Source: Octopus sinensis (lineage: Eukaryota). From it: a stretch of 64,000 nt of DNA. A program made the translations under genes and the position numbers. Each line of letters starts with the position of its first letter. The stretch's first letter is position 1. The stretch is from positions 289,330-353,329 of the forward strand of contig NW_021835997.1 of the NCBI RefSeq assembly GCF_006345805.1. Reading direction: 5' to 3'. Shown piece by piece: positions 1 through 64,000 of the stretch. A model generated the notes under the pieces. The model was given only the letters and a program-made list of their open reading frames with translations, had not been told where the DNA came from and ran no database searches.

Positions 1-11
1 AAAATAATTTT

Positions 12-790
12 GGTACTTTTGTCGAAGTGGTCGCAGTTTTTTTAGGCCTTTTAAAAAATCTAATAATTTTTGAGGTGGAATATATTATATTTTATTTAAG
101 TCGCTCTATCAATAATTTAAAATATTATTAAATTTTTTACTAATTTATTTTCTAATTTTTTTAATATTATGGCGAGCATGTACCTAATATTGATATAAAC
201 TGGCACTATAGGTCACATGGAAAATTCTGTTGTGGACTTATGCAACATCAAATTCCGACAGCTCCCAATAAGTAAGGAGGATGCAGTGCATTTTCTGCAA
301 AATGTGGATATCCTTTCAAAATCACGTATATGTCCGAAGGGACATCAGATGGAATTAGTCTTGGGACCGAAGCTCAATTGGAAATGCTCAAGAGTTGGTT
401 GTAGAGTCCAATGTTCTATTAAAAAAGGTATAATTTCTCTCAAATAATTCTAGATACCTGGTTAGAGAATTGTAGATTGCCATTTGAGGATGTCATCGCC
501 TACATATACTTATGGAGTTACGATAGGCATACCTTCAAATGGCTTCATCACGAATACAATTGGGGTGAACATACATATGTCGATTGGGCTATGTTTTTAC
601 GTGAAGTCTGTGTGGAAAGCTCAAAGAGGAGCTGTAAGACATCATCTGGGATCTTATTTCGCAGGTTTTTTTAGTTAGTTATTTTTTCAGAATTTATGTG
701 GCGAAAACAAATACAGAACTATAAGGAATCTTTTGCACAGATTGTAAAAGACATAAATTCCTTCTACAGTCCTGGAATTTAAACAATGAA
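12..790 (+). mobile_element. Merlin/IS1595-like DNA transposon, internally deleted (non-autonomous)
   Basis: ORF pieces: CPKGH..WKC..C Zn motif, TYVDWAMFLREVC, then a jump to C-terminal RHHLGSY/SEFMWRK; DDE core absent. GGTACTTTTGTCGAAGTGGTCG at 12-33 is a possible left TIR with no partner found. Confidence 0.7.
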
Positions 791-817
791 GGCGAACTTT
801 TGTTTTTACTATACTAA

Positions 818-872
818 GGATCTCCATCGCTTGCGAAGTGCATCGGGGATCACTGGGATTATAATTAACTGG
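818..872 (+). mobile_element. 3' fragment of the tRNA-derived SINE (also 27981-28033)
   Basis: GGATCTCCATCGCTTG..GGGGATCACTGGGATTATAATTAACT resembles the 3' part of the SINE at 15085-15492 and 53515-53945. Confidence 0.45.
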
Positions 873-1556
873 ACTACTCAGTTTTACTGGTCTAATAAAT
901 AAATAATGGGAGAATAATGCGGTTTAGTCGTGGTCGGCCTTGTGCAGAGGATTTTTTAACTTCCAAACGAAATAATAGAAGCAGTACATTTTTAAGAATC
1001 TTTCAGCTTCATAAGACATCCTTGGTTGACTCAAGTATAATTAACTTTGATTTATTTAAATCTAATTAAGACTGATATAATTCTGCAGCATTACCAACCG
1101 AGTTTATTCGTCTTCGATTAAAAAATATAATATTTTAGATTCAAGTTGAGATAAAATCTGTCCGAAGCTGTTTTAAGTGGAGATCAAGAAACTCAGAAAA
1201 TGGGATTTCCAATCTGAGAAAGTGGAACTAATATTCTACGAAAAAGTGAACATTGTCCCGATTTTACTAACTTTGATGCACTCATGAAAAGTATATGGAG
1301 TAAGGAAGATCAATAAATATGAATGAGTCAGTCATTGATAATTAAAAACAGACTAGGAAGTAAAATTGTGTATTTTTAAAAACAAAATTGTTCCATAGAA
1401 AAGGAACATTGAGCTAGATAGTAGAATACATTATATTATACTAGCTCGGCAGCTCGCTTCGCTCACCGCGACCTAGCTCCTGCGGAGGGCCTGTTTCATC
1501 AAACAACTATAAGTTTATGTAGATGTATAAAACTACCTGGTTTAATGTAACCCTAT

Positions 1557-1960
1557 TCTATCGCCTGTTGATAAACGATGTTTGTCGTCCGTCCTTCCTT
1601 GGCATATATGAATAAATTTTCTCTTCTGCCTACCCTCGAGCATCCCACATACAGCTGTCCATGTGAAAAGCACTCATTCTCTAAAAATAACCCAACTACC
1701 TTTAATGACTGTCACTGGGCCTTGTTTATTGTCATTGCAAAACTCATCCTCAAAGGAAATTGCAGCCTTTTAAATCTAAATGGTAATTCATCAGAAATTA
1801 TCGGAATTCGTGGAATATAAACATCCTCACCTCTATACTTACCTGTTAATATCGTCGCCTCTATTACGTTAGCCATTAAATTTTTGATAACTAACCTCGT
1901 TCCGTTGCATAATTTAGGTGGCGCAAGATTTCGTAATAAAACCACTGGCGGAAATGGGGC
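1557..1960 (-). pseudogene. Helitron Rep/Hel PIF1-type helicase C-terminal fragment
   Basis: LLRNLAPPKLCNGTRL..IPRIP..FKRLQFPLRMSFAMTINKAQ, continuing frameshifted into SLKVVG..FSHGQLYVGCSRV. Confidence 0.88.
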
Positions 1961-2050
1961 AGGCAGAGTAGCAGCAGCCAAAAAAGCGACACACAAAAAG
2001 ATTTAATTAATTACCTTAAGGTGCCCGTTTTTTCTTCAGCTTCGTTTTTC

Positions 2051-2517
2051 TTCCTTCGGTTATCTATTTAAAAAATTATTTTTGAATAATAAAAAATATT
2101 AGAAAAAAAGAGGCATACAGAAAATAAATTCTATCTTTACGAAAAACTTATTTTCTTAAGGTCGTCTTCCCTCCTTCGGTTATCTATTGAAAAAATTATT
2201 TTTGAATAATAAAAAAGTTTAGGAAAAGAGACATACCGAAAATAAATTCTATCTTTACGAAAAACTTAACTAAATAGTGAATATTTTTACGCAAATTCTT
2301 CAGATTGCGCTGTCAATTGGTGGTAAATTGTGTTAATTATTGTGCTAATGTGGTTTCAACTATCAAAGTGTTTTTCAAAATCTGTTAATTGCACACTCTA
2401 TTCAAGGTCGTGCGTCAATTGGTGGTAAATTGTGTTAATGATTGTGCTAATGTGGTTTCAACTATCAAAGTGGTTTTTCAAAATCTGTTAATTGCACACT
2501 CTATTCAAGGTCGTGCA
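2051..2517. repeat. Two local direct duplications inside the Helitron (~2051-2160/2171-2270 and ~2306-2410/2411-2517)
   Basis: Repeated blocks TCCTTCGGTTATCTATT..ACGAAAAACTTA and GTCAATTGGTGGTAAATTGTG..TCAAGGTCGTGC. Confidence 0.85.
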
Positions 2518-2721
2518 ATCTGTAATTGCACATTCTGTCAAAGTCAAATATAATAGCTTTAATTTTGATTCATGTCGATAATGGTATATGCATTTAATTT
2601 TAAAGAGAAAAACATAGGATGAATTGAATTTCTTTCTCGCGAATAATTAGGAGTTCATCAGTGTTAATATTCTCGCTGTCGTTTTCATCAAAGATATTCT
2701 TAACACGTAAGATTTTTGCCT

Positions 2722-3717
2722 GGAAGGTTTTAATGGACCTCATCATGAATGTCGAGGACATTCGCGTTGTTCATTTTAACCAAAATGCAGAAATTTTTTT
2801 TTTAATTTTTTTTTAGGGGGAAGGTTTTAAGGACCTCATCATGTAAGTCGAGGACATCGTAGTTGTTCATTTTGACCAAAATGCAGAAAAATTTTTTTTA
2901 ATTTTTTTTGGGGGAAAGGTTTTAAGGACCTCATCATGTAAGTCGAGGATATCGTAGTTGTTCATTTTAACCAAAATGCAGAAACTTTTTTTTTAATTTT
3001 TTTGGGGGGGGAAGGTTTTAAGGACCTCATCATGTAAGTCGAGGACATCGTAGTTGTTCATTTTGACCAAAATGCAGAAAAATTTTTTTTAATTTTTTTT
3101 GGGGGAAAGGTTTTAAGGACCTCATCATGTAAGTCGAGGATATCGTAGTTGTTCATTTTAACCAAAATGCAGAAAATTTTTTTTTAATTTTTTTGGGGGG
3201 GAAGGTTTTAAGGACCTCATCATGTAAGTCGAGGACATCGTAGTTGTTCATTTTGACCAAAATGCAGAAAAATTTTTTTTAATTTTTTTTGGGGGAAAGG
3301 TTTTAAGGACCTCATCATGTAAGTCGAGGATATCGTAGTTGTTCATTTTGACCAAAATGCAGAAAATTTTTTTTTAATTTTTTTGGGGGGGGAAGGTTTT
3401 AAGGACCTCATCATGTAAGTCGAGGACATCGTAGTTGTTCATTTTGACCAAAATGCAGAAAAATTTTTTTTTTTTTTTTGGGGGAAAGGTTTTAAGGACC
3501 TCATCATGTAAGTCGAGGACATCGTAGTTGTTCATTTTGACCAAAATGCAGAAAATTTTTTTTTAATTTTTTTGGGGGGGGAAGGTTTTAAGGACCTCAT
3601 CATGTAAGTCGAGGACATCGTAGTTGTTCATTTTGACCAAAATGCAGAAAAATTTTTTTTAATTTTTTTTGGGGGAAAGGTTTTAAGGACCTCATCATGT
3701 AAGTCGAGGACATCGTA
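2722..3717. repeat. Minisatellite, 11 units (last partial) of ~93-96 bp with dimeric higher-order structure
   Basis: GGACC anchors at 2735, 2831, 2926, 3022, 3117, 3212, 3307, 3403, 3496, 3592, 3687; no unique spacers. Confidence 0.95.
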
Positions 3718-3736
3718 TTGCCAATTTGAAGTTGGT

Positions 3737-3784
3737 GTGCACACACAGACAGACAGACAGAACGACAGACAGACAGACACACAC
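3737..3784. repeat. (AC)n/(AGAC)n compound microsatellite near the Helitron 5' end
   Basis: GTGTGCACACACAGACAGACAGACAGAACGACAGACAGACAGACACACAC. Confidence 0.9.
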
Positions 3785-4516
3785 CATACCATTTTATTAT
3801 TAAGATTTGACACGATTGTTCCTTTGCAGTTGATAAGTCAAGAGCAAGGATACAGACGTGCTTACGTGAAATCTTTCACGATGAACTAAATAAATGGGAC
3901 TGAATGCCTGAAGGGAGAAATGAATGTCACCATGTAGATAGCGTCGAGTTTACTAGTCAAAGATGAAACTGACTAGTTAATAGCTTACTTTTATATGCCA
4001 TGATTACATAAAGAAATGTGTATGAAAAAAATAAATAACATTTTTTTGAAAAAATTGTTAATAAGGGCCATAACCTTTATATCGAAGGATGTAAATTGTC
4101 ATCATTGAAATGAACCCCAAAATGAAGATTACAAAATATAATATTTTTTGCTTCCGGAATTTTCTTAAGGAATATCTTTGCGCATCTGGAGAGACCTTAA
4201 ATTAAGTAATCGACCTCTAAACCACGTATATAATCTGATTCGACTGTTGCAATTTTGGTGCTGACTGTATCTTAATATTTTCCTTATAACTTGGCGGATC
4301 CATATTATTATCACACGATCTACTTAACTAACAAATACAGACAATTTTATTTATTAATTAATATTTTTAATACAAAATAAAAAACAAATTAAAATTAATC
4401 ATTTCTTTATATCATATTTTGATAAACAAATAAATAAGTATTTATAATTTTTTAGACTTGATAAATTAATCATAAATATTTTTCAGAGAATAAGGCAAAT
4501 TTTAATGATATTACAT

Positions 4517-4864
4517 TCATTTTCTCTCACCAACGGTGTGGGTAACCTTCACGTGGTGTTGTTTAGATCCTGTTTTAACAGCAACTAAAAGACCTTCAAC
4601 AATCTCCCGATCTGTTCGTTGCCACATCGATCTTCTAGCTGCAATTGAGCGAGCACAAAGCTCTAGTTCCCATGCTTCTTTTCCCTTGTGCGGTGACATA
4701 GAGAAGAACTCAGGATCTTCATGACAGTTAAGACTGCTCCAATTGAACATAAATGGAATCTCTTGAAAATCCTTCGAAGTGAATTCATTTCTCTCAACAC
4801 ATTGTACCGATATTGCACTGTTTAAGAGACGAGGCTCTCTATGTAAACCAACTCTAAAATTCAA
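4517..4864 (-). pseudogene. Possible Fringe/B3GLCT-like (GT31) glycosyltransferase exon fragment, copy A
   Basis: GLLVAVKTGSKQHHVKV resembles the Fringe-family IFxAVKTxxKFH motif. No ATG start; ends in a GT donor-like GTGAG. Confidence 0.33.
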
Positions 4865-4869
4865 GCTAT

Positions 4870-6630
4870 CATGTCTATCAAAAATATATTGATCATTGGG
4901 GACCTAAATGTAAAAAAAATCCAGCCTGGCTCTCAAATCAATGCCAAGACTAGCAAAACCTACAACTAATGTCGTAACTGAAAAATCTAGTCATATTGAA
5001 CGACCCACACTTACACACAAGGTGTGATCTAAGATCTAACGAAATTAATACATCCACGGATCTTTTTCTCTCCTCCCCATCAATCGCCTCTTGCATAAAT
5101 TGGTGAGTGATTCATGATCTCCCATCAGACCACAATCCAATTTTTATTTCAATTAACCTTCTATCACCTCGGGACATTTTTCGAAGAACTATCATCAATT
5201 AAAACCGGAAAATTGGTCCCCCATTGTCAAGATATTGAAGCTGCCTTCAAAGACTTCTCTGTAGGAGGACATAACTCACTGGAATCCGCTATCCAATTCT
5301 TCACATCAACACTATTAGCGGCTGATAAGAGATATGTGCTGAAAGGATTCCACAAAAATGCAAAACCGTGCTTCAACAGAGAAATAGTAAAAAAAAGACG
5401 TTTAATGAAAAGGAACAATCGCACAAACGTGCACGAATTGTCAATCCTCGATGAGAAAATCAATCAGATGATCGTAAAGCTTAAGAGAAATAAATGATCA
5501 GAATTTATTTCCACTTTCGACCACAGCACTAAGCTCTTGCATTTCTGGAGAGCTCTAAAAGGAAAGTGTTCATCACAAACAGCCGACACATCACGCCTCT
5601 GGCCTCAACCAAAAAGGGCAAACGAAATCGGTCAGAGAACAGGCAAATACTCTCATGAACCACTATATATACGAAAATCAGTTACATGAGGATAGATAAA
5701 GATACGTTGCTGAAAACTCAAGCTTGATAAAAACTTACTTTCTCTAGAAATAAAAATATCAATTTCTGAAATTAGTTAACTCTTTAAAAACGCTAAGAAT
5801 ACTCACGTTGGGTCCGATGGTCTTTGCATATACCATCCGAAAAATCTTGCCAAAATTGATTGAATGCACTGACTGATATTTTTAAAACATCGCTAAACTG
5901 TGGTTTAATACCTATGGTCTGGAAAAAATCACTTCAATTTTGAAGCCCAGCAAGAACCCTTGCGACCCCGCCTCGTCCAGGTCCAATCTCATGGTCATGG
6001 AACCTGTCTCTATCAAATCTCCAAAAACTCCTATTAATCAAAAACTCGGGCCCTTGCATAATAACTGGCTGCATAGCCCCCACTTTCATCGATCATCTTC
6101 ATTGGGAATCTTGTATCCTTCCGGTTGAAGACCACCTGGTGATGTGGATGAGAGGACTCCAATTTTTCCACGAAATACAAGATCTATCTCATACATGCAA
6201 AAAAATCTTTATTCCAGAAAACAAAAGACATATTATCGCTGCAGTCGTCTCTCAAAAATACTCTTAACGAACAATGGGTAAACTGTGAAAAAAACTAATT
6301 CATGATTACATCTCATCTCGTGATAGCAGGATGCTTTAAAATAACAAATTTCTTGATTCTCCTCTGCCACCGGTCCATCCTTCAGAGCAATCACTCGAAA
6401 GGTACCTCCGTGTCCAGCTTGCACAACTTCGCTCCGGGCACTATTCACCTCATTGTTGAAACACACCGCTCCGTCACCCCTGAAGACCTTTTTTCCTGTC
6501 CTGGACCGTCTCACCTGTCACCACCTATTTGTATTTGGGATCTCTGGGAGCGCCCAATCTCTGCTTCCTGCTACCTAATTACAGCCGGCTTCCTACATGC
6601 TAGAGAAGCCGGGGTAGCTAACTAACTATT
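4870..6630 (+). mobile_element. Degenerate APE-RT non-LTR retrotransposon (Jockey/I-like), copy A
   Basis: Frameshifted motifs ILIIGDLN (APE), VGPDGL, KPSKNPCDPASSR (RT domain 1-2 region); many stops. Confidence 0.65.
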
Positions 6631-6651
6631 CTCTCGTCATGTTCTATACCT

Positions 6652-6742
6652 TTCCAAGTTCAATATGGGAATTTCCAAATTCAATATGGGATTTCCAAGT
6701 TCAAAGTGGGATTTTCCAAATTCAATATGGGATTTCCAAGTT
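6652..6742. repeat. ~20-bp tandem repeat x4-5 (TTCCAA(G/A)TTCAATATGGGA); copy at ~31420-31510
   Basis: Directly visible tandem units. Confidence 0.85.
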
Positions 6743-6858
6743 AATTTTAAAATATTTGAAAAAATAGATAAGTTTAGAATAAAATATACTCAAAACTTGT
6801 TTAAAAATATATTTACACAAATTACTAAACTAACAATTTATTTAGGAAATTGTGCTAT

Positions 6859-9800
6859 TTAATCATCAAGATTAAGAATCATTGCTGCTCCCCTTTTAAT
6901 CCAATGATCGGCTGCTTTATCTCCAATTTTAACGTCCATTACAAACACCCGCATTTCAGCAAGATCGGACGTCATATAGACAGGACATTGGTATATTCCT
7001 GTTATTACTAGTCAAGAAACACGAATATAACCTTTTAAATTTTTCTTCTTTGCTTCCAAGTGCTTCAAATGTACAGAAGGCATATTATAAATTAGCTTCA
7101 TTGGCTCTGGTTCCACCAGACTTGCGTTTTTAATGTCCCAACCTGCTCCTTGCAAGTGGATCCCCTTGATCAACACTCCTTCTGATGGAGATCATGTTAC
7201 ATTATTGTCGCTGATGATAAGGACGTTGAATTCAGAGATCAAATTGTCGAAAGGAACCTAATAATCAAGAAAATGATTTACATTGAGCGTATGGGCACTT
7301 GATTGCTGGACAGCGGTCAAAAAACTGATAGGGTGAATAAATGCCGAGATCAAAAATATTGTAGGAGTCCTTGAAGTGACTGTCCAAGTATTAAAGTGAT
7401 GAACACGAGCATTAAGATCTCGAATCCAGGAAGCGAGCGGTTTTTTCGACGGATAAAGCTGTGATTATCAAATAAAAAACTTGGTTACCTTTCCCCACAA
7501 TTTCGGGACCCTTCCATGATAGATTGACTGGAAAATCTCTTCCAATTCCGTTGACATTGACATGAGACCAAGAATGCCTTCTTCTACTTTATGTGCCGTT
7601 GTTCTAATAACATCCAGCAATTTATTATAGCCGATGACCTTAATAAAATTAACCAAGATCCTCACCTGCTGAACTAGCACAAAACCAATGATAAAGTTGT
7701 CGTTTTTACGGATTCTCAGAGCAGCCTCAATATCAATATTATTTTGAATTTGTTTTTTGATAGAGTTGATATTTTCAAGGACTCTGCTCTCTCCCGTGTC
7801 GTCATGGTCTCCTGATTGTTTAGACTCTGTCAGTAGGAGAGTGGAGAATTAATGGTTTGCAGCAGTTATTTCTGACTGAATTTCGCTATTTAGATGTAGT
7901 CCAAACACTTCTGAGTGTTCGTTATTTGGTAGAGTGTTGATATATTCGTGATATGATTTAAGAGGTCCGTCTTTTGGTACGTAGTATGTCGGCAAAGAAG
8001 ACAACTTATAGTTCGTTTGAGTCAGAATGTTGTCGTTGAAATACTCATTTATGTACGTATTTAGCAAGGTTCTGTCTGAATCGTCTGTGACGTGACCACC
8101 ATAAGTTATTCCAGCGATCAAATGTCTAAGAGCTTCCCAAGGTGTGGTAGAATATTCTTCAAGGTGAACAATTAGTATTTCATTGGAACCTTTCATAAGT
8201 ATCAATCATATACCTCAAAATCCGCATCATTAAATTGGTATGGAACATTCCAACCAATTTTTAGGAATTTTTTACGTTCCGTAATTACTGCGTGGAAGAA
8301 ACAGAGCGAAAACAACAATATTCGGTATTTCTCTGGCTTGGAGCGACGGTTTATTTGTGACTCACGAACAAGATTCTATAACCGCTTCAGGTTAGCTTTA
8401 AGACCCTTTAGTTGAGAGATTTAACAATAAAACTTTTGGAGACTCAGTGGTCATTTTAATCCCGTAGTGTAGAATTGAAATAGGGAAGCACGAATGAGAT
8501 GCACTACTCAACCAAAACCGGAATTTAGGATGTATTTCAGTGTTCTGTAATTCATTCACAATCTTGTCGAGTTCTGGCATCCAACTAAGTGATAAGTGGC
8601 AATTAGCCAGGAATATCCAGTGCCCCTTTAATTATAGAATCTACCTAACTTCTTTAATTCCTTCTTTTATCATTCTGTTGGCAATGAATGACTGTCCTTG
8701 TCCTAGAGAAAGGGCGTGAAATTTTTTGCCATGTTGTATTTTATGGCGATCTGTAAGAGTGCCTGAGTCGGGTCCTAGTTTAGGGACTCATTCAAACACG
8801 ACTAACAACTCCGGGAGACAGTATGAAGATTAAAGGAGTTTGTGGGTGAGAATCGATGAACACATCTTGCATGTTAAGAGGAGGAGGCTCGACGTACTTC
8901 GATCCAAGATTATTCGTTACGAACGACGCCACACATATTGGGACGCGGTCGGGACGGATTGACCGTATAATCAGCATAAAATACCTTAGTACCAGGAAGT
9001 TGATGATTCTCTGGTTCCGAGCTCTGATACCAGAGATGTCAGTATTTCCCATATTGTTCGAATGAGGACATAATTCCGTGGAAATTTGTAAGTTTGTCTA
9101 ATTCCGTCGCGTGATCCCACGATGATTCCGGAAGCCAATGGGAACATGGATTATCCATTTGTTGTTCACGGTCTATAGACTGTAAAGGTGAATAAACTAT
9201 TTTTTACTTCGCCGCCTCGTAAGAAAAAGTTATATTCATCCATATTAATTTTCCCCCGCTGCTTCCATTATTCTTACACAGATCTGGAAGGAAAAAAGTA
9301 GTTTATGTCGCTCGAATAGTCCGCGGCACGTTGTTCTGAATATGGTACAGCGACAAACTTGTAAATAAGATAAGTGTGGTATTCGTTCAGATTTGAAATT
9401 CGCTCCTCAAGCTTTGAGGACCTGGAACTTTTCTCTATAGAATAGTTGAAAAGGTAAATATAGGATTCCAGCGAATATTGATACATGTGATCTACCCCGC
9501 CCATTTGATTCAGAATAAAAAATAAAATTGAAGCTCTTTGGGCGCACGGTAGATAACTTTATTTAAGTATAGAGCTAGAACTTTACCTCTCTGATTGCAT
9601 CGATTTTTTCCTCGGTCTGGTGGACAACGTTGAGTTGGTTAGTCACTTCTGATGCAATAGATTTTGAACTATTAAGGGTCTCCACAAGGTTTTCATCATC
9701 CAACAAAGACCCTTGAGTTTCATTTAGGAGCCTATTTTTATATTATTTGGGCAGCATCAAAATTTTATCTTCAAGTTATTGATGTTTCTTTTTTCCATTG

Positions 9801-10535
9801 GCTATGTTTTGGACAATGGCGTTCTTTTGTTCTTCTAACTCAGGTCGTTTTTTTCTGACGACTATTGCGAGTAGTTGTGTCTTCAAACCTACACGTTTTC
9901 CAAAAGTACGTGATGCCCATAAATAACATAATTTTCAATTTTATTGATATAGTCCTTTGAATGAAAATCAACGACGACTAGATTCTAAATAATTTGATGA
10001 TTCTGACATTTGATTCCTCCATTGTCTTGATCCAATTATTTGCCTGTGATTGCGGATCGATGATAATTGACCATCTAGTTCCTTTTGTTATCGAATGGCA
10101 TTTTCCACTGAGAAATCTCCACTCGGCAGGTTTTGTGAACTCCATTTTTTGACAAGACTCGGATTTGTCATAAAATCAATAAAACTAAATTTGTCCGAGC
10201 AGCAAATATTATTTTCTTTTAACTACAAAATATTTTTATTGCTATTACTATTGGAATCCACTCGTCAAAAATCATCTTGTTTCTGTATTGAGACAAAAAA
10301 GGTCCCGCATATGTAAGGAAAGTCTTCGAAATGACGCAATCACCTGGAAGATTTTTTATTTTTTCGTCCAGTTCCCTTTAGTTATTGATTGCAAAATACA
10401 CCATGACTGTCACTTGCCACCGCTCTCTTTCATTTGCCAAGCCATTGACAAGTTTTTCCGCTCTACTAAGCATCGTTTCCACTCGCTCAGCTTTTTGTTT
10501 CAGTTCCTCCTTTTGCTTCAGTTTATCGTCATATT
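6859..10535 (-). pseudogene. DNAH2: Axonemal inner-arm dynein heavy chain (DNAH2-like), 3' fragment, copy A
   Basis: TPWEALRHLIAGITYGGHVTDD, GFHPQTPLIFILSPG-like, RWSIIIDPQ, C-terminus WIKRGAAMILNLDD*. Lesions: internal AAA5 deletion at ~9893, ~42-bp deletion at ~8990, nonsense TGA near 7193, truncation at 10535. Confidence 0.88.
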
Positions 10536-10650
10536 AGAATGTGTAGATTGTGTAGATTTAAAAATGTAACTTTTAATTAGAATTGATTATTTAAAATTTA
10601 AAGCATAAATAATGAGTTTGCCCGATTAAATTGACATTAATGCCCGAGAA

Positions 10651-10979
10651 TTCGAGCCAACAATAGGCTATGCATGTGCTGCTTGGGGCAACGAACCGGC
10701 TAAAAATCGAAAAAATTCAAGAAAGATCTATCAACCTACTGAAGGACCATACCGATAGGGAAATTGTCCATAGAACACTGGAGTCTCTCGTAGAGGCAAA
10801 TGGGGGGGGGGGATCGTGGAAATGGACCTCAAACCATTCACCGTACATACAGAAAGTGTGTGGGGTCACGGTCGGAACATCGTGAAAAGATGGCTCGACT
10901 GTTGAGAAGTGTCGGAATCACCTGAACGTGTTAGTTAATGGTTAAGACGGTGATTTTGTTTGGCTTAAATAATAATAAT
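10651..10979 (+). mobile_element. 5'-truncated 3' end of APE-type LINE with (AAT)n tail
   Basis: Matches 40947-41253 and the reverse complement of 60945-61270; ends TGTTTGGCTTAAATAATAATAAT. Confidence 0.75.
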
Positions 10980-11255
10980 TAACATAATTGCCCAGATTAA
11001 TGACTTTGCCCGTAACATAATCATTTTTTTATTTAACTCAAGAATCACCAACAGTTAATTAGGGTAATTAATTAGGTGATTTCAACAATTCTCAAAATCT
11101 TTCTCAGCTTTTCCCGATGTTGGACTCTGGACCCAACGCAAAAGCGGGACGGGCGAAGAACAGTTGTCCAAGTCTCAACCATTCGACAGAGATTTTTTTG
11201 AATGGTTTGTTAAAAAACGATCATTTTTATTTACAATCAATGAATATCTTTTGAT

Positions 11256-11502
11256 TTTTTTAGAATGCATAATAACAAGTAAAATAGAGTAGTTAACTAA
11301 TTTAGATGAGTCGCCGAGCGGATGGACAGGCAATTTCCACGTAATATCGCGAACGATATCCGCTGAAAAAGCCAGCTCGTTTCACGACTGTCGTGACTCC
11401 TCCTCGAGATGATTAAACCAATCTCTGAGAGGAGTTTGAGGGCTTTGGGTCCAATTATCCCACTGGTCTCAAAAGCCAGGGGAATGAAGCAGCAGGTACA
11501 GG
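11256..11502 (-). mobile_element. 5'-truncated CRE-like RLE retrotransposon 3' end with 11-bp TSD
   Basis: FIPLAFETSGIIGP..LFQRISFAILRGN; short polyA; TSD TATCTTTTGAT at 11245-11255 and 11503-11513; single empty site at 43456-43466. Confidence 0.88.
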
Positions 11503-11927
11503 TATCTTTTGATGTCCATGTTTCTAAAAATGACAAAAGTTTGTAATATTCAAGGATTAGCATGAAATGGATGGGCTGAGAAATTTAAAAATCGACATTG
11601 CATTGCTTTCCATGCTTTATGTGGGGAAAATAAATTTGTTGAAATCTCTATGATTGAAAATTTTACAGAAAGCCCCAAATTAGAATAATATTGTTAAAAA
11701 ATGTTTTTAATTTGGACGAAACTGGATTATTTTTAAACTTTTGTCGAACAGATCATTAACTGTTGACTCTGACAAAAATCTGTCTAATAAACCGTTATGT
11801 TGAGTGGCCTGCTCATACGTAAACCAAGGCTAGACTGCTGGCCTGTTCCCACATTGACAATGTGGTCAAAGAAAATGCTGAGTCGAGAAAATGCTGAATA
11901 TAACACCATTTTTTGATTTTAATAAAT

Positions 11928-12194
11928 TTATTCGAAAATAAAAAAAACAAGAGAATCGGCCATCCATGCGATTATCATGTGCCTGTAGTCGTCAATAACG
12001 TTGACTTGCAAGTCCTGGACTACTCTGTAGGCGTCCTGTTCCAAGTAATCCTTGATCGTCTTGACGAGCCCCTTCTCCTTCAAGGCAGTCCTCAACTTCC
12101 TCTTGGAGGAGTGATTGGACATGATATTCCACAAAATACGCCATTTGATAAGCATTTCCCACTCATGCTGCTCGAGTGCACTCAAAAAATCCAC
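11928..12194 (-). other. Orphan ~88-aa ORF inside an insertion nested in the Tigger remnant (copy at 43881-44138)
   Basis: Open in both duplicate copies; no family recognised. Confidence 0.3.
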
Positions 12195-15084
12195 GCTGCT
12201 TTAAAGGGGGAAATTTTATAATAATTTACAAGTGGAATACAAATCAAATAAAAAGCATGGATGACATATGGTTATTTCTCAGAATAGCTTTTAGAATTGA
12301 ATAAAAAATGATTTTTCAAAAAAGAAAAATTCTAATTTTACTTGATAATGCTACGTACACTCACATGATTTAGAGTTCAGTAACATCAAACTCAGTTCAA
12401 CGTTCTTCCAATTTTCTGACCTGATTTTTGAAATATCCGTCGAGATCAAATCTTCTTTGATTCCTCTCGTACCTAAAACTTTCTTCATACTATTCCAAGA
12501 GACGTCTTTGATCCCAATCAGTCGCAATACGCATTCCAGAATGTCTCTGACAATATCGGGGGGAACTCTCATGGATTTTATTTCTGTGAGAGAGTCGGTG
12601 GTTATTCCGCGAATTGAAGCATTTGCAGCTTCAATCGTATGTTGAACTGCTGACAGCTTTTGGTCAATTGGTTTTTTTCTCTCTGTAATTTTATCGGTTT
12701 CTTCAATTATAAGTTATTGTAGTTTTTCAATTTCTTCTCTCTGATTTGTTGTTTCCTCTATATTATATCAATCAAAATGATACTTGCATAGTTTGCGTTA
12801 TTTGCTGGAGAGCTTCGTCTGCTTTTTGTTGCTTTATTAGCAGCAACATTGATTTTTCAGCTGCCACAGTCCTCAAATTGTCAACCAACAATTTAGATTC
12901 GTTTAATTTATTTAATCCGCTCTAAAAATGAATATGCTATAACTACCATTATTCGAGCAACCCTGGATTCTAAAATCGTTTTCTTCTCGTTCATGACCTT
13001 GTGGTAGGTTGATATAAACAAAATATATTTGAATGGAGATGTGTCAATCAAAATATCCTGACAGGATTTATTAATTTCGTAAAAATAAGTCGCCAGCTGT
13101 TCATCCACAGTTTCTTTATTCATTTTAGAAGTAACTAGATCATTCGATTTATTTAATTTTGATAAAAGAAATTCCGGAATCTTGTAAAAATAGATTTAAG
13201 AAAGAACCAGTCTTATAGTTTCAGTTTTCCAGTTATTCTGCCAAATAATGTTGCAATGTTTAAAGAAAGCTGGATTCTCTTGACAAACAGTAGAAAAATT
13301 GTCAGCCTTATCATTCATTATAAGAACGATATCCGTCAAAATTTGTCTCAGAACACATCTCATTTAAAACGGATATCAGCGACTCAAGTTCCCCGGTTTT
13401 ATACAAGCCAGGGATTTCTCCAGAAGACAAAAAACTGTTGATCATTTTGTAGTAAGATGGATTTTTCAAATGATGATCTTTCAACAAAAATATTATTTTT
13501 TCTCCTTCAATACCAGCAGATTGCATTGCCTGAAAATATTTTAGAATTTACTAACAGCTTTCAAATAGTCTTTAAATTGTCTTATTTCATACATTTTCCC
13601 TATTTTTGGAGTTATAATCTTTATTCCATGCATATATGCAGTAAGCATAACCGCGGATGTCCTTCCAATTCCGCTACTCCCAACGAAGAGAACAGATTTG
13701 TTTATTAAGTGTTCATTTTTTTACTTCAACAAATTTGGTGACCTGGATTGAGTTTGTTTGCCATCGGTTAATCAAGTCAGTAAAATCTTCCGTGTTTGAT
13801 CTGCAGTTGATAATGCGGAAAGAACCTGAATGAAATCCAGTCCTCAGATTCGAGTTTTTTTAATTCTGAAAAAAATTCTAAAAACAAATTCCATTTTTCT
13901 TGGTTCAGAAATTTGTTGGAGTATTTTTTCAATGTTTTCAAGTTCAGATGAATCAGCCTCAAAGTATTCGATATTCCGTCTAAAATAAAACATTTTATTC
14001 ACCGTAAAATTTCGACTTGTTTTATAAAAATGTCAAAATTATTTTTTGAGAAATAATTTGATTGGTTTGTTCTTTGATTTTTTCAAAATCATCCTCGAAA
14101 TCTTCGTCATTTTGAACTAAATGATTCCACCGCGATTTAATTTTATCAACGTTTTTCCGTGTTTCGATCACATCACTGGAAATTTGTTCTTTAATTGCTT
14201 TAATCTTTGAATAAGATATTTATTTGAAAAGAAAATATAAGTTAATTAAGGTTGCTTAATTTAAAATTTTATGACTGTTTTTTTGAAATTACGTCATAGT
14301 TATTTATCGTTGATTCGAATTTTTCAAAATTTCTCCGAGCCATTCCAACAGATTGAACACTTTTTCCCGCGACAATTTTTAACAATTTATTCTTTTTTTC
14401 AACCGAATCAATTTCAATTTTTAACTAAATATAATTTAGTAAATAAACAGAATTAAGTTCACGAGTCCATTCAATCTTCTTGTTGGAATATTCAACAACT
14501 TCTTCGACTGACTGAGGAGTCTTTTCCAACGAAGATTGCGCCTTGAAAATATTTTGAGTCAATTTTTTGTTCGTGGCTTAAATCGAATCACTCAATATGA
14601 CCACCAATGCCTCAAAATACTTTTCCAACAAGTCGTCGATAGCTCCCTTTATCAAAACTGTGTTTATCAAAACACAATCCACTTTTATCTCACTTTTGTA
14701 AATATAGAAAACTCTACATTGGAATTCTTTCTGCTTCTCTTCCTTTTGCTTTCATTTCTCGAAAGTTTTCCTTAAATTCTTCAATTTTCGTTACGTTTTT
14801 GGCTCAATTTCAACCGAACTGAGAACAAACCACGGCTAAAAATATAAAATAAAAAAATAACTTTAAAACTAACGAGAATATCTTCCAATTTTTCAAAAAT
14901 GTTCTCAATTTTACCATAAACAGATTTAATTCTGTCAACGTTTAAGTTTATCATTGTCGGAAAAATTCGATTTTGTTTTCCCGCGCTGACTCCTCTAAAT
15001 TGTCTTGGAATAGTGACGAATCTCCTGACTTCCTTCATGAAGCTCATTCTCGAGTCTTCAAGAACACTTTTTGAACACTTTTTA

Positions 15085-15492
15085 ATGACCAAAGGACCAG
15101 GGTAAGCCAGTTAATTATAATCCCCCGTGATCCCCCGAATCAAGCGAGGGAGATCCTTCTGAAAGGTTCAATCCTGCTCACAATGATCGGACAGAGACGA
15201 CGATGTCCCAGGGCCAGAGATCTAGAAGTCCTTTTTCGGTAGGCATTAAGTGCCTCCTGAGCGTTTCCATATCCGATTGGAAGTTCCAACTGACATGGTG
15301 GACCCCATAACGCCACGCTAAGACCGGAAGAAAGGTAAGAGATCCCCATTTTTCGACTGTGTCGTGCCAGAAGTACTCGTTGCCTCACGGGCAGGGGAAC
15401 GATAACGAGAATTGATCCCAGCATGAAAACTAGCCTCCTTCGGAATCGAACTCACGACTGTCCAGATCCATAGCTTAGTCTTCAGCCAAGAG
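15085..15492 (-). mobile_element. tRNA-derived SINE inserted in DYNC2H1 exon
   Basis: Reverse-complement similarity to 53521-53930 with B-box GAGTTCGATTCC. Removing it restores approximately KPSL-EDSRMSFMKEVRRF. Confidence 0.82.
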
Positions 15493-16890
15493 AAGGCTTG
15501 AATTGCAATTTATTTTGTCTAAACATTAATCGACTTAAAAATATGCCTAAAAATTAAATCTATTTTGAATGGAGGGAAAATATCATTAAATAATTCCATT
15601 CCAATCTGATATTGGAATTCGAAAGCTTTGAAAAGTTGGTGATCCCAATGATTTCTCCAACCCTGCATATCTTCCGGCAAATATCCCTATTTCGTGTTAT
15701 TAATAAAGACTTGGGATTCTAGGGATGTGAATATTTGCCGAAACGTGACCATTTCACTCTTCCACTGTTGTTGATTACGTAATAAATCAACGTCAAATAA
15801 CATTATTGTCTGTTTTTTTATTTCTACAACAAACCTTGTCTATGAGTTGCTCGTGGCTTGACATTAGACGTCGATTTTCTCGGCAAAGTTTTTCGCTGAT
15901 TTCTTTGAGTTTTTGAACATAATTTTCCAATTCTTCACAGTTTTTCCACGTGATTTTGTCGGTTCCTGTTTTAAGGTGGTTTAAAAACATTTCCGACCAT
16001 TTTGTTTTTTTCGGATAATTTCCTCGAAGGCTCTTGCCGTGGAAATCATCATTGGTTTCTGACAGGGGATCATTTGACGGTCAATCGAGTTGTAAAAATG
16101 GGCTTATTTATTAAAAAAACTGTCAAAAGGCTTAAATATTTGTTCTTTTGTAAACATCCTGTTTTCTTTATCCACAAATCTGGAAAGCTGTTCACAACAT
16201 GTTCTGATTTTTGTAATCTGAGATGTAAATATTTCAATTTAACTTCTTTAATTCTTTTGCCTAATTGATTCGTCATTTTAGGCTTGAAGGGTCCCCCCTT
16301 CCATTTATAGGGAACGTATTGAGGCCAGAATTGTTCGGTGAGAGATATACACATTTCTTCGAATCTATCAGTGACCTTTATCCCCATTTCTAATAAATTT
16401 TTTGATTTAATAAAAGTTTCTTTCCAAATATTTTCCTTGCTGAGGACAGTTTGTATTTGGCATGCAAAAGTGCTGTCTTAAACATTTAAAAAATGCTTTA
16501 ATTACCTAAAACAAGCATAATATGCTCCATTCTGTTTTCTGGATAGTTTTCATAATCTGAATGGCGCCATAAACCGTCGAGAACATCAAAACAAATTTCA
16601 ACAACTTCATTCAACTCGGAAATCCCAAAACATTAAAGTCCGTCGAATTTTCGACTTAAAGGAGAGAGAATTGAATTGTATTTATGAGCGATTTTTGATT
16701 TGATTTCACAATTTTCACAACTCAGGTTGGCCCAATATTCAAATTCGTCAAACGGGGTTAAAACAACTAAAAAATATCATTATGAATTATTTACATCCAT
16801 AGTCCTGGGCTGTTGAGTTTTTGAGGAATTTTTTAGGTCCCCAGTCTAGTTGTGATGTAATATTTTTGAGTGTCGGGTCCAATTTTTGTT

Positions 16891-17292
16891 TTATTTCTGA
16901 ACAACTGAGTAAAGGACCATAAAGCTGGAAGCAATAAGCCTCTTTAGTTCAGATATTGATTTCTTCTTCCCAAACTTCAAATTGAAGTAATCCACAGTCA
17001 AAGGCCATCCTCCTCTAGGCATCCGCTTAAACCGATCTTTGACGAGCCCGAAGAGCTGAGTCATCCATTCAGCAGGATTCGAAGAGTTGACAGAGTCACA
17101 CAAAGCTTTCAGAGGTAGCAGACTTGTCGATATCTGCTGGGGAGGTCCAGTGAGTGAATTTCCGGAGGAATAAGGACGACCATGAACATTTAAATCCACT
17201 CTTCCATTACAATTTTCACTATTATTTTGAGTAGATGCGTCCATAGATATGGTTATTCCATTTTGTAAACCAACCATCCGTACACCACAAGA
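16891..17292 (-). mobile_element. 5'-end fragment of an R4/Dong-like RLE retrotransposon related to 21221-24836
   Basis: AEWMTQLFGLVKDRFKRMPRGGWPLTVDYFNLKFGKKKSISELK aligns with AEWVSQIVYATKQRIGRIPRGGWNLIREKFNSKFSKSASLSQLK. Confidence 0.8.
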
Positions 17293-17743
17293 AATTTTTA
17301 TCTCAAAATCATATAATTTAAAAGAATTATAGGAAAAAAATTATAAATAATTTGATGTTGATTTGAACATTGTTTTAAAATTCGAGTTTTAAACATGTAA
17401 ATCTAAAAAAATATTGACTTACCAAGAAAGTTCTGCATGGTATGATAAAGACTAATGTTATTTTCACTACGTATTCAATTTTATCGCACTTAGCTTTCCA
17501 TCATTAAATAAAAGGACTGAAAAATTTTACAGCACCTGGTCTAATGAAAGTTAATGTATCCTTATGTTATGAGCTTGATGGAATTCTGCATTTGGTTGTT
17601 TATGATATGAACTTTAATGTTTATGACATTTTGAATTAAGAGAATATCAGTTAAAATAAAGAGGAATATTGCAGAAATCAAAAAATTTACAAAGACAAAG
17701 AAAGTCAACAAAGAAAGGAAAAAGTCCAGTTTACAAAACTAAT

Positions 17744-18718
17744 TCATTTATTGGAATCTCTGTAGTGGTTGATTTGGGAGAGCAAAGGACTATCTCCAGG
17801 TAGAACACACGAAATTGTCCTTTTTACATAATAATCGGAATCCCAGTTCAAATTTTCGATAATATCCTCCAATAAGTGTGCTTTCCCCACGCCATAACCA
17901 GTCAGTCCACTTTTCAAACTCACAAAATGAACATGAAAATGATAAAATGTGGGTTGGTAATGAACAAACACTCGCAAGGAAGCTCTCGGAAAAGCATACT
18001 CTCGCTCAATTTCTCTCTAAGTATGATTAATCACAGAATCTAACCATTCCGCTCTCCAAAATGTTTCTGAGGAGGGGAATATGACTTTGTCGGAGATCTC
18101 GAATGCTCATAATGTCGCCTCGATTGCAGATAGCTAGAGTGTAGAGTTCATCCAGCGCATTTTGATTCCACTTTAAATCCGGGACCATCACGAAGCCTGT
18201 TGAAGGATCGGAATCTCGAAAAATCACTTTCTCACAATCACTGGCCAAGAGGTTTTGAATCCACTAAAAATAAAGTAGACAAAGTACTGTGGTATTAAAT
18301 TGGCACGTTTTTAGGTAAGGGAGGACTGCATTGATGTATTCTTCGCCAGTTTCTCTTAACATGACCAAAGAAGATAACTCGCTGTATTTCTCAATGTGGA
18401 GAGGGGTGGCTGGACAAATTAGAGTTGTGTTTAATTCTAGAAATAAGCATATAAACAATTCTTTCCCAGGAAATCAGAACACGTTTTCAAATGGCATCGA
18501 TGATAGATGTCGTTAGAAATTTGATTTGAAAATTTGTTTGCTTCAAAGTCGACAATTTGATTGATTTTGGTGACGTTTAGATTTGAGTGCTGCATGATTA
18601 CAATCGCGTCGTGTTGATTGTGTTTGAATAGACAAAATATTGTGTTTGATGTTTTATCTTGTCTTAAGACACGAACAAATTTCAACGTCTTAAAAACACC
18701 ACTTAGATCCATTATCAT
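17744..18718 (-). CDS. DCPS: m7GpppX diphosphatase (scavenger decapping enzyme), 4 exons; possibly inactivated by a non-GT donor
   Basis: NDIY..TTLICPAT, ETGEEY, PDLKWN, SIRDL..HIPLL, HYQPTFYHFHVH (HIT). Introns of 29 nt (GA-AG, 18437-18465), 24 nt and 28 nt. Confidence 0.9.
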
Positions 18719-18787
18719 ATTTTTTCTATTAATTTTTTATCTAATAAAGTTATATTTCAGGCAATTTATTATTATAGCACATCCCGT

Positions 18788-20727
18788 ATGGACATGAACA
18801 GAAAGAGGTACATTCCCACACGTGCCACACACGATATGATTTTTTAACCATAATTATCCAACTTCTGCGGTTTCTAGCTTACCTGTGGAGTTTGTCCTGG
18901 CTATTACAGTTGTTTAGGGTTTTCTCCACGCGAATTAAATCAAGTTGCAAAACAGCCGGCTCCAGAATCCCTCTGTTTGATGTTAAATTTATTTCGCGGA
19001 TGTGGAAAAATACCAAAATATTTCAAAAACGACATCCCCACGGTTTCCGTGGAAGTCGACAACTCAGACAAATCTATCCGTCCGTACATCATTTGTCCCC
19101 TTCTTACAGACATTGATCTCACTGTTCCCAGTGTGTATACTCATCTGATTGATCTTCAAACAAAACTTCACCAAAATATCGGAAGGTGATTTTATGTTTG
19201 AAATTTTCCAGAAATCGGTCACTATTTTCGATGGGGACCCACGATTTTGATAAACTAAGTCCTCCCTTCTTGTATACGACTACTCCACCGTCGGAAATAC
19301 GATTTGTCCCGTTGAATCAGTCAAGGGAAATGAACGGATTAGAAATGATGGAATTCTGTCAAGTTTTATGACAAAGTTCATAAAAGGACACTCATCTCAA
19401 GACTTATCTTTCACTAATTCGCGACGCTGAGAGGTATCCAGTGATATACGACAGCAATGGAGTAGTTCTCTCAGTTCCTCCAATCATTAATGGTCCATTT
19501 TGAGTTGTAAATTGGTAGGAGAATATTCCAAAGTAACAACTCAAACTAAAAATATTTTTATTGAAATGACTGCAACGGACTACCGTCGGGCTGTCATTGC
19601 AATGGACACGATCGTCACTACTCTCAGTCAGTACTGTCTTCGGGAGGTTTATGACTGTGGGGAGTCAGTGAGAGTGGAGTATTTTGGCAGAGTGGATATA
19701 ATTCCCTTTTTGTGGTGTTTTGAGACTTTCAGAGTATTTCTTATGGAGAGGAAATAGTTGATTGTAACAGAATGAATAAGCCTTTGAATATTGATGAGTC
19801 TCCCAAGTCGATTCAGATTTATTTGGCCGAATGGGCTTGAAAAGTACTCTGGAAGAGGATGGAAGGTCCCTAAAAGTAGTCATTCTTCCCACACGTCATG
19901 GTAATTCTCTATTTAACCAGATATCATTCACTGGCACGACATTGCTGAGGATTTGGCCATTGCCTTTGGCTATAACAACATTCCAAGCAGATTTCCTCCA
20001 ACCTTGTCCGTGGGCCGACCAGTATGTCCATTCTTCGTTTATATTTAGTCCCCAATAAACAGTCTATGCGAGGCAGTTCGACTGTAGATGGCAATTACTG
20101 GGTACACAGACGTCTCCAACTTTTGTACTCAGTCCACTTAATTGTAGTGCTCCATTGAGGACATCAAGATGAATGTTGGTTAGCCTTTGAACTCTTGCGT
20201 CAAAATTCTGAACCCCAAAACTGCGGATTTTCAAGTTTACTTATTGGAATATTGAAGGTCATTCGTAATTTCCTGTTTCCTGGTCTTCTAAAGTGCATTC
20301 GCTCGAACAGACAGTCGCCTCTTACAATCAGCATATTTGAAGTTGGGGACATTGTTCTTAAGGATGCCTCGACGGGTAGTGTTGTTAGTCTGACTAATTA
20401 GGTGTGGGGGCTAGGAATTATGCTCATGTCTGTGCACTCCACTGTAAGCGTTCCTATGCCTTCGAGTGGATTCATGGATCCCTGGATGATTTGTTGAACT
20501 CGTTAGGATTACGTCATGTTTCGATTCCTGGGGGTACATATGAACTTAAACCAATCGGGGTTGATGGTCATGGCAAGTTTTTTTTGCCTGGACGTTGTGC
20601 CGACGTGGTTTGCAATGGACAGGTCGTTGGGTTTTTTGGAGAATTGAGTCCTGTTGTCCTTAAAGAGTTTGATGTTGCTTGGCCTTCTTCGATATTCGAA
20701 ATTGATCTTTCTTTCTTTTTAGTTTAG
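18788..20727 (+). pseudogene. FARSB: Phenylalanine-tRNA ligase beta subunit, frameshifted/degenerate
   Basis: [65 protein letters not shown]. Introns of 20-26 nt. Frameshift near 19825 and a damaged N-terminus; 5' limit approximate. Confidence 0.88.
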
Positions 20728-21220
20728 AAATTGATTTTACAACTTGGTTTTATATTATTCCTGATTTTTTGTTTTTTATTGACTTATTGAAAAGATTTTT
20801 TTAATTTGATTAGAGTTTTAAATCAAAAAAATAGTAATGTTTGAAAACAGCTAAAGTTTCATCGTTAAAGATTATGTCTGTTTAATTTATTGGATTTATT
20901 GTAAAAGATTTTTTAAAACTAAAAAAGGTGTTTACTCAATAATATATCGAAAATTTAACCGAAGAGGAGGTAGAAGGTTGAAAAATTTTAAAAATTTTAG
21001 AATTCTATCAAGTTTTCAATTTTTTTGATTCTGATAAAATGGAAAAATAACTCTCCAAGAATTCCAAAGCGCTGTGCATTCTTATTAATCTAAGTTTTAA
21101 AGAACATGAACTTGAAGAATTTATCAAAGAATATGACGAAAACAGTTTTTGTGCAGCATTAATGAATTAGAAAGTAATACAATTGAATTCCCAGAATTCT
21201 TGACTTTTATGTCAAAGAAA

Positions 21221-24200
21221 AGTTGTTGTGGTGTTGTGCATGTCCGTTCCTAATGATATGAGGAAATCGAATCCTAGGGGCCTTCCTGCGAAAAAGGATA
21301 AAAATAACATAACAAGTGCAGGAGTGTCGTCTCTGGGGCTGGATAACAGCACAAGGACTAGTATTCATGACAATCCAATTGCTGGGAATCCTACTATCCC
21401 AACTAACTTGCATTCCCTTTCGGCCATTATCGATGATGCTATTTGTGTTTCTGAAGCTGAGTGGGTGTCTCAGATTGTTTATGCCACGAAGCAAAGAATT
21501 GGGAGGATACCAAGAGGTGGATGGAACCTTATCCGTGAGAAGTTTAATTCAAAATTCTCGAAGAGTGCAAGTCTCAGTCAGCTCAAAGGAATGGTTAAAC
21601 TAATGAGAGTGGATAATAATTATGGAAGCAATTGCCATCAGAAGCAATTTCTTGAGAGCTCAGAAATTTCCACTTTTAGAAAGTGTCTAGAAGAGTTGAA
21701 TATACAAATTAAGAATATTGAATCGATTCCAAGGGATTCACGTAAACCAACTCCAAAAATTCAAAATAAATATTTGAAAACTGATATATTGACAGGATTG
21801 AATTCGGCGATATATTATATTACGAAAGATAATCATCCTAATGATATCAATAGCATTTCTGATATTCTATATGCTGCTCAATGTGCGTATTTATCTCTAA
21901 CCATGAGAGACAAAGCACAGAGCACATGGGTAGAAAATATTGAAAAGAAAATTTCAAAATTATCTGCAGAATTGGAAATTGTTAATGCCCATTCCAATCA
22001 AACACTACCTCCATCTGAAAAGCAAAAGGTAATGGATGTTCTCTGTCGCTATGGGTATAAGAAAACTAAGAAAGGTGAGCTGTCGAGGATTCAGATATTA
22101 TTGCAAGACCTGATTAGGATTAACAATAAGAAAATAGAAGTTCATAATTCAAGGAAGCAATTTCGTAAGGATAATCAGTGCTTTGAATTAAATCGAAAAA
22201 GATTCTATCGAGACTTAACAAAGAAAGAGGAAGTGACGCTGTATGGATTTGATGATGAAGAATGTGTCTCTTTTTGGCAAAAAGTCTGGAGCGAGAGAAA
22301 TGAGAGGCCTCAATCTTATGACGTTGTTGGAAAACGAACTACTTGTGCTGAACATATGCTTCCAGAGTTTACGGAAGAGTTTTTTGGAAATGTTATTAAC
22401 TATCTTCCTGACTGGAAGGCATGTGGATGTGATGGGATATATAACTTTTTCATTAAGAAGATGGAGTCATTACATGGATTTCTGTGTCACGAGATAACCC
22501 GAATAATTAATGGAGAATACATGCCTGAAAGTTGGTTTTACACTGGAATAACATATTTGATTCATAAAAAAGATGATTGTGAGACCCCGAAGGACTTACG
22601 TCCTATAACGTGTATGCCGACATTGTATAAACTTGTCACCAAATGTGTTAATGTAAAACTGGCTGATTTTGTCGAGGCATTTGGCCTAATTTCAGACAAC
22701 CAACTTGGAACGAGGAAGTATTGTCAAGGCGCCAAGGAGCAAGCTCTCATTAACCAATGTTTGAACAAGGAGTACGGGAATGGCCTTTATTCTGCTTGGG
22801 TCGATGTGAAGAAAGCATATGACTCAGTTGATCATGATTTTTTGTTTCACGTTTTGGATTGTTCTGGAATCCCGCTTTGGATCGTAAACTTTGTGAAGAG
22901 CGTAGTTAAGAAGTGGGCAGTAAAGCTGCATATGGAAGGTAGAAGAATTGGATCAGTGAAGTTAAACCGAGGAATTTTACAGGGAGACTCATTGTCTCCT
23001 TTACTATTTGTTATGGTATTAGATCCTCTAAGCAGGATCCTTAATTCCGTGTTTCCAAAACTTGAAATTAACCAGGAAGATCCCAATATGTTAACATATT
23101 CTACTAATCATTTGCTATTTATTGACGATCTAAAAATATTTGCTCTCAAACAAGACACTTTACTCAAAATGATGGAAGCTGTTAACGGATTTTTTAAAAT
23201 TGTTGGTTTGGAGATGAATTCAGAAAAATCAGCGTCTAATTTGGAATCATTATCATGTTGTAAGACTATTGATGGAATCAATGGATATCGGTATTTGGGT
23301 GTACTTGAAGATGGTGGAAGCAATGTTCTTAAGAATAGAGTTATGGACTCTATCTTTGAGAATGTTAAGAAGAGGATAACTATGCTATCGAAAACAAAAC
23401 TCAACTCTGTGAATCTGTTTCGTGCTATAAATGAATATGCATTGTCACTATATAATTATTATATTGGGCTAATCAATATTGAACCTTCTGAATTTGATGA
23501 TATTGACAGACAAATACGGCAATTGCTTACGTCGCTCAGATTACATCTCAAACCTGCAAATAAAGAGAGACTGTATTTAAACCGGAAGGCTCTTGGAAGA
23601 GGGCTTTCATCAGTTACTTTCAAAAGTGAACTAATGCTCTTTCAGTTCCTTACGAGTCTGGAAAATATGTCAACTATATGCTTACGGAGGGCGGGGATTC
23701 TGCGTGTAATTAAAATGAATAAATGGCATTTGGCTATGATCGCAGGATTTCTATCCTCCAAATATGCAATTATTGATAAGAAGAGTATTACTATAGAGTC
23801 TCTAAAGTCCAGTCAGATACAATATTTACAAAAGAAAATTAGTTCTAAAGCACTACATTCTGTGCTTTTCAAATGTGTGGATGAACCTAATGTTGATTTA
23901 CCTGCATCCTCAGAATGGCTATCTTATGGAAATAATGGGCCACGAAGCGAAGCATTGTATTGTCTTTTGCAAGATCGAAACTTGTTCTTTGCATCCGCTG
24001 ACTCATTATGCAATCATTGTAAGAAAAGCAAGAAAACTGTTGACCACATGGCTACTCAGTGTGGTAAAATGCTCAACAGTGATTATCTCCGGAGACACAA
24101 CGAAGTTGTGAAGTGTATTCACCTTAACTTGTGCCGAATGTATGGACTCAAAAAAGCAAGACGATTGAAGGGACATTCTGTTCAGTCAACACTGTCGACG

Positions 24201-24836
24201 GGAAAAGTTGAAATCAGGGTTGATTCTACAATCCTCACCGAAACAAAAGTAGAATATAACAAGCCAGATATCTTTGTCCACGACAAAGTCAGAAACGAAA
24301 TAAATCTAATTGAAGTGGGTATTACTTCACAGGATCGCCTCAAGCAAGTGGAGGTTGAAAAGTGTCACAAGTATGACCTATTGGCAAGTGAGCTTTCGCT
24401 TCTGTATAGCTGTCAAGTAAAAATAATTCCTGTGGTTATGACATGGGATGGAGTTGTCTCGAAATGCTTCAAAAATTATATGAAGAAATTATCTATTGAA
24501 GCAGGAACGAGGACATACATCCAATCCGTTGTACTGAAAAGAACGCTCGAGAGTATGATGATCGAACACAAGCACGGAATGAAGGTATCTGGTGAAGAAT
24601 ACGCTTCTGCTTCCAACCGGTATGTGGAGATGGCATGCAAAAATGAAGACGACCCAATGAATGCTAAAGAAGATGCAATGGTTGAATCAGATGTGGTAGT
24701 GGGGAGTAAGAGGCAGCTGGAAGTAGACTCTTCTTCCAAGAGAAGGAGAGTGGATATCAGCGAGCTGGAGTGAGATCTGTTTAGTTTCTGATTAACTATT
24801 AAGTTATTATTGGTTTAAAAACGAATTAAATTTTCT
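21221..24836 (+). mobile_element. Full-length single-ORF RLE non-LTR retrotransposon (R4/Dong-like)
   Basis: Flanked by 11-bp TSD TGTCAAAGAAA (21210-21220, 24837-24847); one uninterrupted ORF. Confidence 0.93.
21240..24773 (+). CDS. Retrotransposon protein (1177 aa from first ATG): N-terminal helical/Myb-like region, RT, CCHC knuckle, restriction-like endonuclease
   Basis: RPITCMPTLYK, DVKKAYDSVDH, GILQGDSLSPLLF, FIDD, YRYLGV, CNHC..TVDHMATQC, RRHNEV, KPDI..IEV..KCHKY. Confidence 0.95.
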   Translation: MSVPNDMRKSNPRGLPAKKDKNNITSAGVSSLGLDNSTRTSIHDNPIAGNPTIPTNLHSLSAIIDDAICVSEAEWVSQIVYATKQRIGRIPRGGWNLIREKFNSKFSKSASLSQLKGMVKLMRVDNNYGSNCHQKQFLESSEISTFRKCLEELNIQIKNIESIPRDSRKPTPKIQNKYLKTDILTGLNSAIYYITKDNHPNDINSISDILYAAQCAYLSLTMRDKAQSTWVENIEKKISKLSAELEIVNAHSNQTLPPSEKQKVMDVLCRYGYKKTKKGELSRIQILLQDLIRINNKKIEVHNSRKQFRKDNQCFELNRKRFYRDLTKKEEVTLYGFDDEECVSFWQKVWSERNERPQSYDVVGKRTTCAEHMLPEFTEEFFGNVINYLPDWKACGCDGIYNFFIKKMESLHGFLCHEITRIINGEYMPESWFYTGITYLIHKKDDCETPKDLRPITCMPTLYKLVTKCVNVKLADFVEAFGLISDNQLGTRKYCQGAKEQALINQCLNKEYGNGLYSAWVDVKKAYDSVDHDFLFHVLDCSGIPLWIVNFVKSVVKKWAVKLHMEGRRIGSVKLNRGILQGDSLSPLLFVMVLDPLSRILNSVFPKLEINQEDPNMLTYSTNHLLFIDDLKIFALKQDTLLKMMEAVNGFFKIVGLEMNSEKSASNLESLSCCKTIDGINGYRYLGVLEDGGSNVLKNRVMDSIFENVKKRITMLSKTKLNSVNLFRAINEYALSLYNYYIGLINIEPSEFDDIDRQIRQLLTSLRLHLKPANKERLYLNRKALGRGLSSVTFKSELMLFQFLTSLENMSTICLRRAGILRVIKMNKWHLAMIAGFLSSKYAIIDKKSITIESLKSSQIQYLQKKISSKALHSVLFKCVDEPNVDLPASSEWLSYGNNGPRSEALYCLLQDRNLFFASADSLCNHCKKSKKTVDHMATQCGKMLNSDYLRRHNEVVKCIHLNLCRMYGLKKARRLKGHSVQSTLSTGKVEIRVDSTILTETKVEYNKPDIFVHDKVRNEINLIEVGITSQDRLKQVEVEKCHKYDLLASELSLLYSCQVKIIPVVMTWDGVVSKCFKNYMKKLSIEAGTRTYIQSVVLKRTLESMMIEHKHGMKVSGEEYASASNRYVEMACKNEDDPMNAKEDAMVESDVVVGSKRQLEVDSSSKRRRVDISELE

Positions 24837-27379
24837 TGTCAAAGAAATAACTTGTGAAAGATTTTGACGATGAAAATAGAAATATTTTCAGACTATTTGA
24901 CGAAAATGGAGACGGAAAGATTAGTTCCCAAGAACTGAAAGACGCAATGCTTATGTTGAATAACAATCTGACAGAAGACAAAGTAAAACAAATAATGAAT
25001 GAGGCGGACGAAGATGAAGATGGATTTATTGACTACGAAGGTTAAATTTCTTTAATAATTTACAGAGTTCATTTCTGTAATTTCAAAAGCAGAACACAAA
25101 GGGAACTTATTCTAATTTTTAATTTATTTTTTGTTATTAAAATGTAGTAAAAATGCATTATTGACTTTGGGAATATTATACATACGATTACTAAACAAAT
25201 AACGACTTAATTTCTACCTGGAAATTAATAGATAAAAAAACAAATTAATAATTGAACAAAACATACTTGAATATTTTTGTATACACAAGCGATCTTATAA
25301 AACAAAAGAGAGTGTTAAGCAATATTTTCAAGAGAACCCTTGACTCAGCAGCCTCTGTTCTATTCTAAAGCCTGTGGTTCTAATAGATTTCAGGAACCGA
25401 ATGACGCTTCTTTCTTTTCAAAAAGCAATTTTCTCGTCTGGGATATTACTTTTGTGAACTTATTTGGAAAATATAATTTAGTTCACTCTGTCTGCATTTC
25501 CCAAATTGCCTCCGAATTTGCCGAGAAATCGGAAATCGTAAAATATCGGGCCGTTAGTGAAGACTTCTTTTTGACACCAACTTCTTTTTGACATCAAGTG
25601 AAGACTTTTGTTGTTCGAGCGGATATCCCTTGCGATAGTACGCTCTAATTCTTTCTCGATCGCGTCGGCTTCCCGTCCATGAAGCTTTCGAACACTTGAC
25701 CGAATTCTTTTTTTCGTAATAAACAAATTCCGTTAAAAAAACTGTATCCTCGAAGCAAAATCCTGTGACTTTTTTTTGCGGATCTATCATCTCAAAAAGA
25801 ACCTAAGACTCTAAAGAGTCGATCTGGCTGTTTCACCGTCTTCTTTGGCAATTGTGTCAGGAAATTGCGTTGCAATTCGCTGTGCTTAAAAATCCTCCTA
25901 TCTCTTTTCCATTAAATCTTTTTTTGAAATTAAGATTCTAAAACAAAGATGTACTATGTTTAATGTAATAGTTTTATTTAAAAAAATAAACGTGAGATTT
26001 AATAATAGTCAATAGTCCGAACATTATAAAAATCGAAAGTATTTAAATGAGACACTGATTTTCGTTCACCGTCAGCATTCTGTTCCCGATCTAATATAAT
26101 AAAATTTCGCGATAAAAATATCAGAACACTAAGCTTTTTTTTACAAAATTAGTTACATATAAAATAACGGAAATCACTGTCTCATTTAAATACTTTTGGT
26201 TTTTAAAGATCTGAAAAATTCAAGAGTAAATGTATTTAATCTGATTTTATACAAAATATTTTTTGATTCAAACGTAAAAATTTTATTTATGAACTTTCGC
26301 GATGCCAAATGTTTAATGCAACGGGCTAAGATGTCGATGTGTACTCCACCTAGAAATCAGAATAATAACAATATTATTTATTATAACATTCCTAGACCAG
26401 GATGGACAACCGCATCGGAGAGGCAGAAGTCCGGTGGACGGAACATCGTTCTTGCCATTGCAGAAGGGACTGAGTGCACGATCTATGAGGACTGGGTTAA
26501 ATTACGTCCTTTCCCAAGTGTTGGGAAGTGCTTCCAGAATGGCCAGGAATAGGTAGCCTACCCTGCTTCAGTGCTTCAATCGACGATTTCTCTAGAACTT
26601 ATCGTTGAATGAAGAAATTTGACGAGACTCCTACTTCTGGCTTGCTAGTGAGACTGTCGGATGCGGTCACTCCGATAGTATGCCCTTCGTGTTCTAAACA
26701 ACACGAGCACCAGAGTAGCAGTTATCACTACTCTTGCAAGTTAAGGAGATATTTAGTAGGCATATCTCTCGAATCATGTTGTTCCCCTTGCGGACCGCAG
26801 AGTGACCCGAAAGATACCTCGGTGACAACTTAGGAGTTACGTTATGAGTTGCATCAATCGTGTCATATCTTACGTGATCGTGCGTAAGGCTCCATAGACA
26901 ATGGACAAGATTTTTCTCTATTTCTACTCGCCACAGACAACCTATGAAGGAATAATCCAGAAGCCTATGTCAAAAAGTAGGTGAAAGGAAAACATTGAAA
27001 CGAAGGTAACCGCAAGAAAGGCTGAGCTGGGCACATTCATAATGTGGGCAATGCGGTCAATGGCAAGACTCCCCTCTTAGTGCGTACTGTACTTTGTCGA
27101 GAACGAACTGTCAAATGGGACCTATGCTCTCTTGATGACCGAGTCTTGTGGTGTTTCTGACATCCACAAAAATTTCGATGAGGCACTAACCCGTCTCTCG
27201 GACTGGAAGACAGTTGGCGTCGATAATAATTTTTGAGGTGGAATATATTATATTTTATTTAAGTCGCTCTATCAATAATTTAAAATATTATTAAATTTTT
27301 TACTAATTTATTTTCTAATTTTTTTAATATTATGGCGAGCATGTACCTAATATTGATATAAACTGGCACTATAGGTCAC

Positions 27380-27945
27380 ATGGAAAATTCTGTTGTGGAC
27401 TTATGCAACATCAAATTCCGACAGCTCCCAATAAGTAAGGAGGATGCAGTGCATTTTCTGCAAAATGTGGATATCCTTTCAAAATCACGTATATGTCCGA
27501 AGGGACATCAGATGGAATTAGTCTTGGGACCGAAGCTCAATTGGAAATGCTCAAGAGTTGGTTGTAGAGTCCAATGTTCTATTAAAAAAGGTATAATTTC
27601 TCTCAAATAATTCTAGATACCTGGTTAGAGAATTGTAGATTGCCATTTGAGGATGTCATCGCCTACATATACTTATGGAGTTACGATAGGCATACCTTCA
27701 AATGGCTTCATCACGAATACAATTGGGGTGAACATACATATGTCGATTGGGCTATGTTTTTACGTGAAGTCTGTGTGGAAAGCTCAAAGAGGAGCTGTAA
27801 GACATCATCTGGGATCTTATTTCGCAGGTTTTTTTAGTTAGTTATTTTTTCAGAATTTATGTGGCGAAAACAAATACAGAACTATAAGGAATCTTTTGCA
27901 CAGATTGTAAAAGACATAAATTCCTTCTACAGTCCTGGAATTTAA
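27380..27945 (+). mobile_element. Merlin-like deleted transposase, copy B
   Basis: Translations identical to 217-447 and 477-674. Confidence 0.7.
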
Positions 27946-29281
27946 ACAATGAAGGCGAACTTTCGTTTTTACTATACTAAGGATCTCCATCGCTTGCGAA
28001 GTGCATCGGGGATCACTGGGATTATAATTAACTCAGTTTTACTGGTCTAATAAATAAATAATGGGAGAATAATACGGTTTAGTTATGGTCGGCCTTGTGC
28101 AGAGGATTTTTTAACTTCCAAACGAAATAATAGAAGCAGTACATTTTTAAGAATCTTTCAGCTTCATAAGACATCCTTGATTGACTCAAGTATAATTAAC
28201 TTTGATTTATTTAAATCTAATTAAGACTGATATAATTCTGCAGCATTACCAACCGAGTTTATTCGTCTTCGATTAAAAAATATAATATTTTAGATTCAAG
28301 TTGAGATAAAATCTGTCCGAAGCTGTTTTAAGTGGAGATCAAGAAACTTAGAAAATGGGATTTCCAATCTGAGAAAGTGGAACTAATATACTACGAAAAA
28401 GTGAACATTGTCCCGATTTCACTAACTTTGATGCACTCATGAAAAGTATATGGAGTAAGGAAGATCAATAAATATGAATGAGTCAGTCATTGATAATTAA
28501 AAACAGACTAGGAAGTAAAATTGTGTATTTTTAAAAACAAAATTGTTCCATAGAAAAGGAACATTGAGCTAGATAGTAGAATACATTATATTATATTTGA
28601 CACGATTGTTCCTTTGCAGTTGATAAGTCAAGAGTAAGGATACAGACTTGCTTACTTGAAATCTTTCACGATGAACTAAATAAATGGGACTGAATGCCTA
28701 AAGGGAGAAATGAATGTCACCATGTAGATAGCGTCGAGTTTACTAGTCAAAGATGAAACTGACTAGTTAATAGCTTACTTTTATATGCCATGATTACATA
28801 AAGAAATGTGTATAAAAAAATAAATAACATTTTTTTGAAAAAATTGTTAATAAGGGCCATAGCCTTTATATCGAAGGATGTAAATTGTCATCATTGAAAT
28901 GAACCCCAAAATGAAAATTACAAAATATAATATTTTTTGCTTCCGGAATTTTCTTAAGGAATATCTTTGCGCATCTGGAGAGACCTTAAATTAGGTAATC
29001 GACCTCTAAACCACGTATATAATCTGATTCGACTGTTGCAATTTTGGTGCTGACTGTATCTTAATATTTTCCTCATAACTTGGCGGATCCATATTATTAT
29101 CACACGATCTACTTAACTAACAAATACAGACAATTTTATTTATAAAAAACAAATTAAAATTAATCATTTCTTTATATCATATTTTGATAAACAAATAAAT
29201 AAGTATTTATAATTTTTTAGACTTGATAAATTAATCATAAATATTTTTCAGAGAATAAGGCAAATTTTAATGATATTACAT

Positions 29282-29629
29282 TCATTTTCTCTCACCAACG
29301 GTGTGGGTAACCTTCACGTGGTGTTGTTTAGATCCTGTTTTAACAGCAACTAAAAGACCTTCAACAATCTCCCGATCTGTTCGTTGCCACATCGATCTTC
29401 TAGCTGCAATTGAGCGAGCACAAAGCTCTAGTTCCCATGCTTCTTTTTCCTTGTGCGGTGACATAGAGAAGAACTCAGGATCTTCATGAGAGTTAAGACT
29501 GCTCCAATTGAACATAAATGGAATCTCTTGAAAATCCTTCGAAGTGAATTCATTTCTCTTAACACATTGTACCGATATTGCACTGTTTAAGAGACGAGGC
29601 TCTCTATGTAAACCAACTCTAAAATTCAA
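29282..29629 (-). pseudogene. Possible GT31/Fringe-like fragment, copy B
   Basis: Near-identical to 4517-4864. Confidence 0.33.
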
Positions 29630-29634
29630 GCTAT

Positions 29635-31400
29635 CATGTCTATCAAAAATATATTGATCGTCGGGGACCTAAATGTAAAAAAAATCCAGCCTGGCTCTTA
29701 AATCAATGTCAAGACTAGCAAAACCTACAACTAATGTCGTAACTGAAAAATCTAGTCATATTGAACGACCCACACTTACACACAAGGTGTGATCTACGAT
29801 CTAACGACATTAATACATCCACGGATCTTCCCCTCTCCTCCCCATTAATCGCCTCTTGCATAAATTGGTGAGTGATTCATGATCTCCCATCAGGCCACAA
29901 TCCAATTTTTATTTCAATTAACCTTTTATCACCTTGGGACATTTTTCGAAGAACTATCATCAATTAAAACCGGAAAATTGGTCCCCCATTGTCAAGATAT
30001 TGAAGCTGCCTTCAAAGGCTTCTCTGTAGGAGGACATAACTCACTGGAATCCGCTATCCAATTCTTCACATCAACACTATTAGCGGCTGATCAGAGATAT
30101 GTGCTGAAAGGATTTCACAAAAATGCAAAACCGTGCTTCAACAGAGAAATAGTAGAAAAAAGACGTTCAATGAAAAGGAACAATCGCACAAACGTGCACG
30201 AATTGTCAATCCTCGATGAGAAAATCAATCAGATGATCGTAAAGCTTAAGAGAAATAAATGATCAGAATTTATTTCCACTTTCGACCACAGCACTAAGCT
30301 CTGGAAAGCTCTAAAAGGAAAGTTTTCATCACAAACAGCCGACACATCACGCCTCTGGCCCCAACCAAAAAGGGCAAACGAAATCGGTCAGAGAACAGGC
30401 AAATACTCTCATGAACCACTATACGAAAATCAGTTACATGATGATAGATAAAGATACCGTTGCTGAAAACTCAAGCTTGATAAAAACTTACTTTCTCCAG
30501 AAATAAAAATATCAATTTCTGAAATTAGTTAACTCTTTAAAAACGCTAAGAATACTCACGTTGGGCCCGATGGTCTTTGCATATACCATCCGAAAAATCT
30601 TGCCAAAATTGATTGAATGCACTGACTGATATTTTTAAAACATCGCTAAACTGTGGTTTAATACCTATGGTCTGGAAAAAATCACTTCAATTTTGAAGCC
30701 CAGCAAGGACCCTTGCGACCCCGCCTCGTCTAGGTCCAATCTCATGGTCATGGAACCTGTCTCTATCAAATCTCCAAAAACTCCTATTAATCAAAAACTC
30801 GGGCCCTTGCATAATAACTGGCTGCATAGCCCCCACTTTCATCGATCATCTTCATTGGGAATCTTGTATCCTTCCGGTTGAAGACCACCTGGTGATGAGG
30901 ATGAGAGGACTCCAATTTTTCCACGAAATACAAGATCTATCTCATACATGCCAAAAAATCTCTATTCCAGAAAACAAAAGACATATTATCACTACTCTGG
31001 CCGATCAATGCAGTCGTCTCTCAAAAATACTCTTAACGAACAATGGGTAAACTGTGAAAAAAACTAATTCATGATTACATCTCATCTCGTGATATCAGGA
31101 TGCTTTAAAATAACAAATTTCTTGATTCTCCTCTGCCACCGGTCCATCCTTCAGAGCAATCACTCGACAGGTACCTCCGTGTCCAGCTTGCACAACTTCG
31201 CTCCGGGCACTATTCACTCATTGTTGAAACACACCGCTCCGTCACCCCTGAAGACCTTTTTTCCTGTCCTGGACCGTCTCACCTGTCACCACCTATTTGT
31301 ATTCGGGATCTCTGGGAGCGCCCAATCTCTGCTTCCTGCTACCTAATTACAGCCGGCTTCCTACATGCTAGAGAAGCCGGGGTAGCTAACTAACTATTCT
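29635..31400 (+). mobile_element. Degenerate APE-RT LINE, copy B
   Basis: Near-identical to 4870-6630. Confidence 0.65.
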
Positions 31401-31625
31401 CTCGTCATGTTCTATACCTTTCCAAGTTCAATATGGGAATTTCCAAATTCAATATGGGATTTCCAAGTTCAAAGTGGGATTTTCCAAATTCAATATGGGA
31501 TTTCCAAGTTAATTTTAAAATATTTGAAAAAATAGATAAGTTTAGAATAAAATATACTCAAAACTTGTTTAAAAATATATTTACACAAATTACTAAACTA
31601 ACAATTTATTAGGAAATTGTGCTAT

Positions 31626-34600
31626 TTAATCATCAAGATTAAGAATCATTGCTGCTCCCCTTTTAATCCAATGGTCGGCTGCTTTATCTCCAATTTTAAC
31701 GTCCATTACAAACACCCGCATTTCAGCACGATCGGACGTCATATAGACAGGACATTGGTATATTCCTGTTATTACTAGTCAAGAAACACGAATATAACCT
31801 TTTAAATTTTTCTTCTTTGCTTCTAAGTGCTTCAAATGTACAGAAGGCATATTATAAATTAGCTTCATTGGCTCTGTTTCCACCAGACTTGCGTTTTTAA
31901 TGTCCCAACCTCCTCCTTGCAAGTGGATCCCCTTGATCAACACTCCTTCTGATGGAGATCCTGTTACATTATTGTCACTGATGGTAAGGACGTTGAATTC
32001 AGAGATCAAATTGTCGAAAGGAACCTAATAATCAAGAAAATGATTTACATTGAGCGTATGGGCACTTGATTGCTGGACAGCGGTCAAAAAACTGATAGGG
32101 TGAATAAATGCCGAGATCAAAAATATTGTAGAAGTCCTTGAAGTGACTGTCCAAGTATTAAAGTGATGAACACGAGCATTAAGATCTCGAATCCAGGAAG
32201 CGAGCGGTTTTTTCGACGGATAAAGCTGTGATTATCAAATAAAAAACTTGGTTACCTTTCCCCACAATTTCGGGACCCTTCCATGATAGATTGACTGGAA
32301 AATCTCTTCCAATTCCGTTGACATTGACATGAGACCAAGAATGCCTTCTTCTACTTTATGTGCCGTTGTTCTAATAACATCCAGCAATTTATTATAGCCG
32401 ATGACCTTAATAAAATTAACCAAGATCCTCACCTGCTGAACTAGCACAGAACCAATGATAAAGTTGTCGTTTTCACGGATTCTCAGAGCAGCCTCAATAT
32501 CAATATTATTTTGAATTTGTTTTTTAAAAGAGTTGATATTTTCAAGGACTCTGCTCTCTCCCGTGTCGTCATGGTCTCCTGATTGTTTAGACTCTGTCAG
32601 TAGGAGAGTGGAGAATTAATGGTTTGCAGCAGTTATTTCTGACTGAATTTCGCTATTTATATGTAGTCCAAACACTTCTGGGTGTTCGTTATTTGGTAGA
32701 GTGTTGATATATTCGTGATATGATTTAAGAGGTCCGTCTTTTGGTACGTAGTATGTCGGCAAAGAAGACAACTTATAGTTCGTTTGAGTCAGAATGTTGT
32801 CGTTGAAATACTCATTTATGTACGTATTTAGCAAGGTTCTGTCTGAATCGTCTGTGACGTGACCACCATAAGTTATTCCAGCGATCAAATGTCTAAGAGC
32901 TTCCCAAGGTGTGGTAGAATATTCTTCAAGGTGAACAATTAGTATTTCATTGGAACCTTTCATAAGTATCAATCATATACCTCAAAATCCGCATCATTAA
33001 ATTGGTATGGAACATTTCAGCCAATTTTTAGGAATTTTTTACGTTCCGTAATTACTGCGTGGAAGAAACAGAGCGAAAACAACACTATTCGGTATTTCTC
33101 TGGCTTGGAGCAACGGTTTATTTGTGACTCACGAACAAGATTATATAAACGCTTCAGGTTAGCTTTAAGACCCTTTAGTTGAGAGATTTAACAATAAAAC
33201 TTTTGGAGACTCAGTGGTCATTTTAATCCCGTAGTGTAGAATTGAAATAGGGAAGCACGAATGAGATGCACTACTCAACCAAAGCCGGAATTTAGGATGT
33301 ATTTCAGTGTTCTGTAATTTATTCACAATCTTGTCAAGTTCTGGCATCCAACTAAGTGATAAGTGGCAATTAGCCAGGAATATCCAGTGCCCCTTTAATT
33401 ATAGAATCTACCTAACTTCTTTAATTCCTTCTTTTATCATTCTGTTGGCAATGGAGGACTGTCCTTGTCCTAGAGAAAGGGCGTGAAATTTTTTGCCATG
33501 TTGTATTTTATGGCGATCTGTAAGAGTGCCTGAGTCGGGTCCTAGTTTAGGGACTCATTCAAACACGACTAACAACTCCGGGAGACAGTATGAAGATTAA
33601 AGGAGTTTGTGGGTGAGAATCGATGAACACATCTTGCATGTTAAGAGGAGGAGGCTCGACGTACTTCGATCCAAGATTATTCGCTACGAACGACGCCACA
33701 CATATTGGGACGCGGTCGGGACGGATTGACCGTATAATCAGCATTTTCTGTAAGTCATTGCAGGCATTGTCCCACTCACCTGGATTTTTAAACCTTAGTA
33801 CCAGGAAGTTGATGATTCTCTGGTTCCGAGCTCTGATACCAGAGATGCCAGTATTTCCCATATTGTTCGAATGAGGACATAATTCCGTGGAAATTTGTAA
33901 GTTTGTCTAATTCCGTCGCGTGATCCCACGATGATTCCGGGAGCCAATGGGAACATGGATTATCCATTTGTTGTTCACGGTTTATAGACTGTAAAGGTGA
34001 ATAAACTATTTTTTACTTCGCCGCCTCGTAAGAAAAAGTTATATTCATCCATATTAATTTTCCCCGCTGCTTCCATTATTCTTACACAGATCTGGAAGGA
34101 AAAAAGTAGTTTATGTCGCTCGAATAGTCCGCGGCACGTTGTTCTGAATATGGTACAGCGACAAACTTGTAAATAAGATAAGTGTGGTATTCGTTCAGAT
34201 TCGAAATTCGCTCCTCAAGCTTTGATAACCTGGAACTTTTCTCATAGAATAGTTGAAAAAGTAAATATAGGATTCCAGCGAATATTGATACGTGATCTAC
34301 CCCGCCCAGTTGAATTCAGAATAAAAAATAAAATTGAAGCTCTTTGGGCGCACGGTAGATAACTTTATTTAAGTATAGAGCTGGAACTTTACCTCTCTGA
34401 TTGCATCGATTTTTTCCTCGGTCTGTTGGGCTACGTTGAGTTGGTTAGTCACTTCTGATGCAATAGATTTTGAACTATTAAGGGTCTCCACATCATCCAA
34501 TAAAGACCCTTCAGTTTCATTTAGGAGCCTATTTTAATATTATTTGGGAAACATTAAAATTTTATCTTCAAGTTCTTGGAGTTTCTTTTTTCCATTGGCT

Positions 34601-37600
34601 ATGTTTTGGACAATGGCGTTCTTTTGTTCTTCTAACTCAGGTCGTTCTTTTCTGACGACTATTGCGAGTAGTTGTGTCTTCAAACCTACAAGAAAGTGAA
34701 AATCAATTACCCTGCTGTTTGACACCAAAGTTGACTAATGACATTTTTGAGAACAATTCTGGGAGAATAACAAGGGTTCGAAAGTTTTGTGGTCACGTAC
34801 ATAAAGAAATTTGGACTGACTGTACATTTCTTTGTGATTTTTACTTTGATCACTCCACCTTAATTAAATGACACACAACTTCCTAACATTATACCATCTC
34901 AAATGGCCCGCGGTAAAAGTTTAAAAGTGTATTTAAAATTCAAAATTATTATTTAACACCAAATAAAAATACAAGGATCTAGATTCTAGAATATAAATAA
35001 AAATAAAAAAATTATTACTTAAAAAATAATTAATACACTTCATGTTTGCAAAAAACAAACCTTTACCAGAATTGGAATCTCTTGATTGGTTGCTAGACTT
35101 GGCATTTTTAGTAGCTAACTTACAATTGAAAATTATTGATTTGAAATGTGACTCAGATCTGAAGAATAAATTTACCATGGTGGGCTTAGACACCTTTTAT
35201 AAATATCTCTTGCCGAAGTATCCCAACTTAACAGCCTTAGCTGCGAAAATCTTGTCAATGTTTGGAAGTACATATCTATGTGAACAACTTTTCTCTTTAA
35301 TAAACATAAACAAAGCAAAATTTCGATCAAGGCTCACCCACACTCATCTAAGTGAGATTCTAAGATTGACGGTAACTTAGGATTTCACTCCAGATATTGA
35401 CGCTATTATGAAGAAAAAAAGATGTCAAGTTTCTGGAACATATTTTAATTATAAAAATTAATAAATGTGTTGTTAAATGATTTTAAATGAAAATTATAAA
35501 TTAAAAATCATAGTATGAATTTTGTTAAATCAAAAATAAATAATCCGGCCCGCGGAAGAAATGAGTTTGACACCCCTGATCTTGTTCCTTTTGTTATCAG
35601 AATGGCATTTTCCACGGAGAAATCTCCACTCGCAGGTTTTGTAAACTCCATTTTTTAACAAGACTCGGATTTGCCATAAAATCAATAAAACTAAATTTGT
35701 CCAATTTGTCAAATATTATTTTCTTTTAACTACAAAATATTTTTATTGCTATTACTATTGGAATCCACTCGTCGAAAATCATCTTGTTTCTGTATTGAGA
35801 CAAAAAAGGTCCAGCGTATGTAAGGAAAGTCTTCGAAATGACGCAATCTCCTGGAAGATTTTTTAATTTTTCGTCCAGTTCCTTTTAGTTATTGATTGCA
35901 AAATACACCATGACTGTCACTTGCCACCGCTCTCTTTCATTTGCCAAGCCATTGACAAGTTTTTCCGCTCTACTAAGCATCGTTTCCAGTCGCTCAGGTT
36001 TTTGTTTCAGTTCCTCCTTTTGCTTCAGTTTATCGTCATATTGGAATTTTAGTTCAGCGATTTTTATTTCAACTTCATGGAGCTTGGCTTCGGCCTCTGC
36101 CAGTTCATTTTGTTTTTGTTCTAACTGGCTTCGGCCTCTGCCAGTTCATTTTGTTTTTGTTCTAACTGTGATTGTGCAAGCTTTAATCGTTGTCTCTTTG
36201 GCTCAATGACTCGATAGACTTTTCCGTACACCTCGATTGCTATTACCTGAAGGAATATTGTTTCCATCACTATCTTACCCACATTCACAATGACTTAGCT
36301 GCAAATGATACAAGTCCAACAATTTCTGGCTGGAAATCAGTTTGGTGAACATATCCACCGATTTTTTTGAGTACTCGGTCACTAATGTTGTCCTTATCAA
36401 AGTTTTTTTTAGCTGTGTGGTGAAATTTGAATCACCTAGGTGATATATAAAAAGTTAGCACTCAATTGTCTTTTAGCTTCTACCCAAGAAGTTTCATTTC
36501 CTCGAAGGATCATCACAGCCTCTAAAACCTTCTCGACAAGTGGCGGAGGTTTACCAAACGATCGGATCTCAGTTATATCTTTTTTGCTTAAAGAATCCAG
36601 AGCCTAATTATGATTTGTAAATAATGCCGACTTTTATGGCCTCTTCAAAAAGAGGCAACACTTCATTCAAATCTTTTTGTGCCAAATTCGCCATGTGCTG
36701 ACATTTTTTCTCATCTTCCTGAATTTTCTCACTTTTTGTGGACACCAACTGCGTTCAATTTAAATTTTGGAATAGAGAACCTTTTGTTGTTCGTCGGCTT
36801 CTCTCCTTTGGTGTACAATAACAAGCAAATAATCGTCGCATTGCTTCTGGAATAAAGCAACATTTTCCTTGGCTTCTTCAAGTTCTTTTAACTTTACGGA
36901 CACTTTAGATCGTGTGTCGTCGTTTTTATATAATCCATTCTTCAACTTGTTGGCTTCTCGACTCAAATCCGTCAACTTGTCATGAAATAGCCTTCGATGT
37001 ATAAGTATAATATATTCGAACGAATTAAATCCTTTTATCAATTCCAGATAAATAGAGGGAGAGTATGCTATTCCTTGTCTGTTACCTATCATCTCTTTAG
37101 CGTAGTGTTTGACTGTGCAGTGAATAGACGGAAACACGTTCACAATATTGCTTGAAAGTTTCGTCTTAAGTAATTTTTATATGTCTACATCTAAGTAGTT
37201 TTCCATTTCTGAGTTTTCGATGTATTTATTTGCAATTTCTTTCAGTGCTTCGGTAGGCCAATCATTAAACCACTTGATGGTGCAGCAACTCACAATACTT
37301 GGATACATTCGAAGTCTTTGTCTATTTAAAAGTAGAACGAGCAAGAACATACCTGAACGTGTTATCTAAAGGGTTAAGACAAATGATGAGATGTAAGTTA
37401 TTTCGTGCTCTTTCAACCAACAGCTTGTATGCATTTTGAATGCTATTCTCTCTTCCTAACGAAATTAGCGGTTCTTCCATGATATTTCTAATCTACAAAA
37501 TCCCCTATTTATTAAAAACTTCTTCAAACTCCTCTGATTTATAAAGAGTTGGAATATTTCCACTTTTTAGTAGATTGTTAATATCTTCTAAAAACAGTTC

Positions 37601-38165
37601 TTCAGCTATGTCTGTGTCAGAGATTATAAAGACTGTCGCCTTATCTCCAATTCCAACTAAATTTATCAGTTTTTTCAATTCTTAAAATCTGAAATCGAAA
37701 AAATACCTTCATGAAAATCTTTTCGATTTATTGTGACTTTTGAGTTAATTTCAAATATTTCAAAATTGAGAATATGAGACGAAACCGACCTGATCCCCCT
37801 GCACCTATCAAAAGGCAGTGTCCATTGATTTCTCTTATAATTCTAGATATTGCAGAAACTATATTGTTATCATAAAAAAATTACCATGTTCTAATGCATC
37901 TTCGAATAAAACTAAATCTTGTTTTAACACATTGGGTTTTGAGTTCTCCTTGAGACATTCCATGTCTTTAACATCTTCATATACTTTGTTCTTGTTCATA
38001 AAATCAACTTTGACATTTATAATTAGGTTCTTTACCAAAAATAGGGGATTTTCGATTGTTACAAACATTGTGAAAAGTCATGTCAAACAAGCTTCCCAAT
38101 TTGTCAGACAATATTGAAATAAACTCGTCGTAGTCATCCGAGTCAACGAGCCGATCGTTAAAAAC
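31626..38165 (-). pseudogene. DNAH2: DNAH2-like dynein heavy chain, AAA4-to-C-terminus fragment, copy B
   Basis: DRLVDSDD..LSDKLGSLFDMTFH, AAA4 P-loop LLIGAGGSGR, stalk coiled coil, YVTTKLSNP, GLKTQLLAIVVRKERPELEEQK, PGEWDNACNDLQK. Lesions: frameshifts near 34245 and 34292, 41-bp tandem duplication at ~36086-36167, hAT insertion, 5' truncation. Confidence 0.9.
34870..35578 (+). mobile_element. hAT (Charlie/SPIN-type) 3' remnant with right TIR
   Basis: KYPNLTALAAKILSMFGSTYLCEQLFS..KFRSRLT dimerisation domain; terminal GAGTTTGACACCCCTG (35563-35578); no left TIR. Confidence 0.85.
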
Positions 38166-38183
38166 TCTATTAAATTACATTTT

Positions 38184-38360
38184 AATATTTGGGACTATGA
38201 GGCTGTTAGAGAGGGAGAGGAGACTGAGGATGTGCCTTCACAGTTGCTGTTTGAGCATAGAGGGTTGAGGGATGTTAAAGAAGTACATTGGTGGAAAGAG
38301 GGGTTTCTTGGAGGCATTTCTGTTGAGGGATTTGATATTTTTAAAACTATTTCGGCTTAA
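38184..38360 (+). pseudogene. GRWD1: GRWD1/RRB1-like WD40 protein, C-terminal fragment
   Basis: IWD...DVPSQLLFEHRGLRDVKEVHW...GFDIFKTISA* matches the GRWD1 C-terminus (LPQQLLFVHQG..KELHWH..GFTIFRTISV). Confidence 0.75.
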
Positions 38361-38411
38361 TTGTTTATTTAAATTTATTATGTTGTTAGGTTGTTTAAAT
38401 TTGCCTGAAAA

Positions 38412-39352
38412 AATGGAAATAAAATTAATATCCAATGGACTACTTTATGTGGAGTAAGTTCAGGATCTTTCTCTCGACCAACTCTCCCACAGTTTGTTAT
38501 AATAATTAAGGCAAGGAGTGGGATATATGACTGAGGAGGAGTATAAATCACTGCAGTCAGTCATTGAGGACAAATTGTCTCCTCCCAAGTATCCATTCTT
38601 TACCAAAGCGTTTGAAATTCTACTGAAGGAGGGCAACAAACAGAAAATATCAACCCACTCCACCAACATTGACCATCTGCTAGACGGGGGAATTCCTTTT
38701 GGAAAAGTAGTGGAAATTTGTGGATGACCAGGCACTGGAAAGACTCAATTCTGGTTATTTTAACTTACAGCAGTCGCAGTCATCAACTCTGCATTTCTTT
38801 ATTCGAGGCTGGACTTGAGAAAACTCTTTTTGTGGATCCTCAGGGAACATTAATGGCAGACAGACTGATGGAGATGGGAGGCAGTGCTGTCTTGGACACA
38901 ATTCACGTGTCTAATCCCTCTTCTTATGAGGAGATGACTAACATGCTTACTTCACTGTTAGATGTGTCCTTCAATGACTTCAAACTTATAATAATCGACA
39001 ACTTGACTTTGCTGTTTTGTCAGGATGTGGACAAATCAGTAAAATTGTCTATTTTGGCTGATATTTTGACTAATCTGGCAATAAGCAAAGATATAGCTGT
39101 ATTTGTGTACTCATTAGTAAGGTGGTGGTTACCAATTGGAATGCGAGAAGGAGGACTGGCGATGTAATATATACTATTCCTGTTTTGGGGGAAACATGGA
39201 AGAGAGCTGTCGGCTATAGACTTGTCCTTGACATTACTAAGCTCAATTATGATGGACTAGTCAGGCAGGCCAGACGTTGCCTTCTTGATAAATCACCAGA
39301 AGGAAGAAGAACCAGCTGGAATTACTTTTGTATTACGGTTGGGTTGTATTGA
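38412..39352 (+). pseudogene. RAD51 paralog (RAD51C-like) with in-frame TGA in the Walker A region
   Basis: IDHLLDGGIPFGKVVEICG*PGTGKTQFC|HQLC, LFVDPQG, KLIIID, VVVTN, PVLGETW; 26- and 23-nt introns; 5' exon structure uncertain. Confidence 0.8.
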
Positions 39353-39399
39353 ATACTATCCAGGACAAAGGAATATGCGACGGTTGACGACTCATTTCA

Positions 39400-40010
39400 G
39401 TCCGTGCTCCTCCGCACGCCAATCCGCCCAGAATTTCGGAGGTTTGGTAGGTCCATCTATTTTTATTGACAGACACAAACGCAGTCTCTTTCTTTAGGCC
39501 GAAAGGCTGTCGGTTTTCACTAGAAGGGCTATATTCCTGCAGACAATTTTCAAAGTAACTCCAAAATCCAGCTCTTCCTGCACAGGAGTAATTCTGTCTC
39601 CGAAGCTGCCTCAGTCGAGCTAGTCCAATCAAGACATTTTCGCTGAGGATATATCCCTTTTCCGACTCTGTGAGGGGACGCTGGTTGTATAATTTGTCCT
39701 CAAATAGTCCTTCCATCAATCGAGTCTTTGTATACTAAATTGGTTGCAGAGACTAACCCTCCACCAGTCCTCTTCTGATGTGATCGCCAGGAAAGAATTG
39801 GGGTCATTGGTCATTGAGATGTACTTCAACACAGATTTAAGATGTTAAAATGATTTTTGGTATAAAAAGAAACCCACTTTCAGAACTGCCAAGTAAACAT
39901 GTTTAGTAACTAATGACTTGGAGATCTCAACTCCCAGTTTGGATGCCTTGTCCACTGTCCTAGGCGGCCTTGATCTCCGAAAGTTAGGTTTCCGAAACTT
40001 GCAAAGTAAG
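39400..40010 (-). pseudogene. PKD2: Polycystin-2 (PKD2-like) 5' fragment
   Basis: GYILSENVLIGLARLRQLR..SC..CLQEYSPSSENRQPFG..WTYQT matches PKD2 ENLLLGVPRIRQLRV..C..YS..SEDRAPFG; truncated before the channel helices. Confidence 0.78.
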
Positions 40011-40134
40011 CACTGGAAGTTTTGTAACCATTTGCAACAACATGGCTATGTGAATCTGGATTTTCATCTTTACTATATATAAAAAAAGAAACTCTCTTGG
40101 TTTTGAAAAGAATTGCATTGGTTAGAATTTGATC

Positions 40135-40790
40135 TTACTCAAGATGTACTTCACCAGAATTATTCATGAGAGAATGCAGGCGAAGGATGCATGGTGTGGT
40201 TGTCCTTGATGTGCTCAATGCAACTGGGGAGGGCCATGAGGGAGTTGTTGAAGGAGCCTGGAGTGTAGAAAAAGGAGGACCTGCCTCCCGGACTGTGATA
40301 CCGTGGTTATTGCCTACTCTCTCACTGCCGTCCGAGTCGACGAAGGACAGCTGAGTGAATGAATAAGGGAACATACTACATTGAATATTGCATAACTGCG
40401 GGAGGACGTGGGATTGAGGCCAGTCGAGCACACTCGCTGTTGTTTGTTGCCTGCAAGTGGAGAGGACTGAGAGAATGGAAACGTACTGCTTCAAATTTTC
40501 AAAAGTGGGGAGTAAAGAAAGGTGAATCCGAGTGGGAAGGTGGGGATCGAGAAGGAGGGGTTCTACGCATACTGGATAGAAAAAGTGAGTGAGAAGTAGA
40601 AAATATACTTCATCGACACGGGGATAATTCTGGACGTGCGGAGAGGAGCACGGACGTCTTTCGTGATAGATAGTCCCAAATTAATTTAGGTGTTTTCCAG
40701 ACATTGTGCAATAGAGCTACATCACCAAAATCCTTGTTTAGTTTCCATTTTTATTCTAGATACTGTTCCCTTTCCAACTTTAAACATCTT
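40135..40790 (-). other. Unidentified GC-richer intron-containing gene; weak resemblance to Sen15 (LSFVDSDGS)
   Basis: Several 20-37-nt GT-AG segments; reading frame not resolved. Confidence 0.22.
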
Positions 40791-40946
40791 GGATATTTCC
40801 CTGTCGGATGTGGAGTTTATTTATATAAATGAAATTTTAGAGATTATATAGATTTAAAAATGTAACTTTTAATTAGAATTGATTATTTAAAATTTAAAAC
40901 ATAAATAATGAGTTTTCCCGATTAAATTAACATTAATGCCCGGGAA

Positions 40947-41253
40947 TTCGAGCCAACAATAGGCTATGCATGTGCTGATTGGGGCTGTGACCTGGCGGCA
41001 ACGAACCGGCTAAAAATCGAAAAAATTCAAGAAAGATCTATCAACCTACTGAAGGACCATACCGATAGGGAAATTGTCCATAGAACACTGGAGTCTCTCG
41101 TAGAGGCAAATGGGGGGGATCGTGGAAATGGACCACAAACCATTCACCTTACATACAGAAAGTGTGTGGGCTCGACTGTTGAGAAGTGTCGGAATCACCT
41201 GAACGTGTTAGTTAATGGTTAAGATGGTGATTTTGTTTGGCTTAAATAATAAT
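40947..41253 (+). mobile_element. APE-type LINE 3' end, copy B
   Basis: Matches 10651-10979. Confidence 0.75.
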
Positions 41254-41384
41254 TAACATAATTGCCCAGATTAATGACTTTGCCCGTAACATAATCATTT
41301 TTTTATTTAACTCAAGAATCACCAACAGTTAATTAGGGTAATTAATTAGGTGATTCCAACAATTCTCAAAATCTTTCTCAGCTT

Positions 41385-41780
41385 TTCCCGATGTTGGACT
41401 CTGGACCCAACGCAAAAGCGGGACGGGCGGGGAACAGTTTTTGTGAGGAATTGAATCGGGGTGATGTACTTCTGGTTGCTAAGGTCTTGGTCTTTTAACA
41501 AGTAATCCTGTTGGATGGTTAAGATCAAAATACCTCATGCAAAATCTGTCCTTAGAAGAAAGTGTTTTATACCCGAAAGATCCACAGCCGATGTAGTTTA
41601 AAGCCAACTTTAATTCTTTGCGTTATGTCAGATGTATAAAGTCGGGATCCATATTCTTGGAATTGATATCAGCAAAGCGTTCGATTGGATTGATAAGAAT
41701 AAACTATTCAAATTGCTAATGAATATTGTTGAAAAAGACAGTAACTTTAAGGCCAAAACAGTTCAGGCCAAAATAAAGTC
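41385..41780 (+). mobile_element. Degenerate non-LTR RT fragment
   Basis: PERSTADVV..HILGIDISKAFDWIDKNKL. Confidence 0.7.
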
Positions 41781-41879
41781 TTGATTCTCACTTTGAAATC
41801 GAAGTTCCTTCTTTCCAATACTTTTTTAAAGATATCTTCAAAATTCTTTCGCACGGCACTCCCCAACTTGTCTACTCAT

Positions 41880-41995
41880 AGTCAGAAGACTTCAATTTTA
41901 TTGTCAAGCTGGATGTCAGTAATGCTTTTAGCTGTGTTCGACGGGACAATTTACTCGAGGTGGTCTCTTTACGATGCCCAGAGTTCCTAGCGTTT
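41880..41995 (+). mobile_element. CRE-like RT fragment
   Basis: IVKLDVSNAFSCVRRDNLL. Confidence 0.65.
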
Positions 41996-42349
41996 AATCA
42001 TCCCACTACAATAAGAAGAAACTATAAGAGAAGAGTAATTAATGGTCTTTCTACTTTGAAATTAATTAAAAATAATTAACTCTCTGGCTCTCTTTTTTGT
42101 AAAAAATTAAGTGGCTGGCACAAGCAAAACACTTACGTGCTTATGGCAACGCAGAAGTGCTATTTACATTATTGTAAAAATGGTTGTTATAATTTTAGGT
42201 TTTACAATTATAATCTTGTACAAATATGTGTATGAGAGCAAAAGTTCTCAACCTACGCGTTTTTGAGTCGCTAAATATATTTTGGTGCATCGCGAAAAAT
42301 TTTAAATATAAAAAAATTAATTTAATTTATATGAATTTTGTCAAGATTA

Positions 42350-42660
42350 TCAAAAATGTGCCTCGTCCCCTTTTCATTATTTATGACGAATATTTAAATA
42401 ACGAAAGAATGCTTTCAAATAAATTAAAAGGACATTTCCAAACAAAACATCCTGAAATGGTTAACTAATTGCCATCTTTTTGATGGAAAATTATAATGGT
42501 TTCAGAAAAGGCAATCAATTATTTATGTGAACCCATTTTACGATCTACAATTGAAGAAATTGTTAATAAAATTGATTTGAGACAAAATGTATTAAATGTA
42601 ATGGAATATGCACTAATGGTGCAAAAATAAGTACCGAAACAAATTATTACTGGCAATTCA
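42350..42660 (+). mobile_element. hAT transposase N-terminal BED-finger remnant
   Basis: LNNERMLSNKLKGHFQTKHP resembles LSNESMKPSKLKRHLxTKHP. Confidence 0.6.
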
Positions 42661-43189
42661 TTAGCATTAAAATATCAAATTAGCATGTAAAATACTTTTT
42701 CTCAAAATATTCTACATTTAACCAATATTTAGGCTTCATTAAATACATATACAAAATTATCTTTAAAAAATGTTGAACAAAAATAATAATCAATGTTGAA
42801 AACACCAACGCCACAACAAGAAGCAAACGAAAACGCATAGAACACGCTGATAGAATCATTAAAAAATTAATATTTACTAAAAATATATAAATCAAAAATT
42901 GATTATTGACAGCGCTCTCCATAGTGAACAGGAAATATTAATGCAATCTGCAACCTGGCCGATTAATTTCTGATTAATTTAACTTTCCATATTTTTAATA
43001 AATTCCAGTTATAACAAAAAAAAATCTGCAATTACAATCTACAAAAACAAATATTAGTAAATCTCATTAATATATTAATTATAAAATGAACGTCAATTTT
43101 TTGTGAACTAATAAATATTAAATTTAATATTTTTACATCTGTATATTTAAAATTCTTTAAAATGAATAAACTACACGCTCTGCAGTGGT

Positions 43190-44760
43190 TAGCATGGTGA
43201 AAATTGAAAACGCTTGTCATTTTCACAAAAGAAGGAAATAATTGAATTTTATCATAAAATAGACATAACACAGACCGTGATTTATCCCTTTATTTTAATG
43301 TTTCTTGAGCTGCATAAACAAAATTCTGAAGGAATACTTACTTTTCAAAATGACCAAAAAAGAAGAAAATTTACTTGTCCAAGTCTCAACCATTCGACAG
43401 AGATTTTTTTGAATGGTTGGTTAAAAAACGATCATTTCTATTTACAATCAATGAATATCTTTTGATGTCCATGTTTCTAAAAATGACGAAAGTTTGTAAT
43501 ATTCAAGGATTAGCATGAAATGGATGGGTTGAGAAATTTAAAAATCGACATTGCATTGCTTTCCATGCTTTATGTGGGGAAAATAAATTTGTTGAAATCT
43601 CTATGATTGAAAATTTTACAGAAAGCCCCAAATTAGAATAATATTGCTAAAAAATGCTTTTAATTTGGACGAAACTGGATTATTTTTAAACTTTTGTCGA
43701 ACAGATCATTAACTGTTGACTCTGACAAAAATCTGTCTAATAAACCGTTATGTTGAGTGGCCTGCTCATACGTAGACCAAGGCTAGACTGCTGGCCTGTT
43801 CCCACATTGACAATGTGGTCAAAGAAAATGCTGAGTCGAGAAAATGCTGAATATAACACCATTTTTTGATTTTAATAAATTTATTCGAAAATAAAAAAAA
43901 CAAGAGAATCGGCCATCCATGCGATTATCATGTGCCTGTAGTCGTCAATAACGTCGACATGCAAGTCCTGGACTACTCTGTAGGCGTCCTGTGCCAAGTA
44001 ATCCTTGATCGTCCTGACGAGCCCCTTCTCCTTCAAGGCAGTCCTCAACTTCCTCTTGGAGGAGTGATTGGACATGATATTCCACAAAATACGCCATTTG
44101 ATGAGCATTTCCCACTCATGCTGCTCGACTGCACTCAAAAAAATTCACGCTGCTTTAAAGGGGGAAATTTTATAATAATTTACAAGTGGAATAAAAATCA
44201 AATAAAAAGCATGGATGACATATGGTTATTTCTCAGAATGGCTTTTAGAATTGAATAAAAAATGATTTTCCAAAAAAGAAAAATTCTAATTTTACTTGAT
44301 AATGCTACGTACACTCACATGATTTAGAGTTCAGTAACATCAAACTCTTTTTTCTTCTCAAAATACAACATCGAAGTTACAACCCCTTGTTAAAGAAACA
44401 ATAAAATCATCCAAAGACAGGTATAGACAATTCCTATGTGCATAATTGATTGAATTTTATATTAATGATGACAATGTAGATCACGAAAAAGTTACGGAAA
44501 GATATTCATAAATCAAGCTTGGTTAGAAGTATCGGAAATGACAATTACAAATTGTTTCAAGAAAGAATTTGAAAATGCCTTAATACAGAACCTGACAGAA
44601 ATGGAAGAAATAAATTATGAAAATTTTTTTATTTTTGAAAATTATCAAATTGACGACAAAAACTATATACAGAACTTTGCTAGAAAACTAAAAAAGTTGA
44701 AAAGAAAAATGAAAAAATTTATGTTCCGACACTATATGAAGCGAGTGATATGCGAAGGCG
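43190..44760 (+). mobile_element. pogo/Tigger transposase remnants, copy B
   Basis: CENP-B-like HTH LSFSQKKEII, FNLDETGLFF, LLDNA, NTTSKLQPL. Confidence 0.78.
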
Positions 44761-44946
44761 ATTGAATTATGGTTTCTTGAGAATGATTATAAACAAAAAA
44801 CAAAAGTATACAAAAATACAAAAAATGTAAGAAATTATCAAACTAATCATATTCGAAAAATCACCGATTAAAATCTTTAAATAATCTTTGTAATTATTCT
44901 TTAATATTGTTTATTTTTATTTTGATTCCATGTTCTATTTTTTTGT

Positions 44947-45590
44947 TCACTTTAGAGCGGGATGACTGTATAATCCGATTTCTGCAAAACTTTTGAAAAA
45001 AGAGCTAAAAAATTTAGACTCGTTCAGATCACCTTTTTCTATAAGTTTTGAATACCAGTTGCCAGCCTCATTTTGGTGACTAACTAAGTGTTGTTTCTTT
45101 GAACTCCAACGGATCTCCCTCTGGGTGACAAATAACCTCACGTTTGTTTATTCAAGAAAGAAAATATTCACTAATCAAATAAAATATGACTAATCAAATA
45201 AAATTTTGATCTGATTGCATAGAGCAGTTGTCTCGTCCTGTCATACGTCCTAATTCCTGTCACTGTCTGCTTACAATGAAATTGATTATCAAAGAATGAA
45301 AAGAAAACGAAATTGAAATAATAGACCAATCAAATCTGTTAATGACGATCCAAAATATAACAAATGAAATTAAATTCGTCGTATGAAGGTTTTTAAATTT
45401 AGTTACAACAAAAGGCTTTAAGTTGAGGGAATAATTTCCGACAGTCCCCCTGGTCAACACCAAGAAGAGGCCGACTGCTAATATGTTGATGAATGTCCCT
45501 AAACGTGACCCAGTGGATGTGTTGGCCATCAACCCGGGGATTAAGGTTGACGCTGAGGCCATGTCTTTGGAGGAGATAAAGAAATTCTTG
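44947..45590 (-). other. Unidentified probable gene fragment, divergent from the RNF13-like gene
   Basis: GC-richer, exon-like blocks with stops; no family recognised. Confidence 0.2.
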
Positions 45591-45682
45591 GAGGTATTAA
45601 AAAGGAATTTATTTTATGAAAATTTTAGTTTTCATTATAATTAATTGTTTTAATTAATTTAGCTAAATTATTTTATAAAATA

Positions 45683-46782
45683 ATGAATAAAATGTACTGA
45701 CCTAATTTACGTCCTTGTGGTTTTGCTAATATATTTTTCCACATTAATTACTAACCCTCTTTAGAATGAATATTCCTTTCCGAAATATCGCATTAGTTCT
45801 CTTATCCACCTGTCTATCAATTTCCGACACCATTTCTTTAATAATAGTACTATTTAACTAAACAACCCACAAAGATAACAAATAATAACATGACAAATCC
45901 ACAAAAAATTCTCTGTCAGGAAGCCGACTTTTCTTCCTCTAAACAATACACGACAGGCTACCTGGTGACATTAAACCCGCCCGAGGGATGTTCTAACATT
46001 CCCTACAACGAGTACAACCAATACAGAATTGCAATAATAAAACGAAATGGCTGCACATTCATGGACAAGGTCACTCCAATATACCATTTCAGATAATCAA
46101 TGTACAACGTGCTGGTTTTGCGGGTGCTGTGGTATATGACCCCAATTCATCTGAATTACTCACAATGCGTAGGTCTGTTGGTAATTTGTAATGTTTTAAT
46201 AATACTAGATGACCACAGAGTAGTCAATATTGAGGCAATGTTTGTGAATCAGTTCGGATATTTTGATTTGCTTAAATATTCTAACAATAAAAAGTATTTT
46301 CTTGTGTTTGATGTTGTAGTTATAAGGCATCCTTCAAAGAATTTCCAAGGACAAAAATGGAGTTTTATATATTTGTGTTTGCCTGTACTGTGGGTGTTCT
46401 GTTGGTGGTGGTCATCCTCGGAATAGTTCTCATTTGTGTGTAATGACCAGATAATCAAACTGTCCTTGTATTACTACGGCATTTGGAAACAGAAACTGCC
46501 AACAAGACAAATAAAGAAGATCCCCGTCAAAACTTATGGCAAAGTGGAGGATCAGTTTTGTGAGGCGTGTGCAATATGTTTGGACGAGTTTGGGGAGAAG
46601 GACAAAGTGCGGGAACTGCCTTGTCTCCATTGTAGTGATTGTCCCTTAGTTTAGTGTTTCATGTCAAGTGTATTGATCCCTGGCTTGTGAGAGTGCATCG
46701 GCTGTGTCCTCTTTGTAAGGTCGATGTGCTTAAGCCTCATCAAATTGAGGAGAACGTAGAATTTAAATTCAGATCATTCTAA
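45683..46782 (+). CDS. PA-TM-RING E3 ubiquitin ligase (RNF13/RNF167-like)
   Basis: [14 protein letters not shown]|[16 protein letters not shown] (PA), [39 protein letters not shown]|[16 protein letters not shown]. Introns of 23, 28, 26, 25 and 23 nt. The 5' end needs a 1-nt correction and is uncertain. Confidence 0.85.
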
Positions 46783-46783
46783 A

Positions 46784-49700
46784 CTACACCAACATTGCAT
46801 TTACATATATTTGCGCTATTTCGAATAAGGTCTGGGTGACTTTACTTGTTTTTTGGTGTTGTTTTTGGGGAATATAATCAAACTTATTTTTAAGACACAA
46901 TTTCCCAAAGTCGCAGGCCAGCAACTCGTCACTCTCCCAAGAGGCGGGAAGGAAGATCAGAGGGGCACCGATGTCGACGTCCTGCATTATTCGAGTCTGT
47001 TTATTTTCAGGATAAAGAACATTCTGGAATATTCAAATTCACCTACATTTTCATACTGATTTGAGTTAATATTCAAAAATCCTTTGATATGAGTGAAATG
47101 CTCAAAGAATGACAAGATTTCCATAAAAAATGAATGCACATATATTATCTTGATTGACGTCATTTTCAATGTCGTTTTCACATCAAAGTCCCTGATAGTT
47201 TTCATCGGAAGAATCATGCTTCACTCTACAATGAACACGAATAGTAAAGAACTTGTTGATTTGTAGGAACAGAGGGCAATCCTTCCAGGCAATCACCTTC
47301 TCCCTATATTTAGAGCCATTTTCTGTCCTGTCGAGGAGAATTAGATTGCACATACGAACATCCAATATTGTATTAGAAAGTTTATCTGATCCAGACAGAG
47401 TGAACGAGTCCATGATAAATTCAGCCAACATATATTCAGGTTTCTTTAATCCAAATACCATTCTCCCGACGGTCAGGTCAAATTTCATTTCCCGCGGAAA
47501 TTTATTCCTATAAACAGCTGGAGTCGAGGTCACGTTTTCCTTTAAAGAAAGAACGTCAAAAAAATCTATCAGAAATATCCAACATTCCAAATTGAGGATC
47601 ACCGAGAGCGAGTGAAGTCGAACAAAAAGTGAGTTAAAAATCTAAAAGAAATTAAAAATGTCTATAAACCGATGGAAACGGAATTTTTAAACAAAAACTA
47701 ATAAATTTCATTTCTATGAAATGACTTTCACATGACTCTTCCCCAACTAGCAAATCACGTCTAAAATTAATTAAAAAATGAAACTTTTCAATAACGAGGG
47801 AAGAATCCAAGCTTGATCTGTGTCTATAAAATATGTTTTATCGCCAAAATCAACCAAAGAGGAACTCAACAAAACATCACTGTCCATTCCAGTCACATTC
47901 CGTTCGTTCGTGATCGAAATCCCGGACAAATGTGCTTTAAATTTATAAAAATGGCGTTCGACTGGAGCAAGCAATCCACCAATGTCATTTATATAAATCC
48001 TAACAAATTCTGTTCTCTTTTTAGGGTCACAAAATCCAAATTGAACGCAGGAAATCTCAAAAGCAAAAATCATTTTTGATAAACTCATCATTTCAGACAT
48101 TCCCATTTTTGACAAGATTTGTTATCAAACATATCCAAAGTATCCTGGCTATGTTCGGCTCCGTAGACCAACGAAAGCTGGGAAAGACAACAAACAAGCA
48201 ATTCGAGGGTGGATTTGTCTAATTTAAAGACAACCGGATTAAATATATTCAAATTGAACAGTATTTTTGTGAAACGTGACTCAATGTCTCGTTCTTGACA
48301 TTTTTTGAGTAGAAGCAAGTGCAACGACGTATATTTCAAACTTATTCTTGTCTAATAAAATAGAATTGTCGATTAATGAGGCGTGAATGAAATATTCCGA
48401 GACAATATCTCGACAATTCGACTTGAAGTGATAAAGACATAGATCTTTGACTGAAATGTTGGCAATTGGCTTGATTCGGCTGTTGATGGTCAAATAATTC
48501 CTCACGTTCAACAGGTTTCTGGGCGAACCGAGTTCTCCGTGCAAAAAGGATCCCGTTTTTAGTCTAATTTTGCCAAGGTGCACCGAAAAGTAATCATTCT
48601 TTCCAACTTTGAGCAAAATCACTGAAATTTGAACTACAATGTGCAAATTTATATTTGAAAATAAATTCATGTTCTGTTTTTCTTTGACATTTTGATTCGC
48701 TTCGAAAACACGATCTTCCTTGAGGGGGGAAATGTGTGAATTTGTTGTAGAATTGTAAAAAATGGGACAAAAATCTACAATCAATAGAGAAAGGTTACCT
48801 GGGAGAATTTAAATAGCGAATTGAAGCAAGTTTAATCTCTATATTTCTCATTCCATTCACTCCACAGTTCAAAGCAGAACAACGAATTGCCTTTGATGAT
48901 TCATTCTCAGCCCCAATCTCTGCTATCACAGAATCTTGACTGTAAACCAAAACATGGCTGAGATAAGACTCCAAATGTACCTCACTACCCTCTAAGAATA
49001 ACTCAAAAAACCACATACTGATAGATATATCACCATCGTAAAACACGATTTCAGAATGAATGTTCATTGTTGGTTCCAGACTAGGCAGAATTATGCAAAT
49101 TTTATGAACTGTCACGTGAAGATTGAATGATGATGCCCCCTTTGACTCAGCATAAAAGATATTCACAGAAAGAACTGGCAAATTGTTCAAAAAAGTCAAA
49201 AATTCATGCCAACAGGTAATATTTCCTTTAAATGAATAATGTTAAGTTACCAAAAACATACAAGTCATTAAATGCACAGTTCGCTGTCACCAAATAGTTA
49301 CTGCCGATTTCAACATGAATCAAAATCAACGGATTCGTGTAGTTCTCTCCCAATAAATTATCACCGACAGTCTCTCCCGTTTTTTCTTGGTCATTAATTA
49401 CGGAATTTCGGTAGGAAGAAACAATCCAACCCTTTTCCGAGGAAAGTAAATCAAAGACATCAAGTGATGTTAAATTAAAATCAATTTTGCACTTATTTAA
49501 TGAGAATTTTAACTCTGATGTAATATTATTCAACACCAACCAAACAACCATTTTTTATTAACTCAACATTGACCACACAAAATGAACATTTTACTGAATT
49601 TCTTCCAAATCCCTTTGTTTTGGGTAAATCGGAATCCGCAGAGTAAGCCGAGTCATCATAGTCTTCTGAATATGAGTCACTTGTCTGAAAGGCTTGGGAC

Positions 49701-51180
49701 AAATCAGTCGAAAGGAGATGTAAGTACTGTTTTAGTATATCTAACTGCATTAGAGAATAAAAAAAGCCATAAACCCTATAGTTATCTAAAGGTAAAGAAA
49801 GTTCCTCCACAGTCCCCTCCATGAGTAATTGAGGCCATCCTTCATCAACAATCGGGACTATACGCCTGTTATACTTAATTCTAATAAAACAACCTTTTCA
49901 GAATGACAGACACGTTTAACTTGTCCAACAGACTGAAACTTCCACCAACTTTCGATCCCTCAAAAATTTGAAATCCCGCCAAATCAATACAATAACTGAA
50001 TAATCAATATTTAAAACCCGTCGTAGATTGATTCCCTGAAATCTGCTTCCAACAGTGAGTCCTGTCTTAGATCTCCTCAATGTATTCTGTGGGGTAGAAA
50101 AGGGGACTTCTGTCTCCATTTTCATAGGAAACTTACCTTTTCTGAGATTCTGGATTTTCAGGTGGTCGAAACTGACCAAAATGATATTTCCTTCAGTCCC
50201 CAAATCCTTAAGCATCAGTTGAGGACCGTTCAAACTCAAATCGACCTCCCAACGTTTGTTTTTTAACTGAATTATACTTTTGATATAATTATACTCTGTT
50301 GTCATTCTCTACGAACTGGTAACACAGCTGCCACAAATTTTCCTGTACAGCAGCCTCAAATCTGAGTAGATTTTGGTGGAAAATGTCCTTTTTTTACTTT
50401 TTGATCAAATTCGAACAAATTGACCATTTTTTCGAAAAGCCTTGCAAACTTGACTGCCAAACCATGCCAATAAACCACACGAAATGGCATTACTTTGGAA
50501 CATAACCTAACACAGTTATATATATAGTGATAAACAAGTAAAAATGACATCGAATATACCTATAATCACTATATACCCCAATCAACACCATCATGTCCTT
50601 CATCAAACAGAGTCACTACGAATTGGCTCAGTTTAAAATATCCTCTGATAAAAATATAGTCCTCGTTGATGACTTTTATCTCCTCTTTGATCCTCGTCAG
50701 GATATCGGCCAGTGTTTCGCCTGAGGGGATAAGACACCTGACTTACTAATTCTATCCACCTCCTGCACTTCCAATGAATCCCCTGTACTCTGTTTACTTA
50801 ATAAATTGACAATTTCCATTTTTTCTTTCAAACTCTATTTTTTAAAAAAATAACAAAAACCTCCATTTCTGGTGGACAAAGCCCCAATTCCAACAAATCT
50901 CCGTACATTAAAACATAATCAGCCATTTCAGTGGTTAAATCCCCATAACTCACAAACAGTAGGAGATTCGAATGAGAAATACCAAGTTTTTTGACTCATT
51001 TTTGAATTTCTCGACGAATTTAATAATAATTTGGAATTGACTGAGTTTAATTAGTACATTGAGGTCATTTATTTAAACATCCACAGTTAATCTTTCCTTT
51101 TTGTCCTCCTTCTGAATTGAAGGGGACTTTTGTCCTGATCAAAGGAAACAATCGCATTCCAACGGTCAACGAGATTCTAA
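46784..51180 (-). pseudogene. VPS13-family lipid transfer protein (VPS13D-like), internal fragment
   Basis: WEVDLSLNGPQLML..LVSFDHLKIQN; DVDIGAPLIFLP..LLACDFGKLCLKNKF; NEDYIFIRGYFKL; lacks both N- and C-terminal portions. Confidence 0.72.
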
Positions 51181-51829
51181 ACAATTTAAATTAATAAATA
51201 CATTTAAATAACATGTTGTGTCTTGTGTGTACATCATAAAACCAGTTATTATCAGTTTTGTTTTATTGTTGCGTAGGTGGTAGTTGAGCATTGAGTGTTA
51301 GGACAGTGATCGATAATCTCCAAGTTTAGTCAAAGTATAAACCACAAGATAATAAATTATTTAAAATTTTATTAAAATAATTCCTTGTTAGAAATAAATA
51401 ATTAATATTAATAAATTAAAAAAACACACATCGTCAATAAACTTCAGTTAGCATTTTTTTTTAATTAAAGAAAATTAAAAAAATCTTATTTTTTTAAAGC
51501 TAAATTTAATTCCTATTTGTTTTTTTAGATATCACTATATTTTCTTTGTGACTGTCACAGTCCAGACATGGGCCACGCCTTACGTGAGTCACTTTTCAAA
51601 AATTTATAAAAATAAATAAATAATAACTAAATAGATGTACCTTACTCCAATTATTCCATATTAGTGTTTTTTATGTCTTTTTTTTGAATGAAAGTGCATA
51701 TTATTCACCCACAAAAAACAAACATAACGCATTTTTGACCCGACATAACGTTTTATCGATTAACTTAATTTTTTTATTTAGAAACAATTTTAAAATATTA
51801 AAAATTATTTTTTTAATTTCCTTAGCCGA

Positions 51830-53130
51830 CTAAAAGGTACTTTTTCAACAATTTCCCCCTCTTCATTTTCTAAATCTAATGTTCCTCCGTCCTGTTTTAT
51901 CACTCTGTATGCAGATGTATCTATCTGGTCATACAGAGGATATTTTCTTGTGTTTTCATTTATATCTTTATCCATCCGTAAAAGTGCGTAATCTCCTACT
52001 GATATTTCCTCTTCATCAAATCTCTATCTTCTCCTTGTTTTTATTTTTCCCCCCGCACTTTCCAAATTGTTAGGTACGTCTTCTTGCATTTTATTTACTT
52101 CTCCGCTTTCTTGATACACAAAATCTACTTCTTCGTATTAATTTTCTCCTTATCGTAAAATAATTTCATAATTACTAGTAAAAGCCAATGAAGACTGGAT
52201 AATGTAATCATCTAGTTTTTTTGATATCCCACTCCCATAAAAATTTTAAATGGAATATACTTCGTAGTTCACGTTTAGAATTATTATATTTGTAGACAAT
52301 TCTTTTAATAATTGCATGATATTCTCCAAACATTCCATTTGAAGCGCTTGTAGAAGAGATCCATCGTTTTATAGATTGGTTAAATCTTAAAATTAACAAA
52401 ATAAATATACCGTTCTACCTGACCTTGTATACGTGGGGCACATGATCTTCCACATGTGCTTAGTGCCAAACTTTGTACACATTTCCTCCATCATATTGTT
52501 TTTGAACTCCTTTCCATTATCTGTTTGCAAGATCAATGGAACTCCAATCATCATAAAAATGTTTTCAATAATAGGCACTATTTCTGTGGCGCATTTGGTT
52601 CTCAAAAGTTCTACAACCCCCTATTTTGAAAAAGAGTCAATTAAAACGAGAATCTGGATAAATCGTAATAAATACCCATTTAAAGCTGTTATTTATTTCT
52701 GAATATCTTCTTAAATCGATCAAATCAGCAATGTATCTATCTCTTGGGCCTCTTGCAATAATAGGAGTGATAACCGACCTTGTAGGTAGCAATTTTTTGA
52801 ACTGAAATTGAATAATTTAACTAAATACCTGACAATAAGTACATTTTTCAATTATTTTGCTAATCTCTTCCCGAGTTGCACCATATATCTTTCCCTTAAG
52901 CATAGAAAACATTTTATCTCCTCCAAAATGTACATAACTGTGCTCACACTAATCATAATTAAATAAATTGATACTTCTATATATTTCAGCTTTAACTCTT
53001 GTTCTTCTATGCAGAATAATCTGACTTTTTTATTCTTTTGGTATATGTAGGCTATATTTTTTTCAATAAGTATTCGGTTAGCAATCCTACGTATTCTAGT
53101 CATTTTTGTTAATTTCTTCCTCATCATTTA
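51830..53130 (-). mobile_element. Ginger/rve-type integrase DNA transposon remnant
   Basis: PIIARGPRDRYIADLIDL, LIDSFSK, GVPLILQTDNGKEFKN, C-terminal ISVGDYALLRMDKD; frameshifted; no RT/RNase H nearby. Confidence 0.72.
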
Positions 53131-53254
53131 TATTTACATCATTTTCATCTTTAATGTTTCCGCAATTTTCCATTTTTTATTGTATCATTTTCTGCATATT
53201 CATATGTAAGAAATTCTTCAATATCGAACGGATCAAAAATATCTATGTATCTTG

Positions 53255-53440
53255 CTATCTTTGAGAAAAGAATTTTTTTTTGCAAAAGAATGTTGTTGGT
53301 TGTTTTTCGAGAAATTTTTCATTAAGCAAAAAAGAAAATTTTTTGGACAAATATTGACAAGAAAAATGAGGATTCTCCTCTTTATAAGATAAAATTTCTA
53401 TTTTCTGATTAAAATTCAGACGAGTATAATAATTACGAGA
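53255..53440 (-). mobile_element. pogo/CENP-B-like HTH N-terminal fragment
   Basis: RLNFNQKIEILSYKEENP..LSKKF. Confidence 0.45.
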
Positions 53441-53475
53441 AAACATGTGGAACAATTTTTATTAATAAAATTCAA

Positions 53476-53945
53476 TTGGCTGAAGACTAAGCTATGGATA
53501 ATGGGTTTGGAAAAGCCCCCTTGGCTGAAGACTAAGCTATGGATAATGGGTTTGGACGGTCGTGAGTTCGATTCCGAAGGAGGCCAGTTTTCATCCTGGG
53601 GCAAATTCTCGTTATCGTTCCCCTGCCCGTGAGGCAACGAGTACTTCTGGCACGACACAGTTGGAAATGGGGATCTCTTACCTTCCGGTCTTAGCGTGGC
53701 GTTACGGGGTCCACCATGTCAGTTGGAAATTCCTCCGGATATGGCAACGCTCAGGAGGCACTTAATGCCTACCGAAAAAGGACTCTTAGCTTCTCAGACC
53801 CTGGGACATCGTCGTCTCAGGCCGATCTTGCGGGAAGGATTGAACCTTTCAGAAGGATCTCCCTCGTTTGAATCGGCGATCACGGGAATAACTATAATTA
53901 ACTGGCTTTGCCCGTGTTTGGTCTTTAAATAATAATAATAATAAT
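53476..53945 (+). mobile_element. tRNA-derived SINE (~430 bp from 53515) with duplicated 5' head and (AAT)n tail
   Basis: Head GCCCCCTTGGC..GTTCGATTCC..AAGGAGGCCA; 53476-53511 repeats 53521-53556; tail at 53927-53945. Confidence 0.82.
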
Positions 53946-53949
53946 TCAA

Positions 53950-54920
53950 CAGCGTGCGCCGCGATGCTATTTTGGAAGCATGCGCTCGAAGAGCACCAGA
54001 AATAATCAATCTTGTCTCGCTTGCCTACGGCTCGGAGAGCAGTCTTGTATACGGGAATGAGATCATCCGTTCGGAGACCGGCGTGCAACAGGGGGATCCG
54101 CTAGGGCCACTCCTCTTCGCGATGACAATCGATGAGGCAGCTCGCCTTGCTGTCTTTCAATTCAATCTGTGGTATCTTGATGATGCCACATTGGGTGGCC
54201 ATGCTGACCACGTTATTCGGGATGTCGAACACATCGTACCAGCACTGGCTACCCTCGGCCTCTCGGTCAACGCAAAGAAGACCGAGATCATTAATGTCTC
54301 GTGTTCGGAGGCCGACTTCCGATCCGCTGTGGCCCGCCTCAGAGCAACCCTGTCTTGTGCGAACGTTACCCCAATCGATGATGTCACCTTTCTCGGTGGA
54401 TCCCTGTCCGACACGAAGCTCCAATGCATGCTTTCCGCCAAAGCCGAACACTTCCAAAGACTTTCAACAAATCTTTCTATCTTGGACTCGCACACTGCCT
54501 TTTTCCTTTTGAAGAACAGCATTCATATGCCGAAACTCATTTTCACCTTCAGGAGCAATCCCTGCTTCCTGCATATGGACCTACTCGCCGCACACGACGT
54601 AATCCTGAAAAAGACTGCCGAATCCGTCCTCAATGTACACCTCGATGGTCCTGGATGGGCCCAATGCTCGCTCCCACTGAGATTCGGAGGTGCGGGAATC
54701 CGCACTGCATCCGATGTGGCACTTCCGGCATATCTATCCTCCCTTTCGATGTGCAACAACCTGGTTTCTGAGATCCTACTCAAATCTTTCGGATCTTGCC
54801 TGGATGGTGCTTTTTCAAATGGGCTCACTACCTGGGATCGCTCCTTTTCTGAGAGGCTCGAAGATTTCTCCTCCCAACGTGCCTGGGACTCTATTCTCGA
54901 CGTAGAACTCCCGTCGACGT
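53950..54920 (+). mobile_element. CRE-like non-LTR retrotransposon RT fragment, 5'- and 3'-truncated
   Basis: GVQQGDPLGPLLF, WYLDD, LPLRFGGAGIR; 322-codon open frame. Confidence 0.88.
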
Positions 54921-54949
54921 AGGGAGGTGGGTCACATTATTCATTTTAG

Positions 54950-55290
54950 ACACTTACTCACATCAGTGCTCAATAATAAACTGTCCAAAGGCCTTCTGAC
55001 AAACTTATGCTGACCTTTCTGTCAGCTCTGCTCATAAAAAGTATTGAGTGTGGAATCAGACCAGACAAGTACTCCGACGAGGAGTTGTGTGAGCTGGAAT
55101 GCTTTCCTGTCTACTTCCCAGAACAATACGAGTCTGATACAGTTTTGATCAACTCGTTGCTCGTAGATTTGCAGTTTGACTTGATTCATTTACATTGACA
55201 GAGGGATCTCTAAAGAGGAGGCTGCAACTCGATTTCTCAGATGCAACAGTTTGCTCGATTCGTACAACTGCGAGTACTACTTGGCCAATG
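54950..55290 (+). pseudogene. FERM central-domain exon fragment
   Basis: LSALLI..ELECFP..RGISKEEAATRFLRCNSLLDSYNCEYY resembles HRGMxxEEAEMEYLxxAxxLEMYG; frameshifted. Confidence 0.5.
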
Positions 55291-55314
55291 TAAAGTTGTA
55301 GTGATACCCCAGAC

Positions 55315-55350
55315 CAGTGGTTCCCAACGTGGGGTCCGCGGAACCCTGGG
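55315..55350 (+). mobile_element. Solitary hAT-type left terminus
   Basis: CAGTGGTTCCCAAC followed by GGGGTCCGCGGAACCC; no partner TIR found in the window. Confidence 0.55.
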
Positions 55351-56299
55351 GTTGGTTTAGTGATATGTTACAAGTTAAGAAGTTGGCTTTACTTCCTTTA
55401 TATGAGAAGGGAAGATGGAAATATTCAGAAAAATGGAGATGATAAAAATTGTGAATTTCCAAAAAATGGAGCAAAACGTTTTAGTTCTCGTTCATTTGCC
55501 TACCGCAGTCTGTGTGGTAGCGAGAGCGAAGAGATCGAGAATTTTGTCGCTGGTCATGAAAATGTCATTTTCTGTAACTGATAGTTCATATTTGTAGCGT
55601 TCTCCATTTCTTGCACCAGTGAGAAGACCAACTCGTTTATGTGTGGTGAGTGATAGTTTGGATTCTGATTAAATTTATTTTGATCTATATTCTTCCCTAA
55701 AGTGTTGTTTATTGTCGGATTTAGGGATTCAGCATTTTGTACAATCATTGTATCCTTTATTGGATTATTAGCATGTGAATTATTTATAGTCAATACTATC
55801 TTTAAACAAAATTAAGGAGTCTTGAAGACAGTCATAATATTTTTATAAAACAAGTATTCTATGGGGTCTGAGAAAACAAGTAATCGACAAATATATAGGT
55901 GTCCACGATGTGGCCGAAAAACTTTGTTTCAGGATCAAACAGCACACTGAGCTCACAACCTTAGTAGGAATACCCTACAATTCAATGTTGGCCAAAATAT
56001 CCATGAAATAAATAAGCCGAACGGGCAATAAATTTTGAACAAGTCAAACATTTTCTCGATTGGAGGATTCATTACTGAAATGCCAGTTTTTAAAGTTCAA
56101 GAAATAGGAAAGGCGACGACACTCTTTTTTATCCAGTTGGAATTTGGACTTTTGAGGATATTCTTAGTCAAAGAGGACTGTTAACTTGTCTATTCGGGTC
56201 CGTAAAGTTTGTGGAATATTTTTTATGTGCGGGTATTGCCTTAACAAATGATCTACCAAATAAAACAAGTCAGTAAAAATCGATGGACAGACCAGGACG

Positions 56300-56665
56300 T
56301 CATATGGACTTAATACTCGCATATGTAGAACGCGTTCCCGTGAATGAATTGGAGACCACTTGGAGAAAATATTGAATAAAATATTTGAATAAAAGTGTAG
56401 TGGATGAGAAAGCCAAGTGGGAGGATTGGAAGGGTGTTCAGTGAAAAGAACAAAATGAGGTATGTGAAAGGAAGGAGGGGGATGCAGTGCACGACGACCC
56501 GGCCATAATAGGAGTGTGCTGCAATGTGGTGTATGACTGGTTGAAGGAGAGGAAATGTGTATTAATCGACATTCGGAGTGGAGAGGACTACAGACAGTCA
56601 CACATCTGTTCTCCTCATGCCTTGAATGTGCCCAACACACTTGTCAATGAGAGCACTCTGAGTGA
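56300..56665 (+). pseudogene. Rhodanese-like domain fragment (USP8-like)
   Basis: VYDWLKERKCVLIDIRSGEDYRQSHI..ALNVP resembles USP8 LYTMM..[23 protein letters not shown]; upstream in-frame stops. Confidence 0.45.
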
Positions 56666-56669
56666 CCAC

Positions 56670-56990
56670 TCGGACAACGTAATTTGGTCATGTATGCCAT
56701 GCAATACTTCTCGAAGTATAAGAACGAACAGCTGGTTTTGCAGTAAGTGATCCTTAAACTAATTTTAAGAAGTCATTTACCGTTAGCGAAAATTTTGATG
56801 CTTACGTATATGTGGGCATTAAATTACCAAAGAAATTTCATCTCGTACGAACTAGAAATTTCGCAAAATACGATTACAGATTGGACGAATTTTTGCAGAG
56901 AACTTATTACGGTGTCTCTTGCAAATGCTCCGATTAAACTTGGGGGACTCGTGGTTAATGAAGATACATTACGTAATTCATTTAATTTTT
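56670..56990 (+). mobile_element. Merlin/IS1595-like transposase N-terminal fragment
   Basis: WSCMPCNTSRSIRTNSWF..ILMLTYMWA..ISQNTITDWTNFCRE..IKLGG. Confidence 0.78.
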
Positions 56991-57037
56991 AGAAGAGTCG
57001 ATAGTGGCCAACCACGATAATGCTTTATTAAATAACA

Positions 57038-57650
57038 TCATTTAATGTAGTTGGCCAACCACGCGAATGCTTCCTGGTATCCGTGTCTCTTCTTTATCGA
57101 GCACATGAACACTTGCAAAGGGCGCAGTGCCTTCATGTGTCCGTACAGTCCGAAGGTGTGCACGAACTCGTCAGGCCCCATTGCATTTGGTTTGTCCACT
57201 TTGTTAGCCAGAACTGCCACGGGAATATTGGTGGAGGTGAGCACGGACTGCAATGGGGGACTTGCCAACCTGCAGACACTCCCTCCCCTCCTCCACTCGA
57301 CTCCTCTCTGCCGCATCCACTATGAACACGATCGCATCCGCTGTCACCAGATAGTCCTTCCACACTCGCCGAGCCTGCTCGTGTCCTCCCAGGTCATACG
57401 CCTGCATATTCACACCCCCCATCGTCAACTCCTCCAAATCTACCTCACCACACACTCCTCACTTGCATGCAGAGTCGGGTTGTGTGTGTGCATTGCCCCT
57501 GTCTTCAGATACTGCAACAGAGTCGTCTTCCCTGCGTCATCTATTCCTAGTAGTAGTATCACCCCGGACTTGTTCATCAGTCCTTACACTTCTAACTATC
57601 ACACTACCCAGCTGTTTCAACATGTCCTTCACATAGTCCCACAACCACAT
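57038..57650 (-). CDS. SAR1: Small GTPase SAR1 (COPII), 180 aa, 4 exons, intact
   Basis: MWLWDYV..LG|L, GIDDAGKTT, DLGGHEQARRVWKDY, NKVD, MCS..GYQEAFAWL. Introns 57583-57607 (25 nt), 57440-57462 (23 nt), 57248-57269 (22 nt); the spliced CDS is 543 nt and in frame. Confidence 0.96.
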
Positions 57651-58149
57651 TCTCTAACACTATTTATTCATCTATTTCTACTCTCTTTAACATAAACTCT
57701 TTAAATCATCTGACTAATTTAATTTTCGGTTATCTCCCTCTGCCCTCATTTCGTCAAGGGGTTACAGTTTATTTATTTAGGGCGTTAAAAAAGTGTTAAA
57801 AGGGCGTCACAGTTAAACCCAACAGGTTTGAGTACGGAAACATCCACTGCTCTCTACGATGTCGAGGCATGTCTGAACGAGACCACATCGTTCGACGTTC
57901 CCAGCGCACACACAACTATTAGGAAGCATATTGAAAATTCTTTATCAGAACGAAGCATGTGACTCCAACTTGAATAGGCGCTTAAGATAAAAAGCTGAAA
58001 ATTCATTACCAAAAGAAGGAAGCGTGTGAGTCCAACTTGAATAGGCGCTTAGTGTGGTCCTTCGATTTGAATTTGAGAGGAGTGACAACAAGCTTGTCTG
58101 AAATGGGCGATCCAAGAATAACCGGATCATCATGAGCGGTGTTTCTTAC

Positions 58150-58430
58150 TCCGACAATCACGATCAGCAAATAAGTAGATGATCTCGGAATTGGACATAT
58201 TTAAGAATAATAGAGAGCACGGCTGGTCTGCTGGACATGATGGTTTGGTCAATTCGCGGACGTCCCCGCACAACACTGCCGGTTGCGCTGGAACACGGTC
58301 TGAAACACGTGGGCAAAACCCTGAAAAAATGCAAGGACTTGGACGAACTGCGATGGCTTGCACAAAACCGCAGAGGATGGCAAACGATGGTTAAGAAGAT
58401 TGTATCGTGTGTGGCACGTGTGGGAATATA
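58150..58430 (+). mobile_element. Non-LTR retrotransposon ORF C-terminal fragment
   Basis: RGRPRTTLP..DLDELRWLAQNRRGW. Confidence 0.65.
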
Positions 58431-58698
58431 ACTCTTTCCTTTCCTTGTTTATGTTTAATACCTTTTCTGTGGTTCAGGCTGCCCATAGCGACATAGTTGC
58501 CCATGTCACAGATTATTATATCAGTTTAGTCTAAAATTTAATTTTTTGTTTATTTATTTACCAGCTTTCTCACTAAAGTCAAATAATATTACTTATATAG
58601 CTTCTTTTTAAAATAAATTATTTAAAAAGATATTTTCTTACAATAAAATTAAGTTAATGCCAGTTTTTTTCCTTTGATTTTCATTCGAAATATTTGAA

Positions 58699-59633
58699 AT
58701 GCCGACTTTATTAAGTCGAAACGCCCCATTCCGAGCCATGTTCAGGACAGATCATAGCCTTCATCATAAACCTGAGAGCAAGCAAACCAAGATCATAAAA
58801 TTGTGGTTAGAGATTGAGTCCAAGCACTGTCCTCCAAATTCCTTCAAGCCCTTGAACGTGACCTGTTATGCGAGAGCGAAACTGATTCACTGGCTCATGA
58901 AAGTGACCAAAACTTTTCAACACGACCGGGAAATATTTTACCTTTCCGTGGATATTTTGGACAGATATCTTGCGTTGAGTAACACTAAAATGTCTGAACT
59001 ACAACTTATTGGAATCACTTGTCTCTTTTTGGCAGCAAAATTCGAGTCTGACGATTCTTGTTGTGTGTCTGACTACTCTGGCATGACAGCAGATGCCTTT
59101 ACTTCTAAAGATGTGATTGCTATGGAAATTAAGATCCTTTTTGCCTTGGACTGGGCGCTTCAAGTCCCCACTCCTTTTCTGTGGCTCAAGCTGTTTTTGC
59201 AGTCATATTTCTCTGACGATATTGATATTCCAAATTATTCCCAGTACAAGCTGATTCAGAGTTCCAAAGTATTCAAGAAGTGACATTTTAGATGCTAACT
59301 TATGTCCTGTGGATTCAGTGTCTGCTGAATTTCCGAGATCAATGCTGGCTTCCGCAATTTCGGTGGTCCTTATGAAAATTGTCAGACCTATATATAAAGT
59401 ACGAGCAGTTTTGCTGTGGTTATGATCTGCCTAAACTGACCAATTGCATTGCTTATGTTTTGAACGTTGTTAAACCTCATTTGGCATCTTTGTCAGCATT
59501 GGGACATGAGGCTTTTAGTTCGCGTGAGAGTGAAAATCACCATAATATGCAGAATTGGGATGATTCATATGTCAGCAGAGAGGTTGGTGGGTTATTCCTA
59601 GTTTTTTAGAAATCTGTCTGTTTAATCGAGTGA
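58699..59633 (+). CDS. Cyclin E-like G1/S cyclin with a 1-nt frameshift near 59297
   Basis: ARAKLIHWLMKV..HDREIFYL..DRYL..LQLIGITCLFLAAKFE; after the 23-nt intron 59269-59291, LCPVDSVSAEFP..LASA and HNMQ match cyclin E only with +1 nt. Confidence 0.8.
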
Positions 59634-60944
59634 TATTTGAACTTTACTTTTGTTTTAATACTTCTTTGTGTTTCTTTTAGAATTGAATTTATTGCTGTTT
59701 TATTGATTTATGTTGAATATCGACCTTTAATTGACAGTGTCCTGTGATTAGCAGTTTATTCGGGTTATTAAGATTTACTTCAAATGTCATCTGCATAATT
59801 CAATTTGCAAGTACGAACTTCAAATGGCATCTGCAAAACACAAACTTCTAATTGCAATTGAAAATTTCAAATTTACAATTTTGAAATTCAAGTTTGCATT
59901 TTATCAAAATATGCATTTTAACCTCTTTTGCATTGAAAATTAAACAATGTTGAAGCAGGCATTGCACTTATACAATGTAAGTTAGAGCCTCTCGAATTTG
60001 GAGTAATGACAAAAGAACGAGATTCTATTTTTTGATCGTTCTCAAATTCACTCCAACAGTGGAATTCACTCCGAGAGAGGAACATAGAGACTGCCAATTT
60101 AATTGGTATTTAAGAAATTCAATCTATTTTGCGTTATTATTTTAACATAATCAGTTAATTGCTACAATCATCGGAAATAATCTAAAATCGGACTGATTTT
60201 ATTTATATGTAACCTATGGGCATTTAATCTTAATTTAGGAGATAGTATATCGGTGAACAAGCACTGAATAAATCTATTCAAAGTCTTTTGGAATTTTAAA
60301 TAAACAAATTAGATATCCTGGTTGGATACTTAGATATCCTTGTCTTTAAAACCCTCAAAAGATTTTGTATCCAATGCCTCTATTTGATGTCCAAGTAAAT
60401 TAAAAAATAGAAATTTATATCAAAGCAAGTGCTAATTTATTCGTAATAAAGTTGCAAATTGAAGAAGTGAATATAACACATTGTTTTCAAGTAATGCAAG
60501 TAGGAGAACATACGAAGCGACGGGTCAACCCCCAAAATAGAATTCGGCAAACTTGTATATGCCAACAAGGTTCATAGCCCGCATTGGTGGTATCCCGAGA
60601 TTGATCACTGGGTGAAGATGTTGAATCCCTGCTAGCAGGAGTCGTGCTTTTATGGGTGATATCCCTGGACTGTTCCTCTTCACCCGACTCAATGCTCTTG
60701 TTATTAATGGTCACCTTTCCTCTATCTTTATGAAAATACAGCTTTTGATGTCTCCGTCATGCACCCCTGTTTTCGTCTAACGTGTGTTTTGATTTTATTA
60801 TATACACAGATCATGACTGGTCTTCCCAATGATTACGAAATCAATGTAAACATGTTTGATTTTCGTAAACATGCAAATATATAGGTTTTTGCCTAGTTGT
60901 TTTTGCAATTGATCTTGACACTATTGAATGTTGCTTATTCATTT

Positions 60945-61490
60945 TTATTATTATTATTTAAGCCAAACAAAATCACCGTCTTAACCATTAACTAACACGT
61001 TCAGGTGATTCCGACACTTCTCAACAGTCGAGCCATCTTTTCACGATGTTCCGACCGTGACCCCACATACTTTCTGTATGTACGGTGAATGGTTTGTGGT
61101 CCATTTCCACGATCCCCCCATTTGCCTCTACGAGAGATTCCAGTGTTCTATGGACAATTTCCCTATCGGTATGGTCTTTCAGTAGGTTGATAGATCTTTC
61201 TTGAATTTTTTCGATTTTTAGCCGGTTCGTTGCCCCAATCAGCACATGCATAGCCTATTGTTGGCTCGATATACTGCTTGTAAAGGGTCTCTACCCCTGG
61301 CGGATAAGTTCTCCCACAGTTCCAAAGGAAGGCTTTTACAAAATTGATCTTCTTTATACAGGTTGATACGATCGATTCTACGTGAGGTGAAAAACAGAAA
61401 GTATCAAACGTTACTCCCAATATCTCTTGTTTTTTTCTTTGTGGTATTGGAATTCCGTTCAACGTGACATCAATAGTTTTCGTCCCCATC
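60945..61490 (-). mobile_element. APE-type LINE 3' portion with (AAT)n tail (longest copy)
   Basis: ILGVTFD..FSPHV..LYKQYIEPTIGYAC..KIEKIQER; same 3' end as 10651-10979. Confidence 0.8.
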
Positions 61491-61665
61491 TTCCTATTTT
61501 TCGTGAATAGAGTGACTGCTGACTTTTTGGAACATGCGATGACTCAATTTTAACAATGAAAATCAAGTCACATCGCTTGTTTAGTTTTTAAATAGCTTAT
61601 TTAATATTTTCTAAATTCCCTATTTTTAATTTTTTAGACAAAAATAATAAATAATACCGTCATAA

Positions 61666-62190
61666 ATGGATGATGTTGGTCAACCTACTTTAGACTCAAA
61701 TAGTGGAAATTCAAATGTCGTTTCATCGGATAATAATGAAAATAGTGAAGATCGCGATGACACTCAGGATAGAATAATGCACGCTAATGGTAATTTCCAA
61801 AAAATAATCAATATAGATAGCAGTAATTCTGGGCAGATGTTAACAAATTTAGACAAAAATATTGGAAATCTAGATGCTAGTGAAATGTATTTACAAGACA
61901 AACTTGAAAATGATTATGATATTTCTTTAAAAAAATAATGATTCAAAAGATATCAACCATTCTCTCAGAACGTGTCGAGATAACACGGAATTTTACCAGC
62001 ATGTCATTGAGGAGACAAAATTAGAACAAAAGAATACAATTTAACAGAAAACGAGGAAACTTTTATACAAGGAACTCTTCCTGGACAGTCTTTACATGAA
62101 GATGATCCTCTTGAAAATCGTTCGGGATTACTCGTGATGACTACGCATGGCCTTGTTGTGGAATGTATACAATATAAATTTTCTTACGTT
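61666..62190 (+). other. Unidentified degenerate N/D-rich coding fragment
   Basis: 90-codon ORF followed by frameshifted protein-like text; no family recognised. Confidence 0.2.
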
Positions 62191-62779
62191 CAATAGCAAG
62201 CGGGACCCTAACGCCAAAGGATGTTGGAATTTTGACTAAACTATACCGAATATCCGAGGCGTTTCCTTCGTCAATTGAGCCCGTCATATATATTCACCGA
62301 GATTCAAGGTTCTTTTTAGATTTAAGTACAGTAAAACAATTTTGAGCGGTTCTGGTAAAATTTTATGTGGAATGAAATTTGATGTCGAAAAGAAAAAGAA
62401 AGGTTTTTTAATCGTTTGTTTAAAAAAAGTAATTAACTTAATAAAAAGCAAATAAAATTTTCTTTTTTAAAAAATCGCCAATAGTTTATATTGAATCATT
62501 ATGGATTTATCATATTGAACCGTGCATATTTGCACAATTTTGGATTTTATAGATGATCAAGGCTAGACAATATCCACTAGGAAATTTTTTTATTACTTTA
62601 GGAACAAGACGGAAACGCTGTATCCGTATTTTTCGAAAAGTGAGCAAATTAGGCAGTGATTAGTCTAACCCGAGGTTTTCTGGAGTTGAGATTCTCCGTA
62701 AAAATAGAATAAAATAATAAAAATTATCAATAATTATTTTTTAAAACACAAATGTTTATAAACCCACTTCAATGAATTA

Positions 62780-63150
62780 TTTCTCTTGATATAACAGACC
62801 ATAGATCCTTTTGATTAAAAAATGGAATAACTTTTTAACGTCTTTGGAATATCTTAAATTTTTGGAAATAAAATGACTTTCCGAATGTGAAGATTATATG
62901 GGACTTCTTCAGACCAATTAAAGTTTTCAAATATATGCGCTGACGCCTGCTCTGAAGAAAACATCAGAGATTATGATACAAGAGATTTATGCATTATATA
63001 AGTTTTTACTTATTGTGCTAATATAAAATTTTCTGAGTTTTTAAATGCATTAAGGCCAATTTCCTATAACGAGGAAACCGTTCCATGGTGCTAAAGAAGA
63101 GTCTTTTATTAACCAATGTTTAAATAAGCAGTATGGGAATGACTATTTTT
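62780..63150 (+). mobile_element. Degenerate fragment of the R4/Dong-like family
   Basis: HGAKEESFINQCLNKQYGN aligns with QGAKEQALINQCLNKEYGN of the full-length ORF. Confidence 0.7.
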
Positions 63151-64000
63151 TACGATCTTAGATTGACCACTATTTAATATTTATATATAGTAGCCAGTTC
63201 TCTCCAAAATTTCTCTCAAGATAGGCGGTGTTCGTAAAAAAGTTTCATATGTTAAAGCCAATGATTGGATATCTCTGCTCAGAATGGGTGCATAATATTC
63301 TCAAACTTTGAGATATGTGACTCACTTGATTGTAGGCACATGTACAATTACAGTACCAAGTGGACCAATTATAGTAAGCATGACTGGCGTTGTGGAATGA
63401 ACCAAACGCCCGGTTAAGGTGTTTAACTACCCTAGCCATACCCAAAGGAGAGCTAGTGGTCCGCTATAGATTTCTTGGTGAGAATTGGTGATAAACTTAC
63501 TTCAACAAGACGAAGGGAAGATATAATTGTTAATTTATTGATATTAACCGACCTCGACCGACCTTTTGGGTCCAGTGGATACAGTATTGATGGAAAAACC
63601 AACCTAACAGACAGCTCTTTGGATAAAATCGTTAATAGACAATTGCTGAAGGATTCTTCCGGCACTCATGCAGCACGAGATACCGTGGGTTTCGTAAGCC
63701 GAAAATAGCTTTCCACAACGGAATCGATGAATGCTACAAACTGTATTTAGAAGTTATTTTATTTAAAATAGGAAATTTTGATTAACCAATGTTTGTTTAT
63801 TATTATTCTAATGTCTTAATAATAAATAGAATGTTAAAACTAGCTTTAAATCTTCGAAATGGATTCCCAATGAGAATGTTTGAAAAGTGCATTTTTGATT
63901 GGTTACATGAAACAGTGAAAATTTTACTGTTTTGAAATTTTACGACATAAAATCACCACAAAACATTTTTGTAGTTGAAAAAATATAAAATTGATTGGTA

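Follow-up and report, generated by a model that had tools for sequence, protein, structure and literature searches.

The 64,000-nt stretch of DNA analysed here (the window) has a GC content of 0.36, is dense in repeats and contains no N runs. Truncated, intron-bearing pieces of host genes are interspersed through it with transposon fragments (Table 1), and the mosaic described by the first-pass annotation is in this sense real. The broken pieces come from DNAH2 (two copies), DYNC2H1, FARSB, GRWD1, RAD51C, PKD2, VPS13, POLK and a rhodanese gene. Among them stand genes that seem whole (DcpS, an RNF13-like gene, SAR1 and a cyclin), so that the description of genes present "only as pieces" fits the former set and not the latter. 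Also missing from that description were the 12.3/17.1-kb internal duplication, and hence the second DNAH2 copy; the DYNC2H1, FARSB and POLK pieces; DcpS; a calmodulin-like gene in two parts; and a 28S fragment.

Table 1. Features of the window, in order of position; genes marked as intact are apparently so.
Feature	Position	Strand	Evidence and remarks
Copy A of duplication	61..12393		12.3 kb; colinear with copy B (self-BLAST, alignments)
Helitron	1441..3805	-	Copy A only; 5'-TC at 3805, 3'-CTAG at 1441
DNAH2 pseudogene, copy A	6862..10533	-	About human DNAH2 residues 3250-4427; natural C-terminus kept
Repeat composite	10541..12393	+	LINE tail piece and other repeat sequence; between DNAH2 copy A and DYNC2H1
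DYNC2H1 pseudogene	12394..16930	-	Colinear pieces; PDB 6rla_A, E=1e-124, eight stretches in order
ORF like N-terminal region of 21221-24836 LINE protein	16894..17340	-	Abuts DYNC2H1 5' break; from translations
DcpS gene (apparently intact)	17747..18718	-	Pfam DcpS_C on two ORFs; spliced model, 3 short introns, no stop codons
FARSB pseudogene	18965..20721	+	tblastn with P0001 and P0002
LINE	21221..24836	+	Intact 1177-aa ORF; Pfam RVT_1 96.9 bits; PDB L1 ORF2 and R2
Copy B of duplication	27224..44347		17.1 kb; less deleted copy (self-BLAST, alignments)
DNAH2 pseudogene, copy B	31629..38174	-	About AAA3/AAA4 border through C-terminus
hAT transposase fragment	34860..35578	+	Copy B only; replaces DNAH2 coding sequence retained in copy A
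GRWD1 tail	38181..38357	+	Last ~58 codons and stop only
RAD51C pseudogene	38506..39352	+	PDB RAD51C 8faz_C, 9zzr_C
PKD2 fragment	39400..39734	-	Polycystin/TOP domain start, human PKD2 ~276-371
RNF13-like PA-domain RING-H2 gene (apparently intact)	45766..46782	+	Pfam zf-RING_2 and PA, both weak; spliced model
VPS13 fragment	46787..47220	-	~145 aa; Pfam VPS13_M and VPS13_N, weak; PDB 9yqp_B
LTR-retrotransposon integrase fragment	51808..52816	-	Pfam rve, weak, 22 bits; ORFs read
5'-truncated reverse-transcriptase fragment	53945..54919	+	Pfam RVT_1, profile positions 79-193
DNA polymerase kappa (Y-family) fragment	55838..56181	+	~70 aa; Pfam IMS 23.3 bits; PDB POLK ~290-363
Rhodanese-domain fragment	56445..56747	+	Pfam Rhodanese 23.8 bits, profile positions 5-52 of 102
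SAR1 gene (apparently intact)	57041..57650	-	Pfam Arf on two exons; spliced model

Copies A and B are ~96-99% identical, and both contain host gene pieces together with several different repeats. A segmental duplication is a pair of copies of at least 1 kb and at least 90% identity that holds more than a single transposon, and this is what we find. The flanks of the two copies are unrelated on both sides, which argues for true paralogy. The repeat composite at the right end of copy A is found again at 40830-44347, with a third partial LINE copy at 60937-61543 (-).

The DNAH2 pseudogene lies within the duplication and can be compared between the copies. Copy A matches PDB chains 9fqr_D0 and 8j07_k9 (E=1e-260) and is also supported by tblastn; in the protein collections searched, the best DNAH2 match is only 52% identical, the window's own ORFs do not occur, and no parent locus came to light. 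One TAA is common to both copies (7851 in A, 32618 in B). Private stops stand at 7194, 9039 and 9778 in copy A, and in copy B there are frameshifts, a TGA of its own and, at 36085-36168, a perfect tandem duplication of 41 nt. With 16 synonymous and 37 nonsynonymous differences between them (dN/dS ~0.7), the two copies evolve close to neutrally. Lesions of unprocessed pseudogenes are also seen as stops or truncations in FARSB and RAD51C and as internal deletions in DYNC2H1. Introns of 24, 24, 24, 27, 30 and 30 nt, all GT..AG, have been kept, and the pieces are therefore, as had been proposed, DNA-level copies and not retrocopies; the DNAH2 introns stand at their expected places, which rules out a processed pseudogene.

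Comparison of the two copies reveals how individual joins were made. At 10536..10546 copy A lacks 4.78 kb, equivalent to copy B 36048-40829, and the DNAH2 exons are continuous in copy B across this break, so that copy B represents the ancestral state at that point. A three-way comparison of 10505-10580, 36012-36087 and 40790-40865 places both copy B breakpoints within an 8-nt repeat, AATTTTAG. A 4.78-kb deletion between 8-nt microhomologies produced the join of DNAH2 to repeat sequence in copy A, which is a "gene piece next to unrelated sequence" join of the very kind that the first-pass annotation described. A second deletion in copy A removed 1.93 kb (copy B 41440-43374) at a 2-nt microhomology, TT; copy A also has an extra 247 nt (11256-11502) bordered by a 10-nt repeat, ATCTTTTGAT. 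The Helitron, in copy A only, and the hAT fragment, in copy B only (Pfam Dimer_Tnp_hAT over 35030-35377), were inserted after the duplication, and copy B keeps the Helitron's target, between A and T, exact and unoccupied at 28595/28596. The four join-making events that can be read are thus two deletions, a Helitron insertion and a hAT-fragment insertion, and the undescribed mechanism that had been suggested to splice the blocks is not borne out.

DYNC2H1 shows a similar colinear decay, its pieces being in order and orientation with internal codons gone. About 1523 codons are absent between 13922 and 13696 (chain residues 1333 to 2856, within 226 nt), ~318 chain residues correspond to 257 nt at 16223-15966, and 15081-15499 is an inserted repeat of 419 nt, of which an inverted copy stands at 53513-53929. 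The pseudogene loses its 3' end at the duplication boundary and its 5' end to a LINE piece, where the abutting ORF has no Pfam match. DYNC2H1 stops at the microtubule-binding domain, and DNAH2 copy A, in the same orientation, resumes ~30 residues into the subsequent coiled coil; we treat this as what may be a coincidence.

The remaining broken genes are shorter. A TAG falls in frame at 20085 in FARSB, which breaks off at a LINE-tail repeat (18796-18960, also present inverted at 58278-58443) and lacks its N-terminus, about the first 108 residues by our estimate from the typical length of the protein. A phmmer search of 1.84 billion representatives aligned the GRWD1 tail with the very C-terminal end of proteins of 410-513 aa that have CAF1C_H4-bd and WD40 domains; one of these carries the name GRWD1. 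RAD51C is interrupted by an in-frame TGA within the Walker A motif (P-loop) at 38725-38727, and the PKD2 fragment matches Pfam Polycystin_dom (48.5 bits) and the PDB structures of PKD2 and PKD2L1. The VPS13 fragment aligns with VPS13C residues 1692-1816 of a 3777-residue chain; the long ORFs beyond it, up to ~50995, gave no matches.

The joins stressed in the first-pass annotation lie either in copy B only (DNAH2/GRWD1 and RAD51C/PKD2) or outside the duplication. The DNAH2/GRWD1 join is as claimed: DNAH2 (-) stops at 38167-38174 and the GRWD1 C-terminal homology (+) starts at ~38181. At the RAD51C/PKD2 join, the RAD51C stop codon (39350-39352) and the end of the PKD2 (-) piece (~39400-39413) are where they were said to be, but the supposed "5' part" of PKD2 is one internal piece of ~100-120 aa. 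The RNF13-like gene indeed reaches its stop codon at 46780-46782 next to VPS13 homology, which extends to ~46804 in an ORF ending at 46787, 5 nt from that codon; the paralogue, given as VPS13D-like, is not callable. "Almost no spacer" is true of these three joins only, with 0.2-4 kb of transposon debris between many other blocks. Further along, a "FERM exon", a "hAT end" (54920-55315) and "Merlin" lack support in Pfam, NCBIfam or PDB, the "CRE RT" is confirmed as a 5'-truncated reverse transcriptase and nothing beyond that, and the rhodanese domain is barely over its Pfam cut-off (23.8 against 22.2 bits).

Transposable elements have continued to arrive. The LINE at 21221-24836 has a perfect 11-bp target-site duplication, TGTCAAAGAAA, and shows that insertion activity is ongoing; it interrupts the calmodulin-like gene, leaving the N-lobe at ~21090-21220 and the C-lobe (EF-hand) at 24848-25042. 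The Helitron has the 5'-TC, the 3'-CTRR end, the insertion between A and T and the lack of a target-site duplication that characterise such elements. Inside it are a 95/191-nt satellite (2722-3717) and a Pif1-type helicase remnant, whose Pfam Pif1_2B score of 24.4 bits exceeds the cut-off of 23.9; we see no Rep domain. Its GC-rich 3' end folds at -9.1 kcal/mol, not more stably than shuffled sequence (z = 0.19).

The DNA of the window is probably that of a dicyemid parasite, an assignment for which we draw on 24-30-nt introns, 36% GC and the presence of cilia genes. Among 51 animal genomes, introns this short occur only in myxobolids and Dicyema japonicum (PMC13644364). D. japonicum has a GC content of 36.7%, 49% repeats and a strongly reduced set of 5,012 genes (PMC6736024). 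Taking as dicyemid features introns mostly below 30 nt, reduced GTa...AG splice signals, GC ~37%, high repeat content and cilia genes, we find agreement in intron length, GC, repeat density and the recent copies of DNAH2 and DYNC2H1.

How, then, did the patchwork arise? We consider it reasonably probable that it consists of segmental duplications in decay, within a repeat-dense region that loses DNA rapidly, and without dedicated capture machinery. The patchwork would then be of a type already described. Segmental duplications and pericentromeric "duplicon" mosaics of primates and other eukaryotes carry unprocessed pseudogenes and, like the window, comprise multi-kb DNA-level copies more than 90% identical with introns kept, in which partial genes of unrelated loci adjoin, mixed with transposons, and the copies decay neutrally. 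The window differs from them in its small scale (the pieces span 0.2-6 kb, the introns 24-30 nt) and in a DNA loss that seems very fast relative to substitution. In the course of events that we propose, segmental duplications would bring several neighbouring genes along and then decay; copies A and B have been reshaped since their duplication by microhomology-flanked deletions (1.9 and 4.8 kb) and by the Helitron and hAT-fragment insertions. The DNAH2/GRWD1, RAD51C/PKD2 and RNF13/VPS13 joins would each be a single deletion bridging neighbours within a duplicated gene-dense segment, some of these deletions ending at the edge of a still-working neighbour such as the RNF13-like gene. For these three single-copy joins, deletion is an extrapolation from the comparison of copies A and B, and assembly errors may occur at them. 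Eukaryotes cannot do without FARSB, the cytosolic Phe-tRNA synthetase beta subunit, or GRWD1, so we infer that their pieces are duplicates of genes intact elsewhere; it is from this essential-gene argument, and not from observation, that a duplicative origin of most pieces would follow. The very small pieces (70-120 aa, PKD2 and POLK) may have been yielded by repeated deletion, by capture or by templated repair.

Some or all of the mosaic could instead be Helitron or Pack-type cargo that moved as a unit. The clean-ended Helitron was inserted after the duplication, so its family was recently active, and transposition could account for the duplication as well. Helitron cargo in maize consists of short intron-keeping pieces of unrelated genes in both orientations, as do the pieces here; captured fragments of several unrelated genes adjoin in maize and bat Helitrons, and Pack-MULE and Pack-type transposons gather short genomic gene fragments in one place. 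Yet the sole Helitron with recognisable ends contains no host gene piece, its terminal 22-mers have no other copy in the window with up to 3 mismatches, and no host gene fragment lies between Helitron termini within the window. A scan for inverted repeats (at least 24 nt, within 20 kb) found no pair bracketing a gene block, all that it returned being repeat copies and, at 26027-26205, a MITE-like element of 180 bp; the blocks also lack target-site duplications. The duplication boundaries (61/27224, 12393/44347) are without TC...CTRR ends, the right one falling within another repeat, and deletion is what made the reconstructable joins. Capture by either route, put forward as a candidate by the first-pass annotation, is in our view unlikely. 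We find it somewhat harder still to believe that the pieces are original loci, with no other copy, of genes that the parasite is discarding in place. The strongly reduced dicyemid gene set, the deletional decay seen directly and the ciliary nature of three of the broken genes (DNAH2, DYNC2H1, PKD2) speak for such loss; but dicyemids are themselves ciliated, DNAH2 is present twice, the indispensable FARSB is truncated with a stop and GRWD1 is reduced to a 58-residue tail, and the pieces are ~50% identical to orthologues with few lesions, so that function was lost recently.

Chimeric joins, or haplotypes placed end to end, could mimic both mosaic and duplication. Published dicyemid assemblies are hybrid and were difficult to build (PMC6736024, PMC6543705), and the 2-3% difference between the copies could be at haplotype level. 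Such an artefact is nonetheless very unlikely: the window is free of N runs, the 27-kb separation of the copies and their unrelated flanks at either end do not fit a collapsed or duplicated haplotig, the Helitron has its precise empty site in the other copy, and stops, frameshifts and internal deletions within single pieces are no assembly joins. Germline-restricted and B chromosomes of other animals are gene-fragment mosaics, patchworks of partial gene copies and repeats that the window resembles. For dicyemids, the likely source lineage, chromatin elimination has been reported, as has an abundance of circular DNAs a few hundred bp long (median 702 bp in the "long" pool), in both cases as cited in PMC6543705, and several pieces of the window are of that size. 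To us the most improbable origin is nevertheless germline-limited or eliminated DNA, or a patchwork stitched from re-integrated extrachromosomal circles, since no feature of the window speaks to elimination, apparently working housekeeping genes (SAR1, DcpS, cyclin) are interspersed among the pieces, the readable joins are plain deletions and insertions, and the dicyemid assignment is itself no more than probable.

Were the window eliminated DNA or the product of such circles after all, it would document, from the germline side, a programmed rearrangement of the genome; to our knowledge, that process has never been followed down to the sequence in this animal lineage. If the patchwork is instead one of decaying segmental duplications, as we prefer, it resembles the DNA-loss bias of Drosophila, where neutral copies shrink by deletions with short microhomologies, and differs in that the loss looks faster, at ~7 kb of 17 kb for ~2-3% divergence in this one pair of copies. 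With ~40% of copy A gone at that divergence, DNA loss would be fast relative to substitution, which fits a lineage with 24-30-nt introns.

Compared with itself, the window proves to contain two colinear stretches in direct orientation, 61-12393 (copy A) and 27224-44347 (copy B), roughly 96-99% identical, whose flanks are unrelated to each other on both sides. The first-pass annotation had described a mosaic of gene blocks, and most of the pieces that it listed are indeed there, but it overlooked this internal duplication. Two DNAH2 pieces are present because the segment was duplicated, and the differences between the copies can be read directly. The Helitron (see table) is found only in copy A, with an exact empty site in copy B at 28595/28596, and thus Helitrons were active after the duplication; a hAT transposase fragment is found only in copy B, where it takes the place of DNAH2 coding sequence. 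A 4.78-kb deletion has removed from copy A what lies at 36048-40829 in copy B; both of its breakpoints, as seen in copy B, lie inside the 8-nt repeat AATTTTAG. At the left breakpoint copy B holds the ancestral state, since DNAH2 exons continue across it there. This single deletion took several DNAH2 exons, the GRWD1 tail, RAD51C and a PKD2 piece out of copy A, and the abrupt join of a DNAH2 exon to an unrelated repeat at 10540/10541 is its product. Copy A also lacks 41440-43374 (1.93 kb, breakpoints sharing 2 nt), and the copies are further distinguished by 247 nt that have a 10-nt direct repeat on either side. As a rough figure from one copy pair, about 7 kb of 17 kb has gone from one copy at only 2-3% divergence. 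The undescribed joining mechanism proposed earlier is not needed where the two copies can be compared: the joins readable there are deletions and transposon insertions.

Features of the window, with strand where assigned
Feature	Positions	Strand	Description
Helitron	1441-3805	minus	TC start, CTAG end, between A and T
LINE	21221-24836		Intact 1177-aa ORF, reverse transcriptase; perfect 11-bp target-site duplication TGTCAAAGAAA
DYNC2H1 pseudogene	12394-16930	minus	Eight stretches matching human DYNC2H1, order and orientation kept
DNA polymerase kappa (Y-family) piece	55838-56181	plus	About 70 aa
28S (LSU) rRNA fragment	63200-63520	plus	Rfam LSU_rRNA_eukarya positions 957-1389, 99.6 bits

The DNAH2 pieces are the 3' part of the gene on the minus strand (PDB match to human DNAH2, E=1e-260). 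Over about 2.8 kb of aligned coding sequence the two copies differ at 16 synonymous and 37 nonsynonymous sites (dN/dS about 0.7); they are evolving close to neutrally. One TAA is common to both (7851/32618), each has private stop codons, and copy B carries frameshifts, including one from a perfect 41-nt tandem duplication (36085-36168) in a coiled-coil exon that copy A does not share. Since the pieces remain about 50% identical to orthologues across phyla and carry few lesions, they lost function recently. Most seeming in-frame stops fall within introns of 24-30 nt. A variant genetic code as the cause of in-frame stops was rejected, because all three kinds of stop occur and several are private to one copy.

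The DYNC2H1 pseudogene passes from chain residue 1333 to 2856 within 226 nt, a loss of about 1523 codons; a further 318 or so residues fall in 257 nt, a 419-nt repeat has been inserted, and the pseudogene is cut at both ends. This pattern is characteristic of in-place decay through deletion and insertion, not of independent capture of fragments. The repeat belongs to a roughly 420-nt family with terminus GGGATTATAATTAAC..., seen at 15081-15499 in the pseudogene, inverted at 53513-53929 beside a reverse transcriptase fragment, and also at 816-899. Separated by 1.85 kb of repeat on the same (minus) strand, DYNC2H1 and the copy-A DNAH2 piece mimic a hybrid dynein: DYNC2H1 stops (12394) at the microtubule-binding domain, and DNAH2 resumes (10533) some 30 residues inside the coiled coil that comes next. 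The 4.78-kb deletion accounts for the DNAH2 side, and the positional match is probably chance.

Three of the joins named in the first-pass annotation are confirmed. DNAH2 in copy B (31629-38174) breaks off at 38167-38174, and from about 38181 the plus strand codes for only the last 58 or so residues of a GRWD1-type protein, followed by RAD51C (PDB match), which has an in-frame TGA within its Walker A motif (38725-38727). A search against 1.84 billion representatives placed the GRWD1 tail at the very C-terminal end of proteins 410-513 aa long that combine CAF1C_H4-bd with WD40 domains and include one named GRWD1. RAD51C has its stop codon at 39350-39352, and about 50 nt away is the end of a minus-strand PKD2 piece, some 100-120 aa of polycystin-domain sequence. 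Position 46782 is the last of the RNF13-like gene, and a VPS13 piece on the opposite strand (VPS13C residues 1692-1816 of a 3777-residue chain) ends at 46787. As a description of the blocks at large, 'almost no spacer' does not hold, as many are separated by transposon debris. The supposed CRE reverse transcriptase is a 5'-truncated reverse transcriptase, with nothing beyond that confirmed, and the labels 'FERM exon', 'hAT end' and 'Merlin' are without a family or structure match: none was obtained for the 'Merlin' ORFs (199-671 and 56747-56989) or the 'FERM' ORF (54980-55195), nor for pogo-like ORFs, ORFs at 25.3-27.2 kb and 40.1-40.7 kb, or minus-strand ORFs at 47.2-50.3 kb, and ORFs around 4517-6622 gave no family match. 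Pfam was insensitive on long ORF concatenations; single-ORF scans worked better. At 47186-50995 (minus strand) there is a run of unusually long ORFs, 116-175 aa each, in AT-rich DNA; neither Pfam nor PDB gave a match for them, and they may belong to the VPS13-like gene as its divergent N-terminal half, or be something unrecognised.

Whole-looking genes (SAR1, RNF13-like, DcpS and a cyclin) also stand among the blocks. Besides DcpS, the DYNC2H1 pseudogene and the polymerase kappa piece, the first pass overlooked a calmodulin-like gene, divided by the LINE into an N-lobe flank (21090-21220) and a C-lobe flank (24848-25042), and a FARSB piece with an in-frame TAG at 20085 that lacks about the first 108 residues, an estimate based on the usual FARSB length. 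Because eukaryotes cannot do without FARSB and GRWD1, the truncated, stop-bearing FARSB and the 58-residue GRWD1 tail cannot be the sole copies. We infer that the pieces derive by partial duplication from genes that are intact elsewhere; homologue searches of protein collections, from which the window's own ORFs are missing, found no parent gene for DNAH2 and nothing above 52-58% identity, with a best DNAH2 hit at 52%. The rRNA fragment is isolated, far from any rDNA unit and outside the interval of the proposed mosaic.

The Helitron holds a Pif1-type helicase remnant and a 95/191-nt satellite array (2722-3717); its 3' hairpin is no better than chance, and a generic scan of the window for Helitron 3' ends, insensitive enough to miss even the known one, returned nothing. 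By eye, the C-terminal part of the LINE ORF resembles a restriction-like endonuclease. A MITE-like element, about 180 bp long, occupies 26027-26205; its terminal inverted repeats measure 40 nt and are 90% complementary. An ORF at 4509-4721 and 29274-29486 (plus strand) ends in ...LCGDIEKNSGSS, which is reminiscent, in degenerate form, of the 2A-like peptide motif with which some non-LTR retrotransposons begin.

We conclude, with moderate confidence, that the region consists of segmental duplications that are decaying, in a repeat-rich stretch of a genome that loses DNA quickly and has ultra-short introns. The most serious rival, which we consider unlikely, is that the pieces are transposon cargo. 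A recently active Helitron speaks for such capture; however, the only Helitron that can be delimited is free of host gene pieces, its terminal sequences have no second copy in the 64-kb window, a window scan found no inverted repeats around any block, and the boundaries of the duplication are unlike transposon ends. Assembly error is more doubtful still as the source of the duplication, given the differing flanks of copies A and B and the precise Helitron empty site, and it has no bearing on lesions within single pieces; joins present in one copy only are less secure.

Slightly less probable again is that the region is germline-limited DNA or re-integrated circles. This idea draws on reports that dicyemids eliminate chromatin and have abundant circular DNA (PMC6543705), but apparently working housekeeping genes are scattered among the pieces. 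Decaying duplication remains our preferred reading; the first-pass observation was largely right, and its proposed novelty is unsupported.

The window is AT-rich (GC 0.36), free of N runs, and encodes animal-type proteins. Higher-GC islands (0.43-0.45) at 54000-58000 and 40100-40700 take in the reverse transcriptase fragment and the apparently intact SAR1; a 181-aa minus-strand ORF (40138-40680) is without a family match. When a DNAH2 homologue is aligned to the DNA, GT..AG introns of 24, 24, 24, 27, 30 and 30 nt appear as small in-frame insertions. Myxozoans are not known to have cilia. Young copies of axonemal and intraflagellar-transport dyneins are present here, so this and the intron size together point to a dicyemid as the probable source genome; a myxozoan, considered for its intron size, appears less likely in view of these recent dynein copies and the high repeat load. 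A 2026 survey that covered 51 animal genomes found introns so short only in myxobolid myxozoans and Dicyema japonicum (PMC13644364), the latter having 36.7% GC and 49% repeats (PMC6736024).

For annotation, gene models here should stay unfused across joins, and DNAH2, DYNC2H1, FARSB and RAD51C of this window are non-functional loci. The region is a new example of an already known kind of structure, and its interest lies chiefly in the biology of a little-studied lineage. If our reading holds, it is a small, clean case of a gene-fragment mosaic formed without special machinery, in which the differences between copies record microhomology deletions, a Helitron insertion and the insertion of a hAT fragment. 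Loss of neutral DNA seems to be very rapid in the source genome, in keeping with its introns of 24-30 nt and its reduced gene set. Pseudogenes go unmentioned in the dicyemid genome paper (PMC6736024); our results suggest that the source genome, probably a dicyemid, would hold young unprocessed pseudogenes, and that Helitrons and LINEs have recently been active in it.
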